Shown: one piece after another, positions 1-64,000 of the stretch
How positions within the stretch are numbered: position 1 is the first letter of the stretch
Layout of the letters: every line of letters begins with the position of its first letter
Assembly (NCBI GenBank): GCA_028707125.1
Contig: JAQTUX010000001.1
Span: 725,764-789,763, forward strand
Reading direction: 5' to 3'
Source: Candidatus Omnitrophota bacterium
Lineage (GTDB): Bacteria; Omnitrophota; Gorgyraeia; Gygaellales; JAQTUX01
Length of the DNA stretch: 64,000 bases
Notes under the pieces: model-generated
Told to the model about the DNA's origin: nothing
The model's database searches: none
Seen by the model: only the letters and a program-made list of their open reading frames with translations
Position numbers and translations under genes: made by a program

Positions 1-558
1 AAAGAGATCCTGGAAAAGGTAGTTTACCGCACCATAGACGGCCTGGTAAAAGAAGGCATAACCTATAAAGGTGTCTTGTACGCCGGTATTATGCTGACCA
101 AAGAGGGCCCTAAAACTTTAGAGTTTAACGCGCGTTTCGGCGATCCCGAGACACAGGCGATCTTGCCGCGTTTACAATCCGATCTGGTAGAGGTGATGCT
201 TGCGGTAAGCGAGCAGAAACTTTCCCGCCTGAAAATACTGGATTGGGACAGCCGCGCCTGCGTCTGCGTTGTCCTGGCCTCAGGCGGCTATCCGGGTAAT
301 TATGAAAAAGGCAGGGAGATCAGCGGGCTTGATGAGGCGGCTAAGGTTAAAGACGCGGTAGTGTTTCACGCCGGCACCAGGAAGGACAAGGACAGATTTT
401 ATACAAACGGCGGAAGGGTCATGGGCGTCACCGGGTTGGGGGAGGATATCAAAACAGCAATTGAACATACATATAGCGCGGTTGAGAAGATCAGTTTTGA
501 AGGCATGCATTATAGAAAAGATATAGGGTGGAGAGCGGTTAAAGGAGGGCAACATTAA
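1..558 (+). CDS. purD: Phosphoribosylamine--glycine ligase (GAR synthetase), C-terminal part; 5' end lies outside the window
   Basis: Frame 1 is open from nt 1 to the stop at 556-558. The translation EILEKVVYRTIDGLVKEGITYKGVLYAGIMLT...FNARFGDPETQ... matches the PurD ATP-grasp C-domain. Its stop overlaps the purE start (TAATG). Confidence 0.85.
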   Translation, partial: KEILEKVVYRTIDGLVKEGITYKGVLYAGIMLTKEGPKTLEFNARFGDPETQAILPRLQSDLVEVMLAVSEQKLSRLKILDWDSRACVCVVLASGGYPGNYEKGREISGLDEAAKVKDAVVFHAGTRKDKDRFYTNGGRVMGVTGLGEDIKTAIEHTYSAVEKISFEGMHYRKDIGWRAVKGGQH

Positions 559-1043
559 TGGCGAGTAAAGTCAGTGTCATAATGGGCAGCGCGTCTGATT
601 TAAGCGTTGTTAAGGCATGCACGGATATGCTCAAGGAGTTCGGTATAAGTTTTGAATTAAAGGTGTTGTCCGCGCACCGCACTCCGAAGGAGTTAGAGAA
701 GTATACGCGTAGCGCGGAAGGCCGCGGCATCAAACTGTTTATCGCGGCCGCGGGCGGTTCCGCGGCGCTTGCCGGAGTTATCGCTTCTTTCACCACGCTT
801 CCGGTCATCGGCATCCCCATCCCTACCAAAGCCCTTAAAGGATTGGATTCTTTGCTTTCCACCGTGCAGATGCCAAAGGGCGTTCCGGTGGCATCAATGG
901 CGATAGGCGAGGCAGGGGCTGGTAACGCCGGCATATTGGCCGCGCAGATCCTGGGTTTAAGCGATAAAAAGATAAAACAGAAACTAACCAGGCATAAGAA
1001 AAATATGGCGGCAAAGGTGCTGAAGATAAAAGTCAGATTATGA
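558..1043 (+). CDS. purE: N5-carboxyaminoimidazole ribonucleotide mutase
   Basis: 161 aa. VSVIMGSASDL...LSAHRTP...AGGSAALAGV...PVIGIPI are classic PurE motifs. The gene is translationally coupled to purD. Confidence 0.9.
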   Translation: MASKVSVIMGSASDLSVVKACTDMLKEFGISFELKVLSAHRTPKELEKYTRSAEGRGIKLFIAAAGGSAALAGVIASFTTLPVIGIPIPTKALKGLDSLLSTVQMPKGVPVASMAIGEAGAGNAGILAAQILGLSDKKIKQKLTRHKKNMAAKVLKIKVRL

Positions 1044-2098
1044 TTGAAACAGCATACGTAAGGATAAACGATGTTGTCCCGGACAGGAGCGTAATGCTTG
1101 ACGCCGTAAAAGCGCTTAAAAAAGGCGGCATCGTTGCCTTTCCCACTGAAACCGTATATGGCCTGGCGGCAGACAGCCGCAATAAAAAGGCGATAAGGCG
1201 GCTTTACGAGATAAAACAGAGGCCTGACTCAAAGCCGTTTTCCCTGCTCGTCGGCAGCAAGGACAGCGTGGATAAGTTTTCAAAATCCCCGCCGATGGCT
1301 GTTTACAAGCTTATGGCTAAATTCTGGCCGGGCCCGCTGACGATAGTCATGCCTTCCGGGAATTCAAAGGTGGGCTTGAGGATGCCGGACAACGTGGTCG
1401 CCTTGATGCTTATCAGCGAATCAGGCCTGGAGCTTGCCGCGCCGTCCGCGAATATCGCGGATAAAGCGCCTTGCCTTAGCGCCGACGAAGTGATGGAGCA
1501 GTTTAGCGGCAAGATAGATATAGTTTTAGACGGGGGAGAGGCCAAATTAGGCAGGGAGTCCACGGTTGTTGAAGTTGACGCCGCCAACAGCGTGACTGTT
1601 TTGCGGGAAGGCGCCATTAAGGCGGAGGATGCCGTCAAGGCGGCCAGGACCAAGACAGTGCTTTTGGTCTGTACAGGCAATACCTGCCGTTCTGTGATGG
1701 CGGAAGGCCTGCTTAAACAAAAGACAAAGGACAGGCTGTCTGTTGAAGTCGTCTCTGCCGGGATTTCAGCGCTTTCAGGCATGCCTGCTACGGCCGAGAC
1801 GCTTTCGCTGTTGAGCAAGGAAGGTATTGATATGTCCGGCCACAAGTCAAGGCGCGTTAGTATGGATATGCTTAAAAGCGCGGACCTCATACTCGTTATG
1901 GAGCGCATCCATAAGGAACGCATAAAGGAAATGGCGCCGGAAATAGAAAATAAAGTGTTTTTATTGAAAGAATTTGCTAAAATAAAGGACGGCAACAGCG
2001 ATATCAAAGATCCCATAGGCGGATCCATAGACACATATATGAATATTTTTTATATAATCAAGGATACAATAGAAAGGATAAGCAAAACAATACTATGA
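1040..2098 (+). CDS. Fusion of L-threonylcarbamoyladenylate synthase (Sua5/YrdC/TsaC domain, N-terminal ~190 aa) with a low-molecular-weight protein phosphatase (LMW-PTP/YwlE-like) domain
   Basis: The N-terminal half (GGIVAFPTETVYGLAADS...) is Sua5/YrdC-like. The C-terminal half carries the P-loop VLLVCTGNTCRSVMAEG (CX5R phosphatase motif). Gene order matches the Bacillus ywlC-ywlE-ywlF(rpiB)-glyA block. Confidence 0.8.
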   Translation: MIETAYVRINDVVPDRSVMLDAVKALKKGGIVAFPTETVYGLAADSRNKKAIRRLYEIKQRPDSKPFSLLVGSKDSVDKFSKSPPMAVYKLMAKFWPGPLTIVMPSGNSKVGLRMPDNVVALMLISESGLELAAPSANIADKAPCLSADEVMEQFSGKIDIVLDGGEAKLGRESTVVEVDAANSVTVLREGAIKAEDAVKAARTKTVLLVCTGNTCRSVMAEGLLKQKTKDRLSVEVVSAGISALSGMPATAETLSLLSKEGIDMSGHKSRRVSMDMLKSADLILVMERIHKERIKEMAPEIENKVFLLKEFAKIKDGNSDIKDPIGGSIDTYMNIFYIIKDTIERISKTIL

Positions 2099-2553
2099 AG
2101 ATAGTCATAGGCGCCGACCACGGCGGGTTTAAGTTGAAGGAGGAGCTCCTGCGTTTCCTGAAGAAGAAGGGCATCGAGGTTTCTGATTTCGGCACGTATT
2201 CCGAGGAATCCTGCGATTATCCCGAGATCTCATACAGAGTTGCCAGGGCCGTGTCTAAAAAGCAATACAACAGAGGTATCTTGATCTGTAAAAGCGGCAT
2301 AGGCAATTCCATCGTCGCCAACAAGGTGCGGGGCGTGAGGGCGGCATTGGCCTATAATTTGAAGGCGGCAGAATTTTCCCGCCGGCACAATGACGCCAAC
2401 GTGCTGGTGCTGGGGGCGTCGTTTGTCACCGGCGATACGGCAAAAAAGATAGTAGATGCCTGGTTGAATACGGAGTTTGAAGGCGGCAGGCACAGCCGCC
2501 GCGTCAGGCAGATATCGGCTATAGAGAAAAAAATTGACAGGAGGGTTGAGTGA
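2095..2553 (+). CDS. rpiB: Ribose-5-phosphate isomerase B
   Basis: 152 aa. [18 protein letters not shown]...[17 protein letters not shown] are RpiB/LacAB motifs. Confidence 0.9.
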
Positions 2554-3797
2554 AACACCACATACAGTCAGTTGACCCGGAGATTTACAAGGCGATAACC
2601 AGCGAGATCGAGCGCGAGGAGAAGACCATAGAACTCATCGCTTCGGAGAATTTCGCGCCTTTGGCAGTGCTTGAGGCGCAGGGTTCCGTGATGACCAATA
2701 AGTACGCCGAGGGCTATCCTGCCAGCCGCTGGTACGGCGGATGCGAGTTCGTTGACGACGCGGAGCGCCTTGCCATTGAGCGCGCCAAGGAGCTTTTCGG
2801 CGCGGAGCACGCCAACGTGCAGGCGCATTCGGGAACGCAGGCGAATATGGCGGTGTATTTTGCCGCGCTTGAGGTGGGAGATACGGTCATGGCTATGGAC
2901 CTTGCCTGCGGAGGCCACCTTTCCCACGGCCACCCGCACAATTTTTCCGGCAGGTTCTACAAGATCATTCCCTACGGCGTAAACAGGGAAACAGAGCGCA
3001 TTGATATGGATGAGATCCGCCTCCTTGCCAGGAGGCACAGGCCCAAGATGATACTGGTGGGCGCCTCCGCCTATTCGCGCGTATTTGACTTTAAGGAATT
3101 CAGGGACATATGTGATTCGGTTGGGGCGTATCTTTTTGTGGATATGGCTCATATTGCCGGCCTCATCGCGGCGGGGGTCCATCCCAGCCCGTTTCCCTAT
3201 GCTGATTTCGTAACTACTACCACGCATAAGACACTGCGCGGGCCCAGAGGCGGCGTTGTGTTCTGCCGCGGCCAGTTTGCCAAAAAAATTGACGGCTATG
3301 TATTTCCCGGCATACAGGGAGGGCCGCTTATGCACGTTATAGCGGCCAAGGCGATCGCCTTTAAACTCGCGGCGACGGAGGAATTCAAGGCATACCAGCG
3401 CCAGGTGGCAAAGAACGCCAAGGCGCTTGCCGAAGCAATGGCCTCTTTCGGCTACCGGCTGGTGTCGGGCGGTACCGATAATCATCTTGCGCTCGTGGAT
3501 CTGACGCCCAGGAAGGTATGCGGCAGGGACGCGCAGGTGGCGCTTGAGAAGGCCGGTATCACAGTGAATAAGAACCTCATACCTTATGACCGGTTAAGCC
3601 CCATGCTTACCAGCGGAATACGGCTGGGAGCTCCCGCGGTCACTACCAGGGGAATGAAGGAAAATGAAATGAAACAGATCGTTTCATTGATAAACGAAGC
3701 GATCCTGGCGAGGAGCGACGACGGTAAATTGGAGGATATCCGCGGAAGGGCATACGCCTTGACCGCCAGGTTCCCGATCTACCCCGAATTAAAATGA
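2550..3797 (+). CDS. glyA: Serine hydroxymethyltransferase (GTG start)
   Basis: 415 aa. [26 protein letters not shown] and the PLP-lysine region [14 protein letters not shown] are all present. Confidence 0.92.
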
Positions 3798-4243
3798 AAG
3801 ACAACCGCCCCGGATGGGATGAATACTTTATCGGTATTGCCAAGCTTGTGGCAAAGCGCTCTACGTGCCTGCGCAGGCAGGTGGGGGCTTTGATCGTCAA
3901 GGACAGGAGAATACTTGCCACCGGCTACAACGGCACACCCTCAGGCATCAAGCATTGTTTTGAAGCCGGCTGCCTCAGGGAGAAACTCAAGATACCTTCC
4001 GGCGAGCGCCATGAACTCTGCCGCGGGCTGCACGCCGAACAAAACGCGCTGCTTCAGGCCGCGCTCTACGGCATAAGCGTCAAGGACTCATCGTTCTACA
4101 TAACCAACCAGCCCTGCATCATCTGCGCCAAGATGCTTATAAACGCCGGAGTGAAAGAGGTCGTTATCTCCGACGGTTATCCGGATAAGATGTCGGCGGA
4201 ATTCCTCAAAGAGGCGGGGATAAGAGTCAGAAAGAAGAAGTGA
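3794..4243 (+). CDS. dCMP / cytidine deaminase family protein (ComEB-like)
   Basis: HAEQNAL...PCIICAKML are the zinc-binding CDA-fold motifs; 149 aa. Confidence 0.8.
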
Positions 4244-4713
4244 AGTGCCCTTTTTGCCATTATAGAGAAAGCAGTGTAGTTGATTCGCGCCCTACATCAG
4301 CCAACGCCGGGATCAGGCGCAGGCGCCAGTGCCTGAAATGCTCAAAGCGGTTCACCACTTACGAATACAACGAGGAGCTTCCCATGATGGTGGTGAAGAA
4401 AGACGGCCGGCGCCAGGCATTTGACAGAAAGAAGATCCTGAACGGCATAGTAAAGGCCTGCGAGAAAAGGCAGGTAAGTGTAAAGAAGATGGAGCAGATA
4501 GTAGCCGGCATAGAGCGGCATATCCATAAGAAGTTTGACCGCGAAGTCGGTTCTACCTACATAGGCGAGAAGGTAATGGAGCATTTGGCCGCGCTTGACG
4601 ATGTGGCCTACGTGCGCTTTGCCTCAGTGTACAGGCAGTTTAAGGACGTCAACCAATTCATGAAAGAGCTGAAAGACATGTTCAACAAGGGAAAGAAGAA
4701 GGCGCGGAGATGA
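4240..4713 (+). CDS. nrdR: Transcriptional repressor NrdR
   Basis: [17 protein letters not shown]...[12 protein letters not shown] is the N-terminal zinc ribbon, followed by an ATP-cone; 157 aa. Confidence 0.9.
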
Positions 4714-4717
4714 TCAT

Positions 4718-5122
4718 ATGATTGAAGTAGGGTTAAACAAGATAATAATAGACGAGAAAAGGCACGATCAGGTCATCGTGCTCAAAGAGAAGAAGGGCGA
4801 GCGGCTGCTGCCTATCGTCATAGGGTCCACGGAGGCATCCGCCATAAAGATGGAGGTAAGCGGTTTTACCCCGCCGCGGCCGTTGACGCACGATCTGCTG
4901 TTAAACACCATTACCGAACTTGATTCCCGCATAGATTATGTCCTTATAGACAAGCTGGAGCAGAGCACATACCACGCCAAGCTCTACCTGAAATATGACG
5001 GCAGGCAGAAGGTCGTGGATGCCAGGCCGTCGGACAGCATCGCCCTGGCAGTGCGCGCCAGGGCGCCGATCTTTGTGGAAGAGGATATATTTAAGCAGTC
5101 TAACCCGCTGAAGGAAAAATAG
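4718..5122 (+). CDS. Bifunctional nuclease family protein (DUF151/BFN domain)
   Basis: 134 aa. VIVLKEKKGERLLPIVIGSTEASAI...THDLL is the typical DUF151 signature. Confidence 0.65.
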   Translation: MIEVGLNKIIIDEKRHDQVIVLKEKKGERLLPIVIGSTEASAIKMEVSGFTPPRPLTHDLLLNTITELDSRIDYVLIDKLEQSTYHAKLYLKYDGRQKVVDARPSDSIALAVRARAPIFVEEDIFKQSNPLKEK

Positions 5123-5139
5123 GCGTTTTCCCGCCGCGT

Positions 5140-6588
5140 ATGCTTAGCACTTCACTAATAAAGAGCGACCCCCTCATAAAAAAGCTTATTCAGTATATTT
5201 CCCGGCAAAAAAGGCGGCCCGGGCTCTACATTGTGGGCGGTTTCCTCAGGGACATATTCCTCAAGCGCCGCAAAGACGTGGTGGATATTGACTTCGCGGT
5301 CGGCAGGAATGCCGTCGCCTTTGCCCGCGGCTTTGCCCGCCAGATCAAGGCGGGATTTGTGGTGCTGGATAAGGCGCGCGGCTGCGCCAGGGTCGTATAC
5401 AAGACAAAGCAAATGCACTATACCCTTGATTTTACCGATTTTCGCGGCAGGGACCTGAAGGATGATATGCTCCATCGCGACTTTACCATCAACGCCCTTG
5501 CCCTGGATGTGGCGCGGCTTAAGGCAGGCAGGCGGCTTGAGGACTGCGTAATTGATTTTCACGGCGGGCTCAAAGACATCAAGCTGAAAAAAATAAGGGC
5601 GGCATCAGAGTCATCTTTTAAAGATGATCCCTTGAGGGTATTAAGGGCGTTCAGCGCGAAGGCGATGTTCGGATTCAATATAGATAAACAGACCTTGAGA
5701 TCAGCGCTGAAAAGCAAAGAGAAATTAAGGGGCGTTTCTTATGAGCGTATAAGAGACGAGTTGTTCAAGATATTTGAAAGCGAGAACGCCTGCAAAACCA
5801 TAAAAGAACTGGATGATCTGAAGATACTTTATGTTGTCCTGCCTCAGTTAAGGGTCATGCGCGGGGTTGACCAGGGGCCGTATCACCATCTTGACGTCTG
5901 GGGGCATTCGTTGGAGGCGCTTAAACAGTTTGAGGCGCTGCTTAAGGAGATTAAACGCGACAAGAAGATAGGCCCATATCTCGGCACTATCCTCTCTCCC
6001 ACAAGGAGCCGGCTGGGTTTATTAAAGTTTGCCTGCCTTCTGCATGACATAGGCAAACCGGAAAGCCGCGTGCGCAGGGAAGGTAAGATCATATTCCACG
6101 GCCACGAGCGCTGCGCCCTGAAGATAGTCCGCGGGATCACGGAGATGTTGAAACTTTCGCAGGACGAGTATTACGCGTTGAAGAAGATCGTCTTCTGGCA
6201 TTTACGCCCCGGATACCTCGCGGATATAGAAACGCTCAGCGAGCGGGCAAGGTTCCGTTTCTTCAGGGATACGGCAGAGGAGGCGGTAAGCGTGCTTTTG
6301 CTCGCGATCGCCGACCAGCGCGCGACAAGAGGGCCGCTTACGGCGGGCGAGGACCGCAGGCATCACGAGAAGGTCTGCCTTGAGCTCGCGCGCGAGTTCT
6401 TCATCCGTAAGGGCCGGGAAAAGATCGTGCGGTTGATAGACGGAAATGACCTGATAAAGATATTAAAACTTACGCCTTCCCCGATTTTCAGTAAGATCCT
6501 GGACGAAGTAGAAGAGGCGCAGGCGGCCGGAGAGATAACAACAAAGAAACAGGCGCTGGCGCTGGCGCGTTCATTAGCTAAGATATGA
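5140..6588 (+). CDS. cca: CCA-adding tRNA nucleotidyltransferase with HD domain
   Basis: LYIVGGFLRDIFL...DIDFAV is the pol-beta-type NT head. A downstream HD motif (LLHDIGKP...HGHERCA) is present; 482 aa. Confidence 0.85.
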   Translation: MLSTSLIKSDPLIKKLIQYISRQKRRPGLYIVGGFLRDIFLKRRKDVVDIDFAVGRNAVAFARGFARQIKAGFVVLDKARGCARVVYKTKQMHYTLDFTDFRGRDLKDDMLHRDFTINALALDVARLKAGRRLEDCVIDFHGGLKDIKLKKIRAASESSFKDDPLRVLRAFSAKAMFGFNIDKQTLRSALKSKEKLRGVSYERIRDELFKIFESENACKTIKELDDLKILYVVLPQLRVMRGVDQGPYHHLDVWGHSLEALKQFEALLKEIKRDKKIGPYLGTILSPTRSRLGLLKFACLLHDIGKPESRVRREGKIIFHGHERCALKIVRGITEMLKLSQDEYYALKKIVFWHLRPGYLADIETLSERARFRFFRDTAEEAVSVLLLAIADQRATRGPLTAGEDRRHHEKVCLELAREFFIRKGREKIVRLIDGNDLIKILKLTPSPIFSKILDEVEEAQAAGEITTKKQALALARSLAKI

Positions 6589-7373
6589 AAGATATAAGTT
6601 ATTTAGGCACAGCTGTGCGGGCCGCGAGGCGGGCCGGCGTGATCCACAAAAAATACTTCCAGAAAGGGTTTAGGGTGCGGACGAAGTCCTCGTCCTTTGA
6701 CCTTCTGACCAATGCCGATACAGAGGCGGAGAAGGCGGTTGTCTCGTTGATAAAAAGCCGTTTTCCCGAACATAACTTTCTTGCCGAAGAATACCGTTAT
6801 AAAAAGACCGGTTCGGAATATACCTGGATCATTGACCCGCTTGACGGCACAAATAACTTTGCCTGCGGACTGCCGATCTTTTGCGCTTCGGTCGCGCTGG
6901 CGCGTAAAGATAAGGTGATAGCCGGCGCTATTTACGACGTAACGCGCGATGAGCTGTTTTACGCCGAGAAGGGCAAAGGCGCGTTTCTTAACGCGAAGCC
7001 CATCAGGGTCAATTCAGCGGCTACCCTAAGGCAGGCCATGCTCATAACCGGATTCTATTACGACAGAGGCAGGGAAATGGTTAAGAGCCTGGAGACCATC
7101 AAGCGCTTCTTGTTTCGGCGGATCCTGGGGCTGCGCCGTCTGGGCGCCGCGGCGCTGGATCTTTGTTATGTGGCCTCAGGCCGGGCAGCGGGTTTCTGGG
7201 AGTTTGAGTTAAGCCCCTGGGATTTTGCCGCGGGCAAGCTGATCGTTGAGGAGGCAGGAGGCAGGGTCACAGGAAAAAACGGCGAGGGGGTACCGCTTGA
7301 CAGGAAGCATTTTATCGTGTCTTCAAACGGAAAGATACACAGGCAGATGCTTGCGGTAATAAAGGAAAGATAG
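6585..7373 (+). CDS. Inositol monophosphatase family protein (SuhB-like)
   Basis: EE...WIIDPLDGTNNF...WDFAAG are IMPase family motifs; 262 aa. Confidence 0.85.
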   Translation: MKDISYLGTAVRAARRAGVIHKKYFQKGFRVRTKSSSFDLLTNADTEAEKAVVSLIKSRFPEHNFLAEEYRYKKTGSEYTWIIDPLDGTNNFACGLPIFCASVALARKDKVIAGAIYDVTRDELFYAEKGKGAFLNAKPIRVNSAATLRQAMLITGFYYDRGREMVKSLETIKRFLFRRILGLRRLGAAALDLCYVASGRAAGFWEFELSPWDFAAGKLIVEEAGGRVTGKNGEGVPLDRKHFIVSSNGKIHRQMLAVIKER

Positions 7374-7385
7374 TATAATATCATA

Positions 7386-8336
7386 ATGGATATCAAGGGC
7401 TGTGAAATAAAGATCATTCAAGGGGATATAACCGCGCAGAAGGTTGACGCGATAGTCAACGCCGCCAACAATAAGCTGGTCATGGGCGGCGGCGTGGCGG
7501 GCGCGATAAAGCGCAAAGGCGGCAAAGAGATAGAGGATGAAGCTGTCAAAAAAGGCCCCATAGCCATAGGTGAGGCAGTCGCGACTAAGGCGGGCAAACT
7601 CAGCGCGAAGTTTGTGATACACGCCGTGACCATGGGAATGGACTTCCAGACCGACGAGAAAAAGATACGGCTTTCCTGCCGGAACGCGCTGCGGGCCGCC
7701 GAGGAATTAAAAGTAAAGTCCCTTGCCTTTCCCGCGCTTGGCTGCGGAGTGGGGGGATTTTCTCTTGTTGCCGCGGCTAAGATAATGTCTCAGGAAGTGT
7801 TGAGGCATCTAAGATACAGCGATTCGCGGCTTAAAGAGATCGTGTTCGCGCTTTATGATAAGGAGGGTTTTGAAATATTTGACAAGCACGTAAACGGTTA
7901 TTTAGATTATATGCTCAATAAATTAGGCAACGGCCCTTATGTCACCGTGGACGCCTTAATAGAGATGCCTGACAACAGGATAGTTTTAATTGAGCGCCAA
8001 AATCCGCCGTTCGGCTGGGCAATACCCGGCGGGTTTGTGGATTACGGCGAGAGTTTAGAGGACGCGGCCAGGCGCGAGGCAGAAGAGGAGACCGGTTTAA
8101 GGATCACGGGGCTGAAGCAATTCCATACTTATTCAGAACCGAAGAGGGACCCGCGTTTCCACACTATAGGCACGGTATATATTGCTAAAGCCGAAGGCAG
8201 CATCAAGGCAGGTGATGACGCGGCAAAGGCGGCGGCATTTACGCCGGATGAGGCGATGAAGCTGGATCTTGCCTTTGACCATAAGGACATCCTGCGGGAT
8301 TATTTAGAGTATAAGAATAGGGGGGCAGGTGTCTAG
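7386..8336 (+). CDS. Macro domain (ADP-ribose binding/processing) fused to NUDIX hydrolase (ADP-ribose pyrophosphatase-like)
   Basis: The N-terminal [32 protein letters not shown] is a macro domain. The C-terminal [24 protein letters not shown] is a Nudix box. Confidence 0.8.
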
Positions 8337-8697
8337 CAGGAATTTCCTGGAGAGTTTTAAATATGCCTTTGACGGGCTGGGCTTTGCCATCCGCACAGAG
8401 ACGCATATACGCATCCATATAGCGTTCGCCTGCTTCGCGGTTTTGTTCGCCGTATTGCTCAAAGTCGCCCGGATAGAATTCCTGTTTATTTGCGTATCCA
8501 TAGCGCTGGTATTCGTGGCGGAGATAGTAAACACCGCCTTTGAGATCCTTATAGATTTCCTTAAGGGCCAGAAAAAAAGCGTTTCAATAAGGGTGCTGAA
8601 GGATATTGCAGCTGCCGGCGTTCTCGTCGCCAGTATCAATTCTCTTATCGTCGCCTGTTTTATCCTGGCGCCCAAGTTCATCAAGCTGTTCGCCTAA
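8329..8697 (+). CDS. dgkA: Diacylglycerol kinase / undecaprenol kinase family (DgkA)
   Basis: A 122-aa three-TM protein. [18 protein letters not shown]...[12 protein letters not shown] is DgkA-like. Confidence 0.8.
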
Positions 8698-8710
8698 AGA
8701 AAGGGAGCAA

Positions 8711-9442
8711 ATGGAGATCACGGTCCAGTATAAAGGCAATATAGTGGTCCTGTCCGTCTCAGGGGAGATCGATATAAACGCTTCAGAGTTGGTGGAGAGG
8801 GTCGGCTGGTGCATCAGGAGCGGTTTCAAGGATATACTCTGCAATTTTGAGGAAGTGAATTTTGTGGATTACGAGGGCCTGTCCGTATTGACCATTGCCT
8901 ATAAGAACGTGATAAATAATAAATGCAGGATCAAGTTTGTGAACGTCCCCGTCTATATAAGGCGGCTTTTTGAACTGGTGCATATGGACAGCGTATTTGA
9001 GGTATACGATAACATGGAACTGGCATTGAACGCGTTTAAGGAAGACAGGGCCATAGCCGAGATACAGAGCAAGAAACTGAGGAGGAGGTTCAGGCGGCTG
9101 CACTTTGAGCAGACAGTGGAATACTGGCCCGGACAGGCGGGCGGCAAGCCGCATAAGGGCAAGATCCTGAATTTGAGCGCCATAGGCGCTTTGATATTCT
9201 GCGACAAGATATATCCGTTAGGCGAGATCATTACTTTGAAGTTTGGCCTTGGGCCGCACATGTCAAAGACAGAACTTGAGGCCAGGGTCGTCTGGCATGT
9301 ATCCAGGGAGCTGCAGCATGAGATCTATCCGGGCATGGGTGTTGAATTCTATAAAATTGATTCTGAGATTCAGGCAAAGATAGTCGCTTTTGTAGAGAGG
9401 AACCTGGCGTTGGACAAAGACGCCTCCGGCTCTACCGCGTAA
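8711..9442 (+). CDS. STAS (anti-sigma-factor antagonist-like) domain fused to a PilZ c-di-GMP-binding domain
   Basis: The N-terminal ITVQYKGNIVVLSVSGEID...EEVNFVDYEGLSVL is a STAS/SpoIIAA-like fold. The C-terminal RRRFRR...NLSAIGALIF matches the PilZ RxxxR and (D/N)xSxxG motifs. An AAGGGAG RBS lies 5 nt upstream of the ATG at 8711. I rejected the longer ORF starting at 8606. Confidence 0.7.
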   Translation: MEITVQYKGNIVVLSVSGEIDINASELVERVGWCIRSGFKDILCNFEEVNFVDYEGLSVLTIAYKNVINNKCRIKFVNVPVYIRRLFELVHMDSVFEVYDNMELALNAFKEDRAIAEIQSKKLRRRFRRLHFEQTVEYWPGQAGGKPHKGKILNLSAIGALIFCDKIYPLGEIITLKFGLGPHMSKTELEARVVWHVSRELQHEIYPGMGVEFYKIDSEIQAKIVAFVERNLALDKDASGSTA

Positions 9443-9456
9443 ACAAGGAGGATGTT

Positions 9457-10497
9457 ATGCTGCGTTTTCTTACCGCTGGAGAATCGCACGGAAGGTGCCT
9501 CGCGGCGATCCTGGAAGGCATTCCCGCGGGGTTAAAGATCAACGCCTACGAGATAAATACCGAGCTGCAGCGCAGGCAGGAGGGTTATGGCAGGGGTAAA
9601 CGCATGCAGATCGAGCAGGATTCGGCCTTGATACTTTCCGGTTTAAGGCGGGGGGTCACTATCGGCTCTCCCATTTGCCTGATGATCAAAAACACCGACT
9701 CCAGGATAAACGAGCTTCCCGACGTTGTCTCTCCCAGGCCGGGTCACGCGGACCTGGCCGGAGTGCTGAAATACGGATTTCAGGACGCGCGGCCTGTGCT
9801 TGAACGCGCCTCTGCCAGAGAGACGGCGGCCAGGACCGCGGTAGGCGCTTTGTGCAAATTGTTCCTGCGCGAGTTTGATATCAATATCAGCAGCCGGGTT
9901 ATTGAGGTTGGCGGGGAGTCAGACAAGGACAAGATGAAGAAACGCGTAGATGCCGCCGTAAAGAAACGGGATACGGTGGGAGGCGTATTTGAAGTAAAGG
10001 CGATAGGGCTGCCTCCGGGCCTGGGCAGTTACGCGCATTTTGACAAGCGGCTTGACGGACGGCTGTCGGCCGCGCTTATGTCCATACCCGGAGTTAAGTC
10101 GGTGGAGATAGGTTTGGGCCTGGGCTACGCGGATAAGTTCGGCTCTGAAGCGCACGACGCGATCTTTTACTCGCGGAAAAAGGGTTTCTATAGAAAGACC
10201 AATAACGCCGGCGGCCTTGAGGGCGGCATGACTAACGGGGAGCCGTTGATCTTACGGTGCTGTATGAAACCGATATCTACCCTGTTCAATCCGCTGCCTT
10301 CCGTGGATTTGAATACGCGCAAGCCCAAAAAAGCGGCGATCGAGCGTTCCGACACCTGCGTGGTATTGTCCGCCGGAGTTGTAGGAGAGGCGGTCTCTGC
10401 CACAGAACTTGCCGGGGTATTGCTGGAGAAGTTCGGCGGCGACTCGCTTTCCGACATAAAGGACAGTTATAAAAATTATTTGAAGCGGATCTCTTAA
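9457..10497 (+). CDS. aroC: Chorismate synthase
   Basis: MLRFLTAGESHGRCLAAILEGIPAGL...GRGKRMQIE is a canonical AroC N-terminus; 346 aa. Confidence 0.9.
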   Translation: MLRFLTAGESHGRCLAAILEGIPAGLKINAYEINTELQRRQEGYGRGKRMQIEQDSALILSGLRRGVTIGSPICLMIKNTDSRINELPDVVSPRPGHADLAGVLKYGFQDARPVLERASARETAARTAVGALCKLFLREFDINISSRVIEVGGESDKDKMKKRVDAAVKKRDTVGGVFEVKAIGLPPGLGSYAHFDKRLDGRLSAALMSIPGVKSVEIGLGLGYADKFGSEAHDAIFYSRKKGFYRKTNNAGGLEGGMTNGEPLILRCCMKPISTLFNPLPSVDLNTRKPKKAAIERSDTCVVLSAGVVGEAVSATELAGVLLEKFGGDSLSDIKDSYKNYLKRIS

Positions 10498-10506
10498 ACA
10501 AACCAA

Positions 10507-11103
10507 ATGCTCTCCGGATTAATTGAACGCTGTATTGCCAAAGACAGGGAGGCCTGGCTTGAGTTCATACGGCGTTTTCAGGACACGGTAACCGTCAGTA
10601 TTAAGGCAAAGTTATCCCGCCACGGTTTTAGTTTTAGCGAAGAAGACATAAAAGACATATCGCAATCAGTATTTATTGATATCTGGCAGAAGGAAAAACT
10701 CCTGCAGGTCAGGGACAGGAACAGGGTGCGGGGCTGGCTTTCTGTGGTGAGCCAGAACGCCGGTATAGATTTTATGCGCAGGAATTCCGCGAGAAGCAGG
10801 ATTTATTCCCTGCTTGATGATTCTGAGGGGCCGGCATTATCGGAAGGGCTGCCGGATGCCTCCCATAATCCGGCAGATATGATGGAGATCAAGGATTTGC
10901 AGCATGAGGTCAGCCGGTTTATCTCTCATCTTCCTGAAAAGCACAGGATCGTATTGTCGTTATGCCTTTTGCACAACCAGACGCACAGGGAGATCGCGGC
11001 CATACTTAATATAAGGAACGCGTCGGTATCGTCCATAATCGCCAGGGCGAAGAAGCGGCTTAGAAAGGTTCTTGAAGAAAAGGGCTATTCCGGGTGCAAG
11101 TAA
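10507..11103 (+). CDS. RNA polymerase sigma-70 factor, ECF subfamily
   Basis: 198 aa. Region 2-like FIDIWQKEK and region 4 HTH HREIAAILNIRNASVSSIIARAKKRLRKVL are present. Confidence 0.8.
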   Translation: MLSGLIERCIAKDREAWLEFIRRFQDTVTVSIKAKLSRHGFSFSEEDIKDISQSVFIDIWQKEKLLQVRDRNRVRGWLSVVSQNAGIDFMRRNSARSRIYSLLDDSEGPALSEGLPDASHNPADMMEIKDLQHEVSRFISHLPEKHRIVLSLCLLHNQTHREIAAILNIRNASVSSIIARAKKRLRKVLEEKGYSGCK

Positions 11104-11143
11104 AACGCGTTTTTTTGCGTCTATATAAGTGAGGGCATAAGTT

Positions 11144-11578
11144 ATGGAAAGGATAGACGAATTATTAAGCAGGTCGTTAAAGAGCAATATGCGCGAGAGC
11201 GCCCTGAACAGATGCAATGAATGCCCCTCAGACGCGGACCTGGGCCTGTATGCGGAGGGGGGATTAAGCAGAAAGAGGCGCGCAGAGCTTGAGGCGCACA
11301 TTGCCGCGTGCCTTTATTGTCAGGATATGCTTGTAGTCGCAAATAAGGCAATAGGCGGAAGGCGCCAGGGCCTGCTGCGTATGTTGGCAGGGCGCAAGTG
11401 GCTGGCGGGCTGCCTTTTGTGTTTCGCGCTTTCCTTTTTTATTCCCAGGTATTTTATGCAGTTTCTTATCGCCGCTTTGATCCTGGGGATCCGGTGGGCG
11501 ACAGAAGGGGCAAAGAACGTTGTTATGGTATATAAAGAGCTCCAGCGATCCAGAAACAGGGAAGGGATAAGAAAATGA
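11144..11578 (+). CDS. Putative zinc-dependent anti-sigma factor (zf-HC2/ZAS type) with a C-terminal TM segment
   Basis: HIAACLYCQ matches the HxxxCxxC ZAS motif, followed by a hydrophobic helix. It sits immediately downstream of the ECF sigma gene. Confidence 0.65.
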   Translation: MERIDELLSRSLKSNMRESALNRCNECPSDADLGLYAEGGLSRKRRAELEAHIAACLYCQDMLVVANKAIGGRRQGLLRMLAGRKWLAGCLLCFALSFFIPRYFMQFLIAALILGIRWATEGAKNVVMVYKELQRSRNREGIRK

Positions 11579-11907
11579 AGGAACGCAGATTTGTCAGGTT
11601 AAGGATCAATATGGACGTATCTTACCGCAAATTGTTTGATTTTGATGAGGACTGCCCCAAGACCTGCGATGTTTCGGAAGACGGCCTCTGTTTGAACCTG
11701 CCGGAACGTCTTTCCATTGACAGGCACATTGAGCTTGCATTGCGTGTCCCTGATGAGGAGCCGATCACGGTGCGGGGCAGGGTGGTCTGGACGCGCGGCG
11801 ACGAGCCGCAGAAGAGTTTTCTGACTGGCCTGCAGTTTGTGGAGATATCCGAAGAGGCGAGAGAGCGCCTTAAGGCCTATGCCCACGCCAATTGCGTAAA
11901 GGGCTGA
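11575..11907 (+). CDS. Stand-alone PilZ domain protein (c-di-GMP receptor)
   Basis: 110 aa. RRFVRLR (RxxxR) and DVSEDGLCL (DxSxxG) are the canonical PilZ motifs. Confidence 0.75.
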   Translation: MKERRFVRLRINMDVSYRKLFDFDEDCPKTCDVSEDGLCLNLPERLSIDRHIELALRVPDEEPITVRGRVVWTRGDEPQKSFLTGLQFVEISEEARERLKAYAHANCVKG

Positions 11908-11925
11908 TCTAACGGAGGGCTATAA

Positions 11926-12384
11926 ATGAAGCGCTGTCTGATAATCGCTCTTTTATTGTTAATTGCCTTGCCGGCCTTTGCTTATGATTTAGATGATTTG
12001 TCTTCCCGTAATCTGGTTCTCCAGGCATGGAAAGCGCTGGCTAACAGGGAGTATGGCGTAGTCCATTACGCGGCTGACAAGTGCATTGAATTGTATTCAA
12101 AGGAGGCGGACAAGCAGCAGCGCCAGCTTCGCGATTTTGCCCCTAAGAATAAGGCATTTGACTATTGGGCGCTCAACGACGTTGCCACGGCTTATTTTAT
12201 TAAGGGCGAGGCATATGCGGCTGAAGAGAAATACGCAGAGGCAAAAAAGGCATTCAGGACTGTTGCCCGCCGTTATAAATTCGCCCAATGCTGGGACCCT
12301 CAGGGTTGGTTCTGGGAGGTGTCAGATGGGGCAAGGGAAAGGATAAAGCAGATAGAGGATTTTGAAGGAGGGGTATTTAACTAA
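11926..12384 (+). CDS. Secreted hypothetical protein (signal peptide, TPR-like helical content)
   Basis: MKRCLIIALLLLIALPAFA is a signal peptide. I recognise no enzymatic motif. Confidence 0.5.
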   Translation: MKRCLIIALLLLIALPAFAYDLDDLSSRNLVLQAWKALANREYGVVHYAADKCIELYSKEADKQQRQLRDFAPKNKAFDYWALNDVATAYFIKGEAYAAEEKYAEAKKAFRTVARRYKFAQCWDPQGWFWEVSDGARERIKQIEDFEGGVFN

Positions 12385-12433
12385 AAAAGAGATATTTTTT
12401 GCAAGTAAAACTCGCTTTTTTACGTCATATATA

Positions 12434-12460
12434 GTAGAGGCCCAAAGCCCCTACTTTTTT
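12434..12460 (+). terminator. Rho-independent terminator (stem GTAGAGGC/GCCCCTAC, loop CCAAA, T6 tract)
   Basis: A 7/8-bp GC-rich stem is directly followed by TTTTTT. It lies 50 nt downstream of the preceding stop codon. Confidence 0.6.
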
Positions 12461-12490
12461 GTTGACATATATAGGTAAGGGGAGAATGTG

Positions 12491-12519
12491 TTGACAGCAA
12501 CGTAACTCTGTGTTAGAAT
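12491..12519 (+). promoter_or_regulatory. Sigma70-like promoter TTGACA-17 nt-TAGAAT upstream of aroK
   Basis: Consensus -35 TTGACA (12491-12496) and -10 TAGAAT (12514-12519) are separated by exactly 17 nt. AGGAGG plus the ATG follow about 20 nt later. Confidence 0.6.
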
Positions 12520-12547
12520 TGCGGTTCAGATGATTTCAGGAGGCAAT

Positions 12548-13051
12548 ATGGCTGATAATATATACCTGGTAGGCTTTATGGGGACCGGCAAGAGCGCTGT
12601 GGGCAGAGAGCTGGCAAAGCGGCTTAAGCGGCATTTTATTGATCTGGATGGCATCATCGAGAAAAGAGAGAAGCGGCAGATAAGCGAGATCTTTTCCAGG
12701 GAAGGAGAGCCGCATTTCAGGCAGCTGGAAAAAGAGGCGCTTCAACAGGCAGCCAGGCAAGACGGCGTTGTGGTTGCCTGCGGAGGCGGCATTGTTATGG
12801 ATGACGGTAATATAAGGACTATGAAGGATAGCGGCAAGATCATCTGTCTGAGCGCCTCGGTTGAGGTAATATTAGAGAGGACTGCCGGTTACGCGCACAG
12901 GCCGCTGCTCAATGTGCCTGACCCGAACGTCAGGATCAAGGAACTATTAAAGTTACGCGCGCCTTTCTATGCCAGGGCAGATCATTCAATTGATACCTCC
13001 GGGCTTTCGGTGAAAGAGGTAGTTGAAAAGATCGAGGAATATCTAAAGTGA
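12548..13051 (+). CDS. aroK: Shikimate kinase
   Basis: MADNIYLVGFMGTGKSAVGRELAKRL has a Walker A, and ...ACGGG is a typical AroK motif. CAGGAGGCA is the RBS. The ATG at 12548 is preferred over the 12530 ORF start. Confidence 0.88.
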   Translation: MADNIYLVGFMGTGKSAVGRELAKRLKRHFIDLDGIIEKREKRQISEIFSREGEPHFRQLEKEALQQAARQDGVVVACGGGIVMDDGNIRTMKDSGKIICLSASVEVILERTAGYAHRPLLNVPDPNVRIKELLKLRAPFYARADHSIDTSGLSVKEVVEKIEEYLK

Positions 13052-13911
13052 TGACGGAAAGAGAAGCGTTAATATGGCTGCACTTAAGCGCGGATATGGG
13101 CGTTGTGAGGTTTCGCCGCCTGCTTGAGCATTTTGGCTCCGCGGCAGGGATAATCAGGGCAGGGGCGATTGCGGTAAGAGAGGTTGATTTCAGGAGAGAG
13201 ATGTCCCGTTCAGAGAAGCAGGGGATCAAGATGATCACCATGCTTGATGAGGATTATCCCGCCATTCTTAAACAGATCTACGACCCGCCGCTTGTTTTGT
13301 ATGTCATGGGCGATCTGCAATTCGATACAGCCGTAGGCATTGTCGGCTCAAGGCGCGCGTCCTTTTACGGCCTGTCTTCCGCGCAGCGGCTTGCCGCCGG
13401 CTTAGCGGCTTCAGGCATAACGGTAATATCGGGGCTGGCGCGCGGCGTTGACACTGCCGCGCACAGGGGCGCGCTTAGCAGTAAGGGAAATACAATAGCG
13501 GTTTTAGGCAGCGGCCTGAATAATATCTACCCGCCGGAGAACGAGGAGCTGGCTTATTCAATAGCGGGCAGCGGCGCGGTTATCTCGGAATTTCCTCTTG
13601 ATACCGGGCCATTCCCTCATAATTTTCCCCGCAGGAACAGGATAATCAGCGGCCTTTCAATGGGTATTGTAGTTATTGAAGCGGCGGAGAATAGCGGGGC
13701 GCTGATCACCGCGGATTGCGCCCTGGAACAGGGCAGAGAGGTATTTGCCTTACCGGGAGAGGTCAATTCTTCCACCTCATACGGGACCAATAATTTGATA
13801 AAACAGGGGGCAAAATTGGTCACCGATGTGGAGGATATATTAGAGGAGTTAAACTTACAATCTTACGGAGGTATGAATGTCAGAGGAAAAAAAGCCGCTT
13901 GTAATAGTTGA
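13048..13911 (+). CDS. dprA: DNA processing protein DprA (Smf)
   Basis: GIVGSRRASFYGL...ISGLARGVDTAAHRGAL is the DprA Rossmann-like core. Its 3' end overlaps topA by 35 nt. Confidence 0.85.
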   Translation: MMTEREALIWLHLSADMGVVRFRRLLEHFGSAAGIIRAGAIAVREVDFRREMSRSEKQGIKMITMLDEDYPAILKQIYDPPLVLYVMGDLQFDTAVGIVGSRRASFYGLSSAQRLAAGLAASGITVISGLARGVDTAAHRGALSSKGNTIAVLGSGLNNIYPPENEELAYSIAGSGAVISEFPLDTGPFPHNFPRRNRIISGLSMGIVVIEAAENSGALITADCALEQGREVFALPGEVNSSTSYGTNNLIKQGAKLVTDVEDILEELNLQSYGGMNVRGKKAACNS

Positions 13912-15874
13912 GTCGCCCACAAAGGCAAAGACCATAGGCAAGTTTCTCGCCGGGAAATATAACATCGTTTCTTCCATGGGCCATTTGATAGACCTGCCCA
14001 AGAAAAACATCGGCATAGACATAGAAGACGGTTTCAAGCCGAGTTTTGTGGTCATGCCTTCCAGGAAGAAGGTGTTTGAAGAGATAAAGAAGGCCGTAGC
14101 CGAAAGCGATACGGTATATCTTGCCACAGACCCTGACAGGGAGGGAGAGGCGATCGGCTGGCATATCATGGAACGCATGAAGGATAAGAAGAAATTCCTC
14201 AGAGTCGCGTTCCACGAGATAACCCTTCAGGCGATAAAGAACGCCTTTTCCCATCCTGTGGACATAAATGAGGATCTGGTCAAGGCGCAGCAGGCGCGCA
14301 GGATACTGGACAGAATAGTGGGCTATCTGCTCAGCCCTTTGCTTTGGAGGAAGATCGTGCGGGGCCTGAGCGCGGGCAGGGTCCAGTCGGTCGCCTTACG
14401 GCTGATCGTGGAAAGGGAAAGGGAGATTCAGGCGTTCAAGCCGCAGGAATACTGGGATATAGAGGCGGAACTGATGAAGCAGAAAGCCGGCGCGCTTAAG
14501 CGCGGCCACAAGAGTTTCCAGGCGAAGCTGATGAAGATAGCCGGCGAGAAGGTCCAGATAAATAATGAGAAAGAGGCATACGGCATAATCAACGACCTGA
14601 AAGAAAAGTCGTTCAAGGTGGAGGATGTCCAGGATAAGGAAAAGAGGAGGAATCCCTTCGCGCCTTTTGTGACCAGCACTATGCAGCAGGACGGTTTTAA
14701 CAAGCTTAAGTTCACCGCCGCCAAGACGATGATGGTAGCGCAGCAGCTCTACGAAGGCATAGAGCTCGGCGATGAAGGCCCGGTCGGCCTTATAACCTAC
14801 ATGAGGACCGATTCAACCAAGGTGGCGAATTCCGCCATAGGGGAGTTGAGGAATTTTATCCTTGAGAGGTTTGGCAAGGAATACCTGCCTGATGAGCCCA
14901 ACGTTTATAAGGTAAAAAAGTCAGCGCAGGAGGCGCACGAGGCGGTCAGGCCGACATCAGTGTTAAGGACGCCCGATCTGGTCAAAAGCTTCCTTACGGG
15001 CGACCAGTATAAACTTTATGATCTGATCTACAAAAGGTTTGTTGCCAGTCAGATGAAACCGGCGGTCTACCTGAATACGGCGGTTGATATCACCGCGGAT
15101 CAATATCAATTGGTCGCCAACGGCTCTAATGTGGTCTTTGAGGGCTTCCTTGCTATCTATAAATTAGAAGAGGAAGATGAAGAGAAAAAGAATATCCTGC
15201 CTGCTTTAGAAAAAGGCGAGCCGCTTGACCTGGTAAAACTTGACCCCGGCCAGCATTTTACCAAGCCGCCTGCCAGGTTTTCTGAAAGCTCTCTGGTAAA
15301 AGCGTTGGAAGAAAACGGCATCGGCAGGCCTTCTACCTACGCGCCGATCATACAGACGATTGTCTACAGGGATTATGTCAGGAGGCAGAAGGGCTATTTT
15401 TCCGCCACGGAACTGGGGATGAAGGTCTGCGATATGCTGGTTGAATATTTCCCCAAAGTCATGGACGTTAAATTCACGGCGTTGATGGAAGAAGAGCTGG
15501 ATGATATTGAAGAAGGCAAGATAGAGCTTGCCAGGGTATTGAGTGATTTTTATGAGCCGTTCAAGCAAAGCCTGGATTTCGCGCAGGAGAACATCAAAAA
15601 GGAAATCATCACCTCCGATGAGGTATGCGGCGTATGCGGAAAGCCGATGGTGATAAAGTGGGGCAGGAGGGGAAAGTTCCTCAGCTGCTCCGGTTATCCC
15701 GACTGTAAGAGCTCAAAGTCCATAACCACGGGGATAAAATGCCCGCAGCCGGAATGCGGCGGAGAATTGATCGAGCGCCACTCAAGAAGGGGCGCCTTCT
15801 ACGGCTGCAGCAATTTCCCCAAATGCAGGTATACCGCGAACAAATTACCCGAACCCGAAGATAAAGATCAATGA
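13877..15874 (+). CDS. topA: DNA topoisomerase I
   Basis: The Toprim N-terminus (LVIVESPTKAKTI), the active-site region and C-terminal C4 zinc ribbons (CGVCGKPM...CSGYPDCK...CPQPECGG) are present. GGAGG is the RBS; 665 aa. Confidence 0.9.
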   Translation: MSEEKKPLVIVESPTKAKTIGKFLAGKYNIVSSMGHLIDLPKKNIGIDIEDGFKPSFVVMPSRKKVFEEIKKAVAESDTVYLATDPDREGEAIGWHIMERMKDKKKFLRVAFHEITLQAIKNAFSHPVDINEDLVKAQQARRILDRIVGYLLSPLLWRKIVRGLSAGRVQSVALRLIVEREREIQAFKPQEYWDIEAELMKQKAGALKRGHKSFQAKLMKIAGEKVQINNEKEAYGIINDLKEKSFKVEDVQDKEKRRNPFAPFVTSTMQQDGFNKLKFTAAKTMMVAQQLYEGIELGDEGPVGLITYMRTDSTKVANSAIGELRNFILERFGKEYLPDEPNVYKVKKSAQEAHEAVRPTSVLRTPDLVKSFLTGDQYKLYDLIYKRFVASQMKPAVYLNTAVDITADQYQLVANGSNVVFEGFLAIYKLEEEDEEKKNILPALEKGEPLDLVKLDPGQHFTKPPARFSESSLVKALEENGIGRPSTYAPIIQTIVYRDYVRRQKGYFSATELGMKVCDMLVEYFPKVMDVKFTALMEEELDDIEEGKIELARVLSDFYEPFKQSLDFAQENIKKEIITSDEVCGVCGKPMVIKWGRRGKFLSCSGYPDCKSSKSITTGIKCPQPECGGELIERHSRRGAFYGCSNFPKCRYTANKLPEPEDKDQ

Positions 15875-16734
15875 TGCTGCGCTATATAGAAAAGTTTCTT
15901 AATTATTTGAAGATCGAAAAGAATTACTCCCAGTATACAAGCGATAATTATGAGCATGACCTGCGCGACTTTGCCGGTTTTCTGGGAGATATGGCTCTTG
16001 ACAAGGTGGATTATCTTTTTCTGAGGAAGTACCTGGCTTTCCTGAAAGAGCATAATCTTGGGCAGAGGACTGTCTCACGGCGGCTCTCCTGCCTTCGTTC
16101 TTTTTTCAAATTCTTATGCCGTGAGGGGCACCTTAAGTCAAATCCCATAGTTGGCCTTCACAGCCCCAAACAGGAAAAGCATCTCCCTTTATTTTTTACG
16201 GAGGATGAGGTGTTGAAGCTTATAGGCGCCCCTGAAGGCCGCGACTGGATGGACTTCAGGGACAGGGCGATACTGGAGGTTTTTTACAGCACGGGAATGC
16301 GCGTAAGCGAACTCGTGGGCCTGCGCATAGACGACATTGATTTTATAGGCGGCATAGTCAAGGTCATGGGCAAGGGCAGGAAGGAGCGCATACTTCCCAT
16401 AGGGGATAAGGCGCTGAACGCGCTGAAGGCATACCTGGAAAAAAGGGATAAAGACAGCGAGCGGGTGTTTCTTAACAAGAATAAAAGGCCGATCACCACA
16501 AGAGGGGTGCGGATGATCATAGATAACTATATTCACCGCGTATGCCGGAAGCACGGCGCCTCCCCGCATACGTTAAGGCATTCCTTTGCCACTCATCTGC
16601 TTGACAGGGGAGCTGATCTGCGCTCGGTGCAGGAGCTGCTGGGGCATGCCAATCTTTCAACCACACAGATCTACACGCACCTTACTACCGATAAATTGAA
16701 GAAGGTGTATGATAAGGCGCATCCGAGAGCGTAG
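15871..16734 (+). CDS. Tyrosine site-specific recombinase, XerC/XerD family
   Basis: N-terminal SAM-like YLKIEKNYS...NYEHDLRDF and the catalytic HTLRHSFATHLL...LLGHANLSTTQIYTH (R-H-R-Y) are present. Confidence 0.85.
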   Translation: MMLRYIEKFLNYLKIEKNYSQYTSDNYEHDLRDFAGFLGDMALDKVDYLFLRKYLAFLKEHNLGQRTVSRRLSCLRSFFKFLCREGHLKSNPIVGLHSPKQEKHLPLFFTEDEVLKLIGAPEGRDWMDFRDRAILEVFYSTGMRVSELVGLRIDDIDFIGGIVKVMGKGRKERILPIGDKALNALKAYLEKRDKDSERVFLNKNKRPITTRGVRMIIDNYIHRVCRKHGASPHTLRHSFATHLLDRGADLRSVQELLGHANLSTTQIYTHLTTDKLKKVYDKAHPRA

Positions 16735-16740
16735 AGTAGA

Positions 16741-17997
16741 ATGTTTATATTATACGATTTATTTTTTCTGTTTTTTGCGTTGATTTACCTGCCGTATTCT
16801 CTGGCGAAGCGCAAGATCAACGCGGGTATTTTTCAGCGGATGGGGTTTTTGCGGCTGAAACAAGCCCCTGGCGCGGGGCTGATATGGCTCCACGCTGTAA
16901 GCGTGGGTGAGGTAATGGCTATCAAGGCCTTTGTCCGTGATACAGGCAGGGAATTCAGCCGGAACAAGATCGTCATCTCAACGGTAACCACAACCGGCAA
17001 TAAGCTGGCGGTAAAATTATTCGGTAATAACGCGCAGATATTCTATTTGCCTTTTGACCTGAGTTTTATCATCAAGCGCGTAATAAGGCGGATCAAGCCG
17101 TGTTTATTTATCGCGGTTGAAACAGAGCTTTGGCCGAACCTTCTTTCTTATCTTAAACAAAGCGGGGTGCCGACAGCGATCGTGAACGGCCGTATTTCCG
17201 ACAGGTCATTCAAAGGTTATTACCGCATGAAATTTTTATTCAAGCCGATATTAAATAAGGTAAGCTTATTCTGCGTGCGTTCTGACCAGGACGCGAGGCG
17301 GCTGGTCCAGCTGGGAGTTGATGATAAAAAAGTCAAAATAACGGGCAATATGAAGTTTGACCTGGAGATCAGCGCGCATTCTCTGGATATCGGGCTTAAA
17401 AGCGATGAGAAACTGTTCGTCTGCGGCAGCACGCATCCGCGCGAAGAGGAGATACTGCTGGGCGTTTACAGGCAGGCGCGCAGGCAGTTTCCGGATTTGA
17501 GGCTTTTAGTCGCGCCGAGGCATATAGAACGGTGCGGCGAGATAGAGGGGCTGGCCAGGAAAATGGGGTTTGACGCCTTGAGGATCTCGCGGATAAAGGC
17601 GGGCTGTCCCGCGGGCAGGAACTGCGTATTTCTTCTGGATATCATAGGCGAGTTGCCGTCATTATATAATATGGCCGATGTTGTGTTCATAGGGGGCAGT
17701 TTGATCGAGCACGGCGGCCACAATATCATTGAGCCGGCATTTTTCGGCAAGCCGATCGTGTTCGGCAGGCATATGTCCAATTTCAGGGATATTGCCGAGA
17801 TGTTCCTCAAGGATGAAGCAGCGATACAGGTAAAGGATGAAGCTGGATTAGGAAACGCTCTTAAGGATATTCTGGGCAGAGAAGATGTCAGGCAAAAGTT
17901 AGGCAACAACGCCCGTTCAGTGGTTGAGAAGAACAGAGGCGCCGTAGCGCGGACAATAGAGGAGATTGGAAGGATATTGGAGTATACCCCACACTAA
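16741..17997 (+). CDS. waaA: 3-deoxy-D-manno-octulosonic acid (Kdo) transferase
   Basis: LIWLHAVSVGEVMAIKAF is a GT30 N-terminal motif; 418 aa. It begins the lipid A/Kdo cluster. Confidence 0.85.
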   Translation: MFILYDLFFLFFALIYLPYSLAKRKINAGIFQRMGFLRLKQAPGAGLIWLHAVSVGEVMAIKAFVRDTGREFSRNKIVISTVTTTGNKLAVKLFGNNAQIFYLPFDLSFIIKRVIRRIKPCLFIAVETELWPNLLSYLKQSGVPTAIVNGRISDRSFKGYYRMKFLFKPILNKVSLFCVRSDQDARRLVQLGVDDKKVKITGNMKFDLEISAHSLDIGLKSDEKLFVCGSTHPREEEILLGVYRQARRQFPDLRLLVAPRHIERCGEIEGLARKMGFDALRISRIKAGCPAGRNCVFLLDIIGELPSLYNMADVVFIGGSLIEHGGHNIIEPAFFGKPIVFGRHMSNFRDIAEMFLKDEAAIQVKDEAGLGNALKDILGREDVRQKLGNNARSVVEKNRGAVARTIEEIGRILEYTPH

Positions 17998-18006
17998 CGT
18001 GTGGGG
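17987..18006. repeat. Palindromic hairpin repeat, copy a (CCCCACAC-TAAC-GTGTGGGG), spanning the waaA stop and preceding the lpxK ATG
   Basis: A perfect 8-bp stem with a 4-nt loop; 19 of 20 nt are identical to the copies at 20999 and 26317. Confidence 0.75.
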
Positions 18007-19104
18007 ATGGATATTATGATAAAGCGGTATTTTTACAATTTAGCAACCGATAGTCAGAAAGGCATTATAGCCGGCATACTAAAAGTATTCCTGTTTCTGC
18101 TTTCTCTGGTCTATGGAATTATTCTACGTATTTGCCGCAGGATTGCTTTGTCAGGGGCATTCCGTCCTGCCTGCAAGGTAATAAGCATCGGCAACATCAC
18201 CTGGGGCGGGACAGGAAAGACATCGTTAGTCAAACTGATCTTGCGGGTGTTAAAAGATAACGGCCGCAATCCGGCGGTCTTGATCAGAGGCTACGGACGC
18301 GAGGATAAGAACAGCCCTGTTATTGTGAAAGGCAGGCCTGAGGAATTCGGAATAAAGGGTATAGGGGATGAGGCATATATGCTGGCCGAGGATTTTCCCG
18401 ATGTGCCGATATTGATAGACGCCGACCGCCGCAGGTCTGCCGCTAAGGCGGCAGGCGAAATAAAAGCGGATACTGTTGTGCTTGATGACGGGTTTCAGCA
18501 TTGGAAATTAGAGCGCGATCTGGACATCGTCCTGCTCAACGCCAACGATCCTTTCGGTAACGGCCGCCTGATCCCGCGGGGCATATTAAGGGAGCCGCCT
18601 TCCTCGCTGAATCGCGCCGATATAATCTTGTTTACAAAGGCGGGAAGACAGGAAAGGGAAAAACTGGCAGCGTTGATAAGGGGCATAAACCCTTCTGCCC
18701 TGATGGCGTATTCTGACTATGTGCCTCGGTATTTTTATGATCTGGCCGATGAAAAAAGCACCTTGGAGGTGGATTCGCTGAAAGGCGAGGCGGCCTGCGT
18801 ATTTTCCGGCATAGGCGATGCCGGGTCTTTTGAGAAGACAGTCAGCGAATGCGGCGTATATATAAAGCTGCATTTAAAATTCCCCGACCATCATCTTTAC
18901 AGCGATAGCGATATTATAAAGATCAGGGCCGTCTGCCGCAGGAGCAGTATAAATACGGTGATCACCAGCCAGAAGGACGCGGTAAGGATAAGGGACCGCG
19001 CTTTGTTCGGCGGCCTGCGCGCGCTGGCGCTGAAAGCGGAGCTGGAGATAACACACAGCAAGGATGAATTTGTCCGGAGATTACTTTCTTTATATACTGC
19101 TTAA
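18007..19104 (+). CDS. lpxK: Tetraacyldisaccharide 4'-kinase
   Basis: ISIGNITWGGTGKTS is the LpxK P-loop. The ATG at 18007 is preferred over the in-hairpin GTG at 18001. Confidence 0.85.
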   Translation: MDIMIKRYFYNLATDSQKGIIAGILKVFLFLLSLVYGIILRICRRIALSGAFRPACKVISIGNITWGGTGKTSLVKLILRVLKDNGRNPAVLIRGYGREDKNSPVIVKGRPEEFGIKGIGDEAYMLAEDFPDVPILIDADRRRSAAKAAGEIKADTVVLDDGFQHWKLERDLDIVLLNANDPFGNGRLIPRGILREPPSSLNRADIILFTKAGRQEREKLAALIRGINPSALMAYSDYVPRYFYDLADEKSTLEVDSLKGEAACVFSGIGDAGSFEKTVSECGVYIKLHLKFPDHHLYSDSDIIKIRAVCRRSSINTVITSQKDAVRIRDRALFGGLRALALKAELEITHSKDEFVRRLLSLYTA

Positions 19105-20962
19105 GTCTTTAAGCGGGGTTTTTATGCTTATGCCTGTCGGCTGCGCCATATTTACAGGCGCGCTGTTGGGCAGGCTGGGGTATTATCTTGACCGCCGCCA
19201 TAGAAACGCTGCCTATAAGAATTTACGCATTGCCTTTGCCTCTTCTAAGGAGCCGGCAGAACTGCAGAGAATACTTAAGGGCTGTTTTGTGAACATCTGC
19301 CTGAGTTTCGTTGAGATGCTGCGGCTGCCCAAGGTGGATAAGCGGTATTTAGAGAGATTTGTGACCATAGAAGGCAGAGAGTATTTTGAAGAATGTTTCA
19401 GGCAGGGGAGGGGCCTGATAATTTTGGCCTCTCATTTCGGCAACTGGGAGCTGGCAATGTCCATGTGTTCGGCGTTTGGTTATCCTTTCAGCGTTATCGT
19501 ACAGGAGCAGAGAAAGAGCGGCCTGTTGAATGAGCTGCTTAACGATTATAGAAAGTCAAAGGGATATAAATTGATACCCGTGGATAAGAGCGCCAGAGAG
19601 GCAATGGCCGATCTAAAGGCGGGCAGGGTGCTGGGGATCGTGGCTGACCATGGAGGCGGCAGGGAGGGCAGCATGATAGAGTTTTTTTCACGCCCGGCAT
19701 CTACGCCTCAGGGCGCGGTAAAGTTAGCGCAACGGCTTAATGTTCCCATCATTATGGTTCATGTCATACGCCGGAAAGGCGCCTACCATAAAGTTGTTCT
19801 TTCTCCTCCTTTACGTCTGGCAACGGATGTGGATGAAAATCTGAGGATGATAAATAGATATATTGAGTCCTATGTGGGGAGTTTTCCGAATGAATACCTC
19901 TGGTTTTATAAGCGCTGGAAGTATTCTACGAAGCGGGACGCGCTTATTTTAAGCGATGGAAAACAAGGCCATCTGAATCAGTCAGAAGCGGTGCTGAAGG
20001 CCGCGGGAATGGGGAAGCGGCAGGTAGTCGGTAAGATCGCGAAGGTAGAATACAAGAACTTATTTATGAAATTTTTATTTTACTTTCTTGTGTTTTTATC
20101 GGGATTCGGCCGTATCTGCCGCGTTTTTATATTGAAGTCCTGCCTTAAAAAAGAATGTTACAAAGAATTGATCCATTATTACGCGGATATGGTTGTATCC
20201 TGCGGCTCATCGCTCGCGGGGGTTAACTTGCTTATCTCAAAGGAAAATGGCGCAAAGTCAGTCGCGGTTATGCGGCCGGGCGTATTCAGCCCCAGGAGGT
20301 TTGATCTGGTCATAGCGCCTAAGCATGACAGGCTCAGCGGGAAGCTTAAAAATATCGTAGTTACGGAAGGCGCGTTAAATACGATTGATGATTCCACAAT
20401 TCAGGAGGCAGGAAGGGCATTGATTAATAACGCCGGTTTGAATATTCAGCCGGACAGGAAATATTTAGGCATTCTTTTGGGCGGCGACGCAAAGGATTAT
20501 GGGTTGAATATAGAGGCGGCGCGCGATATCTTTAAGGCGCTAAAGTCGTTTTGCGAGAAGAATGGATGGGAGGCCCTTCTGACTACCTCGCGCAGGACAT
20601 CAAAGGATATTGAGAACCTTGTAAAGGATGAATTCGCGGCGTATCCGCGCTGCCGGCTTTTGATCATTGCTAATGAGAAGAACATTGAAGGGGCTGTGCC
20701 GGGCATCCTTGCCTTGAGCAGCGCGGTGATAGTATCGCCTGAAAGTATTTCAATGATCTCCGAGGCCGCCTCAAGCGGAAAGCCCGTATTTGTCTTTGAC
20801 GCGGAGAGAATAAGAGACAAGCGGCACAGGCGTTTTCTGGATAATCTCAAGGCAGGCGGGTATATCTCTGACTTCAATGTCGCCAATATCACAGAGCATA
20901 GCCCTAAGGTCTTGCGGGATTTGGAGCGTGTCCGAGGAAAGATTGTTGATTTGTTAGTATAG
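19064..20962 (+). CDS. Fusion of a lipid A biosynthesis lauroyl/myristoyl acyltransferase (LpxL/HtrB family, N-terminal ~295 aa) with a C-terminal ELM1/DUF1022-like domain
   Basis: The N-terminal half carries the LpxL-type HFGNWE and ...EYLWFYKRWK motifs. The C-terminal half carries LSDGKQGHLNQSEAV and FDLVIAPKHDRL, which recall the 'mitochondrial fission ELM1' family. One continuous 632-aa ORF. Confidence 0.7.
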   Translation: MNLSGDYFLYILLKSLSGVFMLMPVGCAIFTGALLGRLGYYLDRRHRNAAYKNLRIAFASSKEPAELQRILKGCFVNICLSFVEMLRLPKVDKRYLERFVTIEGREYFEECFRQGRGLIILASHFGNWELAMSMCSAFGYPFSVIVQEQRKSGLLNELLNDYRKSKGYKLIPVDKSAREAMADLKAGRVLGIVADHGGGREGSMIEFFSRPASTPQGAVKLAQRLNVPIIMVHVIRRKGAYHKVVLSPPLRLATDVDENLRMINRYIESYVGSFPNEYLWFYKRWKYSTKRDALILSDGKQGHLNQSEAVLKAAGMGKRQVVGKIAKVEYKNLFMKFLFYFLVFLSGFGRICRVFILKSCLKKECYKELIHYYADMVVSCGSSLAGVNLLISKENGAKSVAVMRPGVFSPRRFDLVIAPKHDRLSGKLKNIVVTEGALNTIDDSTIQEAGRALINNAGLNIQPDRKYLGILLGGDAKDYGLNIEAARDIFKALKSFCEKNGWEALLTTSRRTSKDIENLVKDEFAAYPRCRLLIIANEKNIEGAVPGILALSSAVIVSPESISMISEAASSGKPVFVFDAERIRDKRHRRFLDNLKAGGYISDFNVANITEHSPKVLRDLERVRGKIVDLLV

Positions 20963-20968
20963 TCAGAT

Positions 20969-21048
20969 TCTACACACGTAAGTGTGTAGAGCCGTGGACC
21001 CCACACTTACGTGTGGGGAATTAGGATACTACAGGCGTAAGCCTGTAG
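20969..21048. repeat. Triple-hairpin intergenic repeat: TCTACACAC-GTAA-GTGTGTAGA, CCCCACAC-TTAC-GTGTGGGG (copy b), CTACAGGC-GTAA-GCCTGTAG
   Basis: Three perfect 8-9-bp palindromes with GTAA/TTAC loops in 80 nt, directly upstream of the ATG at 21056. Confidence 0.8.
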
Positions 21049-21055
21049 AGGACAT

Positions 21056-23170
21056 ATGAATATCTTACAGATAGTTCCGGAACTGAATGTGGGCGGGGTA
21101 GAGACAGGGACGATAGACCTTGCCAAATACCTTGTAAGGCAGGGCCATAAGGTAGTTGTGATCTCTGCCGGCGGAGAGCTTGTGGCGGGCCTTGAGGCAT
21201 CCGGCGCGAAACACTATTCGTTGCCCGTTCACAGGAAGTCACTGATAAGCATCTTAAAGACAATAGGGAAGGTTGCCAGGGTGATCAGGGACGAAAATAT
21301 CCGTATAGTGCATTGCCGTTCGCGCGTGCCTGCCTGGATAGGTTATTTCGCGGCGCGGATAACGGATACGATATTTATAACTACCTGCCACGGGTTCTAC
21401 AGCACGCATTTCTTCAGTTCCGTGATGGGATGGGGTAAACTCATCATTGCCCCCAGCCAGGCCATAGCCCGCCATATGATCGAGGACTTCGGGGTCCTGC
21501 GGCAGCGCGTTCGTATAGTGCCGAGGAGCGTGGACCTTGAGAGGTTCAGGTTTATCCCGCCCAGGGACAGGGACTGGTCGTGCTTCAATATAGGTATCAT
21601 AGGGCGGCTGAGCCCTATCAAGGGGCACATTGATTTCCTGAAGGCCGTTTCAAAGGTTTTACGCCAGCATCCGGCAATAAAGGTTTGGGTCGTCGGAGAC
21701 GCCGCGCCGGGAAAGCAGCCGTATAAGGAGGAGATAGGCGTTATGGTGCGCCGGCTGGGGCTTTCTCACTGTACCGAATTCCTGGGTAACCAGAAGGACA
21801 TCCCTGGCGTTCTCTCTCAGCTCAATATGCTTGTAATGGCTACGACTACACAGGAGGCATTCGGCAGGGTGATAATCGAGGCGCATGCTTCGGGCGTGCC
21901 GGTAGTGGCAACAAGGGTGGGAGGGGTGGTGGATATCGTAGATGACGGAAAGACCGGATTATTGGTCTCTCCCAATGACCCGGAAGACATGCACAGGGCA
22001 ATGATGAAGATCATAAAGGATGAGAAGCTCAGGAGCAGCTTGGTATATTCCGCTTACGAGAAGGTCAAAAGGGACTTTAACGTTGAGCTTATGGTCTCAA
22101 ATACGCTTAAGGTTTATGAAGAGGCGGGCAGCAAATTCAACGTTCTGATCATAAAGCTCGGGGCAGTGGGCGATATAATACTGTCTGTGCCGGCACTCAG
22201 GGCGGTCAGGAAGAATTTCAAAAAGGATAATTACAAGATCGCCTGTGTTGTGGGAAAAGAGGCGAGGGAGCTTCTGGACAGATGCCCCTATATAGATGAG
22301 TTGATCCTTTACGATTATAAGGGTAAAGACAAGGGAGTCAGGGGCCTCCTGAAGACGGGTAAACTCCTGCGTAAAAAGTATACTGATTTCGTTATAGACC
22401 TGCAGAATAACCGCACCAGCCATATTTTAAGCCGGCTTTCCATGTCTTTAAAAAGATACGGGTACGATAACGGGAAGTTCAGTTTTCTTCTTAACAGGAA
22501 GGTGAGGTGGCCGGAGAAAAGATTGTCTCCTGTTGAGCACCAGTTCAGGATACTGCGTATGCTGGGCATAGAGCTCGAGGATGACCGGCTGGAGCTTTGG
22601 CCTAAAGACGAAGACAGGCGGCGCGTGGAGGACTTTCTCGGTTCGCAATTTTTAGCCCGGCCCAAATATCTGGCAGGCATGAATATAGGCGCTTCCGGCA
22701 GATGGCAGTCAAAACAATGGCCGAAGGAATACGTGGTTAAGTTGATCGACGGCCTCTCCAACATCGGCGTGCGTTGCATACTTACCGGCCAGGAACGCCA
22801 TTTGCCTGAGGCAAAGGAGCTTTACGCGATGGCCAGGGCGCAGAGCAAGCCCATAATCGCCTGCGGTAAGACCAACCTTAACGAACTGGCCTGCCTCATA
22901 GAGAAATGCGACGTGTTTATAACTCAGGATTCGGCCCCCATGCATATGGCGGCGGCGCTGGGGGTCCCTTTTGTGGCAATGTTCGGGCCAACCGATCCGG
23001 TGAAACACCTGCCTCCGGCAGAAAAATGCGTCCTGCTCAAGAAAGACCTGGCTTGTTCGCCTTGCTACAAGCCGAAATGCAAAGACGCTCTGTGCATGTC
23101 CGGCATAACCGTCAATGAGGCGCTTGAGGCGGTGGAGAAATTATTGAGAATAGAAAGCAGTCATGATTAG
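21056..23170 (+). CDS. Bifunctional glycosyltransferase: N-terminal GT4 (group 1) domain fused to C-terminal GT9 ADP-heptose:LPS heptosyltransferase domain
   Basis: The N-terminal MNILQIVPELNVGGVETGTIDLAKYL and the EX7E-like region are GT4. The C-terminal VLIIKLGAVGDIILSVPALRAVRKNF and ...ITQDSAPMHMAAALG are GT9; 704 aa. Confidence 0.75.
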   Translation: MNILQIVPELNVGGVETGTIDLAKYLVRQGHKVVVISAGGELVAGLEASGAKHYSLPVHRKSLISILKTIGKVARVIRDENIRIVHCRSRVPAWIGYFAARITDTIFITTCHGFYSTHFFSSVMGWGKLIIAPSQAIARHMIEDFGVLRQRVRIVPRSVDLERFRFIPPRDRDWSCFNIGIIGRLSPIKGHIDFLKAVSKVLRQHPAIKVWVVGDAAPGKQPYKEEIGVMVRRLGLSHCTEFLGNQKDIPGVLSQLNMLVMATTTQEAFGRVIIEAHASGVPVVATRVGGVVDIVDDGKTGLLVSPNDPEDMHRAMMKIIKDEKLRSSLVYSAYEKVKRDFNVELMVSNTLKVYEEAGSKFNVLIIKLGAVGDIILSVPALRAVRKNFKKDNYKIACVVGKEARELLDRCPYIDELILYDYKGKDKGVRGLLKTGKLLRKKYTDFVIDLQNNRTSHILSRLSMSLKRYGYDNGKFSFLLNRKVRWPEKRLSPVEHQFRILRMLGIELEDDRLELWPKDEDRRRVEDFLGSQFLARPKYLAGMNIGASGRWQSKQWPKEYVVKLIDGLSNIGVRCILTGQERHLPEAKELYAMARAQSKPIIACGKTNLNELACLIEKCDVFITQDSAPMHMAAALGVPFVAMFGPTDPVKHLPPAEKCVLLKKDLACSPCYKPKCKDALCMSGITVNEALEAVEKLLRIESSHD

Positions 23171-24185
23171 GAAGGCATTATTAATATTGTCGGCGGTATT
23201 AATTGGCATAGTTTGCGGACTGTTGGCATCAGAGTTACTTCTGCGTATAAATCCGGTACTCGGTTATTCTTGTGATTCATTTAAGTCAAGGGTCAATCCT
23301 TCTCCTTTTGCTAGCGGATCAGTGGCCAGATATCGCCCTTCGGACCTGCTGGGTTATGAATTGATACCAAATTCTCATCCCGATATAAACTCTTATGGGT
23401 TGATAGGCAGGGAGTATAAATTAGCCAAGGATAAAGGGGTATACCGTATACTTGTTATCGGCGATTCTATTGCTGAGCAGGGTTATGGGAGCGTGTTCTT
23501 AGAGGCCCGCTTGAATACAGACCCTCTGCTTAGCAAGAGGTACGTATTTCAGGTTTGGACGCTCGGCACTGGCAGTTACGACGTACGACGCTACGCCAGG
23601 TTCTTAGAACATAGAGGATTGGATTATAATCCCGACATGGTTATTACTTTCCTTTTTATGAATGATTTTGAACTAAATATGAATATTTATTATAAGGCCA
23701 AAAATGACGTCATTGAATATTGTTTCCCGATATCCGAGGTATCAAGGACCTATAATGTCAACCCTTTTCTTATGAAGCATTCGCATCTTTATCGGTTTAT
23801 AACCCTGGGGCTTAACAAACTCTTCTTATTAAATGAAAGAAAAGCAGGCGATATGCTTATGAAGCAGGAGTCCGGGGCAGATTATTTACAGAAGATAAAG
23901 GAAATATGCTCTCAAAACCAAATTACCTTGTTGCTGACAATATTTCCTTATCTTAAGCCGCTTAGTGAGTACGATGAGTATCGCAGGGGCAATTATAGAT
24001 GCCTTAACACAGCCGCAGGCGAATTAGGGTTGGATTATATAAACTTATATGACGGTTTATCGGCATATGATCTTTACAGTTTAAGGGAGGATATTAATGA
24101 TGATATGCATCCTAACCTGAAAGGGCATCGGATAATTTCAGGGATTATTCATGATTATATATTGAAGAAAGGATTGATTAAATAA
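23163..24185 (+). CDS. Membrane-anchored SGNH/GDSL-like hydrolase family protein
   Basis: An N-terminal TM helix is followed by YRILVIGDSIAEQG (a GDS(x) block). The gene is conspicuously AT-rich compared with its neighbours. Confidence 0.5.
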   Translation: MIRKALLILSAVLIGIVCGLLASELLLRINPVLGYSCDSFKSRVNPSPFASGSVARYRPSDLLGYELIPNSHPDINSYGLIGREYKLAKDKGVYRILVIGDSIAEQGYGSVFLEARLNTDPLLSKRYVFQVWTLGTGSYDVRRYARFLEHRGLDYNPDMVITFLFMNDFELNMNIYYKAKNDVIEYCFPISEVSRTYNVNPFLMKHSHLYRFITLGLNKLFLLNERKAGDMLMKQESGADYLQKIKEICSQNQITLLLTIFPYLKPLSEYDEYRRGNYRCLNTAAGELGLDYINLYDGLSAYDLYSLREDINDDMHPNLKGHRIISGIIHDYILKKGLIK

Positions 24186-24195
24186 GCGGTCGGAA

Positions 24196-25302
24196 ATGAA
24201 GATTCTAATACTGACAAATCATTTTAACTGCGGCGGGATCACCAGTTATATCCTTAATCTTTCAAGGGGCCTGGCTGGGCGCGGTAATAATATTTATGTC
24301 GCTTCCAGCGGAGGAGATTCTGCGGGCAGGCTGGAGGATCTGCGTATACCGCACTTTACTATTCCCATACGCACAAAATGTGAGGTGAGCCCCAGGGTAT
24401 TGGCCGCGGCGCTGAAACTGGCGGGATATGCCAGGGATAACGGTATAGATATTATTCATTCCCATACGAGAGTAACGCAGGTTTTAGGGTGCCTGCTAAG
24501 CAGGCTTTCCGGGTTGCCGCATTTGTCTACCTGTCATGGCTTCTTCAGGAGGCGCCTGTCCAGAATGGTTTTTCCATGTTGGGGGATGCGGGTCATAGCC
24601 ATAAGCGAAGCGGTGAAAGAGCATTTGACCGGCGATCTCGGCGTTACCCCGCAAAAGGTAAGGGTGGTATATAACGGCGTGGACGTAAAGGCGTTTAGTG
24701 ATGTCAATAATACGCAGACGGCGGGAATAAAGGGCAGGTTTGGCCTGAAAGACGGCCCTGTGATCGGGATCATTGCCCGGCTTTCAGATGTTAAAGGCCA
24801 CATGTATCTTATTGAAGCGATGCCGCAGGTCCTTTCGGAGTTACCCGAGGCGCAATTATTTATTGTGGGCGAAGGAAGGGAGCGGGGCAGATTGGATAAG
24901 ATCATCAGTAAGTTAGGGCTGAAAGAAAAAACCGTTATCATGCCGTCGGTTGCCAATACATCTGAGGTGTTGGCCGCGATGGATGTGTTCGTGATGCCTT
25001 CTTTGCAGGAGGGTTTAGGTCTCGCGCTTATGGAGGCAATGGCAGCAGGGCTTCCCATCGCTGCTTCTAACATCGGAGGCATACCCGCTTTGATAAAAAA
25101 CGCTGAAACAGGCCTGCTTGTTGAGCCAAAGGATACGGCAGGGCTGGCGCGGGCAATCACATTTTTACTTAAAAACAGAGATGAGGCGTATCTTATGGCG
25201 CATAAGGCCAGAGATTTTGTAAGGGAGAATTTTTCTCTGGAAAAGATGGCGCGGGAGACAGAGAATGTCTATAAGGAGTGCGTATCATATGCAAAACCCT
25301 AA
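24196..25302 (+). CDS. Glycosyltransferase family 4 (group 1)
   Basis: MKILILTNHFNCGGITSYILNL... plus the C-terminal PSLQEGLGLALMEAMAAGLPIAAS (E-x7-E) are present. Confidence 0.8.
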   Translation: MKILILTNHFNCGGITSYILNLSRGLAGRGNNIYVASSGGDSAGRLEDLRIPHFTIPIRTKCEVSPRVLAAALKLAGYARDNGIDIIHSHTRVTQVLGCLLSRLSGLPHLSTCHGFFRRRLSRMVFPCWGMRVIAISEAVKEHLTGDLGVTPQKVRVVYNGVDVKAFSDVNNTQTAGIKGRFGLKDGPVIGIIARLSDVKGHMYLIEAMPQVLSELPEAQLFIVGEGRERGRLDKIISKLGLKEKTVIMPSVANTSEVLAAMDVFVMPSLQEGLGLALMEAMAAGLPIAASNIGGIPALIKNAETGLLVEPKDTAGLARAITFLLKNRDEAYLMAHKARDFVRENFSLEKMARETENVYKECVSYAKP

Positions 25303-26314
25303 GCGCATTTTGATCTATAACGTCAACTGGTTAGGCGATGTTTTGTTCTCTACGGCGGCGATCAGGGCGCTGCGCAGGAGCTTCCCCGACGCCTTCATCG
25401 CCAGCGTTATCCCGCCCCGCTGCAGGGAGATGCTGGAAGACAATCCGCACATAAACGAGATACTGACATTTGACGAGAAGTCGCCGCCCGCGGGTTTGTT
25501 CGGTTTGATCAAATTCATATTTTTACTGCGCGGCAGGCGGTTTGATACCTGTATTATGCTGCACCGTTCGCTGACACGCTGCCTGCTTGTGTTTCTCGCG
25601 GGCATCCCCCGAAGGGTCGGCTACAATTATAAGAAACGGAATTTTCTCCTGACCGATGTCGTAGCATTGCCCGATATGAATAATACGCACAGGGTTGACT
25701 TCTATTTGAATCTGGCAAAGGTGATCGGCGCCCGGCCGGAAAATAAGAAATTGGATTTCTATTTCAAAGAGGCGGACCGGGTTTTTGCGCGCGGGTTGCT
25801 GCGGGAGGCAGGGGTAAAAGAGGGTGATTTCTGCGTCGCGGTTAATCCCGGAGGTAACTGGGAGCCCAAAAGGTGGCCTAAAGATAATTTTTCTTCGCTT
25901 TGCGATAGATTGGTCTCTGATTTTGCCGCCAGGGTTATTGTCGTAGGCGCGGGCAAGGACAGTGGTTTAGTTAAAGAGATCACCGCTTCCATGAAGAATA
26001 AACCGCTGGATCTCGCGGGAAAACTCACGCTTAAACAATTAGGCGCTTTATTCACGTTGATGGACATCGTGGTTTCAGCTGACAGCGCGCCGCTGCATAT
26101 AGCCAACGCCGTGGACGCGAGGGCGATCTGCCTTTTTGGGCCGACTTCTCCCGAGGTGACCGGGCCGTACCTGAAAGGCGATAATATCATTGTGCAGAAG
26201 GATGTTGGCTGCAAGATACCCTGCTATAATCTTAAATGTCAGGAGAACCGTTGTATGCAGGCGATCAGGGTGGATGATGTCCTGGCGGCGGTGAGGGAGA
26301 TGCGGACGAAATGA
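25289..26314 (+). CDS. ADP-heptose:LPS heptosyltransferase (GT9)
   Basis: ILIYNVNWLGDVLFSTAAIRALRRSFP and ...VSADSAPLHIANAV are present. The ATG at 25289 with AAGGAG upstream is preferred over 25265. Confidence 0.8.
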   Translation: MQNPKRILIYNVNWLGDVLFSTAAIRALRRSFPDAFIASVIPPRCREMLEDNPHINEILTFDEKSPPAGLFGLIKFIFLLRGRRFDTCIMLHRSLTRCLLVFLAGIPRRVGYNYKKRNFLLTDVVALPDMNNTHRVDFYLNLAKVIGARPENKKLDFYFKEADRVFARGLLREAGVKEGDFCVAVNPGGNWEPKRWPKDNFSSLCDRLVSDFAARVIVVGAGKDSGLVKEITASMKNKPLDLAGKLTLKQLGALFTLMDIVVSADSAPLHIANAVDARAICLFGPTSPEVTGPYLKGDNIIVQKDVGCKIPCYNLKCQENRCMQAIRVDDVLAAVREMRTK

Positions 26315-26316
26315 GA

Positions 26317-26364
26317 CCCCACACTTACGTGTGGGGAATGGATACTACAGACGTAAGTCTGTAG
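26317..26364. repeat. Double-hairpin intergenic repeat: CCCCACAC-TTAC-GTGTGGGG (copy c) + AATGGATA + CTACAGAC-GTAA-GTCTGTAG
   Basis: Identical to copy b in the first hairpin. The second hairpin differs from copy b by a compensatory pair (GGC/GCC versus GAC/GTC). Confidence 0.8.
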
Positions 26365-26372
26365 TCGCAATT

Positions 26373-27344
26373 ATGTATAAAATACTCTTTGTTACCCTCA
26401 GCAACATCGGTGACACAATCCTGACGCTGCCGGCCCTGGATGCCTTGATCGGCCTATATCCTGAAGCAAAGATCACTGTTGTCTGCGGCCCAAGGCCAAA
26501 AGAGATATTTGAGAATAACCCCGGGATCGCGCGCCTTATTGTCTATGACAAGCATTCTTCCGTATGGGAGAAGATCCGTTTGTTCAGCGAACTGAACGCC
26601 CAGAAGTTTGATATGGTAATTGATCTAAGGAACACGATGTTCGGCATTTTGCTCAAGAGCAGCTTTCGCAGTAATCCCTTTAACAGGCCGCCTGAGGACC
26701 TGGCGCATGCCAAAGACAGGCACCTGTTCAAGATAAGGGGGTTGATTGACAGCCGGATCAGCGGGGCTAAAGAATTTGAGCGGGCGAGTTTCCATATCGG
26801 CGATAACGACAGGCGCTATATTGACGATGTCCTCGGCAGATCCGGCATCGGCTGCGCGGATAGATTTCTGGCCATCGCCCCCGGCGCGAGGAGCAGCACA
26901 AAACGCTGGGCAGCGGATAATTTCAAGAAAGTAATTGAGGCGGTAAGGCCCGGCATTCTCCCTAAGGCCGTACTTGTCGGGGATGAGGGCGATATGCCCA
27001 CATGCGGCTCTATATGCTCAGGGCTGAAGGACGTTGTTAACCTTTGCGGCAGGACATCTCTGCGCCAACTTGCCGCCTTGCTCAATAAAGCATCCTTGCT
27101 TCTTACCAATGATTCCGCGACAATGCATCTGGCAAGTTACTTAAACCGCCCCATAGCGGCGATATTCGGGCCTACAGACGAAAGAAGATACGGGCCATGG
27201 TCGGATAAATGCGTGGTCTTGCGCGCTTCTCTTGCCTGCGCGCCCTGCCGGGAGGCGCAATGCCGCTATGGGACATTGGAGTGCCTTAAGTCGGTAACTC
27301 CATTTGAGGTGATCGATGCGATCAGAAAGACCATTAGAATTTAA
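26373..27344 (+). CDS. ADP-heptose:LPS heptosyltransferase (GT9)
   Basis: MYKILFVTLSNIGDTILTLPALDAL... and LLTNDSATMHLASYL are present. The ATG at 26373 is preferred over the 26331 start, which lies inside the repeat. Confidence 0.8.
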   Translation: MYKILFVTLSNIGDTILTLPALDALIGLYPEAKITVVCGPRPKEIFENNPGIARLIVYDKHSSVWEKIRLFSELNAQKFDMVIDLRNTMFGILLKSSFRSNPFNRPPEDLAHAKDRHLFKIRGLIDSRISGAKEFERASFHIGDNDRRYIDDVLGRSGIGCADRFLAIAPGARSSTKRWAADNFKKVIEAVRPGILPKAVLVGDEGDMPTCGSICSGLKDVVNLCGRTSLRQLAALLNKASLLLTNDSATMHLASYLNRPIAAIFGPTDERRYGPWSDKCVVLRASLACAPCREAQCRYGTLECLKSVTPFEVIDAIRKTIRI

Positions 27345-28374
27345 ACGCATACTTATCTGCCGCACAGACAGGATGGGCGATGTAATATTATCTACGCCCG
27401 TAATCAAGGCGCTGCGGGACTGGTATCCGTCTTCTTACATAGCCGTAATGGCCGCGCCGGAGACTTCCGCGCTGCTCAAGGGTAATCCCTATCTGGATGA
27501 ATTGATCGTCCTGAATAAAAGGGGAGAGCATAAGGGCCTCAGGGGAATTTTAAGGTTGATCAGCCGGATAAAAAAGAGAAGATTTGACCTGGCCGTTATA
27601 TTGCATTCAACAAACAGGGTCAATTTTGCCGTTTATTTTGCCGGCATACCTGTCAGGATCGGTTATGCCAGAAGGGCGGGATTTCTTCTTACGCGTAAGC
27701 TGCCTTATATCAAGCCGCAAGGCCGGAAGCACGAACTGGAATACTGCCTTGATGTTTTGAAATTGATCGGGATCGATTCGCGGGAGAAAGAACTGTTCGT
27801 CCCCCTTGAGCAGGATGCCGAAGGCAGAATAAGAAGGCTGCTTAGAGAAAATAACGTATGCGAGAAAGATAAATTCGTGATAATCCATCCTTCCGCCAGC
27901 TGTATTTCCAGGATCTGGCCTGAAGAGCGCTTCGCGGAGTTAGCCAACCGTCTCATAGATGAGCTGGAAGTAAAAGTCGCAGTTATATCCAACAAGGGGG
28001 ATAAGCCGATAGTGGACGGTGTTGTCTCATTGATAAAACATCCTGTTTTAAATCTGGCCGGAGAATTATCGCTGGGTGAAATGGTCTCTTTATTAAGATG
28101 GGGGAGTTTATTCATCTCAAATGATTCTGGGCCGGCGCATATCGCCTCCGCGGTAGGCACCCCTGTGGTCTCCATTTTCGGCAGAAAGCAGCCGGGCTTA
28201 GGACCTTTGCGCTGGAGGCCTTTAGGCGAGAAGGTAAGGGTCCTGCAGAAAGATGTCGGCTGCATAGAATGCCTGGCGCACAACTGCGTCAAGCATTTTG
28301 CCTGTCTCAAGGCCATAACCGTGGATGACGTCTTCGCGGCGGCAAAGGAGCTGCTGAAATCTGATATACGTTGA
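27316..28374 (+). CDS. ADP-heptose:LPS heptosyltransferase (GT9)
   Basis: ILICRTDRMGDVILSTPVIKALRDWYP and ISNDSGPAHIASAVG are present. Confidence 0.8.
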   Translation: MRSERPLEFKRILICRTDRMGDVILSTPVIKALRDWYPSSYIAVMAAPETSALLKGNPYLDELIVLNKRGEHKGLRGILRLISRIKKRRFDLAVILHSTNRVNFAVYFAGIPVRIGYARRAGFLLTRKLPYIKPQGRKHELEYCLDVLKLIGIDSREKELFVPLEQDAEGRIRRLLRENNVCEKDKFVIIHPSASCISRIWPEERFAELANRLIDELEVKVAVISNKGDKPIVDGVVSLIKHPVLNLAGELSLGEMVSLLRWGSLFISNDSGPAHIASAVGTPVVSIFGRKQPGLGPLRWRPLGEKVRVLQKDVGCIECLAHNCVKHFACLKAITVDDVFAAAKELLKSDIR

Positions 28375-28399
28375 CGAAAGCGGCAAAATATGCTATTAT
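28371..28399 (+). promoter_or_regulatory. Sigma70-like promoter TTGACG-17 nt-TATTAT immediately upstream of the DHS-like gene
   Basis: -35 TTGACG (28371-28376), a 17-nt spacer and -10 TATTAT (28394-28399). The -35 overlaps the stop codon of the preceding GT9 gene. Confidence 0.45.
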
Positions 28400-28409
28400 T
28401 TAAACTCCT

Positions 28410-29345
28410 ATGAATATAGATATCAATAAGATAAAAACATATTCGCTGACTAAGCGCAAGAGCAAGGTCAAGGTCTCTGAATTCGCCAAAGTCCTTAGAA
28501 AAGGCATAAGTTTTAAGGGCTTCTACGATTCGCTCCCTGACATTCTGAAGGCCTCCGAGCTCAGGAAGATAGTTGACGCTGTTATATCTGCCCGTCGGAA
28601 AAAGAAACCCGTGATCTTCATGTGCGGGGCGCACGTGATTAAATGCGGCCTGGGCCCTCTTTTGATCGATTTAATGAAGAGGGGCATAATCAGCTGTATT
28701 TCCTTGAACGGCGCGGGCATCATCCACGACTTTGAGCTGGCCTATTGCGGCCAGACCTCTGAAGACGTAGGCGAATCGCTGAAAAGCGGGAAATTCGGCA
28801 TGTCCCGCCAGACCGCGGAATTTATCAATGCCGCGGTTAAAGAGGGCAATGGGCTGGGTATGGGCATCGGAGAGGCGGTAGGGTTGAAGATCGAGAAAGA
28901 GCGGCTGCCCAACCGGCATCTGAGCATCCTGTCCTGCGGCTACAGGCTGGATATCCCCGTTACCGTCCATGTGGCGATAGGCACGGATATAATACATCAG
29001 CATCCTTCATTTGACGGCGCGGCCTGCGGCGAGGCAAGCGCTAAAGATTTTTACCGGCTGGTTGAGGAGACCGCTAAGCTTGATAACGGCGGCGTGGTCA
29101 TCAACTTCGGCTCTACGGTAGTGCTTCCGGAGGTTTTCCTGAAGGCGTTGAATCTGGCCCGTAACCTGAAGGGAAGCATCAGAAACTTTACTTCAGCAAA
29201 CTTTGATATGTATTATCATTACCGGCCGGCGATGAATGTGGTCTGCCGCCCCACCGAAGGTTCGGGAAAAGGGCATTATATCTTAGGCCACCATGAGATA
29301 ATGATACCGCTTTTGTACGCGGCGATCATTGAGAAGATACGATGA
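28410..29345 (+). CDS. Deoxyhypusine synthase-like family protein (hypothetical function)
   Basis: [45 protein letters not shown] parallels the eukaryotic DHS block [44 protein letters not shown]. Later blocks ([12 protein letters not shown] versus GMIILGGGVV) also fit. This is my recall, not a database search. Confidence 0.45.
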   Translation: [311 protein letters not shown]

Positions 29346-30373
29346 ACATCAACAAGAACCGGATAAAAAATATCATTAACGGGTTTTCCCGGGCCAGGGT
29401 CCTTGTAGTCGGAGACCTCATCCTTGACCAGTATATTTTCGGAGAGATCGACAGGATCTCTCCGGAAGCGCCGGTGCCTGTGGTGCATGCCAAGGAGAGG
29501 CAGTATTTGCCCGGCGGCGCCTGCAACGTAGCCGCCAATATCACAAGTTTAGGCGGCTCTGCTCAACTCGTCGGGGTCATAGGCAGGGACCTGCTTGCGA
29601 AGAAGTTGTTATCCGAGATTAAGGAAAGGCGCATAGGCACGGCAGGTATTATTCAGGACGCCGCGCGGCAGACCATACTTAAAACCAGGGTATTGGGCCA
29701 GAAACAGCAGGTAGTCAGGGTGGACTGGGAAGATGAGTCCGCGATATCGGATAAGACATCAGGCAGGATGTGCGAATATATCCTTAAAAACGCGTCCAGG
29801 TTTGACGCGGTCATTATTGAGGACTACGGAAAGGGCGTCATAACAGAGAAGGCCCTCAGGACGCTGAAGAGCGCGGTCGGCGGCGGCAAGATAATAACCG
29901 TTGACCCGAAGGAAGAACATTTTGATATTTACAGGGCGTTGTCTGTGACCTGCATAACCCCTAACCGCAGGGAGGCGGAATGCGCCATAAGGTATATAAA
30001 GATAAAGGATAAAGATAACGCCCTTGATATTTACAGCGATAAACTGAGGAGCGACAACGATATTAATCTGGCAGGCGAAGAGCTAAGAAAATACTTAAGG
30101 TGTAAATCCGTGCTTATCACTCTTGGCGAGTCAGGCATGCGTTTATTTGAGACGGGAAGGGTTACCCCCATACCTACTTTCGCGCAGGAGGTTTTTGACG
30201 TATCTGGAGCAGGCGACACCGTGATCGCCGCCCTGACCCTCGCGCTTGCCTCAGGCGCCGGGCTCGCGGAGGCCGCCTTTATCGCTAACCACGCCGCCGG
30301 CATAGTCGTGGGAAAGCTGGGCGTGGCTACGACGGATAGAAAGGAACTAAGGGAGCGTTTACAATGGACGTGA
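29342..30373 (+). CDS. hldA: D-glycero-beta-D-manno-heptose-7-phosphate kinase (RfaE domain I, PfkB family; kinase domain only)
   Basis: VLVVGDLILDQYIFGEIDRISPEAPVPVV and the C-terminal DVSGAGDTVIAALT (PfkB motif) are present. There is no adenylyltransferase domain. Confidence 0.8.
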   Translation: MNINKNRIKNIINGFSRARVLVVGDLILDQYIFGEIDRISPEAPVPVVHAKERQYLPGGACNVAANITSLGGSAQLVGVIGRDLLAKKLLSEIKERRIGTAGIIQDAARQTILKTRVLGQKQQVVRVDWEDESAISDKTSGRMCEYILKNASRFDAVIIEDYGKGVITEKALRTLKSAVGGGKIITVDPKEEHFDIYRALSVTCITPNRREAECAIRYIKIKDKDNALDIYSDKLRSDNDINLAGEELRKYLRCKSVLITLGESGMRLFETGRVTPIPTFAQEVFDVSGAGDTVIAALTLALASGAGLAEAAFIANHAAGIVVGKLGVATTDRKELRERLQWT

Positions 30374-31104
30374 TCGGAGTAATACCGGCGCGGTTTGGTT
30401 CAAGCAGGTTTCAGGGCAAGGTGCTTGCCGATATATTGGGCAAGCCGATGATACAGCATGTCTGGGAGCGTTCCAAACAGGCGAAGCTGCTTGATGACCT
30501 GGTCATTGCCTGCGATGACGAAAAGGTGGCGCGGGCCGCGGAGGGGTTTGGGGCGAAGGTGGTATTTACCGCCAAGGCGCATTCCTGCGGCACAGACAGG
30601 ATCGCGGAGGTGATCAATCCCATTGATGTGAACATCGTGATCAATATTCAGGGAGACGAACCGCTGGTCCATCCCGCGATGATAGATAATGTTGCCAGCG
30701 AACTCCTGGGCAATAAGGACGTATATATGGTAACGCTGATGAAGAAGATAGAGTCGGCGGATGAGGTCTCCAGCCCCAATGTCGTAAAGGTCATAACCGA
30801 CAAAGACGGCTTCGCGATCTATTTTTCCCGCTCCGCCATTCCTTATCATCGTTCGGAAAGCGCGGATGAGCCGGCCCCGGTTTATTATAAACATATCGGG
30901 CTCTATGGGTACACCAAGGATTTCATCTTTACTTACAAGAATATCCCGAAGTCAAAACTGGAACTGGCGGAGAAACTGGAACAATTGAGGGTTTTGGAGC
31001 ATGGGCTGCGCATTAAAGTTCTTGAAACCAGATTTGATACCGTGGGAGTGGACAGGTTTGAAGATATAGCCAAGGTAGAGCGATTGCTCAGGGAAGGGCT
31101 ATGA
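30364..31104 (+). CDS. kdsB: 3-deoxy-manno-octulosonate cytidylyltransferase (CMP-Kdo synthetase)
   Basis: [31 protein letters not shown] is present; 246 aa. Confidence 0.9.
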
Positions 31105-31922
31105 AGACGGTAAGGGTAGGAAAGATAAAGATAGGCGCCGACAGCCCTCTGGTTTTGATCGCCGGGCCCTGTGTCATTGAATCAGAGGCAATGGCATTGT
31201 CCTGCGCGGGAAAATTAAAGTCGATCTGCGACGGGCTTAAGGTACCGTTCATATTCAAGGCCAGCTACGATAAGGCAAACCGGCTTTCAGGCAAGTCCTT
31301 TCGCGGCCCCGGCATAAAAAAAGGGCTTAATGTGCTTAAGCGCGTTAAGAAAGAGATCGGCGTTCCCGTGCTCAGCGACGTGCATTGCAGGGAAGAGGTA
31401 AAGGAGGCTGCCGGGGTATTGGACGTGATCCAGATCCCCGCGTTCCTCTGCCGCCAGACCGACCTGCTTGTTGCCGCGGCAAAGACAGGGAAGCCGGTAA
31501 ACATAAAGAAGGGGCAGTTCATGGCTCCCTGGGATATAATCCCGGTGCTGCATAAAGTGGAATCACAGGGCAATAAGAACATATTGATCACCGAGCGCGG
31601 CGTGAGTTTCGGTTACAACAATTTAGTCGTTGACTTGAGGTCGCTTGCCGTTTTGAGCGAAAGCGGCTACCCGGTTATCTTTGACGCCACCCACAGCGTG
31701 CAGCTGCCCGGCGGAAGAGGCGATGCCTCTTCGGGGCAGAGGCAGTATGTTGCCGGTCTTTCGCGCGCCGCCGTTGCCTTCGGCTGTAACGGGCTGTTTT
31801 TGGAAGTCCACCCTGACCCTGATTCGGCGCTTTGCGACGCGGCCAATATGATCTCGTTGAATGAGGTCAAGCATTTACTTTCCCAGGTAATTAAAATAAA
31901 CGAGGCGTTGAAATGTGCGTAA
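31101..31922 (+). CDS. kdsA: 2-dehydro-3-deoxyphosphooctonate aldolase (Kdo-8-phosphate synthase)
   Basis: [15 protein letters not shown]...[12 protein letters not shown]...KKGQF are DAHP/KDO8P synthase motifs. Confidence 0.9.
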
Positions 31923-32872
31923 AGAGGGCAAGAGAGGTCTTGAGGATCGAGGCCGAGGCGATAAAAGGCCTTACGCCCCGGCTAAACGAAGATTTTAATA
32001 AGGCAGTGAGGACCATATACGAATGTAAGGGAATGGTCGTGCTTACCGGCATGGGCAAGGCAGGCATCATCGCCCAGAAGATCTCCGCGACGCTCGCCTC
32101 TACGGGCACGCCCAGTTTGTTCCTTCATTCCGCGGAAGCGATACACGGGGACCTGGGCAGGGTCAGGAAGGAAGATGTGGTAGTCGCCCTTTCCTATAGC
32201 GGAGAGACGCAAGAGGTAAAGCAGCTGCTCCCGATATTAAAAAAGATCGGTTCCACGCTTATATCAATTACAGGCGGCCCAAGGTCAACGCTGGCGCGCT
32301 ATTCCGATGTGGTCCTGGACGTCAGCGTGAAAAGAGAGGCATGCCCTTTAGGTCTGGCGCCCACGGCCTCCACTACCGCTATGCTGGCCATGGGGGACGC
32401 GCTTAGCGTCTGCGTTCAGGAAAAGAAGGGTTTCCGCGAAGAGGATTTCGCGCTGTATCACCCCGGCGGTTCGCTGGGTAAGCGGCTTCTGCTGAAGGTC
32501 GCGGATATAATGCGCAAAGGCAGGGATAATCCGGTAGTGAAAGAAAGCGAGAAGGTTTCCAGGGTGCTGTACAAGATCACGCAGGCGCGCGCGGGCGCGG
32601 CTTCAATTGTAGGCAAAGATGGAAAACTGAGCGGCATATTTACCGACGGAGATCTGAGAAGGCATCTTGAGTCGGATATCGATATTGCCAACTGTCATAT
32701 CTCTGAAGTCATGACCAGGAGGCCGGCAACGATCACAAAAGAGCGGCTGGCTGTAGAGGCGCTGAAGATATTAAAGGATAAAAAGATCGATGAGCTGCCT
32801 GTCGTAGATGAGAAAATGCGGCCTGTGGGCATGCTTGATGTGCAGGATCTGCTTAAGGCGGGATTAGTTTAG
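31913..32872 (+). CDS. kdsD: Arabinose-5-phosphate isomerase (SIS domain + tandem CBS domains)
   Basis: [41 protein letters not shown] is a SIS domain. The C-terminal CBS pair is present; 319 aa. Confidence 0.85.
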
Positions 32873-32875
32873 GAT

Positions 32876-33397
32876 ATGGATAATCTTACAGAAAAACTAA
32901 AGAAGGTCAAAGTCCTGCTGCTGGACGTGGACGGGGTGCTGACGGACGGCAGGATCATCTATGATTCCAAAGGCAGGGACATGAAATTTTTTGATGTCCA
33001 CGACGGCATGGGCGTGCACCTGCTTAAAAAGGCGGGCATCAAGGTCGTGCTGGTGACCGCGCGCGGCTCAAAGGCGATAAGGCCGCGCGCAAAAGATATG
33101 GGGGTTGATTTTATTTTTGAGGACCTTTCGCCCAAGACATCCTGCCTGGGCAAGGTGCTTGGCCGTTTTAAAGTGGCTGCCGACGAACTTATGTTCGTAG
33201 GAGATGACCTCGTTGACCTCTGCCTGATGAAGGCGGTAGGGCTTCCTGTCGCCGTATGCAATGCCTGCCCGGAAGTCATAAATAAGGCGGCGTATATAAC
33301 AAAAAAGTCAGGCGGCAGGGGAGCTGTCAGAGAGATATCCGAGCTTATCCTTAAGGCGCAGGGGAAGTGGGATGAGGTAATAGCGAAATATGTCTAA
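32876..33397 (+). CDS. kdsC: Kdo-8-phosphate phosphatase (HAD-IIIA)
   Basis: VKVLLLDVDGVLTDGRIIY...GDDLVDL are present; 173 aa. Confidence 0.88.
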   Translation: MDNLTEKLKKVKVLLLDVDGVLTDGRIIYDSKGRDMKFFDVHDGMGVHLLKKAGIKVVLVTARGSKAIRPRAKDMGVDFIFEDLSPKTSCLGKVLGRFKVAADELMFVGDDLVDLCLMKAVGLPVAVCNACPEVINKAAYITKKSGGRGAVREISELILKAQGKWDEVIAKYV

Positions 33398-34265
33398 ATA
33401 TAATATTCTCTTCTTATTATTTTGTATTTTTATAGCGGCGAGCTCCTTTCTCGCTTCCGCTGAAGAGGAGCAGAAAGATGCGGAGCAGCAGATGGAGGAG
33501 TTCAGCATAGCCGGCTTCGGCGAACAAGGGAAGAAGACCTGGCAGCTTAACGGCAAGAACGCCGATATATATTCCAGCAACATAAAACTGACCGATATAG
33601 TCGCGGATATGTACGGTGATCAAGACGACATCACGCTTACCGCCGACCGCGGCTCTTTTGACAAGGCAAACGGCAAGATGCACCTTGAAAGCAACGTGGT
33701 GGCCACGACAAAATCCGGCGCCAAGATGACCACGGATTCGCTGGATTGGGACAGGGAGAAACAACTGGTCACCACTCCGGACAGGGTGAATGTTTACAGG
33801 GAGAATATGCACACGCAGGGCACAGGGGCAGAGGGAAAGACAGACCTCCAGACCGTGACCCTGCAGAAGGATGTTAAGGTTGAGATAGAGCCCAAGGAGG
33901 GAGAGAAGGCCCAGGGTACGGTCACCATTACCTGCGACGGAGCGCTTGAAGTCGATTACGGCAAAGAGGTCGCGGTGTTTAACGAGAACGTTAAGGCGGA
34001 TGACGGGGAAAATCAGATCTACAGCGACAGGATGGACGTCCATTTCAGCATGTCGGGGGAGGTTGACCCCAAGACCGGCCAGAAAAAGGGCAGTATAAAA
34101 AAGATAGTGGCAGAGGGTAATGTGAAGATAGTAAAGGGCGAGAACGAGAGTTACGCCCAGAAAGCGGAGTATATTGCCGAGGAGAAAAGGGTCGTGCTTA
34201 CCGGCAGGCCTAAACTTATGATTCTGTCTGAAGGCGGAGGGCTGGATGCATCTTTTGGAGATTAA
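33390..34265 (+). CDS. LptC/LptA-family (OstA-like beta-jellyroll) LPS transport protein, probably an LptC-LptA-like fusion or elongated LptA
   Basis: A signal/anchor helix is followed by repetitive OstA-like beta-rich sequence. It sits between kdsC and lptB, as in canonical kdsC-lptC-lptA-lptB operons; 291 aa. Confidence 0.65.
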   Translation: MSKYNILFLLFCIFIAASSFLASAEEEQKDAEQQMEEFSIAGFGEQGKKTWQLNGKNADIYSSNIKLTDIVADMYGDQDDITLTADRGSFDKANGKMHLESNVVATTKSGAKMTTDSLDWDREKQLVTTPDRVNVYRENMHTQGTGAEGKTDLQTVTLQKDVKVEIEPKEGEKAQGTVTITCDGALEVDYGKEVAVFNENVKADDGENQIYSDRMDVHFSMSGEVDPKTGQKKGSIKKIVAEGNVKIVKGENESYAQKAEYIAEEKRVVLTGRPKLMILSEGGGLDASFGD

Positions 34266-34968
34266 GGGCCTGACCAAATCATACGGCGGAAGGACGGTCG
34301 TAAAGGGCGTAGACCTTTTAGTCAAGCGCGGTGAGATAGTCGGGCTGCTCGGCCCCAACGGCGCGGGCAAGACCACGACCTTCTATATGATAGTAGGGGT
34401 GATCCCGCCCGACAAGGGCAAAGTCATCTTTGACAATCATGATATAACCAGGTTCCCCATTCACAGGCGTTCGCATTTCGGCATAAGTTATTTAAGCCAG
34501 GAGGCATCCGCGTTCAGGAAACTCACGGTAGAAGAAAATATTATGGCCATACTGGAGATACTGCCGTTGGGCCCCAAAGAAAGAGAGAAACGCCTCAGAG
34601 GCCTGTTGAAGGAATTGAATATCGCCCATCTTGCCAAGTCAAAGGCCTATACCCTTTCGGGCGGCGAGAGAAGGCGGCTTGAGATCACGCGGGCGCTTGT
34701 CACCAACCCTTCCTTTATATTGCTGGATGAGCCGTTTTCAGGCATTGACCCCATCGTGGTCGCCGAAGCGCAGGAAATAATAAGGGAGCTTAAGGCCAAG
34801 GGTTTGGGCATATTATTGACTGACCATAATGTAAGGGAGACCCTTGCCATTACCGACAGGGCGTACCTGATAGCGGACGGCAAGATCCTGATCTCCGGCA
34901 GCGCCGGCGATCTGATAGATAACCCCAGGGCCAGAGAGTTATACCTGGGGGAGAAATTCAAAATGTGA
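34246..34968 (+). CDS. lptB: LPS export ABC transporter ATP-binding protein
   Basis: Walker A GPNGAGKTTTF, the signature LSGGERRRLEI and Walker B ILLDEPFSGID are present; 240 aa. Confidence 0.9.
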   Translation: MHLLEIKGLTKSYGGRTVVKGVDLLVKRGEIVGLLGPNGAGKTTTFYMIVGVIPPDKGKVIFDNHDITRFPIHRRSHFGISYLSQEASAFRKLTVEENIMAILEILPLGPKEREKRLRGLLKELNIAHLAKSKAYTLSGGERRRLEITRALVTNPSFILLDEPFSGIDPIVVAEAQEIIRELKAKGLGILLTDHNVRETLAITDRAYLIADGKILISGSAGDLIDNPRARELYLGEKFKM

Positions 34969-34989
34969 AGCCAGGAAGGAGCAGCTTAA

Positions 34990-35880
34990 GTGAAAAAACA
35001 GATCAAGAAGATAGACGCCACAAAGATGGAAGTGCATATTGAGGCGGGCGCCGATGTGGTAGCCGGTAAATTCAACGAGGTTTACGAAAAGATCTCAAAA
35101 GAGGCGAAGGTCAAGGGTTTCAGGCCGGGCAAGGTGCCGCGCGATATCCTGGAAAAACATTATTCATCTCATGCCCATCAACAGGTAGTCAACGAGCTTG
35201 TTCCGGATCTATTGAAGAAGGCGGCGGATGAAGACAAGATTAATATAGTAAGCGTCCTCAATGTCAGCGACGTCAATTTAAGCGGCGCGAATATTTCCTT
35301 TAAGGCGGATGTTGAGGTTGAGCCGGAGGTCAAGCTCGGCGAATATAAGGGCATTAAGGTCAAATGGGAAGAAGTAAAGATCGGCAAGGATGACGTCAAA
35401 AGGTATATAGAGGCGCTGAAGGAAAAGGGCGGGCTGGAAGTCCCCGGCGAAGGGCTCGCGCGCGCTCTCGGCTACCCCAGTAATGAGCAGATGGAGGAGT
35501 CGGTGCGCATGCAGTTGTATCTTCAAAAAGAAAATCAGATAAGGTCGGGCATAGAGCAGAAGATAATAGACGAGCTTCTAAAGAGTTCTTCCTTAAGCGT
35601 CCCGCAGAGTTTATTGGCCAGGCGCCTTGATGAGCTTGCCTCCGACGCCAAGATGCAGCTTGCGATGAGGGGTTTTACCAAGGAGCAGATCGAGGGCAAG
35701 GACGAAGATTTGAAGAAGGAACTCAAGGCAAATGCCGAAACGCAGGTGAAGATATACCTTATATTCAAAAGTATAGCGCAGAAAGAGAATATAACCGTAG
35801 ACAATCAGGTGACTCAGAAGGTGATGGAGTTCTTGCTTAAGGCCGCCGACTGGGATGTCCCGTCGAGGATAATAACATAA
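34990..35880 (+). CDS. tig: Trigger factor lacking the PPIase (FKBP) domain (GTG start)
   Basis: The ribosome-binding signature GFRPGKVPRDILEKHY and the tig-clpP gene order are present. At 296 aa it is too short to contain the central PPIase domain. Confidence 0.7.
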   Translation: MKKQIKKIDATKMEVHIEAGADVVAGKFNEVYEKISKEAKVKGFRPGKVPRDILEKHYSSHAHQQVVNELVPDLLKKAADEDKINIVSVLNVSDVNLSGANISFKADVEVEPEVKLGEYKGIKVKWEEVKIGKDDVKRYIEALKEKGGLEVPGEGLARALGYPSNEQMEESVRMQLYLQKENQIRSGIEQKIIDELLKSSSLSVPQSLLARRLDELASDAKMQLAMRGFTKEQIEGKDEDLKKELKANAETQVKIYLIFKSIAQKENITVDNQVTQKVMEFLLKAADWDVPSRIIT

Positions 35881-35886
35881 CTGACT

Positions 35887-35904
35887 CCACACTTACGTGT
35901 GGGG
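35887..35904. repeat. Palindromic hairpin repeat, copy d (CCACAC-TTAC-GTGTGG, flanked by GG), upstream of clpP
   Basis: The same loop and stem core as copies a-c, followed by the same GGGGAATnG tail. Confidence 0.65.
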
Positions 35905-35922
35905 AATTGGAGAGGAGGATAT

Positions 35923-36531
35923 ATGCAGGGGACACACGGACAAATTCTGGTACCAATGGTTATCGAACAGAACCCGAGGGGTTTTGAACGCGCCTACGAT
36001 ATCTATTCCCGCCTTCTTAAGGACAGGATAATATTCATCGGCACGATCATTGATGATAATGTGGCCAATCTTATCATAGCCCAGATGTTGTTTTTACAGA
36101 TGGAGGATACAAGCAAGGAGATCAGTATATACATAAATTCTCCGGGCGGCTCGGTAACAAGCGGCCTTGCCATTTACGATACGATGCAATTTTTAAAGCC
36201 GGACGTGGCCACTTATTGCGTGGGCCAGGCCTCCAGCATGGGGGCGATGCTTCTGGCGGCGGGTGTTAAGGGCAAACGTTACGCCCTGCCCCATTCGCGC
36301 GTGATGATACATCAGCCCTGGGGAGGCGTGCAGGGCCAGGCGTCGGACATATCCATTCACGCCAAGGAGATCCTCAGCTTGAAAGATAAGATAAATCAGA
36401 TACTTTCCAGCCATACGGGCCAGCCGCTGGAAAAGATCGAGAAGGATACGGATAGAGATTATTTTATGTCTTCCGATGAGGCAAAAAAATACGGCCTTAT
36501 CGATGAGGTGATCACACATAAAAAGAAATGA
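35923..36531 (+). CDS. clpP: ATP-dependent Clp protease proteolytic subunit
   Basis: [30 protein letters not shown] plus the catalytic GQASSMGA...H...D are present. GGAGAGGAGG is the RBS. The ATG at 35923 is preferred over 35899, which starts inside the repeat. Confidence 0.9.
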
Positions 36532-36537
36532 TAATTA

Positions 36538-36670
36538 AAACACTAAACCCTAAACACTAAACTCTAAACAAACTCAAAATACAAAACACAAAACAGCAAG
36601 TAAGTTTTGACATTTGAGTTTGGGGTTTTGGGTTTATTTAGGGTTTAGGATTTAGAGTTTAGGGTTTGGA
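36538..36670. repeat. Imperfect inverted repeat built from about 8+9 heptamer units: (CACTAAA/CCCTAAA...)n on the left arm and (TTTAGGG/GTTTTGG...)n on the right arm
   Basis: The left arm is almost purely A/C and the right arm almost purely G/T. 7-nt periodicity is visible by eye, and the arms are largely complementary. The repeat lies between clpP and the aminotransferase gene. Confidence 0.7.
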
Positions 36671-36685
36671 AAGGAGAATTTATTT

Positions 36686-37822
36686 ATGAGGAAGAGATAC
36701 TTATTAACACCGGGGCCTACGCCCATTCCGCCGAACGTGCTTGAGGCCGAAGCCAGGCCGATCATACACCACAGGACTCCGCAGTTTCAGGGGATACTGA
36801 AGGAAGCGGAGGATGGCCTGAAGTATGTTTTTCAGACAAAGAACGACGTATTCATCCTTGCTTCATCAGGCACGGGCGCGATGGAGGCGGCAGTGGTTAA
36901 CCTGCTTTCTGCCGGCGACAGCGCCATTACGATCGAAAGCGGAAAGTTCGGGGAAAGATGGACCGAGCTTTGCGCCGCTTACGGCGTAAACGCGCAGGTG
37001 ATCAAGGTGCAGGACGGCAAGGCAGTTGAGCCGAATGTTGTCAAGGAGGCCCTTAAATCCAACCCCGGGATCAAGGCGGTGTTTTCCACGCTTTGCGAGA
37101 CATCCACAGGCGTCACTAATGACATCAAGGCGCTGGGCGAGATCGTAAAAGGTACCGACGCGGTTTTAGTGGTTGACGCCATAAGCGGCCTGGGGGCGGT
37201 TGACCTCAAAACCGATGAGTGGTCGGTTGACGTCGTTGTGGCCGGTTCGCAAAAGGGGCTGATGCTTGCGCCGGGGCTGGGCTTCATCAGCGTAAGCGAG
37301 AAGGCGGGCAAGCGCGTTAAGGAAACAAAGTCCCCCCGTTATTACTTTGATTTAAATAAGGCGAAGAAGGCGCTTGATAAGACCGATACGCCTTTTACTC
37401 CGGCGATATCGCTGATCATCGCTTTGAACGAGAGCCTGAAAATGATAAAGCAGGACGGGCTGGAGGAGGTTTTCAAGAAGCACAAGCGGCTCGCGGATGC
37501 CGCCAGGGCGGCTGTCAAGGCGCTTGGCCTGGGGCTGCTTGCGCCTGATGCCGCCTCTGACGCGGTCACGGCCGTAAAGGTGCCTGCGGGCATAGAAGGA
37601 GAAAAGCTGGTCAAGACCATGCGGGATACTTACGGGGTCACCATTGCCGGAGGCCAGGGAGAATTAAAGGGGAAGATCTTCAGGATAGCCCATATGGGCT
37701 TCATAGAGGAGTTTGATATCATTGTCGGTATCGCCTGTTTGGAAAAGGTATTGAACCAGATGGGCTATAAATTTCAGTTAGGGGCCGGTGTCAGGGCGGC
37801 GCAGGAAGTCTTTTTAAAATAG
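36686..37822 (+). CDS. Class V aminotransferase (serine-glyoxylate / phosphoserine aminotransferase family), putative SerC
   Basis: LLTPGPTPIPPNVLEA...SSGTGAMEA... and PLP-lysine context are present. It is adjacent to serA. Confidence 0.75.
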   Translation: MRKRYLLTPGPTPIPPNVLEAEARPIIHHRTPQFQGILKEAEDGLKYVFQTKNDVFILASSGTGAMEAAVVNLLSAGDSAITIESGKFGERWTELCAAYGVNAQVIKVQDGKAVEPNVVKEALKSNPGIKAVFSTLCETSTGVTNDIKALGEIVKGTDAVLVVDAISGLGAVDLKTDEWSVDVVVAGSQKGLMLAPGLGFISVSEKAGKRVKETKSPRYYFDLNKAKKALDKTDTPFTPAISLIIALNESLKMIKQDGLEEVFKKHKRLADAARAAVKALGLGLLAPDAASDAVTAVKVPAGIEGEKLVKTMRDTYGVTIAGGQGELKGKIFRIAHMGFIEEFDIIVGIACLEKVLNQMGYKFQLGAGVRAAQEVFLK

Positions 37823-37825
37823 TTG

Positions 37826-37955
37826 TCGGTAACGGTCCGGGTTACGGTCATGTATCGGTTACGTGTAACGGTTTGGGTTACGTATTTATAACGATAGACG
37901 TAACCGAATGCCGTTACCGTTACGTAGCCGTAACCCTAACCGACAGACGTAACCT
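37826..37955. repeat. Heptamer-based inverted-repeat array: about 6 GGTTACG-like units followed by about 6 CGTAACC-like units
   Basis: Examples: CGGTAACGG (37828) pairs with CCGTTACCG (37911), and GGGTTACGG (37839) pairs with CCGTAACCC (37928). Further GTTACG/CGTAAC units fill the 145-nt spacer between the aminotransferase stop and the serA start. Confidence 0.7.
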
Positions 37956-37967
37956 AAGAGGGGAAAA

Positions 37968-39554
37968 ATGATTAAAATACTGGTCAGCGACCCTTTATCC
38001 GAAGAGGGTTTGAAGATCTTGAGGGATGTTAAAGAATTCAAGGTCGAAGTAAAGTGTGAACTTAAGAAAGAGGAATTGCTCAAGATCATAAAGGACTACC
38101 ATGCCTTGATAGTGAGGAGCGCCACTAAAGTCACGGCGGATGTTATTAAGGAGGCGTCAAACCTTAAAGTCATAGGCAGGGCAGGCGTGGGCCTGGATAA
38201 CGTGGACCTGGAAGCGGCCACGAGCAAGGGCATTATCGTCATGAATACGCCGGGCGGCAATACCATTTCCACCGCCGAGCACACAGTGAGTATGATGCTC
38301 GCGCTTTCCAGGAACATACCACGCGCCAATACCTCAATGAAAGCGGGCGAATGGAAGCGCTCCAAATTCATGGGCAGCGAACTCTATGGGAAGACCTTAG
38401 GCGTAGTGGGGCTGGGCAGGATCGGTTCGGAAGTCGCAAAGCGCGCGGCGTCCTTCGGCATGAAGATAATAGCTTATGACCCGTTCCTTACGCAGAAGGT
38501 CGCCGAACAGATAGGCGTTAAGGTGGTCGAGCTTAAGGAAGTCATCAAGTCCGCCGATTACATAACCGTGCATACGCCGCTTACCGACGATACCAGGCAC
38601 ATGCTTTCTGATAAAGAGTTCGCGATGATGAAGAAGGGCGTTAAGGTCATAAATTGCGCCAGGGGAGGCATAATTGATGAGGCGGCCCTGGCAAAGGCGA
38701 TCAAGGAAGGGAAAGTGGCGGGGGCTGCCATAGACGTATTCGAAAAGGAGCCGCCGGAGGCGTCAAACGAGCTCCTGAGGTTAGACGCGGTTGTGGCAAC
38801 GCCTCATTTAGGCGCTTCCACCGAAGAGGCGCAGGTCAATGTCGCCATTGAGGTGGCAGAAGTTGTGCGCGACGCCCTTCTTGGCAAAGGCATAAGGAAT
38901 GCCGCCAACTATCCCTGTATTGACGAGCAGGCCTGTAAGATCCTTGATCCCTACATCGGCCTTTCGGAAAAGATCGGGCTTCTTGCCGGCCAGTTGATCG
39001 AGGGCCGGCTCGTGGAAGTGAATATAATTTACAGCGGCGAAATAGTGCAGCTTGACTCCACGGGGCTGACCCTGGCCTTAATGAAAGGCGTATTAACCCC
39101 TATGCTGCAGGATACGGTAAATTTTATAAACGCCTTGAGCCTGTCCAGAGAAAGGGGCATTAAGGTCAGCGAATCAAAGATCTCAAAAGAGAGCGAGTTC
39201 GTTAACTTTATTTCGGTTGATATCAAGACAGACAAGCAGGTATGCAGGATCGCCGGCACCTTATCCGCCAACAGGCAGCCGCGTATCGTAAAGATAAATG
39301 AGTTTTACGTGGAGATCATTCCCGCGGGGCACCTGCTGGTCATAAATAACTGGGATAGGCCCGGCATAATCGGCAACCTGGGTACGCTTCTGGGCGAGCA
39401 CAAGATAAATATAGCCGGGATGTCCTTCGGCAGGGTCAAGCAGGGAGGAGAGGCCATAACCGTGCTGAATGTTGACAGCGCCCTCCCCCAAAATGTCCTG
39501 GAGAAGATCAGAAAGGCAAAGAACATCCTTTCCGTGAAGACCATCAAATTATAG
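37968..39554 (+). CDS. serA: D-3-phosphoglycerate dehydrogenase with C-terminal ACT domain
   Basis: The NAD-binding GVVGLGRIGSEVAKRA, the catalytic R/E/H region and a C-terminal ACT domain are present; 528 aa. Confidence 0.9.
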   Translation: MIKILVSDPLSEEGLKILRDVKEFKVEVKCELKKEELLKIIKDYHALIVRSATKVTADVIKEASNLKVIGRAGVGLDNVDLEAATSKGIIVMNTPGGNTISTAEHTVSMMLALSRNIPRANTSMKAGEWKRSKFMGSELYGKTLGVVGLGRIGSEVAKRAASFGMKIIAYDPFLTQKVAEQIGVKVVELKEVIKSADYITVHTPLTDDTRHMLSDKEFAMMKKGVKVINCARGGIIDEAALAKAIKEGKVAGAAIDVFEKEPPEASNELLRLDAVVATPHLGASTEEAQVNVAIEVAEVVRDALLGKGIRNAANYPCIDEQACKILDPYIGLSEKIGLLAGQLIEGRLVEVNIIYSGEIVQLDSTGLTLALMKGVLTPMLQDTVNFINALSLSRERGIKVSESKISKESEFVNFISVDIKTDKQVCRIAGTLSANRQPRIVKINEFYVEIIPAGHLLVINNWDRPGIIGNLGTLLGEHKINIAGMSFGRVKQGGEAITVLNVDSALPQNVLEKIRKAKNILSVKTIKL

Positions 39555-39562
39555 GGGAAGAG

Positions 39563-40717
39563 TTGAGAAAAAATATTCCAGTTATTGCCCTTTTGTTTTT
39601 TATATGGTGCGGGTATGCAAGCGCTCAGCCGGTGATGGAAGTTGAGCCGAAAGAATTTTCGCTCGGCGATCTGCGGGAAGGGAAGGTGTCCAGGCATGAA
39701 TTGGCAATAAGGAACGCCGGCGACGAAGAGCTGCGCATAAACCCGATCAATGTAAGCTGCAGCTGCGTGCAGATAGTGGAACCGAAGTCATCGTTTGTTC
39801 TGCCTCCCAAACAGGAAGGCAAAGTGGTGTTTACCTTTGATACTACAGGTTTTAGAGGCGAGCAGAAGAAATATTTATTTCTCAGTTCCAACGACCCGCA
39901 AAGGCAGAATGTGAGGATGCGAATAACGGCGAATATCAAAGATTCGCCTCAAAGTTTTCTGGAGCGCTTCAAAAGCTTCACCTTCAGCGCCATTCTGGTT
40001 GCCGGCCTGGCAGACGGATTTAATCCTTGCGCCTTTACCGTGCTCGTATTTTTTGTTTCTTTTCTGGCGTTTGTGGGCTACAGGAAAAGAGAGATGGTTG
40101 CCGTAGGCGCGATGTTCATACTGGCAGTTTTTCTTACTTATCTCTTGATCGGCCTGGGCCTGTTCAAGGTCTTCATGCAGGCAGAGGTATTCGGGCTGTT
40201 TTCAAAAGTCATTTATATATTGACGGGGGCCATAGCCATAGTGCTGGCTGCCTTCAGTTTCTACGACGCGTATATCTTTAAGAAGACGAAGGACCCGGAG
40301 AGGATGAAGCTAAAACTCCCCGGCCTGATAAAAAAACAGATCCACGGGGTCATAAGGGGGGGCACGGACATACGTGATGACAGCCCCTCGTGCTTCAGGT
40401 TTTTAAAATTCCTCATACCGGCTTTTGTAAGCGGATTTTTAGTGACACTGCTTGAATCCGTCTGCACGGGCCAGTTGTATGTCCCGACCATCGCGTATAT
40501 CTTCGGCATGCCGGAACTTAAGGCAAGGGCGCTGGCATACCTGTTGCTTTATAACCTTATGTTCATCCTGCCGTTGGTCGGTATATTTATTTTCGGGGTG
40601 GCAGGCGTCACTTCTTCCGATTTTGCCAAATTCGCACGCAGGCATATCTTTCTGGTCAAGGTGGTTACCGCTTTGGTATTTTTATTGTTAGGTTCGGTAC
40701 TTCTAATTGTGAGGTAA
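39563..40717 (+). CDS. Secreted DUF1573 (Ig-like) domain fused to a DsbD/CcdA-family transmembrane thiol-disulfide transporter domain (TTG start)
   Basis: A signal peptide is followed by LAIRNAGDEELRINPINVSCSCVQIV (DUF1573-like). The TM domain carries Cys-containing helices (GFNPCAFTVLVFF; LESVCTGQ), as in the DsbD beta-domain/CcdA. Confidence 0.55.
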   Translation: MRKNIPVIALLFFIWCGYASAQPVMEVEPKEFSLGDLREGKVSRHELAIRNAGDEELRINPINVSCSCVQIVEPKSSFVLPPKQEGKVVFTFDTTGFRGEQKKYLFLSSNDPQRQNVRMRITANIKDSPQSFLERFKSFTFSAILVAGLADGFNPCAFTVLVFFVSFLAFVGYRKREMVAVGAMFILAVFLTYLLIGLGLFKVFMQAEVFGLFSKVIYILTGAIAIVLAAFSFYDAYIFKKTKDPERMKLKLPGLIKKQIHGVIRGGTDIRDDSPSCFRFLKFLIPAFVSGFLVTLLESVCTGQLYVPTIAYIFGMPELKARALAYLLLYNLMFILPLVGIFIFGVAGVTSSDFAKFARRHIFLVKVVTALVFLLLGSVLLIVR

Positions 40718-40720
40718 GAG

Positions 40721-42472
40721 ATGGGCGTAAGATTCAAGATTTTGACGATATCTTTAGGCCTGATATTGTTTTTGTCCTGCGTTAAGGCGCGCGCGGCGCA
40801 GGTACAGATAGTATTTACCGGCGAGGCGCATTCGGCGTTATACCCTTGCGACTGCCCCAAAGAGCCGGACGGCGGAGTTGCCAGGCGCGCCGGCGCCATA
40901 AAAGAACTAAGAAAGAAGGCGGGCGGCGTTATTCTTCTTGAGACAGGGGGGTTCTTTGCCGGAGGTATGCAGGACACATATTCTCAGAACGTTGACTTCG
41001 ACAAGAACAGGACACAGGTTTATCTCAGGTCGCTTGAGCTTATGGGCTATGATGCCGTAGGCATAGGAGACGACGAATTCAATTTCGGCCCCGATTTCTT
41101 AAAAGAGGTTGTTCAGAAAAGCGGCCTGAGATTTCTTTCGGCGAATGTGGGCATAGAAAAGATAGCGCCTTACACGATCAAGGAAATAGAGGGTATGCGT
41201 TTCGGCATAATAGGGGTAACTACAATGTCCGCGAGGCAGAAGGCGGGTATTGTGGGCATAAAGGATGCCTTTAGTTCAGTCAAGCAATACGCGGCAGAGC
41301 TCAAGGCTCAGGGCGCGGACTTCATAATACTTCTTAGCCATATGGGAGAAGAGGAAGACGTGAGGCTGCTGGATGAGGTTTCCGGCATAGACATAGTCGT
41401 CGTTTCTCATTCGAGGGTTTCCAATGAGATCTACTCAAAGAGAGGCGAGGTTATTCTGGTGAGGCCGGCCTGGCAGGGGCGCCGTCTTGGAATATTAAAG
41501 CTGGAGATAAAGGATAAGAAAATCATTGATTCCAAGGCAGAGGACATGCGCCTTTCCGACCAGGTCCCCGACGATCCGGACGCCCTTTCCATATTACCCC
41601 AATGTTTTCAGGATTCGGACTGTAAAAAGGGCCAGCTTAAGGGCGCCTGCGGCAATCCCGGGACTAAAGATGCAAGCTGCAGTTTCAGCCGGCCCCTGGA
41701 GGTAAAACTGACGGTTATTAACTCTAAGCAGTGCCTGGTCTGCAATACGGAGCAGACGATCGGATTGCTCAAGTCATTACTGCCCGGCCTTGATGTGAAA
41801 TACCTTGATCATAACAGCAGGGCTGCCAGGAAGATCATTTCAGAAGTTAGCGCCGATACCTTGCCCGTGTATCTTTTGGATAAGGGCGTGAAAAAGGCGG
41901 CCAGATACGGCGAGTTGAAGCCCAATCTCACGGAGAAAAAGGATTTTATCATGGTCAATCCTCAGTTTGCGGGCGTAGGTTATTTTATGAACAGAGAGAG
42001 GATCAAACCGAGATTAGACGTATTTTTGACCCTCTATGATAAGAATACCCCGAAAGTACTGGACGCGGTAAGGAAATTTAACGCGCGGGTGCATTTTCTG
42101 GCAACACAAACTCCTGCCGGTGATTTCAGCGCTCCGGGCGGCCTTGCCGAGATAGAAGAGGATTTGAGGTCTGCCTGTGTCATGAATTTGTACCCGGATA
42201 AGGCCTACGACTACCTGCGCTGCCGTTCAGCCAATATCGCCAGCTCCTGGTGGGATGACTGCGCCCGGGATATGGATCTGGAAAAGATAAGATCGTGCGC
42301 CAAGTCGGAAGACGGCAGGAAGATGTTGAAGGAAAACGTCGCTCTGAATAAGGAGCTGCAATTGATGCACGGGCCCACGTACCTCATAAATAACGTAGAG
42401 ATCGCCTCTTCCGTTGAGGCGCCTCAGCCGGCTGAGTTGAAGCGGCTTATTGAAGAAAAAAATGGGAGATAG
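40721..42472 (+). CDS. Secreted two-domain protein: degenerate 5'-nucleotidase/metallophosphatase-like N-domain + Cys-rich linker + DsbA-like thioredoxin-fold domain (CLVC active site)
   Basis: The N-terminal layout (I.FTGEAHS...GGVILLETGG...GYDAVGIGDDEF...LSAN) parallels UshA-type 5'-nucleotidases but with metal ligands replaced. The C-terminal half has SKQCLVCN (CxxC) and a cis-Pro-like HGPTYLINN. Confidence 0.5.
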   Translation: MGVRFKILTISLGLILFLSCVKARAAQVQIVFTGEAHSALYPCDCPKEPDGGVARRAGAIKELRKKAGGVILLETGGFFAGGMQDTYSQNVDFDKNRTQVYLRSLELMGYDAVGIGDDEFNFGPDFLKEVVQKSGLRFLSANVGIEKIAPYTIKEIEGMRFGIIGVTTMSARQKAGIVGIKDAFSSVKQYAAELKAQGADFIILLSHMGEEEDVRLLDEVSGIDIVVVSHSRVSNEIYSKRGEVILVRPAWQGRRLGILKLEIKDKKIIDSKAEDMRLSDQVPDDPDALSILPQCFQDSDCKKGQLKGACGNPGTKDASCSFSRPLEVKLTVINSKQCLVCNTEQTIGLLKSLLPGLDVKYLDHNSRAARKIISEVSADTLPVYLLDKGVKKAARYGELKPNLTEKKDFIMVNPQFAGVGYFMNRERIKPRLDVFLTLYDKNTPKVLDAVRKFNARVHFLATQTPAGDFSAPGGLAEIEEDLRSACVMNLYPDKAYDYLRCRSANIASSWWDDCARDMDLEKIRSCAKSEDGRKMLKENVALNKELQLMHGPTYLINNVEIASSVEAPQPAELKRLIEEKNGR

Positions 42473-42475
42473 ACA

Positions 42476-45000
<2,525 letters not shown>

Positions 45001-45015
45001 TTAGATTATTTTATC

Positions 45016-48000
45016 ATGAGTAAGTCGCTCTGCATGAAATCCCGCCACCTAATAATTATAGGTATATCACTCTTTTTGAATGCGAGTTATGTTTGTTATG
45101 CTAGAAATGACGAAAGCCAAGATTTGAAATTATTTCAATCAGCCCTGCATGACCAAAAAGACCTTAAATGGCAGGAAGGCCTCGCTAAATTCCGGCAGAT
45201 TGCAGCATTCTATCCACAGACTCAAACCGCTCAAAAAGCCCATATTGAAATCGGGAAATTCTATAAATACAATCGTAACTGGCAAAGGGCCATTGACGAA
45301 TACCGTCAGGCCATAGCCATTGATCCTTATTCCCGCCCGGCCCACGATGCCAGGACTGCCGAAGCCGCGACATATTATTTTCGTCAAGATTTCCCACGGG
45401 CCCTGGAGCTCTTTGAAGCAGTGCTTTTAGAAACGAAGGATTGGGACCAGATAAAATACTGTTCATACTGGATAAAGGAAATAAGGCGTAGAATGTCTTT
45501 TGCGCCTGAGGAGTCGTTTTCTTGCGGCCCTGAGAGCCTGAAGATTGCGTTCAGGATTTTAGGGATTGATTTTTCCGATAAGGAATTGAGCAGGGCATTT
45601 ACTTATAAAGAGGGCAAATCTGTTTCAATCTCTGATCTATCCAGTGTTGCCTCAGGAAAAGGGCTTAAGCCCAAAATAGTAAAAATAAACAGGAATGAAG
45701 TCCAAAATTTGACCGCGCCTTTTATCGCGCTTGTTGATCCGGAGCATTATGTGGTAGTTACCGGAATTGAAGATTCTCAGGTAAAATTCATTGATCCGGC
45801 TAATCAGAGCGGCTATCAATTAGAAGGCCTTGATAAATTCATCGGCGATTTTAAGGGCTATGCCCTGATTTTCTTGGAAGACTCCAGGCTTGCCAAGGCT
45901 AATTACGTAGTCCCTACTAATGAAGAAGCGCAAGAACTGAAGGGCGGAATATGTTCCTGTTGTCCTCCCGCGGCATTAGGCGGCCGGCAGAGCAATCCAA
46001 ATGTAGAGTTTGACGGCAGCCCACCCTGTTCTCCGGGTATGCCTTCCTGGATGGTTAATATGATAAGCCTCAATCTTGTTGTCCAAGATATAGATTTTAG
46101 ATACATCTCCAGAGGGGTGCCTGCGGAGCTCATCCGCACATATAACGGCGATGATCCGCGCGAAGGGATATTCGGCCGCTCCTGGACATTTAACTATAAT
46201 GTTTCTTTGGTAGAAAACTCTGATAGTAGTATAGACATACGAAGAGGAGACGGCAGGGTGGACCATTTCACCTGGACCGGTGTCCGCTATCAGGGGCCAA
46301 ATGATGTTTATGATACGCTGGCTAAGAATGCCGATGGGACATATACGTTAAAGATTAAGAGAGATAAAACCATACAGGATTTTGATGCCTGGGGCCGGCT
46401 CATTGATATTAAGGACCGTAACGATAACGCTATAACATTTACCTATAATAGCGAAGCCAATCTTATTCGTATTACCGACCCTAATGGCAAGAACACGGTT
46501 CTATCTTACGGTGCGAATAGGAAAGTTTCTCGTATAACCCTGCCTGATGGACGATATGCAAGATTTATTTATGATACCAATAACAATTTGATTCAAACTG
46601 TGGATATGAAGGGCGCTACTTCAAGCTATACCTATGATAGCGCCAGTTACATTACCGCTATAACCACACCGCATCGCGGTATGACCGCTATTGAGTATGG
46701 AGTAGGCAGTTATGGTGAGGACCCAAGCGGTAGATCGCACTATTATGTTAAATCCATCACCGATGATGCAGGGAATAAGAGGAGATATGCAATCGATGAA
46801 TGGCATCATCAGACAGGCGTCCTGGATAGCCGTAATAATACAATGCTATATGAAGATAATCTTTCGGGATATACAAGCGCCATAACGACGCCCTCCGGGA
46901 ATAAAATAACTTTTATATATGACTATTACGGTAACCGGGAGAAAATTATAGATGCTTCCGGCAATGTAACCGTTTTGGCCTATGATTCAAGGGGCAATAC
47001 TATTTCTATAACCGATACCCTGAATAATAAACTTACCCTTGACTACGATACCAATGATAATCTTATCCAAGCCGCCGATCCCAAAGGAGGTATCTATAAT
47101 TTTAATTATGACGGCAAGGGCAACCTTATTTCTGTCAGGGATCCGGAGAATCAGATAACAGGTTTTGCCTATAATAATTTTGGGCAGATAAATCGTATTG
47201 TTGATGCAAACGGGGGAACAACGGACTTTGAATATGATACGTCAGGTAATCTTATTAACGTTACCAACCCTTCAGGCAGGAAGACCGTTTATAAATATGA
47301 TACATTAGGCAGAGTCAGGTCCTTATCTGACCCTGAAGGCAATACCTTTTCCTATACTTATGATGGAGTTGACCATTTGACCAGGATAGACAATCCCGAT
47401 GAGGACCCGATAAAGTATTTCTACAACTGCTGTAACATTACCAGGGTTAGGGATGGACAAGGGACAATGCGTTTTACCTATGACGCCTTAGGCAGGATGA
47501 GGTCATTCAGGAACTATGATTCTAAACTCATCGCCTACGAATATGATACAGAGGGTAACCTGTCCGGCTTGATTTATCCGGATGGAAAAAAGGTCTCCTA
47601 TGAATATGATAAAGACAGCCGTTTAATTAAGGTCACGGACTGGCTGGGTAACGCAACACGATATAATTACGATGCGGTAGGCAACCTCATCTCCGTTGTT
47701 TCTCCGGGTTTAATCACAACCTATAAATATGATTCTGTAAATCGGCTGATTAGGTTAGCGAATTATAACTCCAACACATTGGATATTGTTTCTATTTTTA
47801 ATTTTACCCTTGACCCGCTTGGCAACCGCACCCAGGTTAAGCGCCTTCTTCCATTAAATATCCCTGATTTTAACATAGCCGATTCTAGTTACTCCTATAA
47901 CAGCGATAACCAGCTCACCTCTGCCACAGGCAGGAGCTTTGAATATGATGACAATGGTAATCTCACCAGGCAGATTGCCGGCGCTGCAACCACGAATTTC

Positions 48001-48852
48001 ACCTACAACCACGACAACCAGCTCACCCAATATACCTCTGGTTCAACTAATCTATCATATCGCTATGACTCTTTTGGCAACCGCATCCGTAAAACGCAGG
48101 GCTCGCAGGTAACCAAATACATCGTTGACCCCAATCGTTCCCTTCCCAGCGTGCTTTGCGAGACCGATGCCAAGGGAAACATCAGCGCCTACTACATCTA
48201 TGGCCTTGGCCTTATCTCTAAAATCATCGGAAATAACTCCTACTTCTACCAGTATGACGGCCTTGGCTCAACTATAGCCCTCAGCGACTCAGCCGGCGCC
48301 ATCAAGAACAAATACGCCTACGATGACTTCGGCAACCTTGCTACTAACTCCACAGAGACCATTGACAATCCCTTCAAGTATGTGGGCAGATTTGGCGTGA
48401 TGACGGATACGCCAGATCTCTTGTATATGAAGGCGAGGTATTATATGCCCAGCGTGGGCAGGTTTATCAGCAAGGATCCGATTGGGTTAGCGGGTGGGAT
48501 GAATATGTATGGGTATGTGGGTGGGAATCCGATAAATCTAATAGATCCATGGGGACTGAGACGCTGGGGGCCTCGGTGGATTGAAATATTTGTTCCCGGA
48601 TATGGATTTTATGGAGGTCCTTTTAGGACTGATCCTAATTTTCAGGTAATCCCCGAAGATACCATGGATGAGTTATTTATGGAGCACGATAGAGGTTGGG
48701 CAAGCGATCAATGTAGCATTTCTAACAAGGGTCTATATTATGATCTTAAAAGTTTGCCACTTAATCCAAATAGGTGGAAGAGAAAGTCTAAGAGTATTGT
48801 ATGGGCTGTAATATATAGCATGGGGGCTACGGCTTATTTCTTTTGGTTTTAG
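45016..48852 (+). CDS. Secreted RHS/YD-repeat polymorphic toxin: signal peptide + TPR-like region + peptidase C39-like domain + YD repeats + RHS core (DPxGL) + 97-aa C-terminal variable domain of unknown type
   Basis: A C39-like domain spans about 45493-45885 (Cys in SFSCGPESL, His in EHYVVVTG). Many YD repeats (YTYDSAS, YEYDTEGNL, YKYDSVNRL...) lead to the RHS core ...ARYYMPSVGRFISKDPIGLAGGMNMYGYVGGNPINLIDPWGL. The CT domain starts at 48559 (RRWGPRW...HDRGW...) and ends in a hydrophobic helix. Confidence 0.85.
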   Translation: MSKSLCMKSRHLIIIGISLFLNASYVCYARNDESQDLKLFQSALHDQKDLKWQEGLAKFRQIAAFYPQTQTAQKAHIEIGKFYKYNRNWQRAIDEYRQAIAIDPYSRPAHDARTAEAATYYFRQDFPRALELFEAVLLETKDWDQIKYCSYWIKEIRRRMSFAPEESFSCGPESLKIAFRILGIDFSDKELSRAFTYKEGKSVSISDLSSVASGKGLKPKIVKINRNEVQNLTAPFIALVDPEHYVVVTGIEDSQVKFIDPANQSGYQLEGLDKFIGDFKGYALIFLEDSRLAKANYVVPTNEEAQELKGGICSCCPPAALGGRQSNPNVEFDGSPPCSPGMPSWMVNMISLNLVVQDIDFRYISRGVPAELIRTYNGDDPREGIFGRSWTFNYNVSLVENSDSSIDIRRGDGRVDHFTWTGVRYQGPNDVYDTLAKNADGTYTLKIKRDKTIQDFDAWGRLIDIKDRNDNAITFTYNSEANLIRITDPNGKNTVLSYGANRKVSRITLPDGRYARFIYDTNNNLIQTVDMKGATSSYTYDSASYITAITTPHRGMTAIEYGVGSYGEDPSGRSHYYVKSITDDAGNKRRYAIDEWHHQTGVLDSRNNTMLYEDNLSGYTSAITTPSGNKITFIYDYYGNREKIIDASGNVTVLAYDSRGNTISITDTLNNKLTLDYDTNDNLIQAADPKGGIYNFNYDGKGNLISVRDPENQITGFAYNNFGQINRIVDANGGTTDFEYDTSGNLINVTNPSGRKTVYKYDTLGRVRSLSDPEGNTFSYTYDGVDHLTRIDNPDEDPIKYFYNCCNITRVRDGQGTMRFTYDALGRMRSFRNYDSKLIAYEYDTEGNLSGLIYPDGKKVSYEYDKDSRLIKVTDWLGNATRYNYDAVGNLISVVSPGLITTYKYDSVNRLIRLANYNSNTLDIVSIFNFTLDPLGNRTQVKRLLPLNIPDFNIADSSYSYNSDNQLTSATGRSFEYDDNGNLTRQIAGAATTNFTYNHDNQLTQYTSGSTNLSYRYDSFGNRIRKTQGSQVTKYIVDPNRSLPSVLCETDAKGNISAYYIYGLGLISKIIGNNSYFYQYDGLGSTIALSDSAGAIKNKYAYDDFGNLATNSTETIDNPFKYVGRFGVMTDTPDLLYMKARYYMPSVGRFISKDPIGLAGGMNMYGYVGGNPINLIDPWGLRRWGPRWIEIFVPGYGFYGGPFRTDPNFQVIPEDTMDELFMEHDRGWASDQCSISNKGLYYDLKSLPLNPNRWKRKSKSIVWAVIYSMGATAYFFWF

Positions 48853-48905
48853 GAACTAAAATAGTTCTTCAATAGAGTAAACTAATTTTATCTGAGGGAG
48901 TTAAA

Positions 48906-49136
48906 ATGATTAAAAAAAGGAAAATTGAAATAACGGTTACAGTAACATTTTTAACAGCCTTAGGTTTAATCTTTTTTTATGGATTCAAATATTTTGCAGG
49001 ATTCAAATATGCTTCACTACTTGATCAACAAATCATTTCTATCTTAGGAATAATTTTTGTTTTATGTTTGTTATATTTTGTTTATAGGTTTTTAGAGTGG
49101 TTTATTAGAAGAATAAAATCTTTATTTAACAGATGA
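48906..49136 (+). CDS. Small two-TM membrane protein; candidate cognate immunity protein for the RHS C-terminal toxin
   Basis: A 76-aa AT-rich ORF immediately 3' of the RHS gene, with two hydrophobic helices. The call rests on position, not homology. Confidence 0.4.
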   Translation: MIKKRKIEITVTVTFLTALGLIFFYGFKYFAGFKYASLLDQQIISILGIIFVLCLLYFVYRFLEWFIRRIKSLFNR

Positions 49137-49155
49137 CAAGGACCGGGATAGAAAT

Positions 49156-57955: not shown

Positions 57956-59140
57956 ATGTTATGGTCAAAGTCATTCATACCTACGCTCAAAGAGGCGCCT
58001 AAGGAGGCGGAATCAGAGAGCCATAAGCTTATGCTGCGCGCGGGACTGGTGCGCATGCTTATGGGAGGGGTTTATTCCTATCTTCCTTTGGGGTTAAGAT
58101 GCCTCAATAATATTGAGAATATTATCAGGCAGGAGATGAACGCCGCCGGCTCGCAGGAGCTGCTTCTTCCCGTGCTGCAGCCCCTTGAGCTATGGCTCAA
58201 GACAGGCAGAGACAAAACAATAGGCGATGTGATGTTCCGGATCACCGACAGGCGCGGGAGAAAGGTGTCGTTAGGGCCTACGCACGAAGAAGTCATTACC
58301 GAGGTAGCCAGGGGGTTTGTTTCTTCTTATAAACAGCTGCCCTTTATACTCTATCAGATACAGACGAAATTCAGGGACGAGATACGGCCGCGGTTCGGGC
58401 TGGTGAGGTGTTGTGAGTTTATTATGAAGGATGCCTATAGTTTTGACAGGGATGAGGCGGGGCTGGACAGGAATTACAAATTGATGCTGGCCGCGTATAA
58501 GAATATCTTCAAGAGGTGCGGGCTCAACTTTATTACAACTGAGGCAGACACCGGAGTTATGGGGGGCAGCGAGTCGCATGAATTCATGGTGCCGGCTGAA
58601 AGCGGAGAAGACGTGGTGGAGGGGAAGAACGCCTTAGAGGTGGGGCACATCTTTAAGTTGGGCACAAAATATTCAGAGGCCATAGGCGCGCATTTCCTTG
58701 ATGAGGACGGGAAGAGCAAGCCCATCGTGATGGGCTGTTACGGCATCGGCGTATCGCGCATGATTTCCGCCATACTTGAGCAGAACCACGATAAGGACGG
58801 GATCGTCTGGCCGGATGAAGTGGCGCCTTTTAAGGCGTTGATCGTAGCGGTTGACGCTACCGACAGCGCCATTATGAAATTCTGCGGCTCTCTTTACGAA
58901 GGACTGGGCAGAGAGGGGATAGAATGCCTTTTCGATGACAGGGATGAGCGCGCAGGCGTTAAGTTCAAGGACGCCGACCTCATCGGCATACCGCTTTCGG
59001 TTATCGTGGGAAAGAGTTACAAGGAAAGCGGCAAGGTGGATATCAAGGACAGGCGCAGCCATAAAAGCATAAGCGTGGCGGATAAAGAGGCGGCTAATCG
59101 CGTCAGGGAGATCTTGGATGGAAAGAGCGGAATTACTTAA
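57956..59140 (+). CDS. proS: Prolyl-tRNA synthetase, bacterial type lacking the INS editing domain
   Basis: Class II motifs (...FRDEIRPRFGLVRCCEFIMKDAYSF...; GCYGIGVSR) and the anticodon-binding domain are present. At 394 aa it is too short for an INS insertion. Confidence 0.8.
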   Translation: MLWSKSFIPTLKEAPKEAESESHKLMLRAGLVRMLMGGVYSYLPLGLRCLNNIENIIRQEMNAAGSQELLLPVLQPLELWLKTGRDKTIGDVMFRITDRRGRKVSLGPTHEEVITEVARGFVSSYKQLPFILYQIQTKFRDEIRPRFGLVRCCEFIMKDAYSFDRDEAGLDRNYKLMLAAYKNIFKRCGLNFITTEADTGVMGGSESHEFMVPAESGEDVVEGKNALEVGHIFKLGTKYSEAIGAHFLDEDGKSKPIVMGCYGIGVSRMISAILEQNHDKDGIVWPDEVAPFKALIVAVDATDSAIMKFCGSLYEGLGREGIECLFDDRDERAGVKFKDADLIGIPLSVIVGKSYKESGKVDIKDRRSHKSISVADKEAANRVREILDGKSGIT

Positions 59141-59588
59141 TAAAGTAAAAGACATATTTGATGCGGAATTCGCCGATTCCGGTTATGTGTTGGTAGATAT
59201 ATCTACATCAATAATAAACAGGCAGTTAAATATCCGCCTGGCGGTTGACAGGAAGGATGGAGGCATCAATCTTGGGGAATGCGCTGGGATAAACAGGCGT
59301 CTCTGTGAAATTCTGGACAGAGAAGATCTGGTTCAGGAAAGCTATGTCCTTGAGGTCGCCTCTCCCGGCGTGGACAGGCCGCTTGCCGGCGAGGCGGATT
59401 TTAGACGGAATATTCATCATACTATTTTTGTGATGTTTGAAGATGAAGCGGGAGGCATCAGTCAAATAGAGGGCGAACTGCTTGAGGTTAACGCGGGGGG
59501 CATAGCTATAAAGGCCAAGGATAAAACAGTGGATGTCCCTCTTGACAGGATCAAGAAGGCGAAACAAAGAGTTAAACTAGGAGATTAA
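59118..59588 (+). CDS. rimP: Ribosome maturation factor RimP
   Basis: It lies upstream of nusA-infB. The length (156 aa) and the LEVASPGVDRPL motif fit RimP. Confidence 0.8.
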   Translation: MERAELLNKVKDIFDAEFADSGYVLVDISTSIINRQLNIRLAVDRKDGGINLGECAGINRRLCEILDREDLVQESYVLEVASPGVDRPLAGEADFRRNIHHTIFVMFEDEAGGISQIEGELLEVNAGGIAIKAKDKTVDVPLDRIKKAKQRVKLGD

Positions 59589-59591
59589 TAT

Positions 59592-60785
59592 ATGAACGGT
59601 GAATTATTGGCGATTCTTGAACAGATGGAGAGAGAGAAGGGCATAAAGAAGGACGTGCTGATCAAGGCGGTTGAGGCGGCGATCGCTTCAGCCGTAAAGA
59701 AGGTATTGGACGTCAAGCCCGGGGTAAACGTCAGGGCAGAGCTTAGCAGCGCGACCGGAAAGATCAAGGCCTATGCCGGAGATGAGGAGATAACCTCTAT
59801 TGATATGGGCAGGATCGCCGCTCAGACCGCCAAGCAGGTTATAATCCAGAAGATACGCGAGGCAGAGAAGGATGTTGTCTATGAAGAATTTTCCGGAAAG
59901 GTGGGAGAGATCGTAAGCGGAGGCGTATACAGGTTTGAAAGGGGTAACATCATAGTTGACCTTTTGGGCAAGGCAGAGGGTATGTTGCCTAAAAACGAGC
60001 GTTCTCCCAAGGAAGAGTTCAAGCAGGGCGACAGGATACGGGCTTATGTGCTTGAAGTCAGGAAAGAAGCGAGAGGGCCGCACATATTGCTTACGCGCGC
60101 CCACCCTAATTTTGTGAAGAAGATGTTTGAAATGGAGGTGCCTGAGATCTATGATAATATTGTGGAGGTAAAAGCCATATCGCGCAAGCCCGGAGAGCGC
60201 ACCAAGATCGCGGTACATTCAAAGGACGAAAAAGTCGACTCTGTGGGCGCCTGCGTGGGCATGCGCGGCTCGCGGGTAAAGAACATAGTCTCCGAGCTGC
60301 ACGGAGAAAAGATAGACATTGTCAGGTACAGCGATGATACGCGCGAATACATAAAAAACGCGCTCGCGCCTGCCAAGATCACCGAGATACGGCTGGATAA
60401 GGACAGCCAGCGGGCAGAGGTTGTGGTAGAGGACGACCAGCTGTCGCTGGCAATAGGAAAACACGGGCAGAATGTGCGCCTGGCATCGGGCCTGGTTGGC
60501 TGGGAACTGGATATCCGCACAAAATCGCAGCTTGAGGCAAAGGCGGAAGAGAAAAAGCGGGCCGAGGTTGAGGAGGCCGCTCCTTCAGAGCCGCAAGAAG
60601 AGGGATCTCTACGCGCGCTTTCAGGGGTAGGTGAGAAGACCGTGGAAGAATTAAAGAAGGCGGGTTTTACCTCGCTCGCATCAATAGCCGATACCGACAT
60701 AGCGGGCCTTACCAGGGTAAAGGGCATAGGAGAAAAGAAGGCGAAGAAAATGATCGCCGAGGCGAAGAAGGCGCTGAAAAAATAA
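59592..60785 (+). CDS. nusA: Transcription termination/antitermination factor NusA
   Basis: An S1 domain and tandem KH domains are followed by a C-terminal HhH-like tail; 397 aa. Position is rimP-nusA-infB. Confidence 0.9.
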   Translation: MNGELLAILEQMEREKGIKKDVLIKAVEAAIASAVKKVLDVKPGVNVRAELSSATGKIKAYAGDEEITSIDMGRIAAQTAKQVIIQKIREAEKDVVYEEFSGKVGEIVSGGVYRFERGNIIVDLLGKAEGMLPKNERSPKEEFKQGDRIRAYVLEVRKEARGPHILLTRAHPNFVKKMFEMEVPEIYDNIVEVKAISRKPGERTKIAVHSKDEKVDSVGACVGMRGSRVKNIVSELHGEKIDIVRYSDDTREYIKNALAPAKITEIRLDKDSQRAEVVVEDDQLSLAIGKHGQNVRLASGLVGWELDIRTKSQLEAKAEEKKRAEVEEAAPSEPQEEGSLRALSGVGEKTVEELKKAGFTSLASIADTDIAGLTRVKGIGEKKAKKMIAEAKKALKK

Positions 60786-60798
60786 ACATACAGGACAA

Positions 60799-63033
60799 AT
60801 GAGAGTAAACGAATTAGCGAAGGAATTAGGCATACCTACTCAGAAGCTGGTCAATAAGATAAAGCGGATGAAGATAAGTGTTGCCAGCGCCGTAAGCGTT
60901 TTGAGCGACAAGGATGTTCTGCGCATACGCAAGGAAATAAAACCGGGGGCAGGCATTAAGCCGGTTAAGAAGCCGCCGGTAAAACAGACAGCAGCTGCCC
61001 CTAAAAAAAAGGCAGAGCCGAAGCTGAAAAAGGCCGCGAAGGAAATAAAGAAAAAGCCGGTGCCGCCGCAGGCAGTTAAGAAGCCGCCGGTAGAGAAGAA
61101 GCCAAAGCCGGTTGCCGCGGCGCTTCCCGAAGTAAAGGCCGCCGCGCCGCAGCCGCAGAAACCGGCTGTTAAAGCCCCCGCGCCGAAGCCGGTCCCCGTG
61201 CCCGCGCCAAAACCCGTTCCAAAACCCGAGATAAAAAAAGAAGAGCCCCCTGAAGTATACGAGACGGCCATAGTCAAAAGCGTTGAATTGATCCTTCCCA
61301 TAACCGTTAAGGACCTGTCGGTAAAACTCCAGGTTAAATCATCCATTTTAATAAAGAAGTTGATCGATATGAAGGTGATGGCAGGCCTGAATCAGGTCTT
61401 GCCCGAGGAGGTTGTGAGAAATGTCTGCGCGCAGTTAGGGGTGGAGATCAAGCAGATGCCACGCAAGGAAGAGGTGATTTTGAGGCCGCACAAAGAGGAC
61501 GACCTCCCCGGGTCCCTGCGGTCCCGGCCCCCGGTCGCCACCCTTATGGGCCACGTGGACCATGGCAAGACATCGCTTTTGGACGTGATAAGAAAATCAA
61601 ATGTCGTTGACAAGGAATACGGCGGCATTACACAGCATATAGGCGCGTATCAGGTAGTTGTTCCCGGAGGCAAGATCACCTTTCTGGATACCCCGGGCCA
61701 TGAGGCGTTCACGGCTATGCGCAAGCGCGGCGCGCATATTACCGATATAGTCATACTTGTCGTTGCCGCGGACGACGGAGTAATGCCCCAGACGCAGGAG
61801 GCCATAGACCATGCCAGGGCCGCGGGTGTTCCTATAATAGTGGCGATAAATAAAATAGATAAGCCGCAGGCCAATCTGGACAAGGTTAAAAAACAGCTTG
61901 CCGCATTAGGCCTTAACCCGGAGGATTGGGGCGGAAAGACCATAATGGTGGGCGTTTCCGCTAAGACAGGAGAAGGGGTCAGCAGCCTGCTTGAGATGAT
62001 ACTGCTTGAGGCGGAGATGCTGGAGTTGAAGGCAAACCCTGCCAGGGCCGCCAGAGGCGTGGTGATAGAGGCAAAGATGAGCAAAGGCAGCGGCCCGGTT
62101 GTCACGCTGCTTATTCAGAACGGCGCGTTGCGTAAGGGCGATTCCGTAATAGCGGGGCGCTATTACGGCAAGATCAGGGCGATGTTTGACGACCACGGCC
62201 GCAAGATCGACGCCGCGGCCCCTTCCGTGCCTATTGAGGTGCTGGGTTTAAGCGGCGTACCTGAGGCAGGGGATGAGTTTTTTGTGATAGAGGACGAAAA
62301 GAAGGCTCGGGAACTTGCGGCCCTCAGGGGTGAGGAGGCCGGCAATAAGGAGCCGGAGGCGTCAAAAAAGATAACGCTTGAAGAACTGTATTCTCAGATA
62401 AAAGAAGGTAAGATCAAAGAGCTCAAGATCATCCTTAAGGCGGACGTGCAGGGTTCGCTCGAGGCGCTTCTTGAGTCGTTTAACAAGATCGAGTCAAGCG
62501 AAGTGCAGATAAACATACTGCACGCCGGCATAGGCGCGATCAACTCTTCAGATGTCATACTGGCTTCGGCGTCTAACGCGCTTATCCTCGGATTCCACGT
62601 CAAGCCGGACACACAGGCAGTGGATATAATCTCCAAGGAGGGTGTTGAGGTACGCACCTACAACGTTATCTATGAACTTATAGACGAGTTGAAATTAGCG
62701 CTGGAAGGCCTGCTCGAACCCAGGATCAAGAAGGTATTTTTAGGCAAGGTGCAGGTCAAAAAAGTTTTCAGTCTTTCAAGATCCGGGACCATCGCCGGAT
62801 GTTTCGTGACTAAGGGCAAGATCACGCGGAATTCCCTGGTATCTTTGGAGAGGAACGGGCAGCCGGTCTACGAGGGAAAATTAAGCTCGCTTAAGCGTTT
62901 TAAGGACGATGTCAGGGAAGTGCAGGAGGGCTTTGAGTGCGGCCTGTCCCTGGCAGGGTTTAACGACTACCGGGAAGGGGATGTAATAGAGGTATATGAA
63001 GAGCAAAAGATCGCAAGGAAACTCTCAGATTAA
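60799..63033 (+). CDS. infB: Translation initiation factor IF-2
   Basis: The N-terminal Pro/Ala/Lys-rich low-complexity region is followed by the G-domain VATLMGHVDHGKTSLLD, DTPGHEAF and NKID; 744 aa. Confidence 0.92.
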   Translation: MRVNELAKELGIPTQKLVNKIKRMKISVASAVSVLSDKDVLRIRKEIKPGAGIKPVKKPPVKQTAAAPKKKAEPKLKKAAKEIKKKPVPPQAVKKPPVEKKPKPVAAALPEVKAAAPQPQKPAVKAPAPKPVPVPAPKPVPKPEIKKEEPPEVYETAIVKSVELILPITVKDLSVKLQVKSSILIKKLIDMKVMAGLNQVLPEEVVRNVCAQLGVEIKQMPRKEEVILRPHKEDDLPGSLRSRPPVATLMGHVDHGKTSLLDVIRKSNVVDKEYGGITQHIGAYQVVVPGGKITFLDTPGHEAFTAMRKRGAHITDIVILVVAADDGVMPQTQEAIDHARAAGVPIIVAINKIDKPQANLDKVKKQLAALGLNPEDWGGKTIMVGVSAKTGEGVSSLLEMILLEAEMLELKANPARAARGVVIEAKMSKGSGPVVTLLIQNGALRKGDSVIAGRYYGKIRAMFDDHGRKIDAAAPSVPIEVLGLSGVPEAGDEFFVIEDEKKARELAALRGEEAGNKEPEASKKITLEELYSQIKEGKIKELKIILKADVQGSLEALLESFNKIESSEVQINILHAGIGAINSSDVILASASNALILGFHVKPDTQAVDIISKEGVEVRTYNVIYELIDELKLALEGLLEPRIKKVFLGKVQVKKVFSLSRSGTIAGCFVTKGKITRNSLVSLERNGQPVYEGKLSSLKRFKDDVREVQEGFECGLSLAGFNDYREGDVIEVYEEQKIARKLSD

Positions 63034-63055
63034 AAAGGGCAGGGTATTAAGCGGT

Positions 63056-64000
63056 ATGCGGCCTACCGGCAAACTGCACCTGGGGCATTTGGCAGGGGCG
63101 CTCGGCAACTGGAAAATGCTGCAGCAGGAATATGAGTGTTTTTTTATGGTGGCTGACTGGCACGCCTTAATGAGCGAGTATAATGATCCCGGCCGCGTAA
63201 AAGAATACGCGATAGATAATGTCCGTGATTGGTTAAGCTCGGGCATTGACCCGGACAAGGCCACGTTTTTTATCCAGTCCGAGGTCGGCCGGCACCTTGA
63301 CCTGTTTATGATCCTTTCCTGCCTGACGCCTCTGGGGTGGCTGGAAAGAAACCCCACATACAAGGAACAGTTGAGAGAGATAAAGAACAGGGATATAAGC
63401 ACGTTCGGATTCCTGGGCTATCCTGTTTTGCAGGCAGCGGATATACTGATATACAGGGCGGATACAGTACCCGTAGGGGATGACCAGCTGCCTCATCTGG
63501 AATTGACCAGGGAGATAGCGCGCCGTTTTAATCATATTTACGGCACCTCGTTATTGCCTGAACCGAAGGCATTGCTTACCAGGACGCCCCGGCTTTCAGG
63601 CATAGACGGCAGGAAGATGAGCAAAAGTTTCGGTAATACCATAAATCTTTCTGACAGCGAAGGCGAGATCAGGAAAAAGGTCCAGATGATGTTCACGGAC
63701 CCTGAGCGCGTAAGGCTGAGCGATCCCGGCCATCCTGATAAATGTAACGTCCACAGTTATTACGCGGTATTCTGCCCTGAAATGAAGGCCGAGGTAGACG
63801 ACTGGTGCGTTAACGCCAGGGTCGGCTGCACGGAATGCAAGAAGCGGCTTGCCGAATGCCTTCTTGAGGATGTATTGGGGCCCATACAGCGCAAGAGGAA
63901 ATTGTTTCCAGACAGCAAGATCGAGAAGATACTTTCCCGCGGCACTAAAAGGGCGGGCCTGGAGGCGGGAAAGACATTCAAGGATATTAAAGGGGCCATG
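63056..64000 (+). CDS. trpS: Tryptophanyl-tRNA synthetase; 3' end outside the window; start uncertain
   Basis: I read frame 2 myself; this ORF is not in the supplied track. MRPTGKLHLGHLAGALGNW is the class I HIGH motif and GRKMSKSFGNTI is KMSKS. The reading frame is open upstream to 63017 with no ATG, so the true start may be a non-ATG codon. Confidence 0.75.
   Translation, partial: MRPTGKLHLGHLAGALGNWKMLQQEYECFFMVADWHALMSEYNDPGRVKEYAIDNVRDWLSSGIDPDKATFFIQSEVGRHLDLFMILSCLTPLGWLERNPTYKEQLREIKNRDISTFGFLGYPVLQAADILIYRADTVPVGDDQLPHLELTREIARRFNHIYGTSLLPEPKALLTRTPRLSGIDGRKMSKSFGNTINLSDSEGEIRKKVQMMFTDPERVRLSDPGHPDKCNVHSYYAVFCPEMKAEVDDWCVNARVGCTECKKRLAECLLEDVLGPIQRKRKLFPDSKIEKILSRGTKRAGLEAGKTFKDIKGAM

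Follow-up and report, generated by a model that had tools for sequence, protein, structure and literature searches.

Introduction

Receptors for c-di-GMP and partner switching by STAS domains have each been well studied. SpoIIAA and RsbV are single-domain STAS proteins of partner-switching modules, and to our knowledge STAS antagonists have GHKL-type anti-sigma kinases as their targets (SpoIIAA-SpoIIAB, RsbV-RsbW), not ZAS domains. MlaB, also a STAS protein, regulates a membrane transport ATPase. Valentini et al. are said to have tied a STAS antagonist to c-di-GMP signalling in 2016 with the HsbR-HsbA-HsbD system of Pseudomonas aeruginosa; HsbA can be phosphorylated and acts by stimulating a diguanylate cyclase; it does not serve as a receptor of c-di-GMP, as the protein described below is predicted to do.

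In Streptomyces, c-di-GMP directly controls the sequestration of a sigma factor by its anti-sigma factor, in the RsiG-sigma(WhiG) pair (PMC13232838). RsiG binds c-di-GMP itself through helical motifs, the sigma factor belongs to the FliA/WhiG group, and the system is not known to involve a PilZ, STAS or zf-HC2 domain. For LIC_20173, a PrsW-PilZ fusion of Leptospira interrogans, it has been predicted that c-di-GMP acts through the PilZ domain on how an ECF anti-sigma factor is controlled (PMC12943098). The paper reclassifying ECF sigma factors makes no mention of PilZ or c-di-GMP (PMC7826278).

Here we analyze a locus of a Candidatus Omnitrophota bacterium (GCA_028707125.1 JAQTUX010000001.1:725764-789763; this whole stretch of 64,000 nucleotides is called the window) that encodes a STAS-PilZ fusion, an ECF sigma factor, a zinc-binding anti-sigma factor and a second PilZ protein (PilZ2). 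The initial annotation had seen in it one module in which c-di-GMP gates an anti-sigma/antagonist exchange. The reading we prefer, which we hold to be about as probable as its negation, is that of two separate c-di-GMP-linked units with a single gene between them, in a genome that is small, tightly packed and co-directional.

Results

A STAS domain is fused to a PilZ domain with both c-di-GMP motifs

The first unit is a single gene, with the following features.

8711..9442, + strand: STAS-PilZ fusion gene, 243 aa (Pfam, AlphaFold, Foldseek, family alignment)
8717-9022, + strand: STAS domain, aa 3-104 (Pfam E 5e-13)
8870-8872, + strand: Tyr54, at the position of the SpoIIAA phospho-Ser
aa 102-120: linker helix
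9080-9097, + strand: RRRFRR, first c-di-GMP motif, aa 124-129
aa 130-229: PilZ barrel
9170-9187, + strand: NLSAIG, second c-di-GMP motif, aa 154-159

An AAGGGAG ribosome-binding site lies 6 nt 5' of the ATG. Both domains score above their Pfam cut-offs (STAS, 49.1 bits against 22.6; PilZ at aa 124-229, E 3e-12, 47.2 bits against 22.5), and TIGR00377 falls just below its own (50.9 bits against 53.45). In the AlphaFold model (pLDDT 88.5), the N-terminal domain has the fold of SpoIIAA and RsbV (Foldseek, TM 0.84-0.86 to 1thn_B and 6m36), with 25-27% identity to SpoIIAA and a profile E of 3e-13. The C-terminal domain, six beta strands and after them a helix at 218-239, resembles the PilZ domains of Alg44, MapZ and MotI, and the Foldseek matches of the protein include 2rde, 3kyf, 5vx6 and 5y6g. 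The RxxxR linker was modelled at pLDDT <50 (aa 123-125). The fusion of a STAS domain with a PilZ domain retaining both motifs was thereby borne out, and the genes of the locus lie at the coordinates and on the plus strand initially given for them.

An N-terminal RxxxR and the [D/N]hSxxG motif, the latter as refined in 10.1101/814665, are both present. Across 35 family members there is no variation at R124, R125, R126, F127, R129, S156 and G159, and N154 is kept in at least 90%. STAS-PilZ is thus likely to be a c-di-GMP sensor, binding being predicted from these motifs. It shares with YcgR, PlzD/VCA0042, PP4397 and MotI an N-terminal accessory domain, a flexible RxxxR linker and a canonical C-terminal PilZ domain; in those YcgR-type receptors, however, the N-terminal domain is a PilZN/YcgR_N barrel and not STAS. 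The architecture is uncharacterised and previously undescribed: it is absent from the list in the PilZ review (10.1101/814665), in agreement with the initial remark that a well-described STAS-PilZ chimera is not known.

The surface through which STAS proteins bind their partners, formed by the loop and helix 2, is conserved as in SpoIIAA (D53, Y54, G56, S58, A63, Y64 and N69 invariant or nearly so). In contrast to SpoIIAA and RsbV, the protein carries a PilZ fusion, and the phospho-Ser position is occupied by Tyr54, invariant in 35 sequences within the motif DYxGxS. A phmmer search of 8276 ORFs with SpoIIAB and RsbW probes found no GHKL anti-sigma kinase, and the conserved neighbours in 56 STAS-PilZ loci are housekeeping genes or zf-HC2 genes, with no GHKL kinase or PP2C phosphatase among them. 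Because of the invariant Tyr and the lack of a nearby GHKL kinase, classical partner switching, and with it the antagonist exchange in its familiar form, does not apply. If c-di-GMP takes the place of Ser phosphorylation as the switch of a STAS domain, the fusion would be a kind of protein not described in the literature searched.

The family comprises 339 homologues of ~240 aa with the same architecture, and those with a taxon name are all labelled Omnitrophota or Omnitrophica. Clustered at 50% identity, the homologues with E<=1e-30 form 32 clusters, beyond which there are full-length members of greater divergence. STAS-PilZ is a family spread across Omnitrophota, and its conservation throughout an entire uncultivated phylum of small genomes suggests a core regulatory role there. 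Around one divergent member (P0188, in L068), the neighbouring genes have no Pfam matches.

An ECF sigma/anti-sigma pair is followed by a coupled PilZ gene

The second unit consists of three genes.

10507..11103, + strand: ECF-type sigma factor, 198 aa (Sigma70_r4_2, TIGR02937)
11144..11578, + strand: zf-HC2 (ZAS-type) anti-sigma factor, 144 aa (Pfam zf-HC2, conserved ligands)
aa 52-60, + strand: HIAACLYCQ motif of the anti-sigma factor
11297-11320, + strand: H52-x3-C56-x2-C59 of the anti-sigma factor
11396-11497, + strand: highly conserved 34-residue hydrophobic core of the anti-sigma factor, aa 85-118
11575..11907, + strand: PilZ2, stand-alone PilZ protein, 110 aa (Pfam E 1.6e-15)
11584-11598, + strand: RRFVR of PilZ2, aa 4-8 (within RRFVRLR, aa 4-10)
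11668-11685, + strand: DVSEDG of PilZ2, aa 32-37

Pfam and the motifs HIAACLYCQ, RRFVRLR and DVSEDG show that the initial calls of an ECF sigma factor, a zinc anti-sigma factor and a stand-alone PilZ protein were correct. The sigma factor matches Sigma70_r4_2 (E 8e-11, 41.8 bits against a cut-off of 25.7) and TIGR02937 (sigma70-ECF, 64.9 bits against 42.9), with a weak match in region 2 (21.6 bits against 24). It has the sigma-2 and sigma-4 regions only and exceeds the cut-off of the superfamily model, as is proper to ECF (group 4) factors; no NCBIfam equivalog reaches its cut-off.

The anti-sigma factor scores 24.9 bits against the zf-HC2 cut-off of 22.2, and all 7 sequences compared share C27, H52, C56 and C59. 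By its zinc-finger motif, its profile and its place directly 3' of the ECF sigma gene we assign it to the ZAS factors; like RsrA, ChrR and RslA it has H-x3-C-x2-C with an upstream Cys. It scores far below the cut-offs of the NCBIfam ChrR and RsrA models, and it differs from these factors in an unusually conserved core, in having no periplasmic domain and in the PilZ gene coupled to its 3' end. An invariant Pro-Arg lies mid-way through the hydrophobic core, and K/R-rich segments flank it (+5 and +4). The charge distribution suggests that the core probably anchors the protein in the membrane as a hairpin, its two ends being cytoplasmic; the AlphaFold model, at low confidence (pLDDT 61), gives no information on hairpin versus single-span topology. 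With no extracytoplasmic domain to act as a sensor, the anti-sigma factor needs a cytoplasmic input from somewhere.

PilZ2 is by motifs and profile (57.7 bits against 22.5) a predicted canonical c-di-GMP receptor, with R4, R8, S34 and G37 invariant in 4 sequences. Read directly from the sequence, its ATG overlaps the anti-sigma TGA by 4 nt (ATGA). This overlap is present in three of four loci (the window, L057 and L058), down to 66% anti-sigma identity; in L059 the two genes are separated by 70 nt. Unlike the PilZ domain of LIC_20173, which is fused to a site-1 protease, PilZ2 is a free protein encoded 3' of the anti-sigma factor, and both c-di-GMP routes are predictions. A recent duplication of the PilZ domain of STAS-PilZ was ruled out as the origin of PilZ2 (21% identity, E 0.83).

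The locus lies in a co-directional string of housekeeping genes

Around and between the two units lie the following features.

8329..8697, + strand: DgkA-type prokaryotic diacylglycerol/undecaprenol kinase (Pfam DAGK_prokar E 7e-26)
9457..10497, + strand: aroC, chorismate synthase (Pfam E 2e-103; NF003793 above cut-off)
11926..12384, + strand: secreted TPR-like protein (weak TPR matches; N-terminal signal-peptide-like sequence)
12491..12519, + strand: sigma-70-like promoter (TTGACA-17-TAGAAT, 11/12 matches, with TG)
12530..13051, + strand: aroK, shikimate kinase (Pfam SKI E 2.6e-46)

The housekeeping gene aroC separates the units, as first described, and the ECF sigma gene starts 9 nt past its stop. 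The dgkA gene ends 13 nt before STAS-PilZ and occupies the same position in L057, L058 and L059. The slot 3' of PilZ2 varies (TPR-like in the window, a REC gene in L057, spoVG in L059). aroK, a housekeeping gene that flanks the inserted ECF cassette on its downstream side, was said to follow its own promoter, and the strong sigma-70-like promoter predicted there marks the downstream boundary of the co-transcribed string. No conserved promoter of the ECF type was evident in the intergenic region or at the 3' end of aroC, and an Rfam scan of the window gave no matches. One strand carries 58 of the ~61 genes in the window, with very short gaps; given this and the presence of aroC between the units, adjacency carries little weight.

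The two units are rarely neighbours

Conservation of the neighbourhood in relatives had been set beforehand as a check on the single module, and for the link between STAS-PilZ and the ECF system this check largely failed. In 56 other genomes, the stretch within 8 kb of STAS-PilZ contained no homologue of the ECF, the window-type ZAS or PilZ2 by BLASTP or HMM search, and only three close relatives, L058, L057 and L059 (93, 69 and 54% identity), keep the arrangement of the window, inside a long co-directional housekeeping string. Elsewhere the neighbourhood of STAS-PilZ depends on the clade and consists mostly of housekeeping genes: AroC-SpoVG-AroK-DprA-TopA-XerC-WaaA-STASPilZ in one clade, zfHC2-UppP-STASPilZ in another, and also CBM11-STASPilZ and CCA-STASPilZ.

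Orthologues of the ECF sigma factor were found in L057-L067, and ECF-ZAS pairs in the window, L057-L060, L062, L063 and L065-L067. The pair forms a family of its own, which is present without PilZ in L061, L062 (order ECF-ZAS-SpoVG-AroK) and L065. Word-index searches gave only 5 matches for the anti-sigma factor and 3 for PilZ2, all of the latter on ECF/ZAS contigs; what is said of the cassette's distribution therefore depends on a small number of loci. A metagenome scan with the PilZ2 alignment gave 158 pattern matches, of which 0 were confirmed.

Another clade, which is monophyletic and comprises ~20 genomes, shows translational coupling of STAS-PilZ, through 4-nt gene overlaps, to a tail-anchored zf-HC2 protein of another kind; UppP usually lies between the two, and no ECF gene is nearby. 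We rejected this zf-HC2 protein as an orthologue of the window anti-sigma factor: hhalign aligns the zinc finger only, with a probability of 19%. STAS-PilZ has thus been joined with ZAS-like proteins twice, and the occurrence of two independent zf-HC2 families beside it could mean that the units are functionally linked after all.

Discussion

Under the two-unit reading, unit A would be STAS-PilZ, a phylum-wide c-di-GMP receptor. On binding to the PilZ barrel and the RRRFxR linker, the nucleotide would shift the position of STAS, in the manner of YcgR/PlzD-type two-domain PilZ receptors, and this would take over from phosphorylation in exposing or hiding the face by which STAS binds its partner. 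The partner is something other than a neighbouring GHKL kinase; since one large clade couples STAS-PilZ translationally to a membrane zf-HC2 protein, this is the best candidate class. Unit B would be an Omnitrophota-specific ECF sigma/zf-HC2 anti-sigma pair, inserted between aroC and spoVG/aroK, with a stand-alone PilZ gene added directly 3' of the anti-sigma gene in the window clade only. PilZ2 loaded with c-di-GMP may bind the cytoplasmic part of the anti-sigma factor, or the sigma/anti-sigma complex, and shift the release of sigma. We consider PilZ2 likelier than STAS-PilZ to be the c-di-GMP input to the sigma system of the window; it could instead be a co-transcribed passenger or a member of the regulon. 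With a translationally coupled PilZ gene, an ECF pair would extend the known controls of ECF sigma factors by an input from a second messenger.

The single module initially proposed, in which STAS-PilZ is a c-di-GMP-gated antagonist that binds the anti-sigma factor (11144-11578) and frees the ECF sigma factor, with PilZ2 as an auxiliary, seems unlikely to us. The STAS interaction surface is preserved, four genomes have the genes close together and in one direction, and STAS-PilZ is associated with ZAS-like proteins both in the window clade and in the clade of ~20 genomes. But in ~32 of the 56 loci the surroundings of STAS-PilZ hold neither a zf-HC2 gene nor one for a sigma or anti-sigma factor. 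In the zf-HC2 clade ECF genes are missing from the neighbourhood, the alignment of the two zf-HC2 families is confined to the zinc finger, aroC intervenes in the window, and L065 has the ECF/ZAS family with no STAS-PilZ within 4 kb. The target, moreover, would be a ZAS domain, unlike the GHKL targets of known STAS antagonists. Part of the proposal is favoured by the 4-nt anti-sigma/PilZ2 overlap and by the zf-HC2 coupling in the other clade; the comparison of neighbourhoods speaks largely against the link between STAS-PilZ and the ECF pair. Two rearrangements brought STAS-PilZ and the ECF cassette to within one gene of each other, which could still reflect a functional link.

A broader form of the antagonist idea, likewise improbable in our judgement, is that STAS-PilZ acts across Omnitrophota as a phosphorylation-independent, c-di-GMP-switched antagonist of membrane-anchored, ZAS-type anti-sigma-like proteins, in a partner switching that has neither kinase nor phosphatase, and that in the window lineage it converges with PilZ2 on one ECF pair.

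It is equally doubtful that the locus is a coincidence, with neither PilZ protein regulating the sigma/anti-sigma pair, four independent passengers in a housekeeping string and PilZ2 serving an unrelated c-di-GMP output. For it speak the nearly complete co-directionality of the window with its very short gaps, the change of the slot 3' of PilZ2 between relatives, the working of ECF/ZAS without PilZ in other lineages, and the stand-alone PilZ genes that L044 and L045 have in unrelated contexts. Against it speak the ATGA overlap kept in three genomes, the finding of PilZ2 homologues only with ECF/ZAS, and an anti-sigma factor with no extracytoplasmic sensor.

Least probable, and in our view very unlikely, is an analogy with MlaB in which STAS-PilZ, depending on c-di-GMP, would regulate lipid-carrier or glycolipid enzymes of the envelope instead of transcription: UppP/BacA (~16 loci), WaaA (Kdo transferase, 13) or DgkA (4, the window clade) lies directly 5' of STAS-PilZ, often with overlaps or very short gaps, but the enzyme differs in each of the three clades, other clades have a CCA-adding enzyme or a CBM11 protein in that place, and genomes as small as these are rich in genes for the envelope.

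STAS-PilZ, the ECF sigma factor, the anti-sigma factor and PilZ2 are small and either soluble or easily truncated, so that the two-unit reading and its alternatives are testable in vitro without culturing. As to the stand-alone PilZ genes of relatives, those of L044 were rejected by comparison as orthologues of PilZ2; the genes in L044 and L045 sit beside aroB, DUF4416 and a radical-SAM gene.

Gene content of the locus

Five co-directional genes form the locus:
8711-9442, + strand: STAS-PilZ, a fusion protein of 243 aa
9457-10497, + strand: aroC
10507-11103, + strand: ECF sigma factor
11144-11578, + strand: zf-HC2 anti-sigma factor (ZAS), 144 aa
11575-11907, + strand: PilZ2, a stand-alone PilZ protein of 110 aa

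The domains called in the initial annotation (STAS-PilZ, ECF sigma factor, anti-sigma factor and PilZ2) all scored above the curated cut-offs of Pfam and NCBIfam, and every motif it had quoted was present; its observation of genes and domains was confirmed, as was its promoter ahead of aroK, which is strong and sigma-70-like (12491-12519). STAS-PilZ starts at the ATG at 8711, preceded by an AAGGGAG ribosome-binding site, and direct reading of the sequence showed that the ATG of PilZ2 overlaps the TGA of the anti-sigma gene. Adjacency and co-orientation alone mean little here, because about 58 of the 61 predicted genes in the 64-kb window share the + strand and are separated by very short gaps. 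An Rfam scan of the window (1-64000) gave no match.

Structure and conservation of STAS-PilZ

The AlphaFold model of STAS-PilZ, built with 35 homologues as input, had a pLDDT of 88.5 and a low-confidence hinge at residues 123-125, inside the RRRFRR motif. When compared with the PDB by Foldseek, the two domains matched separately, the N-domain resembling SpoIIAA, RsbV and TM1442 (TM 0.84-0.86) and the C-domain the c-di-GMP-bound PilZ domains of Alg44, MapZ, MotI and YcgR. The N-domain thus models as a STAS domain, as had been proposed. R124, R125, R126, F127, R129, S156 and G159 were invariant in the family alignment, which indicates strong selection on the c-di-GMP motifs.

A word-index search returned 339 homologues, all of about 240 aa and identical in architecture; those with a named taxon were Omnitrophota/Omnitrophica, and names of this kind assign the organism to Candidatus Omnitrophota. 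An exhaustive HMMER search gave 32 clusters at 50% identity (E<=1e-30), together with full-length STAS-PilZ proteins of greater divergence. The distant matches of the profile included tandem STAS-STAS proteins (P0167, P0181, P0209 and P0239), about 220-254 aa long.

STAS-PilZ and the ECF cassette

A scan of GTDB species genomes yielded 56 STAS-PilZ loci, and clustering of the neighbours showed that the neighbourhoods are clade-specific.

Gene orders around STAS-PilZ
Window order: DgkA-STASPilZ-(RtcA)-AroC-ECF-ZAS-PilZ-[TPR/REC/SpoVG]-AroK-DprA-TopA; three closest relatives only
AroC-SpoVG-AroK-DprA-TopA-XerC-WaaA-STASPilZ: WaaA directly upstream in 13 loci
zfHC2-UppP-STASPilZ: about 20 loci
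CBM11-STASPilZ: 6 loci
CCA-STASPilZ: 4 loci

The window order was found in the three closest relatives, L058, L057 and L059 (93, 69 and 54% identity), but not in the 56 other loci, where BLASTP and HMM comparisons covering every ORF up to 8 kb from STAS-PilZ detected no homologue of the ECF sigma factor, the anti-sigma factor or PilZ2. Since these three relatives form a single monophyletic clade, inside a long tract of conserved housekeeping synteny, conservation of the window order is not proof of a functional link.

In cassette-free relatives spoVG and then aroK directly follow aroC; therefore the ECF/anti-sigma cassette is an insertion at the aroC-spoVG/aroK site, and PilZ2 a later, clade-specific addition. 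More distant pairs of the same family carry no PilZ downstream: the order is ECF-ZAS-SpoVG-AroK in L062 and ECF-ZAS-ComF-like-LptF/G-like in L065, where STAS-PilZ was also absent within 4 kb of the pair, and in L061 the gene behind ZAS codes for a TPR protein whose signal sequence is lipobox-like. Ancestrally, SpoVG took the place between aroC and aroK. The slot after PilZ2 varies among close relatives: it encodes a secreted TPR-like protein in the window (11926-12384), a receiver domain standing alone in L057 (L057:12903-13277) and SpoVG in L059 (L059:6144-6407).

If c-di-GMP feeds into the ECF sigma system, PilZ2 is the most likely route, because its homologues were found only on ECF/ZAS contigs and, in three of the four window-clade genomes, its start and the stop of the anti-sigma gene overlap by 4 nt. 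The two tandem stand-alone PilZ genes that are flanked by aroB (3-dehydroquinate synthase) and a DUF4416/radical-SAM pair (L044:11798-12626, minus strand; L045:5725-6568) were rejected as PilZ2 orthologues.

Searches for the window-type anti-sigma factor gave 5 protein matches and 7 metagenome loci, a narrow family. Its zinc site (C27/H52/C56/C59) is invariant, and its unusually conserved hydrophobic core of 34 residues (SFFIPRYFMQFL...) is centred on an invariant Pro-Arg and flanked on both sides by K/R-rich stretches (+5, +4). The protein has no extracytoplasmic domain. These features suggest a helical hairpin whose two ends both lie in the cytoplasm, a topology that we infer, because the AlphaFold model was poor. 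PilZ2 would bind the cytoplasmic parts of the anti-sigma factor.

A second zinc-finger association

A separate clade couples STAS-PilZ to another small zf-HC2 protein, encoded directly upstream (L032, L040, L042, L051) or one gene further, with UppP/BacA between. Its N-terminal part carries the motif MxC-x25-EEHLCxCxxCR, followed by an acidic linker of variable length and a membrane anchor at the C-terminus; each of the 12 members tested matches Pfam zf-HC2. The junctions are 4-nt ATGA or GTGA overlaps, as in the zf-HC2/UppP-BacA/STAS-PilZ triad (L044:6992-8717; also L032:4704-5749 and L051:7585-8705), and the outer flanks vary on both sides. These loci, 19-20 of the 56, form a single deep monophyletic clade, with no ECF sigma gene detected within 8 kb by BLASTP and HMM. 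Alignment of the protein with the window anti-sigma factor was confined to the zinc finger (hhalign probability 19%).

Associations between STAS-PilZ and ZAS-like membrane proteins have thus arisen independently on at least two occasions, and STAS-PilZ may act on zf-HC2 proteins; against this, about 32 loci lack any zf-HC2 gene within 8 kb. The initial reading of one module is partly supported: this second coupling favors it, whereas the window-type cassette is absent from all 56 loci. Judged from sequence, STAS-PilZ is a predicted PilZ receptor whose output domain is STAS, and the cassette is an ECF/ZAS pair to which a PilZ has been added.

Other neighbors recur. The gene immediately upstream of STAS-PilZ encodes an envelope-lipid enzyme in three clades (DgkA, window 8329-8697; UppP, L049:7259-7990; the Kdo transferase WaaA, L006:6704-7984), which may hint at an envelope-related role or simply reflect background synteny. 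Macro and/or Nudix genes lie one to three genes away (L044:8723-9289; L026:6992-7498; a Macro-Nudix fusion at window 7386-8336), and directly downstream stand a Macro-only gene in 5 loci and a Nudix gene in 4. An EF-G-like GTPase (L037:10464-13574), conserved in about 13 loci, is extended at its N-terminus by about 330 residues that are Lys/Glu-rich and resemble a coiled coil. In the zf-HC2 clade, a response regulator with a GGDEF-like domain and non-canonical GGDDF motif keeps its position 5-6 genes downstream (L055:6752-7942; also L035-L037, L046, L049, L053, L054). Typical Omnitrophota STAS-PilZ loci also lie on contigs labelled Methanosarcinales archaeon, Deltaproteobacteria or Planctomycetes (L054, L011, L008, L012, L026 and others), bins that are probably mislabelled or contaminated.

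Partner switching and known systems

The invariant Tyr54 (DYxGxS) of STAS-PilZ aligned, in a profile alignment, with the phosphorylatable serine (DSSG) of SpoIIAA, and the TIGR00377 score was slightly below the cut-off. The STAS domain is of the antagonist type but is not switchable through serine phosphorylation by a SpoIIAB/RsbW-type kinase. Searches of the window and 68 loci detected no GHKL kinase (a weak negative, the SpoIIAB/RsbW queries being approximate), and the conserved neighbors in the 56 loci included neither kinases nor phosphatases. Classical partner switching is thereby ruled out, at least in a form encoded at the locus. That STAS-PilZ acts without a kinase, as a STAS antagonist that c-di-GMP switches and that targets ZAS-type proteins, we consider unlikely.

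No description of the STAS-PilZ architecture was found in the literature searched; it is absent from the list in a PilZ review (10.1101/814665), and neither PilZ nor c-di-GMP comes up in the ECF reclassification paper (PMC7826278). In mechanism, the nearest analogues are RsiG-sigma(WhiG), where an anti-sigma factor is under c-di-GMP control (PMC13232838), a PrsW-PilZ fusion predicted in Leptospira (PMC12943098), and two-domain PilZ receptors such as YcgR and PlzD, whose N-terminal domain is re-docked upon c-di-GMP binding at the RxxxR linker. The likeness to the latter would be one of mechanism only, the N-domain of STAS-PilZ being a STAS domain.

Follow-up and report, generated by a model that had tools for sequence, protein, structure and literature searches.

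Hairpin repeats of an Omnitrophota genome as probable REP/REPIN-like elements associated with a mini-IS200 transposase

The hairpins that recur in the 64,000-nucleotide stretch of Omnitrophota DNA analysed here (hereafter the window) are, with a probability that we put at about 0.7, bipartite REP/REPIN-like non-autonomous DNA elements with a mini-IS200 transposase of domesticated appearance as their servicing enzyme. The family is a variant of the REP/RAYT kind of repeat rather than a dedicated gene switch, because the mini-transposase carries the same two hairpins in its own coding sequence. The elements are dispersed, insertion-polymorphic, and physically and evolutionarily tied to this Y1 transposase, which supports the REP/MITE-like role that a first-pass annotation of the window had listed among its candidates.

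Hairpins A and B in the window

Seven hairpins were found in four intergenic gaps of the window, all of them on the + strand (Table 1). Four are copies of hairpin A, of the CCCCACAC-TTAC-GTGTGGGG type, and three are copies of hairpin B, namely two with the sequence CTACAGRC-GTAA-GYCTGTAG and one CTACACAC variant. The hairpin A of copies b and c is the exact CCCCACACTTACGTGTGGGG. The palindromes described in the first-pass annotation agree with these copies in position and sequence, and 100 dinucleotide-preserving shuffles gave a mean of 0.00 matches to hairpin A. No further copies emerged when the whole window was scanned with the covariance model and the filters were disabled.

Table 1. Hairpin elements of the 64-kb window, with positions counted from its first letter.
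Feature	Position	Strand	Composition	Score (bits)
Copy a	17986..18013	+	Hairpin A 17987-18006, loop TAAC, then ATGGATA as remnant of the A-B linker; hairpin B missing; lpxK ATG 18007	37
B-type hairpin ('third hairpin')	20969..20990	+	TCTACACAC-GTAA-GTGTGTAGA	23 (B half of the model)
Copy b, A+B doublet	20996..21054	+		77.9
Copy b, hairpin A	20998..21022	+	Hairpin A 20999-21018, loop TTAC, conserved 5' A, 3' AAT tail	
Copy b, hairpin B	21024..21051	+	GGATA + hairpin B 21029-21048 (CTACAGGC-GTAA-GCCTGTAG) + AGG(A)	
Copy c, A+B doublet	26314..26370	+		79
Copy c, hairpin A	26316..26339	+	Hairpin A 26317-26336; begins 2 nt past the upstream GT9 stop codon	
Copy c, hairpin B	26340..26365	+	GGATA + hairpin B 26345-26364 (CTACAGAC-GTAA-GTCTGTAG); stem extendable to 26344-26365	
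Copy d	35884..35911	+	Hairpin A variant 35885-35904 (CTCCACAC-TTAC-GTGTGGGG), one T.G wobble, + AATTGGA; hairpin B missing; between tig and clpP (ATG 35923)	34.8

The window is about 97% coding and 2.7% intergenic, and 4 of 4 hairpin loci are intergenic; copies in related genomes also lie mostly between genes. The previously described features of the four hairpin A loci were likewise recovered: each hairpin is followed by a GGGG-AAT(n)GGA tail and, at 1, 37, 36 and 18 nt for copies a to d, by the next ATG (18007, 21056, 26373 and 35923), that is, within 40 nt, and the third hairpin ascribed to copy b is present at 20969. Pfam assignments agreed with the labels given to the neighbouring genes (lpxK, a GT4-GT9 fusion, a GT9 and clpP) and placed the loci between waaA and lpxK, lpxL/ELM1 and GT4-GT9, GT9 and GT9, and tig and clpP. 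The AGG(A) tail of copy b occupies the Shine-Dalgarno position of the GT4-GT9 gene, and hairpin B of copy c differs from that of copy b by a compensatory G-C to A-T change.

In copy a, the T-to-A-mutated loop of hairpin A supplies the TAA with which waaA terminates (17995-17997), an overlap that the first-pass annotation had overlooked.

Intrinsic termination was also considered and ruled out, in agreement with the earlier statement that these are not simple terminators: the sequence continues with AAT after hairpin A and with AGG after hairpin B, without a T-tract. Terminator calls in the window were at chance level (22 found versus 20.3 expected), and no terminator-like site on its + strand coincided with a hairpin.

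Covariation, loop pairing and insertion polymorphism

Module A is A-CCCCACAC-TNNC-GTGTGGGG-AAT(G) and module B is (G)GATA-CYRCNNNC-GNRA-GNNNGYRG-AGG. The doublet of A, AATGGATA, B and AGG recurs in genomes of Omnitrophota and Planctomycetota, and both modules were also found singly and in B-A order. Conserved sequence reaches about 1 nt 5' of A, where a single A is conserved in 52 of 57 copies, and 3 nt 3' of B. An unpaired 5' GT[AG]G (or CGTC) foot is absent, A being preceded by that single nucleotide and B by GATA; in Omnitrophota, CTAC...GTAG of hairpin B is paired within the stem.

Across 27 copies, hairpin B showed double-sided changes at 7 of 8 pairs with 100% pairing, and its covariation score was reached by 0 of 500 shuffles, the stems having been pre-selected for pairing. 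The arms of hairpin A also vary with compensation in other lineages (CCCCACGC/GCGTGGGG and CCCCATAC/GTATGGGG). Further copies thus do carry compensatory changes, the absence of which had been named as evidence against the first-pass reading. The stem covariation that it described holds for B and extends to A, but selection at the RNA level does not follow from it, because the single-stranded DNA substrate of an HUH enzyme predicts the same pattern in a DNA palindrome.

The same variation bears on the suggestion that the hairpins are double-stranded operators (ACAC-N4-GTGT) of a dimeric regulator of the downstream genes, which would fit perfect palindromes near start codons. An operator would conserve its bases, whereas these stems change in sequence yet keep their pairing, and the suggestion is therefore unsupported. 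Moreover, the loops are asymmetric and strand-specific, the sites lie within operons, between unrelated genes and inside ORFs, and the syntenic relative described below is devoid of them. We regard such operators as extremely improbable.

The loops of A and B are reverse complements and co-vary between lineages. TTAC in A is accompanied by GTRA in B, and TTCC, TCCC or TGCC in A by GGAA, GGGA or AGAA in B (for example, TTCC with GGAA). In Planctomycetota the A and B stems are near-identical, and the two modules form an inverted-unit doublet as in a REPIN.

The exact 20-mer of hairpin A was found in 67 genome stretches. Several MAGs from Planctomycetota and several from Omnitrophota held 5-7 exact copies each, with divergent copies besides; copy number looks modest, in the tens per genome rather than the hundreds. 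In related genomes, a same-strand gene lay upstream of about 44 of 49 copies and downstream of about 40 of 44; approximately 90% of copies are sense-oriented between co-directional genes. They typically begin 0-20 nt past the upstream stop codon, filling very short spacers, and their neighbours are functionally unrelated (LPS synthesis, clpP, V-ATPase and fatty-acid synthesis).

In a syntenic relative (77% amino acid identity) the element is absent from 22 kb, including the same gene junctions, an absence that speaks against conserved regulation of these genes by the element. The position just upstream of start codons stands as a description but fails as an explanation; the elements fill short co-directional spacers and are missing at the relative's junctions. 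Three junctions of the V-ATPase operon differ in occupancy among close relatives, some of which carry the element and others lack it, and one copy has decayed. Orthologous sites also differ in whether they hold the B unit (locus L066 versus L023 and L004; L054 versus L030 and L041). Divergence or replacement of the flanks meant that comparisons of filled and empty sites gave neither clean element boundaries nor a signature of the target site.

These observations weigh on the reading of the hairpins as a host-selected cis-acting RNA that stabilises the upstream cistron, mediates RNase processing or tunes translation of the following gene through partial occlusion of the ribosome-binding site, the transposase link being incidental. 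Such a role would agree with the sense orientation of the copies 0-20 nt past stop codons, with the overlap of the B 3' arm with GGAGG/AGGA at 4-10 nt from several start codons, with the GNRA-type loops of B and the G.U pairs in some stems, and with the predicted RNA fold of copy b (-47.5 kcal/mol, z = -7.2). However, the DNA fold is just as significant, and the window gave no match to any Rfam family. Against it stand also the element-free syntenic relative, the polymorphism among close relatives with its decayed copy, the unrelated functions of the neighbours, the occurrence of the same modules in frame inside ORFs, that of the transposase included, and an association specific to one transposase subfamily. 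We consider a selected RNA quite unlikely.

The partner transposase

A Y1_Tnp gene (Pfam PF01797, E=1e-28) was present in 7 of the 67 loci, with hairpin A inside the ORF and hairpin B at or near the stop codon. It encodes a Y1/HUH transposase of the IS200 type of 120-140 amino acids, in which hairpin A specifies T-P-H-L-R-V-G-N in the loop before beta4, and hairpin B contains the stop codon in its loop. Most of 68 homologues contain TP[HR][LF]RVGN, with IPHT or IPHM at the C-terminus of many. Within the ORF the hairpin persists as a hairpin at the expense of the amino acid sequence, which reads PHLRVG, PRFRVG (CCCCACGC..GCGTGGGG) or PYFRMG (CCCCATAC..GTATGGGG). Of 26 subfamily loci from metagenomes, 18 had strict A hairpins, 22 strict B hairpins and 17 both, compared to 1 of 54 other IS200-like loci in the control set having strict A/B hairpins. 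All 22 A and 30 B copies at the subfamily loci share the strand of the transposase gene.

The HUH histidines (H48 and H50), the catalytic tyrosine (Y114) and a glutamine (Q118) are invariant in 26 sequences, and the protein, of about 120 amino acids, carries the motifs DHVH, FWARRYG and YIRNQ. The closest solved structures are those of IS608 TnpA (PDB 2a6m, E=8e-12). Judged by these residues and this likeness, the enzyme looks active. Each recovered contig held one tnpA, at a conserved position within operons (the order V-ATPase E, tnpA, C occurred in at least 9 loci), and recovered loci included at most one transposase per GTDB genome; by contrast, an ordinary IS200 gave 13 matches from one assembly. 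The transposase appears to be single-copy, vertically inherited and located inside housekeeping operons.

In the window's own genome the transposase is MDD4909898.1, whose gene lies outside the window on the same 1,261,957-bp contig, about 123 genes from that of the GT4-GT9 protein (MDD4909775.1, 100% identical to the one encoded in the window). The protein contains TPHLRVGN and ends in ILHT, from which its gene would be predicted to carry both hairpins. The stem of the hairpin at 20969, CTACACAC, reads in frame as I-L-H-T-stop, the C-terminus of this same protein.

The gene structure is relevant to a further interpretation, in which the A-B doublets are PATEs, miniature elements of the IS200/IS605 type with A as left end and B as right end on the same strand, which move as single-stranded circles like IS608 and have as their full-length parent the A...B segment within the transposase gene. 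The nearest enzyme is indeed IS608 TnpA, removal of the 93 nt between the hairpins from the gene's A...B segment yields the minimal doublet A-AATG|GATA-B, and every A and B copy is on the strand of the gene. In addition, GC skew is positive across the whole window, which marks its + strand as leading and therefore as lagging-strand template. On the other hand, the A...B unit holds just the C-terminal third of the transposase, and no dispersed copies of A, C-terminal coding segment and B were seen. The very short conserved flanks, about 1 nt before A and 3 nt after B, are unlike IS608 ends, and single modules or B-A order do not fit a left-right pair. The reverse-complementary, co-varying loops point to the same hairpin recognised on opposite strands, a REPIN-like symmetry, and not to two same-strand ends. 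A PATE-type element is thus an unlikely account.

The comparison with IS200/IS605 elements (IS608 and ISDra2) and PATEs is otherwise mixed. They share a Y1/HUH TnpA with HUH motif and catalytic tyrosine, and hairpin-dependent, strand-specific behaviour with an orientation that fits the lagging-strand template. Unlike in those elements, no A or B hairpin was found 5' of tnpA in eight loci inspected, where the hairpins lay inside or 3' of the ORF instead of subterminally at both ends, tnpA is not multi-copy but fixed in a syntenic operon position, and the two loops are reverse complements rather than identical.

Relation to known repeat systems and proposed mechanism

REP or REPIN sequences together with their RAYT (TnpA-REP) are known as 'REPtrons' (Di Nocera 2013, PMC3733652; Quentin 2018, PMC6006769). 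The present family resembles them in its short, extragenic, dispersed palindromes, often in inverted-unit doublets, in one low-copy, vertically inherited Y1/HUH transposase gene beside its cognate repeats, in the co-variation of repeat and enzyme between lineages and in copies that may sit in frame within genes (PMC3733652; PMC6006769). It differs in lacking the unpaired GT[AG]G (or CGTC) foot, in having two distinct modules of fixed order, orientation and flanks (A...AATG / GATA...B...AGG), in carrying hairpins within the enzyme ORF and at its stop codon rather than on both gene flanks, and in its hosts, Omnitrophota and Planctomycetota. The enzyme, too, is IS200 subclass-1.1-like (DHVH, FWA, YIRNQ; about 120 amino acids), whereas the Y motif of class-2 RAYTs ends in NP. 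Compared with Table 1 of PMC6006769, these motifs and this length do not match a canonical class-2 RAYT (Y-x-x-x-N-P, extra domains).

RAYT subclass 2.4 has in-frame REP insertions within tnpA(REP) itself (Quentin et al. 2018, PMC6006769). Its protein is different (NH[IFV]H, WQ, YIxNNP; about 194 amino acids), and its REPs have a canonical long or double-foot GTAG and form insertions of variable length and content. Here, in contrast, one defined hairpin falls within a defined loop of the protein in nearly every member, the conserved peptide that it encodes overlies the ancestral IS200 'PHLK' motif and a second hairpin spans the stop codon. TnpA-Y1 class 3, from Planctomycetes and Acidobacteria, is associated with 'atypical secondary structures' (Quentin et al. 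2018, PMC6006769). It overlaps in phyla with our family, is REPtron-like with non-GTAG hairpins and is regarded as an insertion sequence/REPtron intermediate; its proteins of about 178 amino acids (NHVH, W[TA], YV..EQ) and hairpins with a CnGA foot are unlike the DHVH and YIRNQ motifs, the length of about 120 amino acids and the hairpin flanks described here.

Acido-Lenti-1 (RF01687), a candidate small RNA of Acidobacteria and Lentisphaerae without known function, was not called a mobile repeat (Weinberg et al. 2010, PMC2864571). That the elements are Acido-Lenti-1 RNAs acting in trans is suggested by a common architecture (8-bp stem, CC...GG ends, C-UNAC-G loop) and by the exact A 20-mer, which is hairpin 1 of RF01687 matches in Bacteroidota and Acidobacteriota (37-54 bits, threshold 37); seven of our loci with this same 20-mer matched RF01687. 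Both families are multi-copy. The linker is AAT and not CUA, however, the second hairpin is different, the window copies lie inside operons and are not free-standing genes, and the RF01687 model, run at its gathering threshold of 37 bits, matched nothing in the window; with the limit relaxed to E<=10, the richest copy (20940-21070) also gave no match. In Owenweeksia, moreover, Acido-Lenti-1 copies themselves flank Y1 transposase genes. A trans-acting RNA of this family is very improbable.

For REP/REPIN-like elements, the behaviour of IS608 TnpA and E. coli TnpA(REP) suggests that the enzyme would recognise the folded hairpins in transiently single-stranded DNA, cut and rejoin beside them, and so copy or move A, B or A-B units to new sites; binding, cleavage, the single-stranded route and the moving unit are all drawn from this analogy. 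Insertions would survive only in tiny co-directional spacers or in one stop-free reading frame. The strand bias would agree with the lagging-strand-template rule of IS200/IS605 as well as with the genes' sense strand.

This sense-strand bias and the AGG(A) tail are equally compatible with a selected RNA function.

Inserted REP/REPIN-like units would necessarily enter transcripts, as highly stable stem-loops between cistrons, and B, through its AGG(A) tail, could provide the next gene with a ribosome-binding site. Any influence on mRNA stability or translation is therefore probably a side effect, and not the reason why the family exists.

Hairpin repeats at gene junctions of the window

Sequence matching recovered every hairpin listed by the first-pass annotation at its correct coordinates (Table). 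The hairpins fall into two palindromic modules, A and B, which are combined differently at the four loci (copies a to d): copy b reads B-A-B and copy c A-B, and copies a and d consist of A alone with linker remnants. The compensatory double change from G-C to A-T reported between the two B hairpins at 21029 and 26345 is real. The hairpin A pattern gave zero matches in shuffled sequence, and no further copies were found in the window when it was scanned at full sensitivity with a covariance model built later.

Table. Hairpin modules located in the window
Feature	Sequence	Position	Strand	Copy	Basis
Hairpin A, exact	CCCCACAC-TTAC-GTGTGGGG	20999 and 26317	+	b and c	sequence match
Hairpin A, altered loop	TAAC loop	17987	+	a	
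Hairpin A, altered 5' arm	CTCCACAC 5' arm	35885	+	d	
Hairpin B	CTACAGGC-GTAA-GCCTGTAG	21029	+	b	
Hairpin B	CTACAGAC-GTAA-GTCTGTAG	26345	+	c	
"Third hairpin", a B-type unit	TCTACACAC-GTAA-GTGTGTAGA	20969	+	b	

The gene junctions, assigned from the raw sequence and Pfam scans of the flanking ORFs, are waaA to lpxK, an lpxL/ELM1 fusion to a GT4-GT9 fusion, GT9 to GT9, and tig to clpP. All genes and all hairpins of the window lie on the + strand. With generous ORF calls the intergenic share of the window is 2.7%; all four hairpin loci lie inside it, and their spacers are made up mostly of hairpin sequence. The stop codon of waaA is supplied, in copy a, by the hairpin A loop in its mutated form (TTAC to TAAC). 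The A/B copies must be transcribed within their operons, and their folding is equally convincing as RNA and as DNA.

Several readings of the hairpins were rejected. The proposal that they are operator sites for a dimeric regulator was dismissed because stem covariation argues against it. Terminator-like sites on the + strand never coincide with the window hairpins, and a long alternative A:B hairpin is not the minimum-energy fold of the window copies, as RNA or DNA. At the gathering threshold no Rfam family matched the window, copy b gave just far-sub-threshold chance matches to microRNAs, and no tRNA or tmRNA was found in the window.

Mechanically called ORF starts at window positions 18001, 26331 and 35899, and at L062:5545 in a Planctomycetota locus, run upstream into hairpins, where GTG or TTG codons of A or B serve as starts; the A-B doublet has one frame without a stop codon (P-H-L-R-V-G-N-G-Y-H-T-R-E-C-V-E). 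For annotation, A/B repeats yield over-extended ORF calls at gene starts and ends, and the hairpins should not be labelled riboswitches, terminators or operators. Separately, positions 44000-52000 have a G+C of 0.42-0.45, compared with about 0.50 elsewhere, and a weaker GC skew. Two ORFs with internal repeats lie there (1278 aa, 45016-48852; 888 aa, 49156-51822), the second with three 51-nt repeats about 325 nt apart (50335-51036) and a perfect palindrome with a 15-bp stem at 50582-50615.

Distribution and polymorphism of the repeat in other genomes

A scan of one genome per species for the 20-mer CCCCACACTWACGTGTGGGG retrieved 67 stretches, mostly from Planctomycetota and Omnitrophota MAGs, against about one match expected by chance in that collection on a back-of-envelope estimate. 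Several Planctomycetota MAGs hold 5-7 copies per genome. Alignment of the flanks revealed a fixed composite: a conserved adenine precedes hairpin A and AAT(G) follows it, then a short, variable stretch leads to (G)GATA, to hairpin B, whose loop is of GNRA type, and to AGG; upstream, only the adenine at -1 and purine richness are conserved. The B stems vary by lineage (CCACACAC, CCACACGC, CCACAGGC, CTACAGGC, CTGCAGGC, CTGCGCAC, CCACACAT and the longer CCACATCCCGA) with pairing always kept. Double-sided changes occur at seven of the eight B pairs, a covariation reached by no shuffle; the B copies were chosen as hairpins, so that 100% pairing is partly by construction and the compensatory changes are not. 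In three copies (L049, L009, L055) GTAA replaces the usual TTAC loop of the A stem with unchanged flanks, and the loop can therefore flip. Mismatches in degenerate copies, whose selection was biased, are of both the G.T and the A.C kind, and were set aside as a guide to which strand folds.

A covariance model of the composite, built as the first-pass annotation had suggested, also recovered more divergent copies in the fetched loci. Among these loci a same-strand gene lies upstream of about 44/49 copies and downstream of about 40/44; hairpin A usually starts 0-20 nt past the upstream stop codon, and the AGG(A) tail of B is at the expected ribosome-binding-site position for several downstream genes.

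Copies are present in some genomes and absent from others. A syntenic contig of a relative (GT4-GT9 protein 77% identical) keeps the same gene order over 22 kb, across which no A/B elements were found, and its lpxL/ELM1 to GT spacer measures 36 nt versus 93 nt in the window. The motifs TCTACAG... and AGGATA in the relative's empty junction were considered as element remnants and judged unconvincing. In the V-ATPase operon of Planctomycetota three junctions are polymorphic. At K to E, L062 and L102/L103 hold a copy, whereas L050, L052, L080, L081, L083, L090 and L093 have none. At F to A, L062 and L083 hold a copy, that of L052 is decayed, and L090 and L081 are empty. The A to B junction is occupied in L062 and L083 alone. 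The B unit beside an intact A is itself present or absent at orthologous sites (L066 vs L023/L004; L054 vs L030/L041). Comparison of filled with empty junctions yielded no clean boundary or target duplication, because the flanks have diverged or been replaced.

Other repeats were seen at these loci. Empty K-to-E junctions (L050:5171-5221, L081:5163-5210, L090:659-772 and related loci) carry a fast-evolving 7-nt tandem repeat, (ATACGAR)n, immediately upstream of the V-ATPase E-subunit start codon. Planctomycetota copies have a third short conserved module past B, AGGRAAGAAACGT-N-TTTACGC, with a small CGTA..TACG-type palindrome (L062:5585-5615 and 7476-7500; L002:5400-5425; L015:5222-5245), so that the element there is about 100 nt long; the module is not in the Omnitrophota copies of the window. 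A second repeat family on a Planctomycetota contig, TGCCTAAA-GTGACAC-TTAC-GTGTCAT-CCCTTCGGC, has the ACAC-TTAC-GTGT core in common with hairpin A and occurs in both orientations in a V-ATPase intergenic region (L102:6683-6700, 10182-10199, 10664-10681; L103:3460-3477, 3942-3959). In a Pyrinomonadaceae MAG (L005:5400-6730), an ORF of 275 residues, matched twice by Y1_Tnp (E=8e-40), adjoins a tandem array of GGTTGGACTTGAACGNATCCCCACAC-NNNN-GTGTGGGG units containing hairpin A.

Transposase genes that encode both hairpins

Seven of the 67 loci have the 20-mer within an ORF of 120-140 residues, which is a Y1_Tnp/IS200-like transposase (E=1e-28). Hairpin A supplies its codons CC-CCA-CAC-TTA-CGT-GTG-GGG-AAT, read as T-P-H-L-R-V-G-N, and the ORF ends ...R-I-P-H-T-stop on GGATA-CCACACAC-GTGA, with the stop codon in the hairpin B loop. 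In L042 and L047 a complete A-B doublet stands in frame at the position of hairpin A; in L039 the internal hairpin is missing and A-B lies directly 3' of the catalytic YIRNQ. TP[HR][LF]RVGN is found in most of 68 database homologues, many of which end in IPHT or IPHM. Three more genes read together with their DNA have the same plan with variant hairpins: the first has A as CCCCACGC-TTCC-GCGTGGGG and B as CTACAGGC-GGAA-GCCTGTAG, the second an A loop TGCC and a B loop GGAA, and the third an A loop TCCC and a B loop AGAA.

Scanned with the family alignment, metagenomes yielded 26 subfamily loci and, as controls, 54 loci of other IS200-like genes. Strict hairpin A was found at 18, B at 22 and both at 17 of the 26 subfamily loci, against 1/54 in the controls, and all 22 A and 30 B copies lie on the transposase strand. 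The internal hairpin overlies an ancestral IS200 motif, P-H-L-R-V-G aligning with N-H-L-K-T-K of IS608 before the conserved W; this alphaC-beta4 region is length-variable according to Quentin et al. (PMC6006769). Compensated stem changes alter the protein, from PHLRVG to PRFRVG with CCCCACGC/GCGTGGGG and to PYFRMG with CCCCATAC/GTATGGGG. As read from these sequences, the internal hairpin is maintained as a hairpin even at the cost of amino-acid change. One stretch of DNA is thus under a compact dual constraint of protein and DNA structure, in which base-pair covariation forces correlated amino-acid changes (H/V to Y/M).

Across lineages the loops of A and B co-vary as reverse complements (TTAC with GTAA or GTGA; TTCC, TCCC or TGCC with GGAA, GGGA or AGAA), as expected if A and B are inverted copies recognised alike on opposite strands, as in REPINs (inverted REP doublets). 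The minimal doublet equals the A...B segment of the transposase gene minus the 93 nt between the hairpins. A transposase variant with a seemingly precise A-B deletion (P0023) was set aside, being equally well a repeat-induced assembly chimera.

Both HUH histidines are invariant in the subfamily, as are the catalytic tyrosine and the Y-x3-Q glutamine, and the closest solved structures are those of the IS608 transposase (E=8e-12), features by which the enzyme looks functional. Its gene does not behave as an insertion sequence, although by motifs the enzyme is similar to subclass 1.1 (true IS200). No A/B hairpin was found 5' of the gene; at most one copy occurs among the loci recovered per genome, whereas an ordinary IS200 from the same scan had 13 matches in one assembly. 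The gene shares the direction of its neighbours within housekeeping operons, between V-ATPase E and C, between fabD and fabF, or upstream of miaB, and many related genomes keep it at the V-ATPase position. Downstream of one transposase-hosting fab operon, L069:6700-10250 holds an array of several nucleotidyltransferase/HEPN gene pairs and two 23S-rRNA-intervening-sequence-protein genes.

The window's own genome encodes such an enzyme. The GT4-GT9 protein of the window is MDD4909775.1 (100% identity) and the transposase homologue P0045 is MDD4909898.1, both reported from one 1,261,957-bp contig of a Candidatus Omnitrophica MAG; as the accession numbers are 123 apart, the P0045 gene is probably some 100 kb outside the window. 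The P0045 protein has the TPHLRVGN peptide and R-I-L-H-T at its C-terminus, and the window hairpin at 20969, read in frame (ATT-CTA-CAC-ACG-TAA), gives the same I-L-H-T-stop. The P0045 gene is predicted to carry hairpin A at its TPHLRVGN codons and GGATACTACACACGTAA... at its stop codon.

A probable REP-like family and its candidate enzyme

The best-supported interpretation is that the A/B repeats are a REP/REPIN-like non-autonomous family maintained by the resident Y1/HUH enzyme; the linkage to the transposase and the coming and going of copies support the REP/MITE-like role that had been among those first suggested. IS608 TnpA and E. coli TnpA(REP) are established precedents for recognition of hairpins in single-stranded DNA, with cutting and rejoining. 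By analogy with them, the present enzyme would target hairpins folded in single-stranded DNA, cutting and rejoining beside them, the candidate moving units being A, B, the A-B doublet or the A...B segment. IS200/IS605 elements are active on the lagging-strand template. GC skew of the + strand is positive throughout the window, so this is probably the lagging-strand template. All genes have the + strand as their sense strand too, which makes replication and transcription biases inseparable in the window. An RNA-level function of the hairpins is probably secondary and stays putative: effects on mRNA stability or translation are plausible as a consequence of the family, not as its explanation.

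A canonical REP carries a foot of unpaired GTAG or CGTC, and its resident transposase, the RAYT, is a class-2 protein (PMC3733652; PMC6006769 Table 1). Neither is present here, and the system is therefore not filed as a canonical member, though it would operate in the same manner. Subclass 2.4 has REP insertions in frame within tnpA(REP) (PMC6006769), a precedent for in-gene hairpins, yet in another protein class and without the fixed, peptide-encoding arrangement of the present subfamily. The exact hairpin sequence was absent from the searchable literature, where only unrelated Sleeping Beauty work matched.

In the Bacteroidota and Acidobacteriota loci from the 20-mer search, hairpin A is hairpin 1 of Acido-Lenti-1, an orphan candidate sRNA whose function is listed as unknown (PMC2864571); its covariance model was unmatched by the window copies. 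This cross-phylum identity is partly ascertainment, as the search retrieved exact matches alone from a motif whose stems are highly variable. For subclass-1.2 Y1 transposases the literature lists no associated repeats. An Owenweeksia sp. MAG has two paralogous Y1 genes of this type (YIENQEKHH; L057:3362-4284, L153:2792-3607), both with copies of Acido-Lenti-1 (RF01687) on their flanks, a REPtron-like layout of enzyme and repeats; the L057 copies score above threshold and those of L153 below it (28-30 bits). Three other subclass-1.2 loci (L154-L156) gave no RF01687 match, so that the link between Acido-Lenti-1 and these transposases is only partly supported. On the Flavobacterium contig L156, a Flavo-1 RNA (RF01705, 61 bits; 1795-1871) lies about 1.1 kb upstream of the subclass-1.2 gene, which may be coincidence or another orphan motif tied to such genes.

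A joint reading, to which we give a probability of roughly 40%, is that the mini-IS200 enzyme and its A-B repeats form an undescribed REPtron class. The transposase may be a vertically inherited single-copy gene of Omnitrophota and Planctomycetota whose ORF encodes both recognition hairpins, the dispersed A-B doublets may be its non-autonomous offspring, and, by extension, Acido-Lenti-1 may have the corresponding REP-like role beside subclass-1.2 Y1 transposases. With the ORF encoding its own hairpins, co-evolution of the enzyme with its DNA substrate would take place in cis and would account for a 20-nt hairpin identical across distant lineages.

The overall logic of a Y1 transposase with hairpin repeats is already established; new, and open to testing, are the transposase with its embedded hairpins and a possible account of Acido-Lenti-1, an orphan Rfam motif that gains a concrete proposed origin. 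The idea of a resident transposase maintaining hairpin repeats is extended to Omnitrophota and Planctomycetota, with an enzyme whose sequence is that of an ordinary IS200 transposase, blurring the boundary between insertion sequence and domesticated system.

Follow-up and report, generated by a model that had tools for sequence, protein, structure and literature searches.

WaaA (family GT30) is the canonical alpha-Kdo transferase of lipopolysaccharide (LPS) assembly and has a GT-B fold; monofunctional WaaA enzymes occur, for example in Aquifex and Haemophilus, and in Escherichia coli K-12 the KdoIII transferase is WaaZ (GT73). A further route to the Kdo region is known from Acinetobacter baumannii, in which the core stops at Kdo2 when the ELM1-like gene A1S_2903 is deleted (PMC10936431, mBio 2024), and the purified protein (A1S_2903/GtrOC1, named KdoT) is a CMP-Kdo:Kdo2-lipid IVA KdoIII transferase (PMC12856342, JBC, December 2025). 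KdoT adds the third Kdo; it is inactive on lipid IVA and was otherwise tested only with Kdo2-lipid IVA, the charge of R180 is required for activity (as shown by mutagenesis), and the authors place its motifs in the predicted catalytic cleft (PMC12856342). A distant homolog from Rickettsia complements the KdoT step (PMC12856342). Additional PF06258 proteins (GtrOC14, GtrOC19a-c, and GtrOC22) are encoded in the OC loci of A. baumannii and presumably make linkages of other kinds (PMC4172580), and for plant ELM1 a role as an adaptor of dynamin-related proteins has been described (cited in PMC10936431). The initial annotation of the DNA considered here, made from sequence alone, treated the bacterial ELM1 family as having no established function, a view made outdated by the genetic (2024) and biochemical (2025) demonstrations of KdoT (PMC10936431; PMC12856342).

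The window (the whole stretch of 64,000 nucleotides of Omnitrophota DNA that was analyzed) harbors an ORF in which a lipid A late acyltransferase domain and an ELM1-type domain are joined (Table 1). The ORF is exactly as initially annotated, a single LpxL-ELM1 protein, and both Pfam domains are complete: PF03279 (Lip_A_acyltrans) scores 149.7 bits against a cutoff of 22.3 and covers profile positions 25-294 of 295, and PF06258 (Mito_fiss_Elm1) scores 183.8 bits against a cutoff of 27 and covers positions 2-300 of 304. These domain matches are well past chance level. The ELM1 hallmarks named in the initial annotation were correct, as the Pfam search places the C-terminal part in PF06258. The fold of the ELM1 domain starts at approximately residue 294, ahead of the Pfam boundary at residue 302. 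The YLWFYKRWK motif (residues 278-286) ends the acyltransferase half, and W.YK.WK and SDGK are spaced ten residues apart in each of the 22 homologs that the motif regular expression recovered. Because this spacing is constant and the two-domain AF2 model has a high pTM (0.89, with a pLDDT of 91.4), the intervening residues are read as a short interdomain linker.

Table 1. Coordinates of the fusion ORF, its domains and motifs, and neighboring genes (positions in the window; residues of the fusion ORF).
Feature	Position	Strand	Residues	Basis
waaA (Kdo transferase, GT30), makes the Kdo-lipid IVA acceptor	16741..17997	+		PF04413 E 2e-60; NCBIfam NF004388 E 1.8e-108
lpxK (tetraacyldisaccharide 4'-kinase)	18001..19104	+		PF02606 E 1e-77; TIGR00682 187.6 bits vs cutoff 91.95
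Putative bifunctional ORF (LpxL-type acyltransferase + ELM1/GtrOC1/KdoT-type GT-B glycosyltransferase)	19064..20962	+	1-632	ATG start, 632 aa
N-terminal hydrophobic segment, predicted membrane anchor of acyltransferase	19082..19177	+	7-38	Hydropathy, modelled helices
Lipid A late acyltransferase domain	19118..19921	+	19-286	PF03279 E 1.4e-43
HFGNWE, HX4E catalytic dyad of acyltransferase (H124, E129)	19433..19450	+	124-129	Alignment of homologs
Short interdomain linker	19922..19951	+	287-296	Constant motif spacing
SDGKQGH loop; D298, H303 = KdoT D8, H13	19952..19972	+	297-303	Invariant in homologs, aligned to KdoT
ELM1/GtrOC1/KdoT-family GT-B glycosyltransferase domain	19967..20944	+	302-627	PF06258 E 5.4e-54
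Hydrophobic two-helix insert in N-terminal Rossmann half	20060..20134	+	333-357	Hydropathy, KdoT alignment gap
PKHDRL; H421, D422 = KdoT H109, D110	20318..20335	+	419-424	Invariant in homologs, aligned to KdoT
SRRT; aligned to KdoT S178-T181, R511 = KdoT R180	20588..20599	+	509-512	Homolog alignment
GT4 + GT9 fusion, 704 aa, downstream	21056..23170	+		Pfam GT4 res 12-335, GT9 res 433-676 (of its own product)
kdsB, kdsA, kdsD, kdsC (CMP-Kdo supply), co-directional, same cluster	30364..33397	+		PF02348 E 2e-61, PF00793 E 3e-74, SIS+CBS, HAD phosphatase

The N-terminal half resembles the late acyltransferases in both structure and active-site residues. Foldseek matches to this half are led by A. 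baumannii LpxM (PDB 5KNK/5KN7) and also include PatA; for 5KNK, the E-value is 5.4e-16 and the TM-score is 0.70 on the target. None of H124, G126, W128, and E129 varies among 48 homologs. The predicted anchor reaches Kyte-Doolittle values of 1.6-1.9 (19-residue windows), and the AF2 model has helices H5-22 and H25-42 at the N-terminus. None of the NCBIfam equivalogs for LpxL, LpxM, or LpxP was reached (the best, NF006270, scored 134.1 bits against a cutoff of 248), and by sequence the acyltransferase half is assigned at the superfamily/family level only.

The model of the C-terminal domain (AF2, pLDDT 91.9) has 155 Foldseek matches in the PDB at E ≤ 1e-3, and the best 50 of these are GT-B-fold enzymes, comprising UDP-GlcNAc 2-epimerases, MurG, WaaF, MshA, and TreT. 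WaaA is absent among these best 50 of 155 matches. A comparison of the ELM1 domain with the WaaA encoded in the window (hhalign, probability 0.3%, E 0.19) was not significant, and Pfam gave no PF04413 (GT30) match on the fusion ORF. The domain was also considered as a GT9 relative and rejected, as hhalign against a GT9 gave no significant sequence relation. No solved structure related to the ELM1 domain turned up in a sequence-profile search of the PDB.

Homology to KdoT is readily detected. The KdoT sequence was obtained from the A. baumannii chromosome (in a record mislabelled as a plasmid), and its identity was fixed by locus position (ilvE..aspS) and residue numbering; the C-terminal domain aligns to it over 331 columns at 26% identity (BLASTP, E 9e-21). 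A homolog search with KdoT itself gave, among the matches listed, only Acinetobacter orthologs. Within the 48 homologs, T508, S509, R510, and R511 are invariant and T512 is nearly so. Twenty-seven positions are conserved in both the Omnitrophota and KdoT clades (including D8, H13, H109, D110, and SRRT in KdoT), and they cluster in the predicted catalytic-cleft motifs. This clustering, the presence in the conserved set of R511 (the counterpart of the functionally required R180), and the nucleotide-sugar enzymes at the top of the fold matches make it very unlikely that the domain serves as a scaffold or adaptor without catalytic activity (the role assumed for plant ELM1) or as a phosphotransferase, for which the GT-B-like TagF/TarL among the weaker Foldseek matches to the full-length model could be cited. 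The initial annotation had proposed that ELM1-like proteins act on lipid A or Kdo as a nucleotide-sugar-dependent transferase or a phosphotransferase; the GT-B fold, the KdoT homology, and the conserved fusion described below support the former, and the latter found no support.

The domain also has a hydrophobic insert (hydropathy 1.65-1.76) without counterpart in Acinetobacter KdoT. The inter-motif segment around it spans 75-102 aa in Omnitrophota, versus 53 aa in KdoT, and the insert is possibly an element for membrane or acceptor contact.

The fusion and its surroundings are conserved across the phylum. At least 581 species-level genomes contain a relative, and the counts given here refer to the best 80 loci from these genomes. 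The same LpxL-ELM1 fusion occurs with the same gene order in 71 of the 80, so the survey for further fusions that had been suggested for this ORF shows conserved linkage. The conserved order is xerC-waaA-lpxK-[LpxL-ELM1]-[GT4-GT9]-GT4-GT9, and among the longer related loci, most have xerC-waaA-lpxK ahead of the ELM1 gene; lpxK is the immediate upstream neighbor in 67 of 80. The GT4-GT9 fusion is the steadiest partner of the ELM1 domain, being the next gene in 71 of the 80 loci (plus five cut copies), and it also follows standalone ELM1 genes in two loci (L082 and L083). More than 120 full-length two-domain homologs, including the exact protein, are present in Omnitrophota MAGs, and neither half shows any change in its catalytic motifs among the 48 homologs, which range from 35 to 82% identity. 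The NCBI name for the exact protein is "ELM1/GtrOC1 family putative glycosyltransferase."

An assembly or frameshift artefact uniting two separate genes might be suspected from one related locus, L065, which shows two overlapping ORFs. The frameshift in L065 lies inside the LpxL half, however, and its ELM1 ORF retains the LpxL tail, so this locus was rejected as an independent two-gene arrangement. The fusion occurs independently in 71 loci, which come from separate MAGs and SAGs as well as a closed chromosome; over 120 full-length proteins contain both domains, and the linker length is constant. These conservation data already refute the artefact reading, which retains a negligible probability.

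The placement of the fusion directly after waaA-lpxK, noted at the outset, is borne out by Pfam for both upstream genes, and the end of lpxK overlaps the start of the fusion ORF by 41 nt. Further downstream, the window encodes the CMP-Kdo supply genes (Table 1); their proximity is explained equally well by WaaA. The sugar added by the C-terminal domain is probably Kdo. This reading is weakened by an identity to KdoT of only 26% and by the PF06258 paralogs in other glycan clusters. In Omnitrophota, O-antigen-like clusters harbor paralogs with 35-41% identity, among which P0420 keeps TSRRT; SRRT was thus ruled out as a marker of Kdo specificity, of which it is no proof.

The same observations, namely the low identity, the paralogs GtrOC14, 19a-c, and 22 in Acinetobacter outer-core loci, those in the Omnitrophota O-antigen-like clusters, and the retention of SRRT in at least one of the latter, would suit an active inner-core glycosyltransferase that transfers a non-Kdo sugar (for example, hexose, hexuronic acid, or heptose) onto Kdo or lipid A. 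We consider such an enzyme unlikely, given that the sole biochemically characterized family member uses CMP-Kdo, that the distant Rickettsia homolog complements the KdoT step, and that the domain is located among waaA, lpxK, and lpxL rather than in the variable outer-core part. Alternatively, the domain could add the second Kdo instead of the third, with a monofunctional Omnitrophota WaaA. The precedents in Aquifex and Haemophilus would allow this, and the near universality of the domain in the core operon would suit a step that is essential and not accessory; against it, A. baumannii KdoT is inactive on lipid IVA (tested with Kdo2-lipid IVA only), and the WaaA sequence gives no sign of mono- or bifunctionality, and we regard a second-Kdo role as quite improbable.

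The protein is most likely a membrane-anchored bifunctional enzyme, with one half acylating and the other glycosylating the Kdo2-lipid IVA that the upstream gene products supply. The analysis demonstrates the architecture, its conservation, the fold, the homology to KdoT, the retained motifs, and the synteny; in the scheme that follows, the two enzymatic activities, the sugar donor, and the reaction order are inferred. One polypeptide anchored in the inner membrane would carry two active LPS-assembly enzymes, both acting on the product of the upstream LpxK and then WaaA. The N-terminal half, of the LpxL/LpxM type, would use the H124/E129 dyad to place a secondary acyl chain onto Kdo-lipid IVA, and the C-terminal GT-B half would use a nucleotide-activated donor to glycosylate this same lipid in its Kdo region, the added sugar being most probably a further Kdo from CMP-Kdo. 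The product of the next gene, the GT4-GT9 fusion, would then extend the core. Fusion would give an otherwise anchorless glycosyltransferase a transmembrane tether, along with 1:1 expression with a Raetz-pathway enzyme. In four of the 80 best loci, the ELM1 domain is fused to LpxK instead of LpxL; LpxK is also N-terminally anchored (its hydrophobic stretch in the window is GIIAGILKVFLFLLSLVYGIIL), and these fusions therefore favor tethering over strict channelling. Taken as a whole, we consider this two-enzyme reading of the fusion, with further Kdo from CMP-Kdo as the most probable transfer, to be likely. More tentatively, and with a clearly smaller chance of being correct, the ELM1 domain might catalyze a different, undescribed Kdo-lipid A decoration (a second Kdo or a non-Kdo sugar) in a coupled, transmembrane-anchored assembly line; if so, the alternative fusion partners of the domain (LpxL or LpxK), together with its unvarying GT4-GT9 neighbor, would point to a multi-enzyme complex in which late acylation and core glycosylation are linked.

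The novelty of these observations is modest, as both enzyme families are known and it is the architecture combining them that is undescribed. A full-text literature search (including the terms DUF1022, Mito_fiss_Elm1, PF06258, and Omnitrophota LPS) found no paper on an LpxL-ELM1 fusion, and the KdoT paper does not mention fusions (PMC12856342). The function of ELM1 was answered experimentally in 2024-2025, so the locus poses no new question in that respect; the guilt-by-fusion argument of the initial annotation holds, although what it does is back up existing work and not reveal a new function. Nonetheless, the newly defined KdoT/ELM1 glycosyltransferase family, known from Acinetobacter and Rickettsia, now takes in an entire uncultivated phylum. 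Furthermore, the LpxL and LpxK fusions and the fixed synteny with waaA, lpxK, and the GT4-GT9 gene provide independent genomic evidence for a bacterial role of the family in lipid A-inner core assembly. Since no solved relative was found in the PDB, the natural fusion is a compact, well-predicted target for the first experimental structure of the family, and it could serve to probe for coordination between late acylation and glycosylation of the KdoIII type.

In comparison with known systems, the N-terminal half shares with LpxL and LpxM the full PF03279 profile, the HX4E dyad, the N-terminal hydrophobic anchor, and the fold of LpxM (PDB 5KN7/5KNK), but it scores under all NCBIfam equivalog cutoffs and, unlike the characterized enzymes, bears a 340-aa C-terminal glycosyltransferase. 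The C-terminal domain is predicted to resemble WaaA and WaaZ in its chemistry (CMP-Kdo as donor, the Kdo-lipid A inner core as acceptor), whereas WaaA (GT30) belongs to a different family. Plant ELM1, after which PF06258 is named, falls in the same Pfam family; it is described as a mitochondrial fission adaptor without an established glycosyltransferase role, while the context in the window is LPS assembly throughout. The closest system is KdoT, with which the domain shares PF06258 (203.5 bits for KdoT, 183.8 for the window domain), the GT-B fold, the presumed pathway, and the residues and motifs D8, K10, G12, H13, Q16, H109, D110, GG, TTSRRT, and SxSMxxEA (KdoT numbering). A GT4 enzyme follows in each case, GnaT/LpsB for KdoT and the GT4-GT9 fusion, a candidate counterpart, for the Omnitrophota domain. 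KdoT is a standalone, peripheral protein of 296 aa whose gene lies between ilvE and aspS in the outer-core locus, whereas the Omnitrophota domain is fused behind LpxL within the waaA-lpxK operon and has gained a hydrophobic stretch (roughly 22 aa or longer) relative to KdoT.

The ORF downstream of waaA and lpxK encodes a single protein in which an LpxL-type acyltransferase is joined to an ELM1-type domain, and both Pfam domains are complete. The initial annotation had described this ORF, several of its peptides and its position after waaA-lpxK, and had assigned the C-terminal half to ELM1; all of this proved correct, the peptides being located as described and the domain search returning PF06258. 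A hydrophobic stretch at residues 7-38 is the usual LpxL anchor, and a second (residues 333-357) falls within the ELM1 domain, in its N-terminal Rossmann half. The linker is short, with ten residues between the flanking motifs in 22 of the 22 homologs matched by a motif regular expression. No paralog of either domain is encoded elsewhere in the 64-kb window.

Features of the fusion ORF, its neighbors and related loci (window positions, or positions in loci from other genomes, L-numbers; res, residues of the encoded protein)
Feature	Location	Strand	Details
waaA	16741-17997		precedes fusion ORF
lpxK	18001-19104		precedes fusion ORF; 3' end overlaps its ATG by 41 nt
LpxL-ELM1 fusion ORF	19064-20962	+	ATG start, 632 aa
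PF03279 Lip_A_acyltrans	res 19-286 of fusion ORF		profile 25-294 of 295, E 1.4e-43
PF06258 Mito_fiss_Elm1	res 302-627 of fusion ORF		profile 2-300 of 304, E 5.4e-54
HFGNWE	res 124-129 of fusion ORF		
YLWFYKRWK	res 278-286 of fusion ORF		
SDGKQGH	res 297-303 of fusion ORF		
PKHDRL	res 419-424 of fusion ORF		
GT4-GT9 fusion	21056-23170		GT4 res 12-335; GT9 heptosyltransferase-like res 433-676
311-aa ORF	28410-29345		
LptC-LptA fusion	33390-34265		single 291-aa ORF; LptC res 7-166, LptA/LptD_N res 186-276
Trigger factor	34990-35880		296 aa
583-aa ORF	40721-42472		
Low-GC stretch	45016-51822		GC 0.42-0.43 vs ~0.51
LpxK-ELM1 ORFs	L045:1813-3981, L051:6906-9077, L069:6912-9065, L076:2831-4972		PF02606 + PF06258, ~720 aa
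Standalone ELM1-family paralogs	L086:8001-9074, L085:8001-9083, L080:7908-9077		Omnitrophota, outside core operon

An identical protein, encoded on a 1.26 Mb contig of a Candidatus Omnitrophica MAG, is present in NCBI, named 'ELM1/GtrOC1 family putative glycosyltransferase'. Both Pfam domains occur in all 120 best homologs (36-83% identity); 313 proteins were found at E<1e-5, and when each GTDB species was scanned through a single genome, at least 581 genomes encoded a relative. Stop-to-stop ORFs of the best 80 loci, all labelled Omnitrophota/Omnitrophica, 'uncultured Planctomycetia/Planctomycetales' or 'uncultured bacterium', were scored against the window's own proteins: 71 carry LpxL with ELM1 (three of these cut by a contig end), four carry LpxK with ELM1 and no LpxL domain, and the others carry ELM1 only, as copies cut by a contig end (three), an apparent split (L065) or a divergent standalone paralog (L080). 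Gene order across these loci is fixed: (topA) xerC, waaA, lpxK, LpxL-ELM1, GT4-GT9, GT4, GT9, with lpxK as the upstream neighbor in 67/80 and the GT4-GT9 fusion downstream in 71/80, plus five cut copies. The survey for further LpxL-ELM1 fusions suggested by the initial annotation thus shows the fusion to be genuine, and a frameshift artefact without conserved linkage is ruled out by the 71 fused loci and the fixed order. A two-gene split in L065 was rejected, since its ELM1 ORF keeps the LpxL C-terminal tail, placing a frameshift inside the LpxL half. Several MAGs titled 'uncultured Planctomycetia/Planctomycetales' (L010, L014, L032, L036, L037, L040, L041, L047, L055, L064 and L077) carry the Omnitrophota-type LpxL-ELM1 operon at ~40% identity, which suggests that these labels are coarse or wrong.

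The LpxK step precedes the WaaA step. In the four variant loci LpxK is joined directly to ELM1, and in L051 and L069 ~1.6 kb of sequence without assignment separates waaA from the fused ORF. Because some lineages fuse the domain to this pre-WaaA enzyme, which likewise has an N-terminal hydrophobic helix, strict channelling from one step to the next is a less likely selected benefit than tethering to the membrane together with stoichiometric co-expression.

Both halves look active. Over 48 full-length homologs (35-82% identity), the invariant residues of the acyltransferase half are H124, G126, W128 and E129 (HX4E dyad) and D195, and those of the ELM1 half are D298, G302, H303, Q306, S379, G381, P405, F413, H421, D422, G473, G474, T508, S509, R510, R511, N540, S561, S563, M564, S566 and E567. 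AF2 modelled the full-length protein with pLDDT 91.4 and pTM 0.89, and the C-domain alone with pLDDT 91.9. In Foldseek searches against the PDB, the N half matches Acinetobacter baumannii LpxM (5KNK/5KN7, E 5e-16) and PatA, and the C half matches GT-B enzymes, led by UDP-GlcNAc 2-epimerases (E 2e-8) and followed by MurG, WaaF/WaaC, MshA and TreT. No solved structure related by sequence to the ELM1 half was found, and comparison of the C-domain with the window's WaaA (GT30) and with a GT9 showed no relation at the sequence level.

The family was described in the initial annotation as lacking an established bacterial function, which is out of date; the lipid A/Kdo role it proposed, as a nucleotide-sugar transferase, is already experimentally established for the family (PMC10936431; PMC12856342). 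GtrOC1, whose gene opens the A. baumannii outer-core locus, was placed among the Mito_fiss_Elm1 glycosyltransferases (GT-B clan), with GtrOC14, GtrOC19a-c and GtrOC22 listed there as further family members (Kenyon et al., 2014; PMC4172580). Deletion of A1S_2903, the same ELM1-like gene, results in a Kdo2 core (mBio 2024; PMC10936431), and the purified protein, named KdoT, uses CMP-Kdo as donor to add a third Kdo to Kdo2-lipid IVA, prefers tetra-acylated over hexa-acylated acceptors and does not use lipid IVA (JBC, December 2025; PMC12856342). KdoT requires a positive charge at R180, within an invariant SRRT motif; D8, H13, H109 and D110 are each dispensable singly, and a kdoT mutant is complemented by homologs from other Acinetobacter species and Rickettsia (PMC12856342).

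We obtained a KdoT sequence by tblastn against a plasmid collection in which A. baumannii chromosomes are deposited as 'plasmids'. The gene is the first after ilvE in a locus ending at aspS, and carries the annotation 'nucleoside-diphosphate sugar epimerase', an error already pointed out by Kenyon et al. (PMC4172580) that persists in CP040041.1. Its 296-aa product matches the published numbering (D8, H13, H109, D110, S178-R179-R180-T181; PMC12856342) and is 96% identical to an NCBI A. baumannii 'ELM1/GtrOC1 family' protein. The 'plasmid' records with this ilvE-OC locus-aspS arrangement (L081, CP040041.1 74015-92863; NZ_CP077849.1; NZ_CP064203.1; NZ_CP104448.1) span 0.56-4.1 Mb and, since they carry chromosomal loci, are chromosomes or chromosome fragments. 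The window C-domain shares 26% identity with KdoT over 331 columns (E 9e-21). In an alignment of 48 Omnitrophota domains with eight Acinetobacter KdoT proteins, 27 positions are conserved with one shared residue in at least 90% of the sequences of each clade, among them D298/D8, H303/H13, H421/H109, D422/D110 and TTSRRT 507-512/176-181. Unlike KdoT, the Omnitrophota domain has 22-49 extra residues, the hydrophobic insert, separating the first motif from the second.

With the C-domain as query, an exhaustive phmmer search across 1.84 billion representatives gave 2,883 clusters at E<=1e-3, and 244 clusters passed E<=1e-30. Among the best 150 matches, most are ~640-660 aa, with alignments beginning near residue 300; some are standalone (~350 aa), and a few of 700-736 aa are probably LpxK fusions. 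The GT4-GT9 gene is the most constant partner of the ELM1 domain, as it also lies directly downstream of the standalone relatives P0437 (L082) and P0410 (L083, a MAG labelled Deltaproteobacteria), where the genes of the retrieved stretch include neither waaA nor lpxK. Two other standalone relatives, P0453 and P0420, sit in O-antigen-like clusters with an MsbA-like ABC transporter, methyltransferases, Wzy_C and Wzm/Wzt. Because P0420 retains TSRRT in such a setting, SRRT probably serves donor binding throughout the family and is not a marker of Kdo specificity. The Omnitrophota paralogs in L086 and L085 lie within O-antigen-like clusters; the L086 gene overlaps an MsbA-like ABC transporter gene at the latter's end and has methyltransferases, Wzy_C and Wzm/Wzt nearby. 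The L080 copy has SLRT for SRRT and HRHS for KHD.

Downstream of the ORF, a co-directional cluster comprises the GT4-GT9 gene (a second conserved fusion, immediately 3' of the ELM1 gene), a GDSL hydrolase, a GT4, three further GT9 genes, a gene without assignment, a PfkB kinase, kdsB, kdsA, kdsD, kdsC, the LptC-LptA fusion and, directly after it, lptB; CMP-Kdo synthesis and LPS export are therefore encoded beside the fusion. The 311-aa ORF between the GT9 genes and the PfkB kinase has no Pfam match above cutoff and a weak, 20-bit deoxyhypusine-synthase-like match; the 583-aa ORF also has no Pfam match above cutoff. The trigger factor matches Trigger_N and Trigger_C, with no PPIase-domain match. 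The low-GC stretch encodes a 1278-aa protein with TPR, Peptidase_C39, DUF6531 and seven RHS repeats, a candidate polymorphic toxin, followed by an 888-aa protein with a weak Kre9/KNH Ig-like match alone. The + strand carries all ORFs with assigned function in window 1-64000, and every 2-kb bin has positive GC skew, consistent with a long co-directional region of the leading strand.

In E. coli, LpxL-type enzymes take Kdo2-lipid IVA as their acceptor. The same molecule is the acceptor of KdoT (PMC12856342). With architecture, conservation, fold and homology as the observed basis, we infer a sequence of enzymatic events in which LpxK and WaaA, working at the cytoplasmic face of the inner membrane, would generate Kdo2-lipid IVA; the fusion protein, tethered via its LpxL N-terminal helix, would use its N half to attach a secondary acyl chain and its C half to attach one sugar to the Kdo region, most probably another Kdo donated by CMP-Kdo. 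The GT4-GT9 protein would then extend the core, a step that parallels the order in Acinetobacter, where the GT4 enzyme GnaT acts after KdoT (PMC12856342). The fusion protein is very probably a bifunctional acyltransferase and inner-core glycosyltransferase; that the transferred sugar is Kdo has, by itself, just under an even chance, and the combined statement, a bifunctional enzyme whose sugar is most probably Kdo, appears likely. The family function at the center of this reading is already experimentally established; what is new is the architecture and its phylum-wide distribution, LpxL-KdoT-like or alternatively LpxK-KdoT-like and always adjoining GT4-GT9, a description of which we found in no paper. 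The GT4-GT9 protein would then extend the core, a step that parallels the order in Acinetobacter, where the GT4 enzyme GnaT acts after KdoT (PMC12856342).

Follow-up and report, generated by a model that had tools for sequence, protein, structure and literature searches.

Two sequence-unrelated long hairpins in the clpP-aminotransferase-serA spacers of an Omnitrophota bacterium, one of them a probable miniature of rRNA intervening-sequence type

Within a 64-kb stretch of the genome of a Candidatus Omnitrophota bacterium (hereafter, the window), three genes follow one another on the + strand: clpP (35899..36531; PF00574 CLP_protease, E 1.3e-86), which ends in the TGA stop codon at 36529-36531; a class-V aminotransferase gene (36686..37822; PF00266, E 5.9e-34); and serA, for D-3-phosphoglycerate dehydrogenase (37968..39554; PF02826, PF00389, PF19304, and ACT domains). 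A Candidatus Omnitrophica MAG encodes a protein that is 100% identical to the aminotransferase (termed serC in the initial annotation) and is listed at NCBI as "alanine--glyoxylate aminotransferase family protein". The spacers that separate these genes measure 154 nt (clpP-aminotransferase, 36532-36685) and 145 nt (aminotransferase-serA, 37823-37967), and each contains a hairpin-forming element, UP in the former (36535..36670, +) and DN in the latter (37825..37948, +), placed exactly between the stop codon and the next RBS. The AGGAG RBS of the aminotransferase gene (36672..36676, +) lies immediately 3' of the UP hairpin and was unpaired in the MFE structure, and the GAGGGG RBS of serA (37958..37963, +), read from the sequence, lies 3' of the DN hairpin; both are outside the stems and unpaired. 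Searches of the entire window with Rfam at gathering thresholds gave no match, and the window contained neither rRNA nor tRNA genes. A separate REP-like family of 20-nt hairpins was also present in this genome.

As proposed in the initial annotation, both spacers folded into long imperfect hairpins. UP formed a single hairpin of 48 pairs (36543-36669) with an RNA MFE of -46.6 kcal/mol (z -7.2), and the main stem of DN (37825-37948) reached -59.7 kcal/mol (z -4.3); in each case, none of 200 shuffles was equally stable. When folded as DNA, both strands of both elements also gave hairpins, at -23.5 to -31.3 kcal/mol (z -3.5 to -6.3). Very stable hairpins directly after stop codons could act as transcription terminators or attenuators that divide the locus into three transcription units. 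However, neither stem was followed by a T-run (the post-stem sequences are GGAAAGGAG and ACGTAACCTAAGAGGGG), and a promoter/terminator scan of both spacers detected no intrinsic terminator and no sigma-70-like promoter. The distance from stem end to the next start codon was only 16-19 nt in each spacer, with no promoter-like site in or after the hairpins, and the 10-35 nt spacers of related genomes leave no room for separate promoters. We therefore consider a role as terminators very unlikely.

The two hairpins differed in their internal repetition. The 5' arm of UP (36543..36600, +) consists of A/C-rich degenerate heptads, (NCTAAAC)n, followed by CAAACTCAAAATACAAAACACAAAAC, and the 3' arm (36606..36669, +) is the G/T-rich complement (..GTTTAGGGTTTAGGATTTAGAGTTTAGGGTTTGG). 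TRF assigned a period of 7 to both arms, in which the lag-7 identity was 0.73 (5') and 0.64 (3'), values reached by none of 500 dinucleotide shuffles, and CTAAACNCTAAAC was confined to the UP spacer within the 64 kb (7 matches vs 0.17 expected). The claim that heptamer-built arrays occupy both spacers thus held for UP but not for DN, where TRF found no array in the spacer and the best period was 6, with identities of 0.47 and 0.51 that were reached by 46 and 6 of 500 shuffles, respectively. What recurs in DN is a GTTACG/CGTAAC core (family B), at irregular spacing and in both orientations in each arm. The spacer holds 6 of the 11 matches to GGTTACG in the window, the exact copies in DN being 17 and 19 nt apart, and the exact 9-nt complements that had been quoted for it were indeed present.

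The arms of UP contain exact CCCTAAA and TTTAGGG units and four G-runs of at least three (at 36622, 36630, 36641, and 36662), which had led to the suggestion of telomere-like, possibly quadruplex-forming DNA. The G-runs stand, but the motif (G3+N1-7)x4 was absent from both strands of both spacers, even when the loops were relaxed to 1-12 nt, and the G-rich arm of UP is sequestered by pairing in the -46.6 kcal/mol hairpin. Moreover, the telomere likeness is coincidental, because the NCTAAAC units of the family vary at their first base. A G-quadruplex or telomere-like structural element therefore has a negligible chance of being the right description.

The 19-mer CTAAACTCTAAACAAACTC of UP (36557-36575) was common to at least 120 metagenome contigs and had no match in viral contigs. 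A profile HMM of 158 positions, built from 19 independent metagenomic copies of this family (family A), matched UP with an nhmmer E value of 1e-32 over profile positions 10-150, or 2e-30 in a scan of the whole window, and scored 104 on the + strand and 97.5 on the - strand; UP could also be aligned, one heptad after another, with 29 further copies. The DNA examined held 145 distinct copies, and at 19 loci two or three of them lay inside 15 kb. All of the 65 copies that were mapped were intergenic, typically 0-60 nt from the neighboring ORFs, and between co-directional genes 30 copies were in sense and 13 in antisense orientation. A homolog close to UP was found in the aminotransferase-serA spacer, i.e., the other spacer, of genome L077. 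These comparisons show that UP is one copy of a family dispersed at more than 100 unrelated intergenic sites, across phyla, and in 23S rRNA genes, and it is only from this distribution that we infer the mobility of family A.

Seven copies were of full or near-full length (L085, L101, L124, L149, L151, L189, and L194; 457-539 nt where measured). The full-length form has the order 5' arm, ATG, ORF, stop codon, and 3' arm, and the arms pair to a stem of ~45-60 bp. The ORF encodes a four-helix-bundle ("23S rRNA intervening-sequence") protein of 119-120 aa (PF05635, E 4e-13; TIGR02436, E 2e-19), close homologs of which occurred in Thermodesulfobacteriota/Deltaproteobacteria MAGs, with short copies of the element in Omnitrophota (the window and L077). 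An identical cargo protein on 24 contigs represents a single insertion context in one population. The majority of copies were 97-260 nt long, and the others were 321-371 or 457-539 nt. When ORF remnants were sought by fuzzy DNA matching, nine short or intermediate copies (166-324 nt) were found to retain DNA coding for the C-terminus, and in five of the nine, remnants of both the N- and the C-terminal ends were present. At the thresholds used for this matching, UP contained no ORF and no recognizable N- or C-terminal remnant, and neither tblastn nor an iterated HMM, which drifted onto translated arm sequence, detected a four-helix-bundle gene in the window or in L001-L080.

Multi-copy dispersal, intergenic placement in both orientations, a long hairpin if transcribed, and a deletion series leading from an ORF-bearing parent with inverted arms are all features of classical MITEs, i.e., internally deleted DNA transposons that are mobilized in trans by a transposase recognizing their terminal repeats, as for Correia or ERIC. 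However, the sole cargo of family A is the 120-aa four-helix-bundle protein, in which no transposase domain was found, and a target-site duplication was not definable, the TAAAC...GTTTA termini being inseparable from a duplication of TA/TTAA. The copies in rRNA genes also spoke against this explanation. In L084 (LSU_rRNA_bacteria, 861 bits), one family A copy was inserted, in rRNA sense orientation, into the apical loop of helix 25 (LSU model position 583/584), and a second lay between E. coli positions 1163 and 1223 (the helix-45 area); in L169, a copy was located at model position ~283, and another heptad hairpin, built from different units, lay at ~160-169. Sense insertion at the apical loops of rRNA helices is the pattern of rRNA intervening sequences (IVSs) and is not typical of MITEs, and we thus regard classical MITEs as an unlikely source. 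Instead, its occupation of 23S rRNA genes, including the helix-25 IVS site, identifies family A, as far as sequence can tell, as an IVS-type element that also colonizes spacers between protein genes.

No such family was recovered for DN. The family A profile did not match DN at E<=10, blastn-short found no relatives, and two scans of viral contigs for family B yielded no match and nine chance matches, respectively. The core hexamers, 11 in 125 nt, formed the sole such cluster in the 1.42 Mb of DNA searched, and the nearest resemblance was a loose one, a common 11-mer, to the hairpin in the clpP-aminotransferase spacer of L036. DN is therefore an orphan that has the architecture of UP, namely a long imperfect stem, a short recurring unit, and placement between stop codon and RBS, with an unrelated sequence; architecture and context alone suggest its placement in the same class of elements.

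We addressed the history of the two spacers by comparison with 80 related Omnitrophota genomes in which the clpP-aminotransferase-serA synteny was kept, the aminotransferase gene adjoining serA in nearly all of them. Most spacers at these syntenic loci were 10-40 nt long. In the two closest relatives, whose aminotransferases were 79% identical, they measured 14/22 nt and 35 nt and contained only an RBS; because these spacers are so short, both hairpins are best explained as insertions. In other genomes, unrelated hairpin families occupied the same spacers, and 16 of 38 long Omnitrophota spacer hairpins had periodic arms, with many different units. Some units recurred, such as AAGCTGT, three times in L074, and TAGCGnn in both L050 and L057; this recurrence suggests that families exist and that the units did not each arise by an isolated growth event. 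The initial annotation had described UP and DN as paired arrays of one design; since their sequences are unrelated, the family A profile having no match on DN, they represent two independent insertions, and these spacers are general hot spots for hairpin insertion in Omnitrophota.

We also looked for signs of selection at the RNA level. In a 30-copy alignment of family A with a column-wise derived structure, 89.7% of cells paired in register, compared with at most 55% when the arms were slid against each other. Covariation in the stem of this alignment was not above that of shuffles, and RNAalifold did not recover the stem from a MAFFT alignment of the family. G-U mismatches on the sense strand were not in excess over A-C mismatches in family A (69 vs 50 cells), and an unbiased arm alignment of the 38 Omnitrophota hairpins showed no asymmetry between sense-GU and antisense-GU mismatches (77 vs 75). 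Likewise, a comparison of MFE between sense and antisense strands gave no significant difference (21:15, p=0.15). Because covariation and an excess of G-U are both absent, no selection on RNA pairing itself is visible in these alignments, and the conserved sequence of both arms would explain the pairing.

The lack of strand asymmetry among wobble pairs would also be consistent with neutral DNA grown in place by slippage and palindrome formation, with neither mobility nor function, an explanation most relevant to DN. The number of heptads does vary by slippage inside one population, as nine otherwise identical contigs carried four, five, or six copies of CCTAAAC in the 5' arm, and among the long simple repeats of prokaryotes, heptanucleotides are reported to be the most common (Mrazek 2007, cited in PMC4679880). 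The many units in the periodic arms of Omnitrophota spacer hairpins and the absence of DN relatives from the 1.42 Mb fit this explanation too. For UP, however, local growth is excluded by more than 100 homologous copies elsewhere, and for DN it fits poorly with two complementary arms of ~60 nt, in each of which the core occurs in both orientations; the recurrence of other unit families within and between genomes points in the same direction. Local growth is thus, on balance, improbable.

The bracketing of one gene by two hairpins had been taken to suggest a cis-regulatory or insulating device dedicated to the aminotransferase gene, such as an attenuator, a leader or trailer, or tandem sites for a heptad-recognizing protein. 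The exact placement of each hairpin, after a stop codon and ahead of the following RBS, would fit such a device, and the conservation of family A arms in sequence rather than in covariation might be read in the same way, since conserved mismatches (CGAAA opposite TTTAG) could reflect recognition by a protein. However, neither the closest relatives nor most of the 80 syntenic genomes have the device, whereas the UP element recurs at more than 100 unrelated sites, inside rRNA genes, and, in L077, in the other spacer; moreover, UP and DN are unrelated in sequence, and the spacers of other genomes hold unrelated hairpin families. Distribution thus appears to largely refute a dedicated device, which we consider highly improbable. 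Integron attC sites, retrons, CRISPR, and the repeats of type III toxin-antitoxin systems were also rejected, given the conserved gene order, core sites unlike GTTRRRY, and no adjacent RT or cas gene.

Thus, we propose, with a probability of roughly 0.68, that the tig-clpP-aminotransferase-serA gene string was ancestrally compact and that selfish elements able to form hairpins were inserted secondarily into both spacers, UP being a non-autonomous miniature of IVS type. UP would be an ORF-less derivative of the widespread family A, whose heptads grow and shrink by slippage. By analogy with known elements, both hairpins would be co-transcribed with the operon, and RNase III would probably cut the two long imperfect duplexes; cleavage would divide the polycistronic mRNA on either side of the aminotransferase cistron, with the stem halves remaining on the new ends. 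Any effect on expression would then be a by-product that the host tolerates, and not the action of a dedicated regulator. A broader and more tentative proposal is that IVS elements and the very large PF05635/TIGR02436 four-helix-bundle protein family form a single unrecognized class of mobile hairpins, which might insert at transcribed non-coding positions (rRNA helix tips and operon spacers), cross phyla, and spawn MITE-like ORF-less miniatures. The heptad arms could serve as cis sites for an Avd-like pentameric protein or for a partner enzyme, e.g., a reverse transcriptase, and the many heptad hairpins of unrelated sequence in Omnitrophota spacers, including DN, could be further families of this class.

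The present comparison connects one sequence family with three settings, namely an rRNA IVS at a canonical site, an ORF-bearing intergenic cassette, and numerous miniatures, lacking the ORF, within the operons of two or more phyla, where they occupy the spacers, and mobility may therefore become approachable through filled and empty sites in metagenomic populations. Family A also provides a specific origin for part of the tandem heptanucleotide arrays in bacteria that had lacked an explanation, and the compact operons of uncultivated lineages such as Omnitrophota are predicted to be cut by RNase III at inserted hairpins. For the window itself, the appropriate annotation of both arrays is as remnants of repeats or mobile elements, and a label as serine biosynthesis regulators should be avoided.

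Since 1990, 23S rRNA has been known to carry IVSs, classically in helices 9, 25, and 45. Like the IVSs with an S23p ORF in Leptospira, Coxiella burnetii, Xanthomonas, and Brucella, full-length family A encloses a PF05635 gene in a stem of complementary termini, and its 23S rRNA copies at the IVS site of helix 25 and around helix 45 parallel those of Salmonella, whose IVSs in these two helices lack an ORF. The Coxiella 23S IVS contains an S23p ORF, its terminal inverted repeats form a stem, RNase III excises it, and its ATG is preceded by GACAGAT heptamers whose copy number varies (PMC4990558); the stem of family A likewise carries tandem heptamers directly ahead of the ATG, and their number is polymorphic. 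In both, ORFs decay and are deleted (PMC4990558 for the IVSs), and UP and DN share with 23S IVSs the complementary termini and the extended stem-loop. RNase III excision of rRNA IVSs has been shown experimentally in Salmonella, Leptospira, and Coxiella, and their origin, their mobility, and the role of the S23p/four-helix-bundle protein are described as unclear (PMC4990558). Unlike 23S IVSs, UP and DN are placed between protein genes and not inside a 23S rRNA gene, and UP and most family A copies are ORF-less elements of 97-260 nt that occur in such spacers in both orientations, where RNase III excision would be expected by analogy. Our literature search found no description of four-helix-bundle or IVS-type hairpins in mRNA spacers.

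Among other intergenic repeats, the Correia elements of Neisseria, the enterobacterial ERIC/IRU elements, and the palindromic repeats of Yersinia and Stenotrophomonas are likewise imperfect palindromes of 100-170 nt in operon spacers that are co-transcribed as long RNA hairpins; Correia elements are RNase III substrates, and ERIC elements influence how stable an mRNA is. In contrast with Correia and ERIC, family A has arms of degenerate heptads, a parent that encodes a four-helix-bundle protein instead of a transposase, copies in rRNA, and no demonstrable TA duplication. REP/BIME sequences, which can stabilize upstream mRNA, are also extragenic palindromes between co-directional operon genes; however, REPs are 20-40 nt long and mobilized by RAYT transposases, whereas the UP and DN hairpins measure 125 nt and have repetitive arms. 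Finally, family A shares a 7-nt unit, intergenic position, sporadic phylogenetic distribution, and slippage-type changes in copy number with the cyanobacterial STRR, the TAACTGA repeats of Beggiatoaceae, the heptanucleotide elements of Geobacter, and long simple sequence repeats. Heptanucleotide tandem repeats are described as direct arrays, whereas in family A the array and its inverted complement form a stem inside a larger element with a cargo gene.

Long ORFs lie nearly all on the + strand of the compact window, among them the trigger factor gene (tig, 34990-35880), clpP (35899-36531), a class-V aminotransferase gene (AT, 36686-37822; protein 100% identical to one from a Candidatus Omnitrophica MAG) and serA (37968-39554). 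The long hairpins that the initial annotation had proposed as possible for both spacers around AT were recovered by folding: the clpP-AT spacer forms one long imperfect hairpin (UP, 36543-36669) of 48 pairs with an RNA MFE of -46.6 kcal/mol (z -7.2), and the AT-serA spacer forms another (DN, 37825-37948; -59.7 kcal/mol, z -4.3). Folded as DNA, both were significant on either strand. Each hairpin starts 3-12 nt after the stop codon and ends 2-9 nt before the next Shine-Dalgarno and 16-19 nt before the next start codon, and the Shine-Dalgarno lies unpaired beyond it. Neither spacer yielded a match to Rfam, a tRNA, a sigma-70-like promoter or an intrinsic terminator. The heptads described for UP were confirmed, with period 7 detected by TRF in both arms and lag-7 identities of 0.73 and 0.64, equalled by none of 500 dinucleotide shuffles. 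Those described for DN did not hold up: the best period was 6, of marginal significance, TRF reported no array, and exact GGTTACG copies are spaced 17 and 19 nt apart. A more fitting description of DN is a GTTACG/CGTAAC core that recurs within each arm in both orientations. The suggested G-quadruplex potential was likewise not borne out, as the canonical motif is absent from both spacers even with 12-nt loops allowed.

Comparison with relatives demonstrated that UP and DN are both insertions. The host RBSs are preserved. The clpP-AT-serA synteny was kept at 80 related Omnitrophota loci, with spacers mostly of 10-40 nt. In the two closest relatives found (protein 79% identical), the clpP-AT spacers are 14 and 22 nt, the AT-serA spacer is 35 nt in one of them, and these spacers contain hardly anything besides an RBS. 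Expanded spacers occur at about 25 of the related loci, many of them also with long hairpins. Of 119 co-directional spacers that were 50 nt or longer, 38 contained a hairpin of 20 or more matched pairs; 16 of the 38 had periodic arms (period 6-9, mostly 7), all with distinct units (AAGCTGT, TAGCGnn, AGGTTCT, AGAGAAC, AGTGTCAG and others). Such spacers thus serve as general landing places for hairpin elements in Omnitrophota. The regulatory device for AT proposed in the initial annotation was not supported.

Other structured repeats were observed in spacers. Hairpins of one recurrent family, whose stem reads GGGAC(G/A)... (e.g. AGGGACGGTTCT...AGAACCGTCCCT), were found in clpP-AT or AT-serA spacers of other Omnitrophota (L212 4141-4242; L072 1215-1326; L074 3890-4000; L033 3237-3294; L022 1625-1737). 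A conserved structured element that starts GTGAGGnCATAAGTTATGG...CATAACTTAT..GTCCGAACTYA and continues with more hairpins lies in spacers of several Omnitrophota genomes (L003 2275-2485; L013 2270-2492; L023 601-855; L042 8596-8757; L047 2246-2431; L050 3793-4000); it matched no Rfam family and is not present in the window. The window itself contains four copies, against 0 expected in 64 kb, of a REP-like 20-nt perfect hairpin, CCCCACAC-TTAC-GTGTGGGG (17987-18006, 20999-21018, 26317-26336 and 35885-35904), all in one orientation and in short spacers of co-directional genes, one of them in the tig-clpP spacer, a short way 5' of the UP/DN region. Listed with these copies are the stretches 26315-26364 and 20963-21055, the latter holding three consecutive small hairpins with loops GTAA/TTAC/GTAA. 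The biggest spacer of the window (48853-49155; 303 nt, 25% GC), 3' of a 1278-aa ORF, holds an imperfect inverted repeat rich in A and T, along with short stretches that resemble ORFs.

UP is homologous to a dispersed family of hairpin elements with NCTAAAC-type heptad arms, here called family A. At one related locus (L077), a close UP homolog lies in the AT-serA spacer instead, and shares an exact 23-mer with UP though the proteins are just 74% identical. At least 120 metagenome contigs contain the 19-mer CTAAACTCTAAACAAACTC (36557-36575), and there the match extends across the whole element; public viral contigs gave 0 matches. A profile built from 19 copies, with the window excluded, matched UP at E 1e-32 and L077 at E 6e-35, and UP aligned heptad by heptad in a 30-copy alignment. 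Profile search of the DNA examined yielded 145 distinct copies, exactly one of them in the window, with 2-3 within 15 kb at 19 loci. Most copies are 97-260 nt long, a few 321-371 nt, and others 457-539 nt. The long copies open with a 5' heptad arm ending CAAACTCAA, continue with an ORF of 119-120 aa, from ATG to stop codon, and close with a 3' arm paired to the 5' one. This cargo gene encodes a four-helix-bundle protein (TIGR02436 'four helix bundle protein', E 2e-19; PF05635 '23S rRNA-intervening sequence protein', E 4e-13). C-terminal coding DNA persists in nine copies of short or intermediate length (166-324 nt), and five of these keep N-terminal remnants as well; the short copies are therefore internal-deletion derivatives, with UP as a minimal form. 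The cargo protein has a very large number of close homologs (at least 8000 candidates), and those named among the matches listed come from Thermodesulfobacteriota/Deltaproteobacteria MAGs; since the window and L077 are Omnitrophota, family A crosses phyla. PF05635 is related to Avd of diversity-generating retroelements (PMC10053308), which makes a nucleic-acid-binding or retro-mobility role conceivable for the protein. A small palindrome, CCCTGCCTRCCGGCAGGCAGG, is nested in or abuts several copies (L089, L093, L155, L182, L200), resembling the nesting described for cyanobacterial small dispersed repeats.

Family A also occupies intervening sequence (IVS) sites of rRNA. On metagenome contig L084 (Ga0265294_10006583), a 23S rRNA gene (about 470-6140; LSU_rRNA_bacteria 861 bits for the part examined) is lengthened to about 5.7 kb by several insertions. 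One family A copy, in rRNA sense orientation, stands in place of the apical loop of the helix at model position 583/584, the helix-25 site known for Salmonella IVSs; another was mapped to the helix-45 area, between E. coli positions 1163 and 1223. One of the L084 copies holds a nested small palindrome, CCGGCTTCGCCGGATCTGGCGAAGCCGG. On contig L169, two heptad-armed hairpins (224-381 and 494-620) interrupt the 23S rRNA, a family A copy at model position ~283 and a 127-nt hairpin with other heptads (AATTTCG / ATTCAAA) at ~160-169. An identical pair of small tetraloop hairpins (CCAGTGC-TTCG-GCACTGG and CCACTGC-GGAG-GCAGTGG) flanks each of them.

DN shares architecture and placement with UP, but not sequence. 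Neither blast nor the family A profile gave any relative or match for DN, viral contigs gave chance matches only, and DN is the sole GTTACG/CGTAAC cluster in the 1.42 Mb examined; an array loosely like it occurs at one related locus (L036), but in the clpP-AT spacer. DN could be a locally grown palindrome, or could belong to an unsampled family within this hairpin class; we favour the latter, because heptad hairpins of a different unit share one rRNA gene with family A (L169).

All 65 mapped family A copies are intergenic, usually 0-60 nt from flanking ORFs, and those between co-directional genes comprise 30 ORF-sense and 13 antisense copies. The 44-pair stem was 89.7% paired in register versus at most 55% in slid registers. 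Covariation was not above shuffles, and sense G-U versus A-C cells showed no clear excess (69 versus 50; 77 versus 75 in the 38 Omnitrophota hairpins), so these tests gave no independent sign of selection on RNA structure. Thus the pairing is real and is explained by conserved arm sequences, which reflect recent spread or sequence recognition. Slippage also alters the number of heptads: within one population, nine contigs differ in nothing but the count of CCTAAAC units in their 5' arm (4, 5 or 6), and their 3' arm is invariant. In this population (L213-L221, 1985-2846), the gene after the response regulator has its called start at 2696 (434 aa) or 2846 (384 aa) depending on the contig; the locus length is unchanged, which points to a point difference in start or frame.

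Since the spacers lack a promoter or terminator and relatives are tightly packed, we infer that UP and DN would be transcribed as part of a tig-clpP-AT-serA mRNA. RNase III may, as it does with rRNA IVSs, cut their imperfect duplexes of about 45-50 bp, and cleavage at both would separate three cistrons. The full-text literature searched gave no description of four-helix-bundle or IVS-type hairpins in mRNA spacers, or of miniatures derived from them. The finding links heptamer repeats of bacteria with IVSs and with the large family of four-helix-bundle proteins, and is for that reason of interest above ordinary low complexity. Among known systems, the 23S rRNA IVS that carries an S23p ORF comes closest. 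The published IVS of Coxiella is built like family A, with the S23p ORF within a stem of terminal inverted repeats, and is excised by RNase III; its tandem heptamers (GACAGAT) immediately 5' of the ATG vary in number between strains, as the CCTAAAC units do (PMC4990558). UP and DN depart from the location that defines an IVS because they lie outside rRNA; they behave like the MITE-type repeats Correia or ERIC, and are best called IVS-type hairpin elements in operon spacers.

Follow-up and report, generated by a model that had tools for sequence, protein, structure and literature searches.

A locus encoding a Sec-exported polymorphic toxin of the RHS/YD type, its cognate immunity protein and a probable accessory protein is the probable content of positions 45016-51822 of the window, the 64-kb stretch of Candidatus Omnitrophota DNA analyzed here. 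We propose that the toxin is exported by a signal peptide, released by a built-in C39 peptidase and directed at membrane phospholipids; as a whole, this five-step mechanism shares the same degree of probability. Three open reading frames on the + strand make up the locus, encoding proteins of 1278, 76 and 888 residues.

45016..48852, + strand: RHS polymorphic toxin gene, assigned from the ORF and Pfam/NCBIfam domains (1278 residues from Met1, 1272 from Met7 at nt 45034)
48906..49136, + strand: two-TM immunity candidate of 76 residues, with basic N- and C-termini, a predicted N-in/C-in topology and a conserved LCLLYFVYRF motif
49156..51822, + strand: secreted protein of 888 residues, with a signal peptide, about five PPC/collagenase-CBD-like repeats, an Ig-like domain and a C-terminal YD-repeat pair (residues 851-881)

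Locus layout and base composition

The RHS gene begins 15 nt after purA, and the neighbors of the island in the window are purA and OmpA-family genes. The strings SFSCGPESL, EHYVVVTG, IDPA and DPWGL and the 97-residue tail, which the first-pass annotation of this DNA had quoted, were all found at their reported positions. Moreover, a contig from another sequencing run (L015) showed 0 mismatches against the window over 9116 nt; as the RHS gene in this identical contig is called from Met7, translation may start at either Met1 or Met7. A tblastn search of the 64-kb window revealed no further copies of RHS, C-terminal domain or immunity genes.

The block has a GC content of ~0.42, compared to 0.51 in the Candidatus Omnitrophota chromosome. 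The RHS, 76-residue and 888-residue genes have GC values of 0.439, 0.234 and 0.429, and GC3 values of 0.46, 0.18 and 0.40, respectively, against 0.508 +/- 0.027 (GC) and 0.612 +/- 0.052 (GC3) for the 53 remaining genes of the window. The GC3 of the island genes lies about 3 SD from that of the other genes, and the AT-richness previously noted by eye is therefore real.

Domain organization of the RHS protein

The 1278-residue protein consists of a signal peptide, a TPR region, a Peptidase_C39 domain, DUF6531, a YD shell and an Rhs core ending in DPWGL, in this order. Its features are as follows.

45016..45102, + strand: predicted Sec-type signal peptide (residues 1-29), with a basic n-region, the h-region LIIIGISLFL and a cleavage-type site between C-Y-A and R
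45103..45495, + strand: TPR region (residues 30-160; TPR_2 profile), the C-terminal end of which is the highly conserved segment ETKDWDQIKYCSYWIKE (residues 139-155; alignment A5)
45511..45873, + strand: Peptidase_C39 domain (residues 166-286; PF03412), with Cys170 (nt 45523-45525), His244 (45745-45747) and Asp260 (45793-45795)
45925..45948, + strand: double-glycine leader-like motif EAQELKGG (residues 304-311; consensus regex), with a cut predicted after Gly311
45949..45963, + strand: invariant Cys cluster I-C-S-C-C (residues 312-316), directly behind the predicted scissile bond; CxCC is kept in homologues
46054..46269, + strand: DUF6531 (residues 347-418; PF20148, E 3.5e-11, 43.7 bits), an N-terminal element ahead of the YD shell in RHS proteins
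46270..48318, + strand: YD/RHS-repeat shell (residues 419-1101; PF05593, 12 stretches, E 4.5e-75; TIGR01643, 10 stretches, E 1.8e-61)
48319..48558, + strand: Rhs-associated core (residues 1102-1181; TIGR03696, 75.9 bits against a cut-off of 32.5), which includes RYYMPSVGRFISKDP and ends in LIDPWGL
48559..48849, + strand: C-terminal toxin domain (CT, residues 1182-1278) of predicted cysteine-poor PLA2-like fold, with the Ca-loop-like Y1196-G-F-Y-G-G-P1202, His1224-Asp1225, Trp1228 and Asn1237

Hydropathy analysis revealed residues 11-29 as the sole hydrophobic 19-mer of the protein (Kyte-Doolittle value 1.64), and the homologues of loci L007, L008 and L011 start in a comparable way. A lipoprotein anchor was considered and rejected, as the N-terminus has no lipobox. 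The TPR_2 profile matches the following region with 29.8 bits against a cut-off of 27, in addition to weak YbgF and BamD-like matches. Peptidase_C39 scores 48.8-51.1 bits against a gathering score of 22 (E 8e-13 to 1.6e-13), and C170, H244 and D260 align with C17, H96 and D112 of the ComA peptidase domain (PEP, PDB 3k8u); all three are invariant in five homologues (alignment A5). No ABC domain was found on the RHS protein, where NCBIfam transporter models match the peptidase part only, with 11-23 bits against cut-offs of at least 500. Hydropathy, Pfam, the ComA alignment and A5 conservation together bear out the first-pass reading that a Sec-type N-terminus leads into a TPR region and then a C39 domain with an intact triad, for which an HMM check of residues 160-290 had been recommended; that check placed Peptidase_C39 at residues 166-286, above its gathering score. 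The architecture is as unusual as had been thought: profile search detected C39 on RHS proteins in only ~10 relatives among 5.8 billion proteins. A word-index homology search gave one relative of the N-terminus and one of the CT, and profile and exhaustive representative searches reached more.

Three profiles (PF05593, TIGR01643 and TIGR03696) agree with the shell of YD repeats and the DPWGL-terminated RHS core described previously. The shell shares 64% identity with that of an Omnitrophota RHS protein (L007) over its full length. Homologues are 52-64% identical through the shell to the DPxGL motif, from which unrelated CTs and unrelated downstream ORFs follow (L001, L007, L009, L010 and L011); in L001, L007, L009 and L010, the shell alignment reaches the last residue and the CT is unmatched. 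Orphan CT/immunity arrays are present in L007 and L005. Given its YD shell, DPxGL core, exchanged CT and co-varying downstream gene, we assign the 1278-residue protein on sequence grounds to the RHS polymorphic toxins. In the Rhs/TcC family, the Rhs core cleaves itself after its DPxGL-type motif, and by analogy an aspartyl autoproteolysis site is predicted after Leu1181. T6SS hallmarks (PAAR, VgrG and T6SS genes) were not found within the 64-kb window; the protein has a Sec-type N-terminus instead.

The C-terminal domain resembles phospholipase A2

The 97 residues following DPWGL had been described as matching no recognizable toxin domain. This description does not hold, as motif, profile and fold independently agree on a known toxin fold, and the CT is accordingly modeled as a PLA2 helical core with a catalytic His-Asp dyad. 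The top PDB profile matches are all PLA2s, and the His-Asp pair aligns with the HD of both bovine PLA2 and AAV2 VP1u. Across 31 homologues, H1224 and D1225 are invariant together with the residues of the Ca loop, and the position +3 from the catalytic Asp is either W or Y (W1228 in the window). The Ca loop reads YGFYGGPF in the window against a family consensus of YGNYGGPG and a PLA2 superfamily pattern of Y-G-x-Y-x-G-x-G, the third Gly being Phe1203; as the Ca ligands are backbone carbonyls, this loop may still function. Opposite the PLA2 network Asp, where the family aligns an Asp, the window copy has Asn1237.

The window CT alone has no Pfam match even at E <= 10, PLA2 models included, nor a usable NCBIfam match, and 13 of its 31 relatives match PF08398 weakly (best E 3.4e-3). 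A single Cys occurs among the 97 residues of the domain, and the 31 homologues have no conserved Cys column. Parvoviral PLA2s likewise lack conserved disulfides. The Tox-PLA2 motifs DxC[ST], CxxHxxxYxN and C are absent from the CT alignment (A1). By analogy with PLA2s, the CT would act by hydrolyzing glycerophospholipids of the target-cell membrane. The earlier notion of a membrane-targeting effector thus keeps its conclusion, in the form of putative phospholipid hydrolysis, but loses its reason, a hydrophobic C-terminal helix.

The immunity candidate and the 888-residue protein

The 76-residue ORF starts 53 nt downstream of the toxin gene and contains two TM-grade segments (residues ~7-27 and 36-66) by hydropathy, as the first-pass annotation had anticipated. 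It appears unannotated in GenBank, because there is one gene only between the accessions ...796 and ...798, and searches against Pfam and NCBIfam at E <= 10 returned nothing usable. Homologues of 36-49% identity lie directly downstream of all five related PLA2-like CT cassettes, which come from four metagenomic loci (L003, L004, L005 twice, and L006). Counting the window, a 2-TM ORF follows six of six PLA2-like CT cassettes with readable downstream sequence; it is absent after non-PLA2 CTs, where unrelated ORFs stand downstream. This conserved synteny strengthens the proposal that the ORF confers immunity, and its identification as the immunity protein of the CT is well supported, with neutralization as its likely function.

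Similarity search for the 888-residue protein revealed sub-threshold Pfam matches to PPC, Big_7 and RHS_repeat, a Kre9_KNH match barely over its cut-off (25.3 against 24.6 bits), and a match to the collagenase 5sv5_A with an E of 2e-3. Its gene contains DNA repeats with a period of 321-330 nt. A homologue of 34% identity, which also ends in a YD pair, lies directly upstream of the L001 RHS gene; partners of this type adjoin the RHS gene in only two of seven loci. We speculate that the 888-residue protein is an adhesin-like partner or accessory subunit of the RHS toxin.

A double-glycine motif and a Cys cluster follow the C39 domain

Double-glycine leaders follow the consensus E(I/L)X2(I/V)XG(G/A) (PMC3140520). 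The canonical E-x-x-x-L-K-G-G motif matches the consensus regex once per protein in seven of seven homologues, always 133-135 residues past the catalytic Cys, against a chance expectation of 0.04-0.19 matches. It agrees with the consensus at positions -8, -7, -4, -2 and -1, and in a distant clade also at -12, and sits in an otherwise variable linker of these seven homologues, which share 35-60% identity. Directly behind it, C313, C315 and C316 are invariant (alignment A5). The conserved double-glycine motif and CxCC after the C39 domain suggest self-release in cis, and the releasing or processing role once guessed for this domain gains support from such a site. There is experimental precedent from the polymorphic toxin StbD-CT for a C39 domain that processes its own chain in cis at an adjacent Gly-Gly, under redox control (bioRxiv 10.64898/2026.05.07.723447).

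In the clade of L011, L013 and L014, the C316 position is occupied by a conserved in-frame TGA. The TGA is kept in three diverged alleles, the downstream frame is under coding constraint, and a hairpin lies 11 nt past the UGA, making the last Cys of the cluster a candidate selenocysteine in this sister clade. An Rfam scan gave no meaningful SECIS match at the L011 TGA, and the folding energy of the hairpin is unexceptional against shuffles (z -0.87). A global reassignment of TGA in L011 was rejected, as TGA terminates PPDK, GAPDH and PGK there. If confirmed, the Cys/TGA pair would represent an unusual selenoprotein context.

It is possible, albeit on the unlikely side, that TPR, C39, GG and CxCC form an undescribed self-contained release module of Sec-exported RHS toxins, with a redox Cys cluster at the scissile site (selenocysteine in one sister clade), and that lone YD pairs serve as docking tags recruiting adhesin subunits to the shell.

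Proposed mechanism

We propose that the signal peptide takes the RHS protein across the inner membrane. The TPR-C39 module (Cys170/His244/Asp260) would then recognize E304-AQELKGG-311 fused behind the C39 domain and cut after the Gly-Gly in cis, yielding an RHS cocoon of ~967 residues that starts with I-C-S-C-C; the redox state of the Cys cluster, which occupies P1'-P5', may act as a gate on self-release. As expected from the family, the Rhs core would cut after DPWGL1181, leaving the 97-residue toxin detached and enclosed in the shell. In the target cell, the cysteine-free sPLA2-fold toxin (YGxYGGP, His1224-Asp1225) would hydrolyze glycerophospholipids, and in sibling cells the 76-residue two-TM protein would neutralize it at the inner membrane. 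As the host (NCBI name Candidatus Omnitrophota) has LPS genes and is a diderm, a further export step is needed beyond Sec; no outer-membrane export route was identified within the 64-kb window.

Alternative readings

The first-pass annotation viewed the CT as an unclassified, non-enzymatic effector that inserts into membranes or forms pores, anchored by its C-terminal helix. The missing Pfam match of the window CT, the moderate hydrophobicity of its last 19 residues and a membrane-embedded immunity protein, common for pore-former immunity, fit this view. We nevertheless hold it to be very improbable: the best Kyte-Doolittle window of the terminal helix is 1.37, under the threshold of 1.6, the helix is charged in most homologues, and in the model it is packed into the fold as its fourth helix with pLDDT above 90, which speaks against an anchor, while the invariant dyad and Ca-loop residues and the uniform PLA2 profile matches argue for an enzyme. 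A C39 domain without releasing function, either a leader-binding pseudo-enzyme of the HlyB type or a periplasmic protease that cleaves other substrates in trans, with KGG-CxCC as a hinge or a metal/disulfide site, is rather unlikely. In its favor, the Gln that C39 peptidases have in the oxyanion hole, six residues ahead of the Cys, is missing: the Gln of ComA aligns with Glu165, and homologues have D, S or R, so that catalytic efficiency may be low. The single-sequence model of the N-terminal module, with a pLDDT of 49.8, is too poor to show whether the leader docks in the groove, and stand-alone periplasmic C39 proteins that act in trans are known, FapD among them (PMC5557850). Against it stand the invariant triad, the occurrence of one double-glycine match in each protein, always at a fixed offset, the lack of double-glycine precursor genes among the neighborhood ORFs, and the cis cleavage of an adjacent GG already demonstrated for the toxin-borne C39 of StbD-CT (bioRxiv 10.64898/2026.05.07.723447). 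Unlike the C39 domain here, HlyB-type C39-like pseudo-domains have lost the catalytic Cys.

The target and the origin of the locus allow other readings as well. The toxin might mainly be an effector of predation or host attack, aimed at archaea, eukaryotes or unrelated bacteria as prey, instead of a weapon of kin competition, as Omnitrophota are reported to be ultra-small predators with T2SS-like loci (bioRxiv 10.1101/2023.11.21.568195), L007 and L008 carry T2SS/T4P-like ATPase and secretin genes upstream of their RHS genes, and PLA2s are classic anti-eukaryotic toxins. Such a role is distinctly improbable, given that the close linkage and co-variation of the immunity gene imply that producer-like cells are susceptible, that orphan CT/immunity arrays (L005, L007) are a signature of intraspecific polymorphic-toxin conflict (PMC3482391), and that the ester-linked phospholipids cut by PLA2 are bacterial or eukaryotic, not archaeal. 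As to origin, horizontal acquisition of the block, as proposed before, is plausible on base composition: the lower GC relative to the flanks stands. The island borders showed neither an integrase or IS element nor a tRNA or a direct or att-like flanking repeat. This absence also fits an old, lineage-typical Omnitrophota locus with a low GC from gene-specific composition and codon usage, a reading that is quite possible but against which we lean. The tight packing behind purA, with promoter/terminator signals at chance level, agrees with it, as do the position of the locus within ~7 kb of purA in the relative L001, which shares the gene upstream of purA, the proximity of QueH to the RHS gene in L001 as well as L011, and the AT-richness of the immunity family everywhere (GC 0.21-0.28 in every locus). 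The 23% GC of the immunity gene was accordingly rejected as a sign of recent transfer. By contrast, a GC3 of 0.40-0.46 compared to 0.61 +/- 0.05 elsewhere is not explained by amino-acid composition, and the RHS genes of relatives match their own flanks in GC (0.34/0.34, 0.42/0.42, 0.41/0.41 and 0.47/0.49). The closest homologues come from genomes of ~0.41-0.42 GC, which fits import from a lower-GC relative.

Comparison with known systems

Little is understood of the release and activation of Sec-dependent RHS toxins of diderms beyond the T6SS and Tc paradigms. The present locus offers a simple mechanism, in which a C39 leader peptidase built into the toxin would meet its substrate motif in cis, and defines a clade of cysteine-free PLA2-like toxins missed by current profile libraries. 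For the uncultured, ultra-small and reportedly predatory Omnitrophota, it would add a membrane-attacking weapon to the known repertoire.

In overall architecture, the RHS protein resembles the Sec-dependent RHS toxins, such as Bacillus subtilis WapA and the 'T2SS' class of Zhang et al. 2012 (PMC3482391). They share the signal peptide, YD shell, DPxGL core and swappable CT, an immunity gene directly downstream and orphan cassettes in relatives, but differ in the N-terminus, which here consists of TPR, Peptidase_C39, the double-glycine motif and CxCC, and in the diderm host. The releasing peptidases listed in that survey are HINT, ZU5, PrsW, caspase, MCF1-SHE, PVC-metallopeptidase, PL1 and OTU; C39 is not among them (PMC3482391). 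The C39 domains of bacteriocin ABC exporters (ComA PEP 3k8u, PCAT) belong to the same Pfam family, with a triad aligned residue for residue, and the predicted substrate motif is likewise a double-glycine leader. Compared to them, the window C39 has no ABC fusion, lacks the oxyanion Gln and has its substrate motif in the same chain, C-terminal to the peptidase; as it lies behind a Sec signal, it would be periplasmic or extracellular rather than cytoplasmic. A further parallel is StbD-CT of a CdiA-like protein, a polymorphic-toxin C39 that cuts its own chain in cis at an adjacent Gly-Gly under redox control, with cysteines near the active site (bioRxiv 10.64898/2026.05.07.723447). In StbD, the C39 is itself the C-terminal toxin, cleaving topoisomerases, with the GG upstream, whereas the window C39 is N-terminal and constant, with the GG downstream and a separate PLA2-like domain as the putative toxin.

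The CT differs from secreted PLA2s of plants (sPLA2, 2wg7), animals and Streptomyces in having one Cys and no disulfide framework, similar to the parvovirus VP1u PLA2 (PF08398), and it fails every Pfam model of the secreted PLA2 superfamily. It also lacks the motifs DxC[ST]/CxxHxxxYxN that define the 1kp4-like Tox-PLA2 of Zhang et al. 2012. Tox-PLA2 was given no immunity protein in that survey (PMC3482391), whereas the PLA2-like CT has a dedicated 2-TM family, which would be the first candidate immunity family of a PLA2-type polymorphic toxin. The T6SS effectors Tle1-5 with their Tli partners probably follow a similar logic, in which a membrane-destroying phospholipase acting in the periplasm is encoded beside its cognate immunity gene; they are delivered by the T6SS and have unrelated folds (alpha/beta hydrolase or PLD), and their Tli partners are lipoproteins or periplasmic proteins instead of 2-TM peptides.

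Organization of the RHS island

The island at 45016-51822 consists of three ORFs on one strand, encoding an RHS protein, a small two-TM protein and a secreted protein. It is a genuine RHS polymorphic toxin locus.

Table. Genes of the island and domains of the RHS protein
45016 (first ATG): RHS gene, 1278 aa; GC 0.439, GC3 0.46
48906-49136: two-TM ORF, 76 aa; GC 0.234, GC3 0.18
Secreted protein gene, 888 aa; GC 0.429, GC3 0.40
RHS protein, aa 74-104 (best stretch): TPR_2, 29.8 bits, cut-off 27 (Pfam/NCBIfam)
RHS protein, aa 166-286: Peptidase_C39, E 1.6e-13, 51 bits, cut-off 22
RHS protein, aa 347-418: DUF6531, E 3.5e-11
RHS protein, 12 stretches: RHS repeats, E 4.5e-75
RHS protein, aa 1102-1181: Rhs-associated core, 75.9 bits, cut-off 32.5, terminal LIDPWGL

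The only hydrophobic 19-mer of the 1278-residue protein (aa 11-29), followed by C-Y-A|R, probably represents a Sec-type signal. The gene start is ambiguous: besides the first ATG, a start at Met7 (45034) gives a protein of 1272 aa with a more typical signal-peptide n-region (MKSRH...), and this start was called independently on a Logan contig from another run that is 100% identical over 9116 nt. Exact-sequence matches link purA to MDD4909796.1, the 888-residue protein to MDD4909798.1 and IF-2 to MDD4909809.1 in GenBank. Only one accession lies between the first two, leaving room for the RHS gene alone; therefore the 76-residue ORF appears to be unannotated there.

Outside the island, the window carries housekeeping and LPS biosynthesis genes (topA, kdtA, lpxK, heptosyltransferases, LptC/A, serA, purA, uppS, cdsA, dxr, rseP, ispG, nusA and infB), and the presence of the latter class indicates that the host is diderm. 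A few kilobases upstream of the island lie a gene for a DUF1573/Ig-like protein joined to a multi-TM region (39563-40717) and one for a 583-residue protein without a Pfam match (40721-42472), the C-terminal half of which matches an ORF upstream of purA in the related locus L001. In L001 (7517-7906) and in the Omnitrophota MAG locus L007 (9391-9807), too, a DUF1573 gene immediately precedes the RHS or PPC gene.

GC content falls from ~0.51 in the flanks to 0.40-0.44 across 45-52 kb, while the remaining 53 genes of the window have a GC of 0.508 +/- 0.027 and a GC3 of 0.612 +/- 0.052. A GDSL-like lipase/acylhydrolase gene within the LPS glycosyltransferase cluster (23163-24185; GC 0.396, GC3 0.419) is the sole other clearly low-GC gene. 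The first-pass annotation had taken the AT-richness of the island as a sign of horizontal acquisition. The lower GC stands, and since the RHS genes of relatives match their flanks (0.34/0.34, 0.42/0.42, 0.41/0.41 and 0.47/0.49) whereas that of the window does not (0.44 against 0.51), the composition would fit import from a lower-GC relative. Three points speak against this reading: no mobility signatures were found at the island borders, the window and L001 share partial synteny around purA, and the immunity family is AT-rich at every locus. Acquisition of the island is thus plausible but unproven.

The C-terminal domain resembles phospholipase A2

The C-terminal tail of the RHS protein (aa 1182-1278, hereafter CT) contains what we read as PLA2 Ca-loop and HD motifs in cysteine-free form, and this reading was tested along several independent lines. 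Searched exhaustively with phmmer, 1.84 billion representatives yielded 42 homologues, most of them RHS C-termini following ...NPxNxxDPxGL. An alignment of 31 sequences gave the consensus PxYGNYGGPG...PxDxMDxLFxxHDxGW...LPxNPxxW, in which Y1196, G1201, H1224 and D1225 are invariant. Within this framework, the CT of the window carries Phe1203 at the usual position of the third loop glycine and Asn1237 where most members have Asp.

When the alignment profile was searched against all PDB sequences, the top 60 matches were solely secreted phospholipases A2 (best E 8.7e-4), with the matched region extending from the Ca loop up to and including the HD dyad. The window CT itself has no Pfam match; scanned singly, 13 of the 31 members matched the parvovirus-type PLA2-like domain PF08398, four matched PF00068, and one each matched PF05826 and PLA2G12. 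Comparison by hhalign gave a probability of 88.7% against bovine PLA2 and 56.5% against AAV2 VP1u; the bovine sequence used is consistent with the 1bp2 fragments from the PDB search. The AlphaFold2 model of the CT, with the 31-sequence alignment as input, has a pLDDT of 92.8 and a pTM of 0.85. Foldseek of this model against the PDB returned PLA2s as all of the top ten hits, and among viral models roughly the top 35 matches came from VP1 PLA2 regions of parvoviruses or densoviruses. The C-terminal “hydrophobic helix”, which had earlier made a membrane-targeting effector seem plausible, is helix 4 of the fold rather than a membrane anchor; its hydropathy is modest (KD 1.37) and it is charged in most homologues. 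Altogether, motifs, profiles and model assign the CT to the PLA2 fold; within this known toxin fold it forms a new branch that is free of cysteines.

The immunity candidate and its cassettes

With a CT alignment of narrower scope, a scan of contigs from metagenomes recovered four loci (L003-L006). In all four, a two-TM ORF of 71-79 residues, 36-49% identical to the 76-residue ORF, lies directly 3' of a PLA2-like CT:

L003 1022-1237: two-TM ORF
L004 1127-1366: two-TM ORF
L005 296-514 and 1181-1420: two-TM ORFs
L006 6317-6556: two-TM ORF

The motif L-x-L-L-Y-F-x-Y-R-F is invariant among them, and the ORFs downstream of other CT types are unrelated. Conservation beside homologous CTs was the check that the first-pass annotation had set, and its outcome supports the earlier proposal of the 76-residue ORF as the immunity gene; we regard its family as a new candidate immunity family. 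With two TM segments and basic N- and C-termini, the 76-residue protein is predicted to be an N-in/C-in inner-membrane peptide. L006 encodes a 1513-residue RHS protein with another N-terminus (PKD, without C39) yet a related CT/immunity pair; therefore the CT and immunity gene move jointly as a cassette. In L005 (1-4252), three CT/immunity cassettes adjoining an IS-type transposase form an orphan array. The PLA2-like CT of the third cassette (3236-3658) has diverged further, and the ORF behind it is of another kind, with 140 residues and multiple TM segments.

The 888-residue secreted protein

The 888-residue protein has a signal peptide, an Ig-like domain and, at its end, a single YD pair, together with some five PPC/collagenase-CBD-like repeats that match PF04151 and 5sv5_A weakly. 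Its coding region contains a perfect inverted repeat whose 16-nt arms are 2 nt apart (50582-50615; GTAGCGGAAAGTTTAT/ATAAACTTTCCGCTAC). In L001, the gene immediately before the RHS gene encodes a shorter homologue (7908-9347; 34% identical) that ends in the same way, and in the related locus L009 a 212-residue secreted protein (8991-9629) encoded just upstream of the RHS gene has its YD pair right after the signal peptide. A single isolated YD pair on a secreted neighbour is thus found in three of seven loci (window 51706-51798, L001 and L009), at the C-terminal end in the first two. The pair may be a tag by which such proteins dock onto the RHS shell; the 888-residue protein could then be an adhesin subunit docked there, although this is speculative.

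A C39 peptidase domain with a putative double-glycine site in cis

The TPR-C39 N-terminus has few relatives: about eight proteins among 5.8 billion, four genome loci (L007-L010) and one Logan locus (L001). The shell is 52-64% identical to its closest relatives (L001, L007 and L008), and the CTs differ among all relatives: L001 has one of the glycine-zipper type, L007 a Cys-rich 88-mer, and L009, L010 and L011 have Gly-rich types. Downstream of the main gene of L007, three orphan rhs-CT fragments with a small ORF behind each make up a classic array (14372-18201). Genes of T2SS/T4P type, recognised by sequence reading, lie just upstream of the RHS genes in L007 (GspE/PilB-like ATPase, 7640-9352) and L008 (ExeA-like ATPase and secretin-like protein, 2300-5675). 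The next-nearest C39 relatives (P0052-P0103) are ~50 secreted proteins of ~326 aa with 24% identity, one source-named as uncultured Methanobrevibacter; they are stand-alone exported C39 proteins, apparently of archaea.

C170, H244 and D260, invariant among the TPR-C39 homologues, align with the catalytic C17, H96 and D112 of the solved ComA peptidase domain, and the oxyanion-hole Gln of ComA aligns with Glu165. About 25 residues past the C39 domain, all homologues carry [E/Q/K]-[L/M/A]-x-x-[L/I]-[K/Q/R]-G-[G/S] and then [I/V]-C-x-C-C, in an otherwise variable linker. The motif occurs once per protein in seven of seven, 133-135 residues past the catalytic Cys, compared with 0.04-0.19 matches per protein in shuffled sequences. 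A distant clade additionally has Leu at -12 (LTKKEMEDIKGG), and its motif agrees with the published double-glycine leader consensus ...LX3E(I/L)X2(I/V)XG(G/A) (PMC3140520). From this conserved, fixed-offset motif, we propose that the C39 domain would cut its own chain after Gly311.

In the clade of L011, L013 and L014, the gene is apparently split after ...RGGVCEC by a TGA in frame with a downstream DUF6531-NHL-RHS ORF (L011 7965-7967, L013 1276-1278, L014 1294-1296; also in L012). The position of this TGA in the alignment is exactly that of the third Cys in GG|[IV]CxCC (Cys316 in the window), and it is kept in three alleles that are >10% diverged; the 45-nt “spacer” past it changes by synonymous-type substitutions, and a hairpin beginning 11 nt past the UGA keeps its pairing via U.G wobble. 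The obvious reading is selenocysteine, with the TGA as its candidate codon in the precursor of an RHS toxin. Neighbouring genes on the L011 contig terminate at TGA in the usual way, a search for a SECIS at the L011 TGA gave no Rfam match, and the fold energy of the hairpin is unremarkable. The RHS gene of L011/L012 has a second in-frame stop, a TAG in the NHL-repeat region (L011 8925-8927) aligned with the Tyr of a repeated WGSY motif; L013 lacks it, and its frame is open for 991 codons except for the TGA. In L001, an in-frame TGA inside the C39 domain (9973-9975), aligned with Gly216 of the window, is followed by continuation of the ORF in frame and could reflect a pseudogene, a sequencing error or recoding. 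Otherwise TGA is the stop only of the RHS gene on that contig, the other 10 genes ending in TAA or TAG.

A precedent for cleavage in cis is the CdiA-like protein StbD, whose C39 toxin domain auto-processes after an adjacent Gly-Gly under reducing conditions only (bioRxiv 10.64898/2026.05.07.723447). By analogy, the invariant Cys cluster at P1'-P5' might act as a similar redox gate. However, C39 is the toxin domain itself in StbD, whereas in the RHS protein of the window it is N-terminal and would act on a double-glycine site in cis. In the survey of Zhang et al. (2012), C39 appears only as a C-terminal toxin type and is absent from the peptidases listed as releasing toxins (PMC3482391). The N-terminal TPR-C39 module with its putative cis double-glycine site is rare and would be a release module of an apparently undescribed kind.
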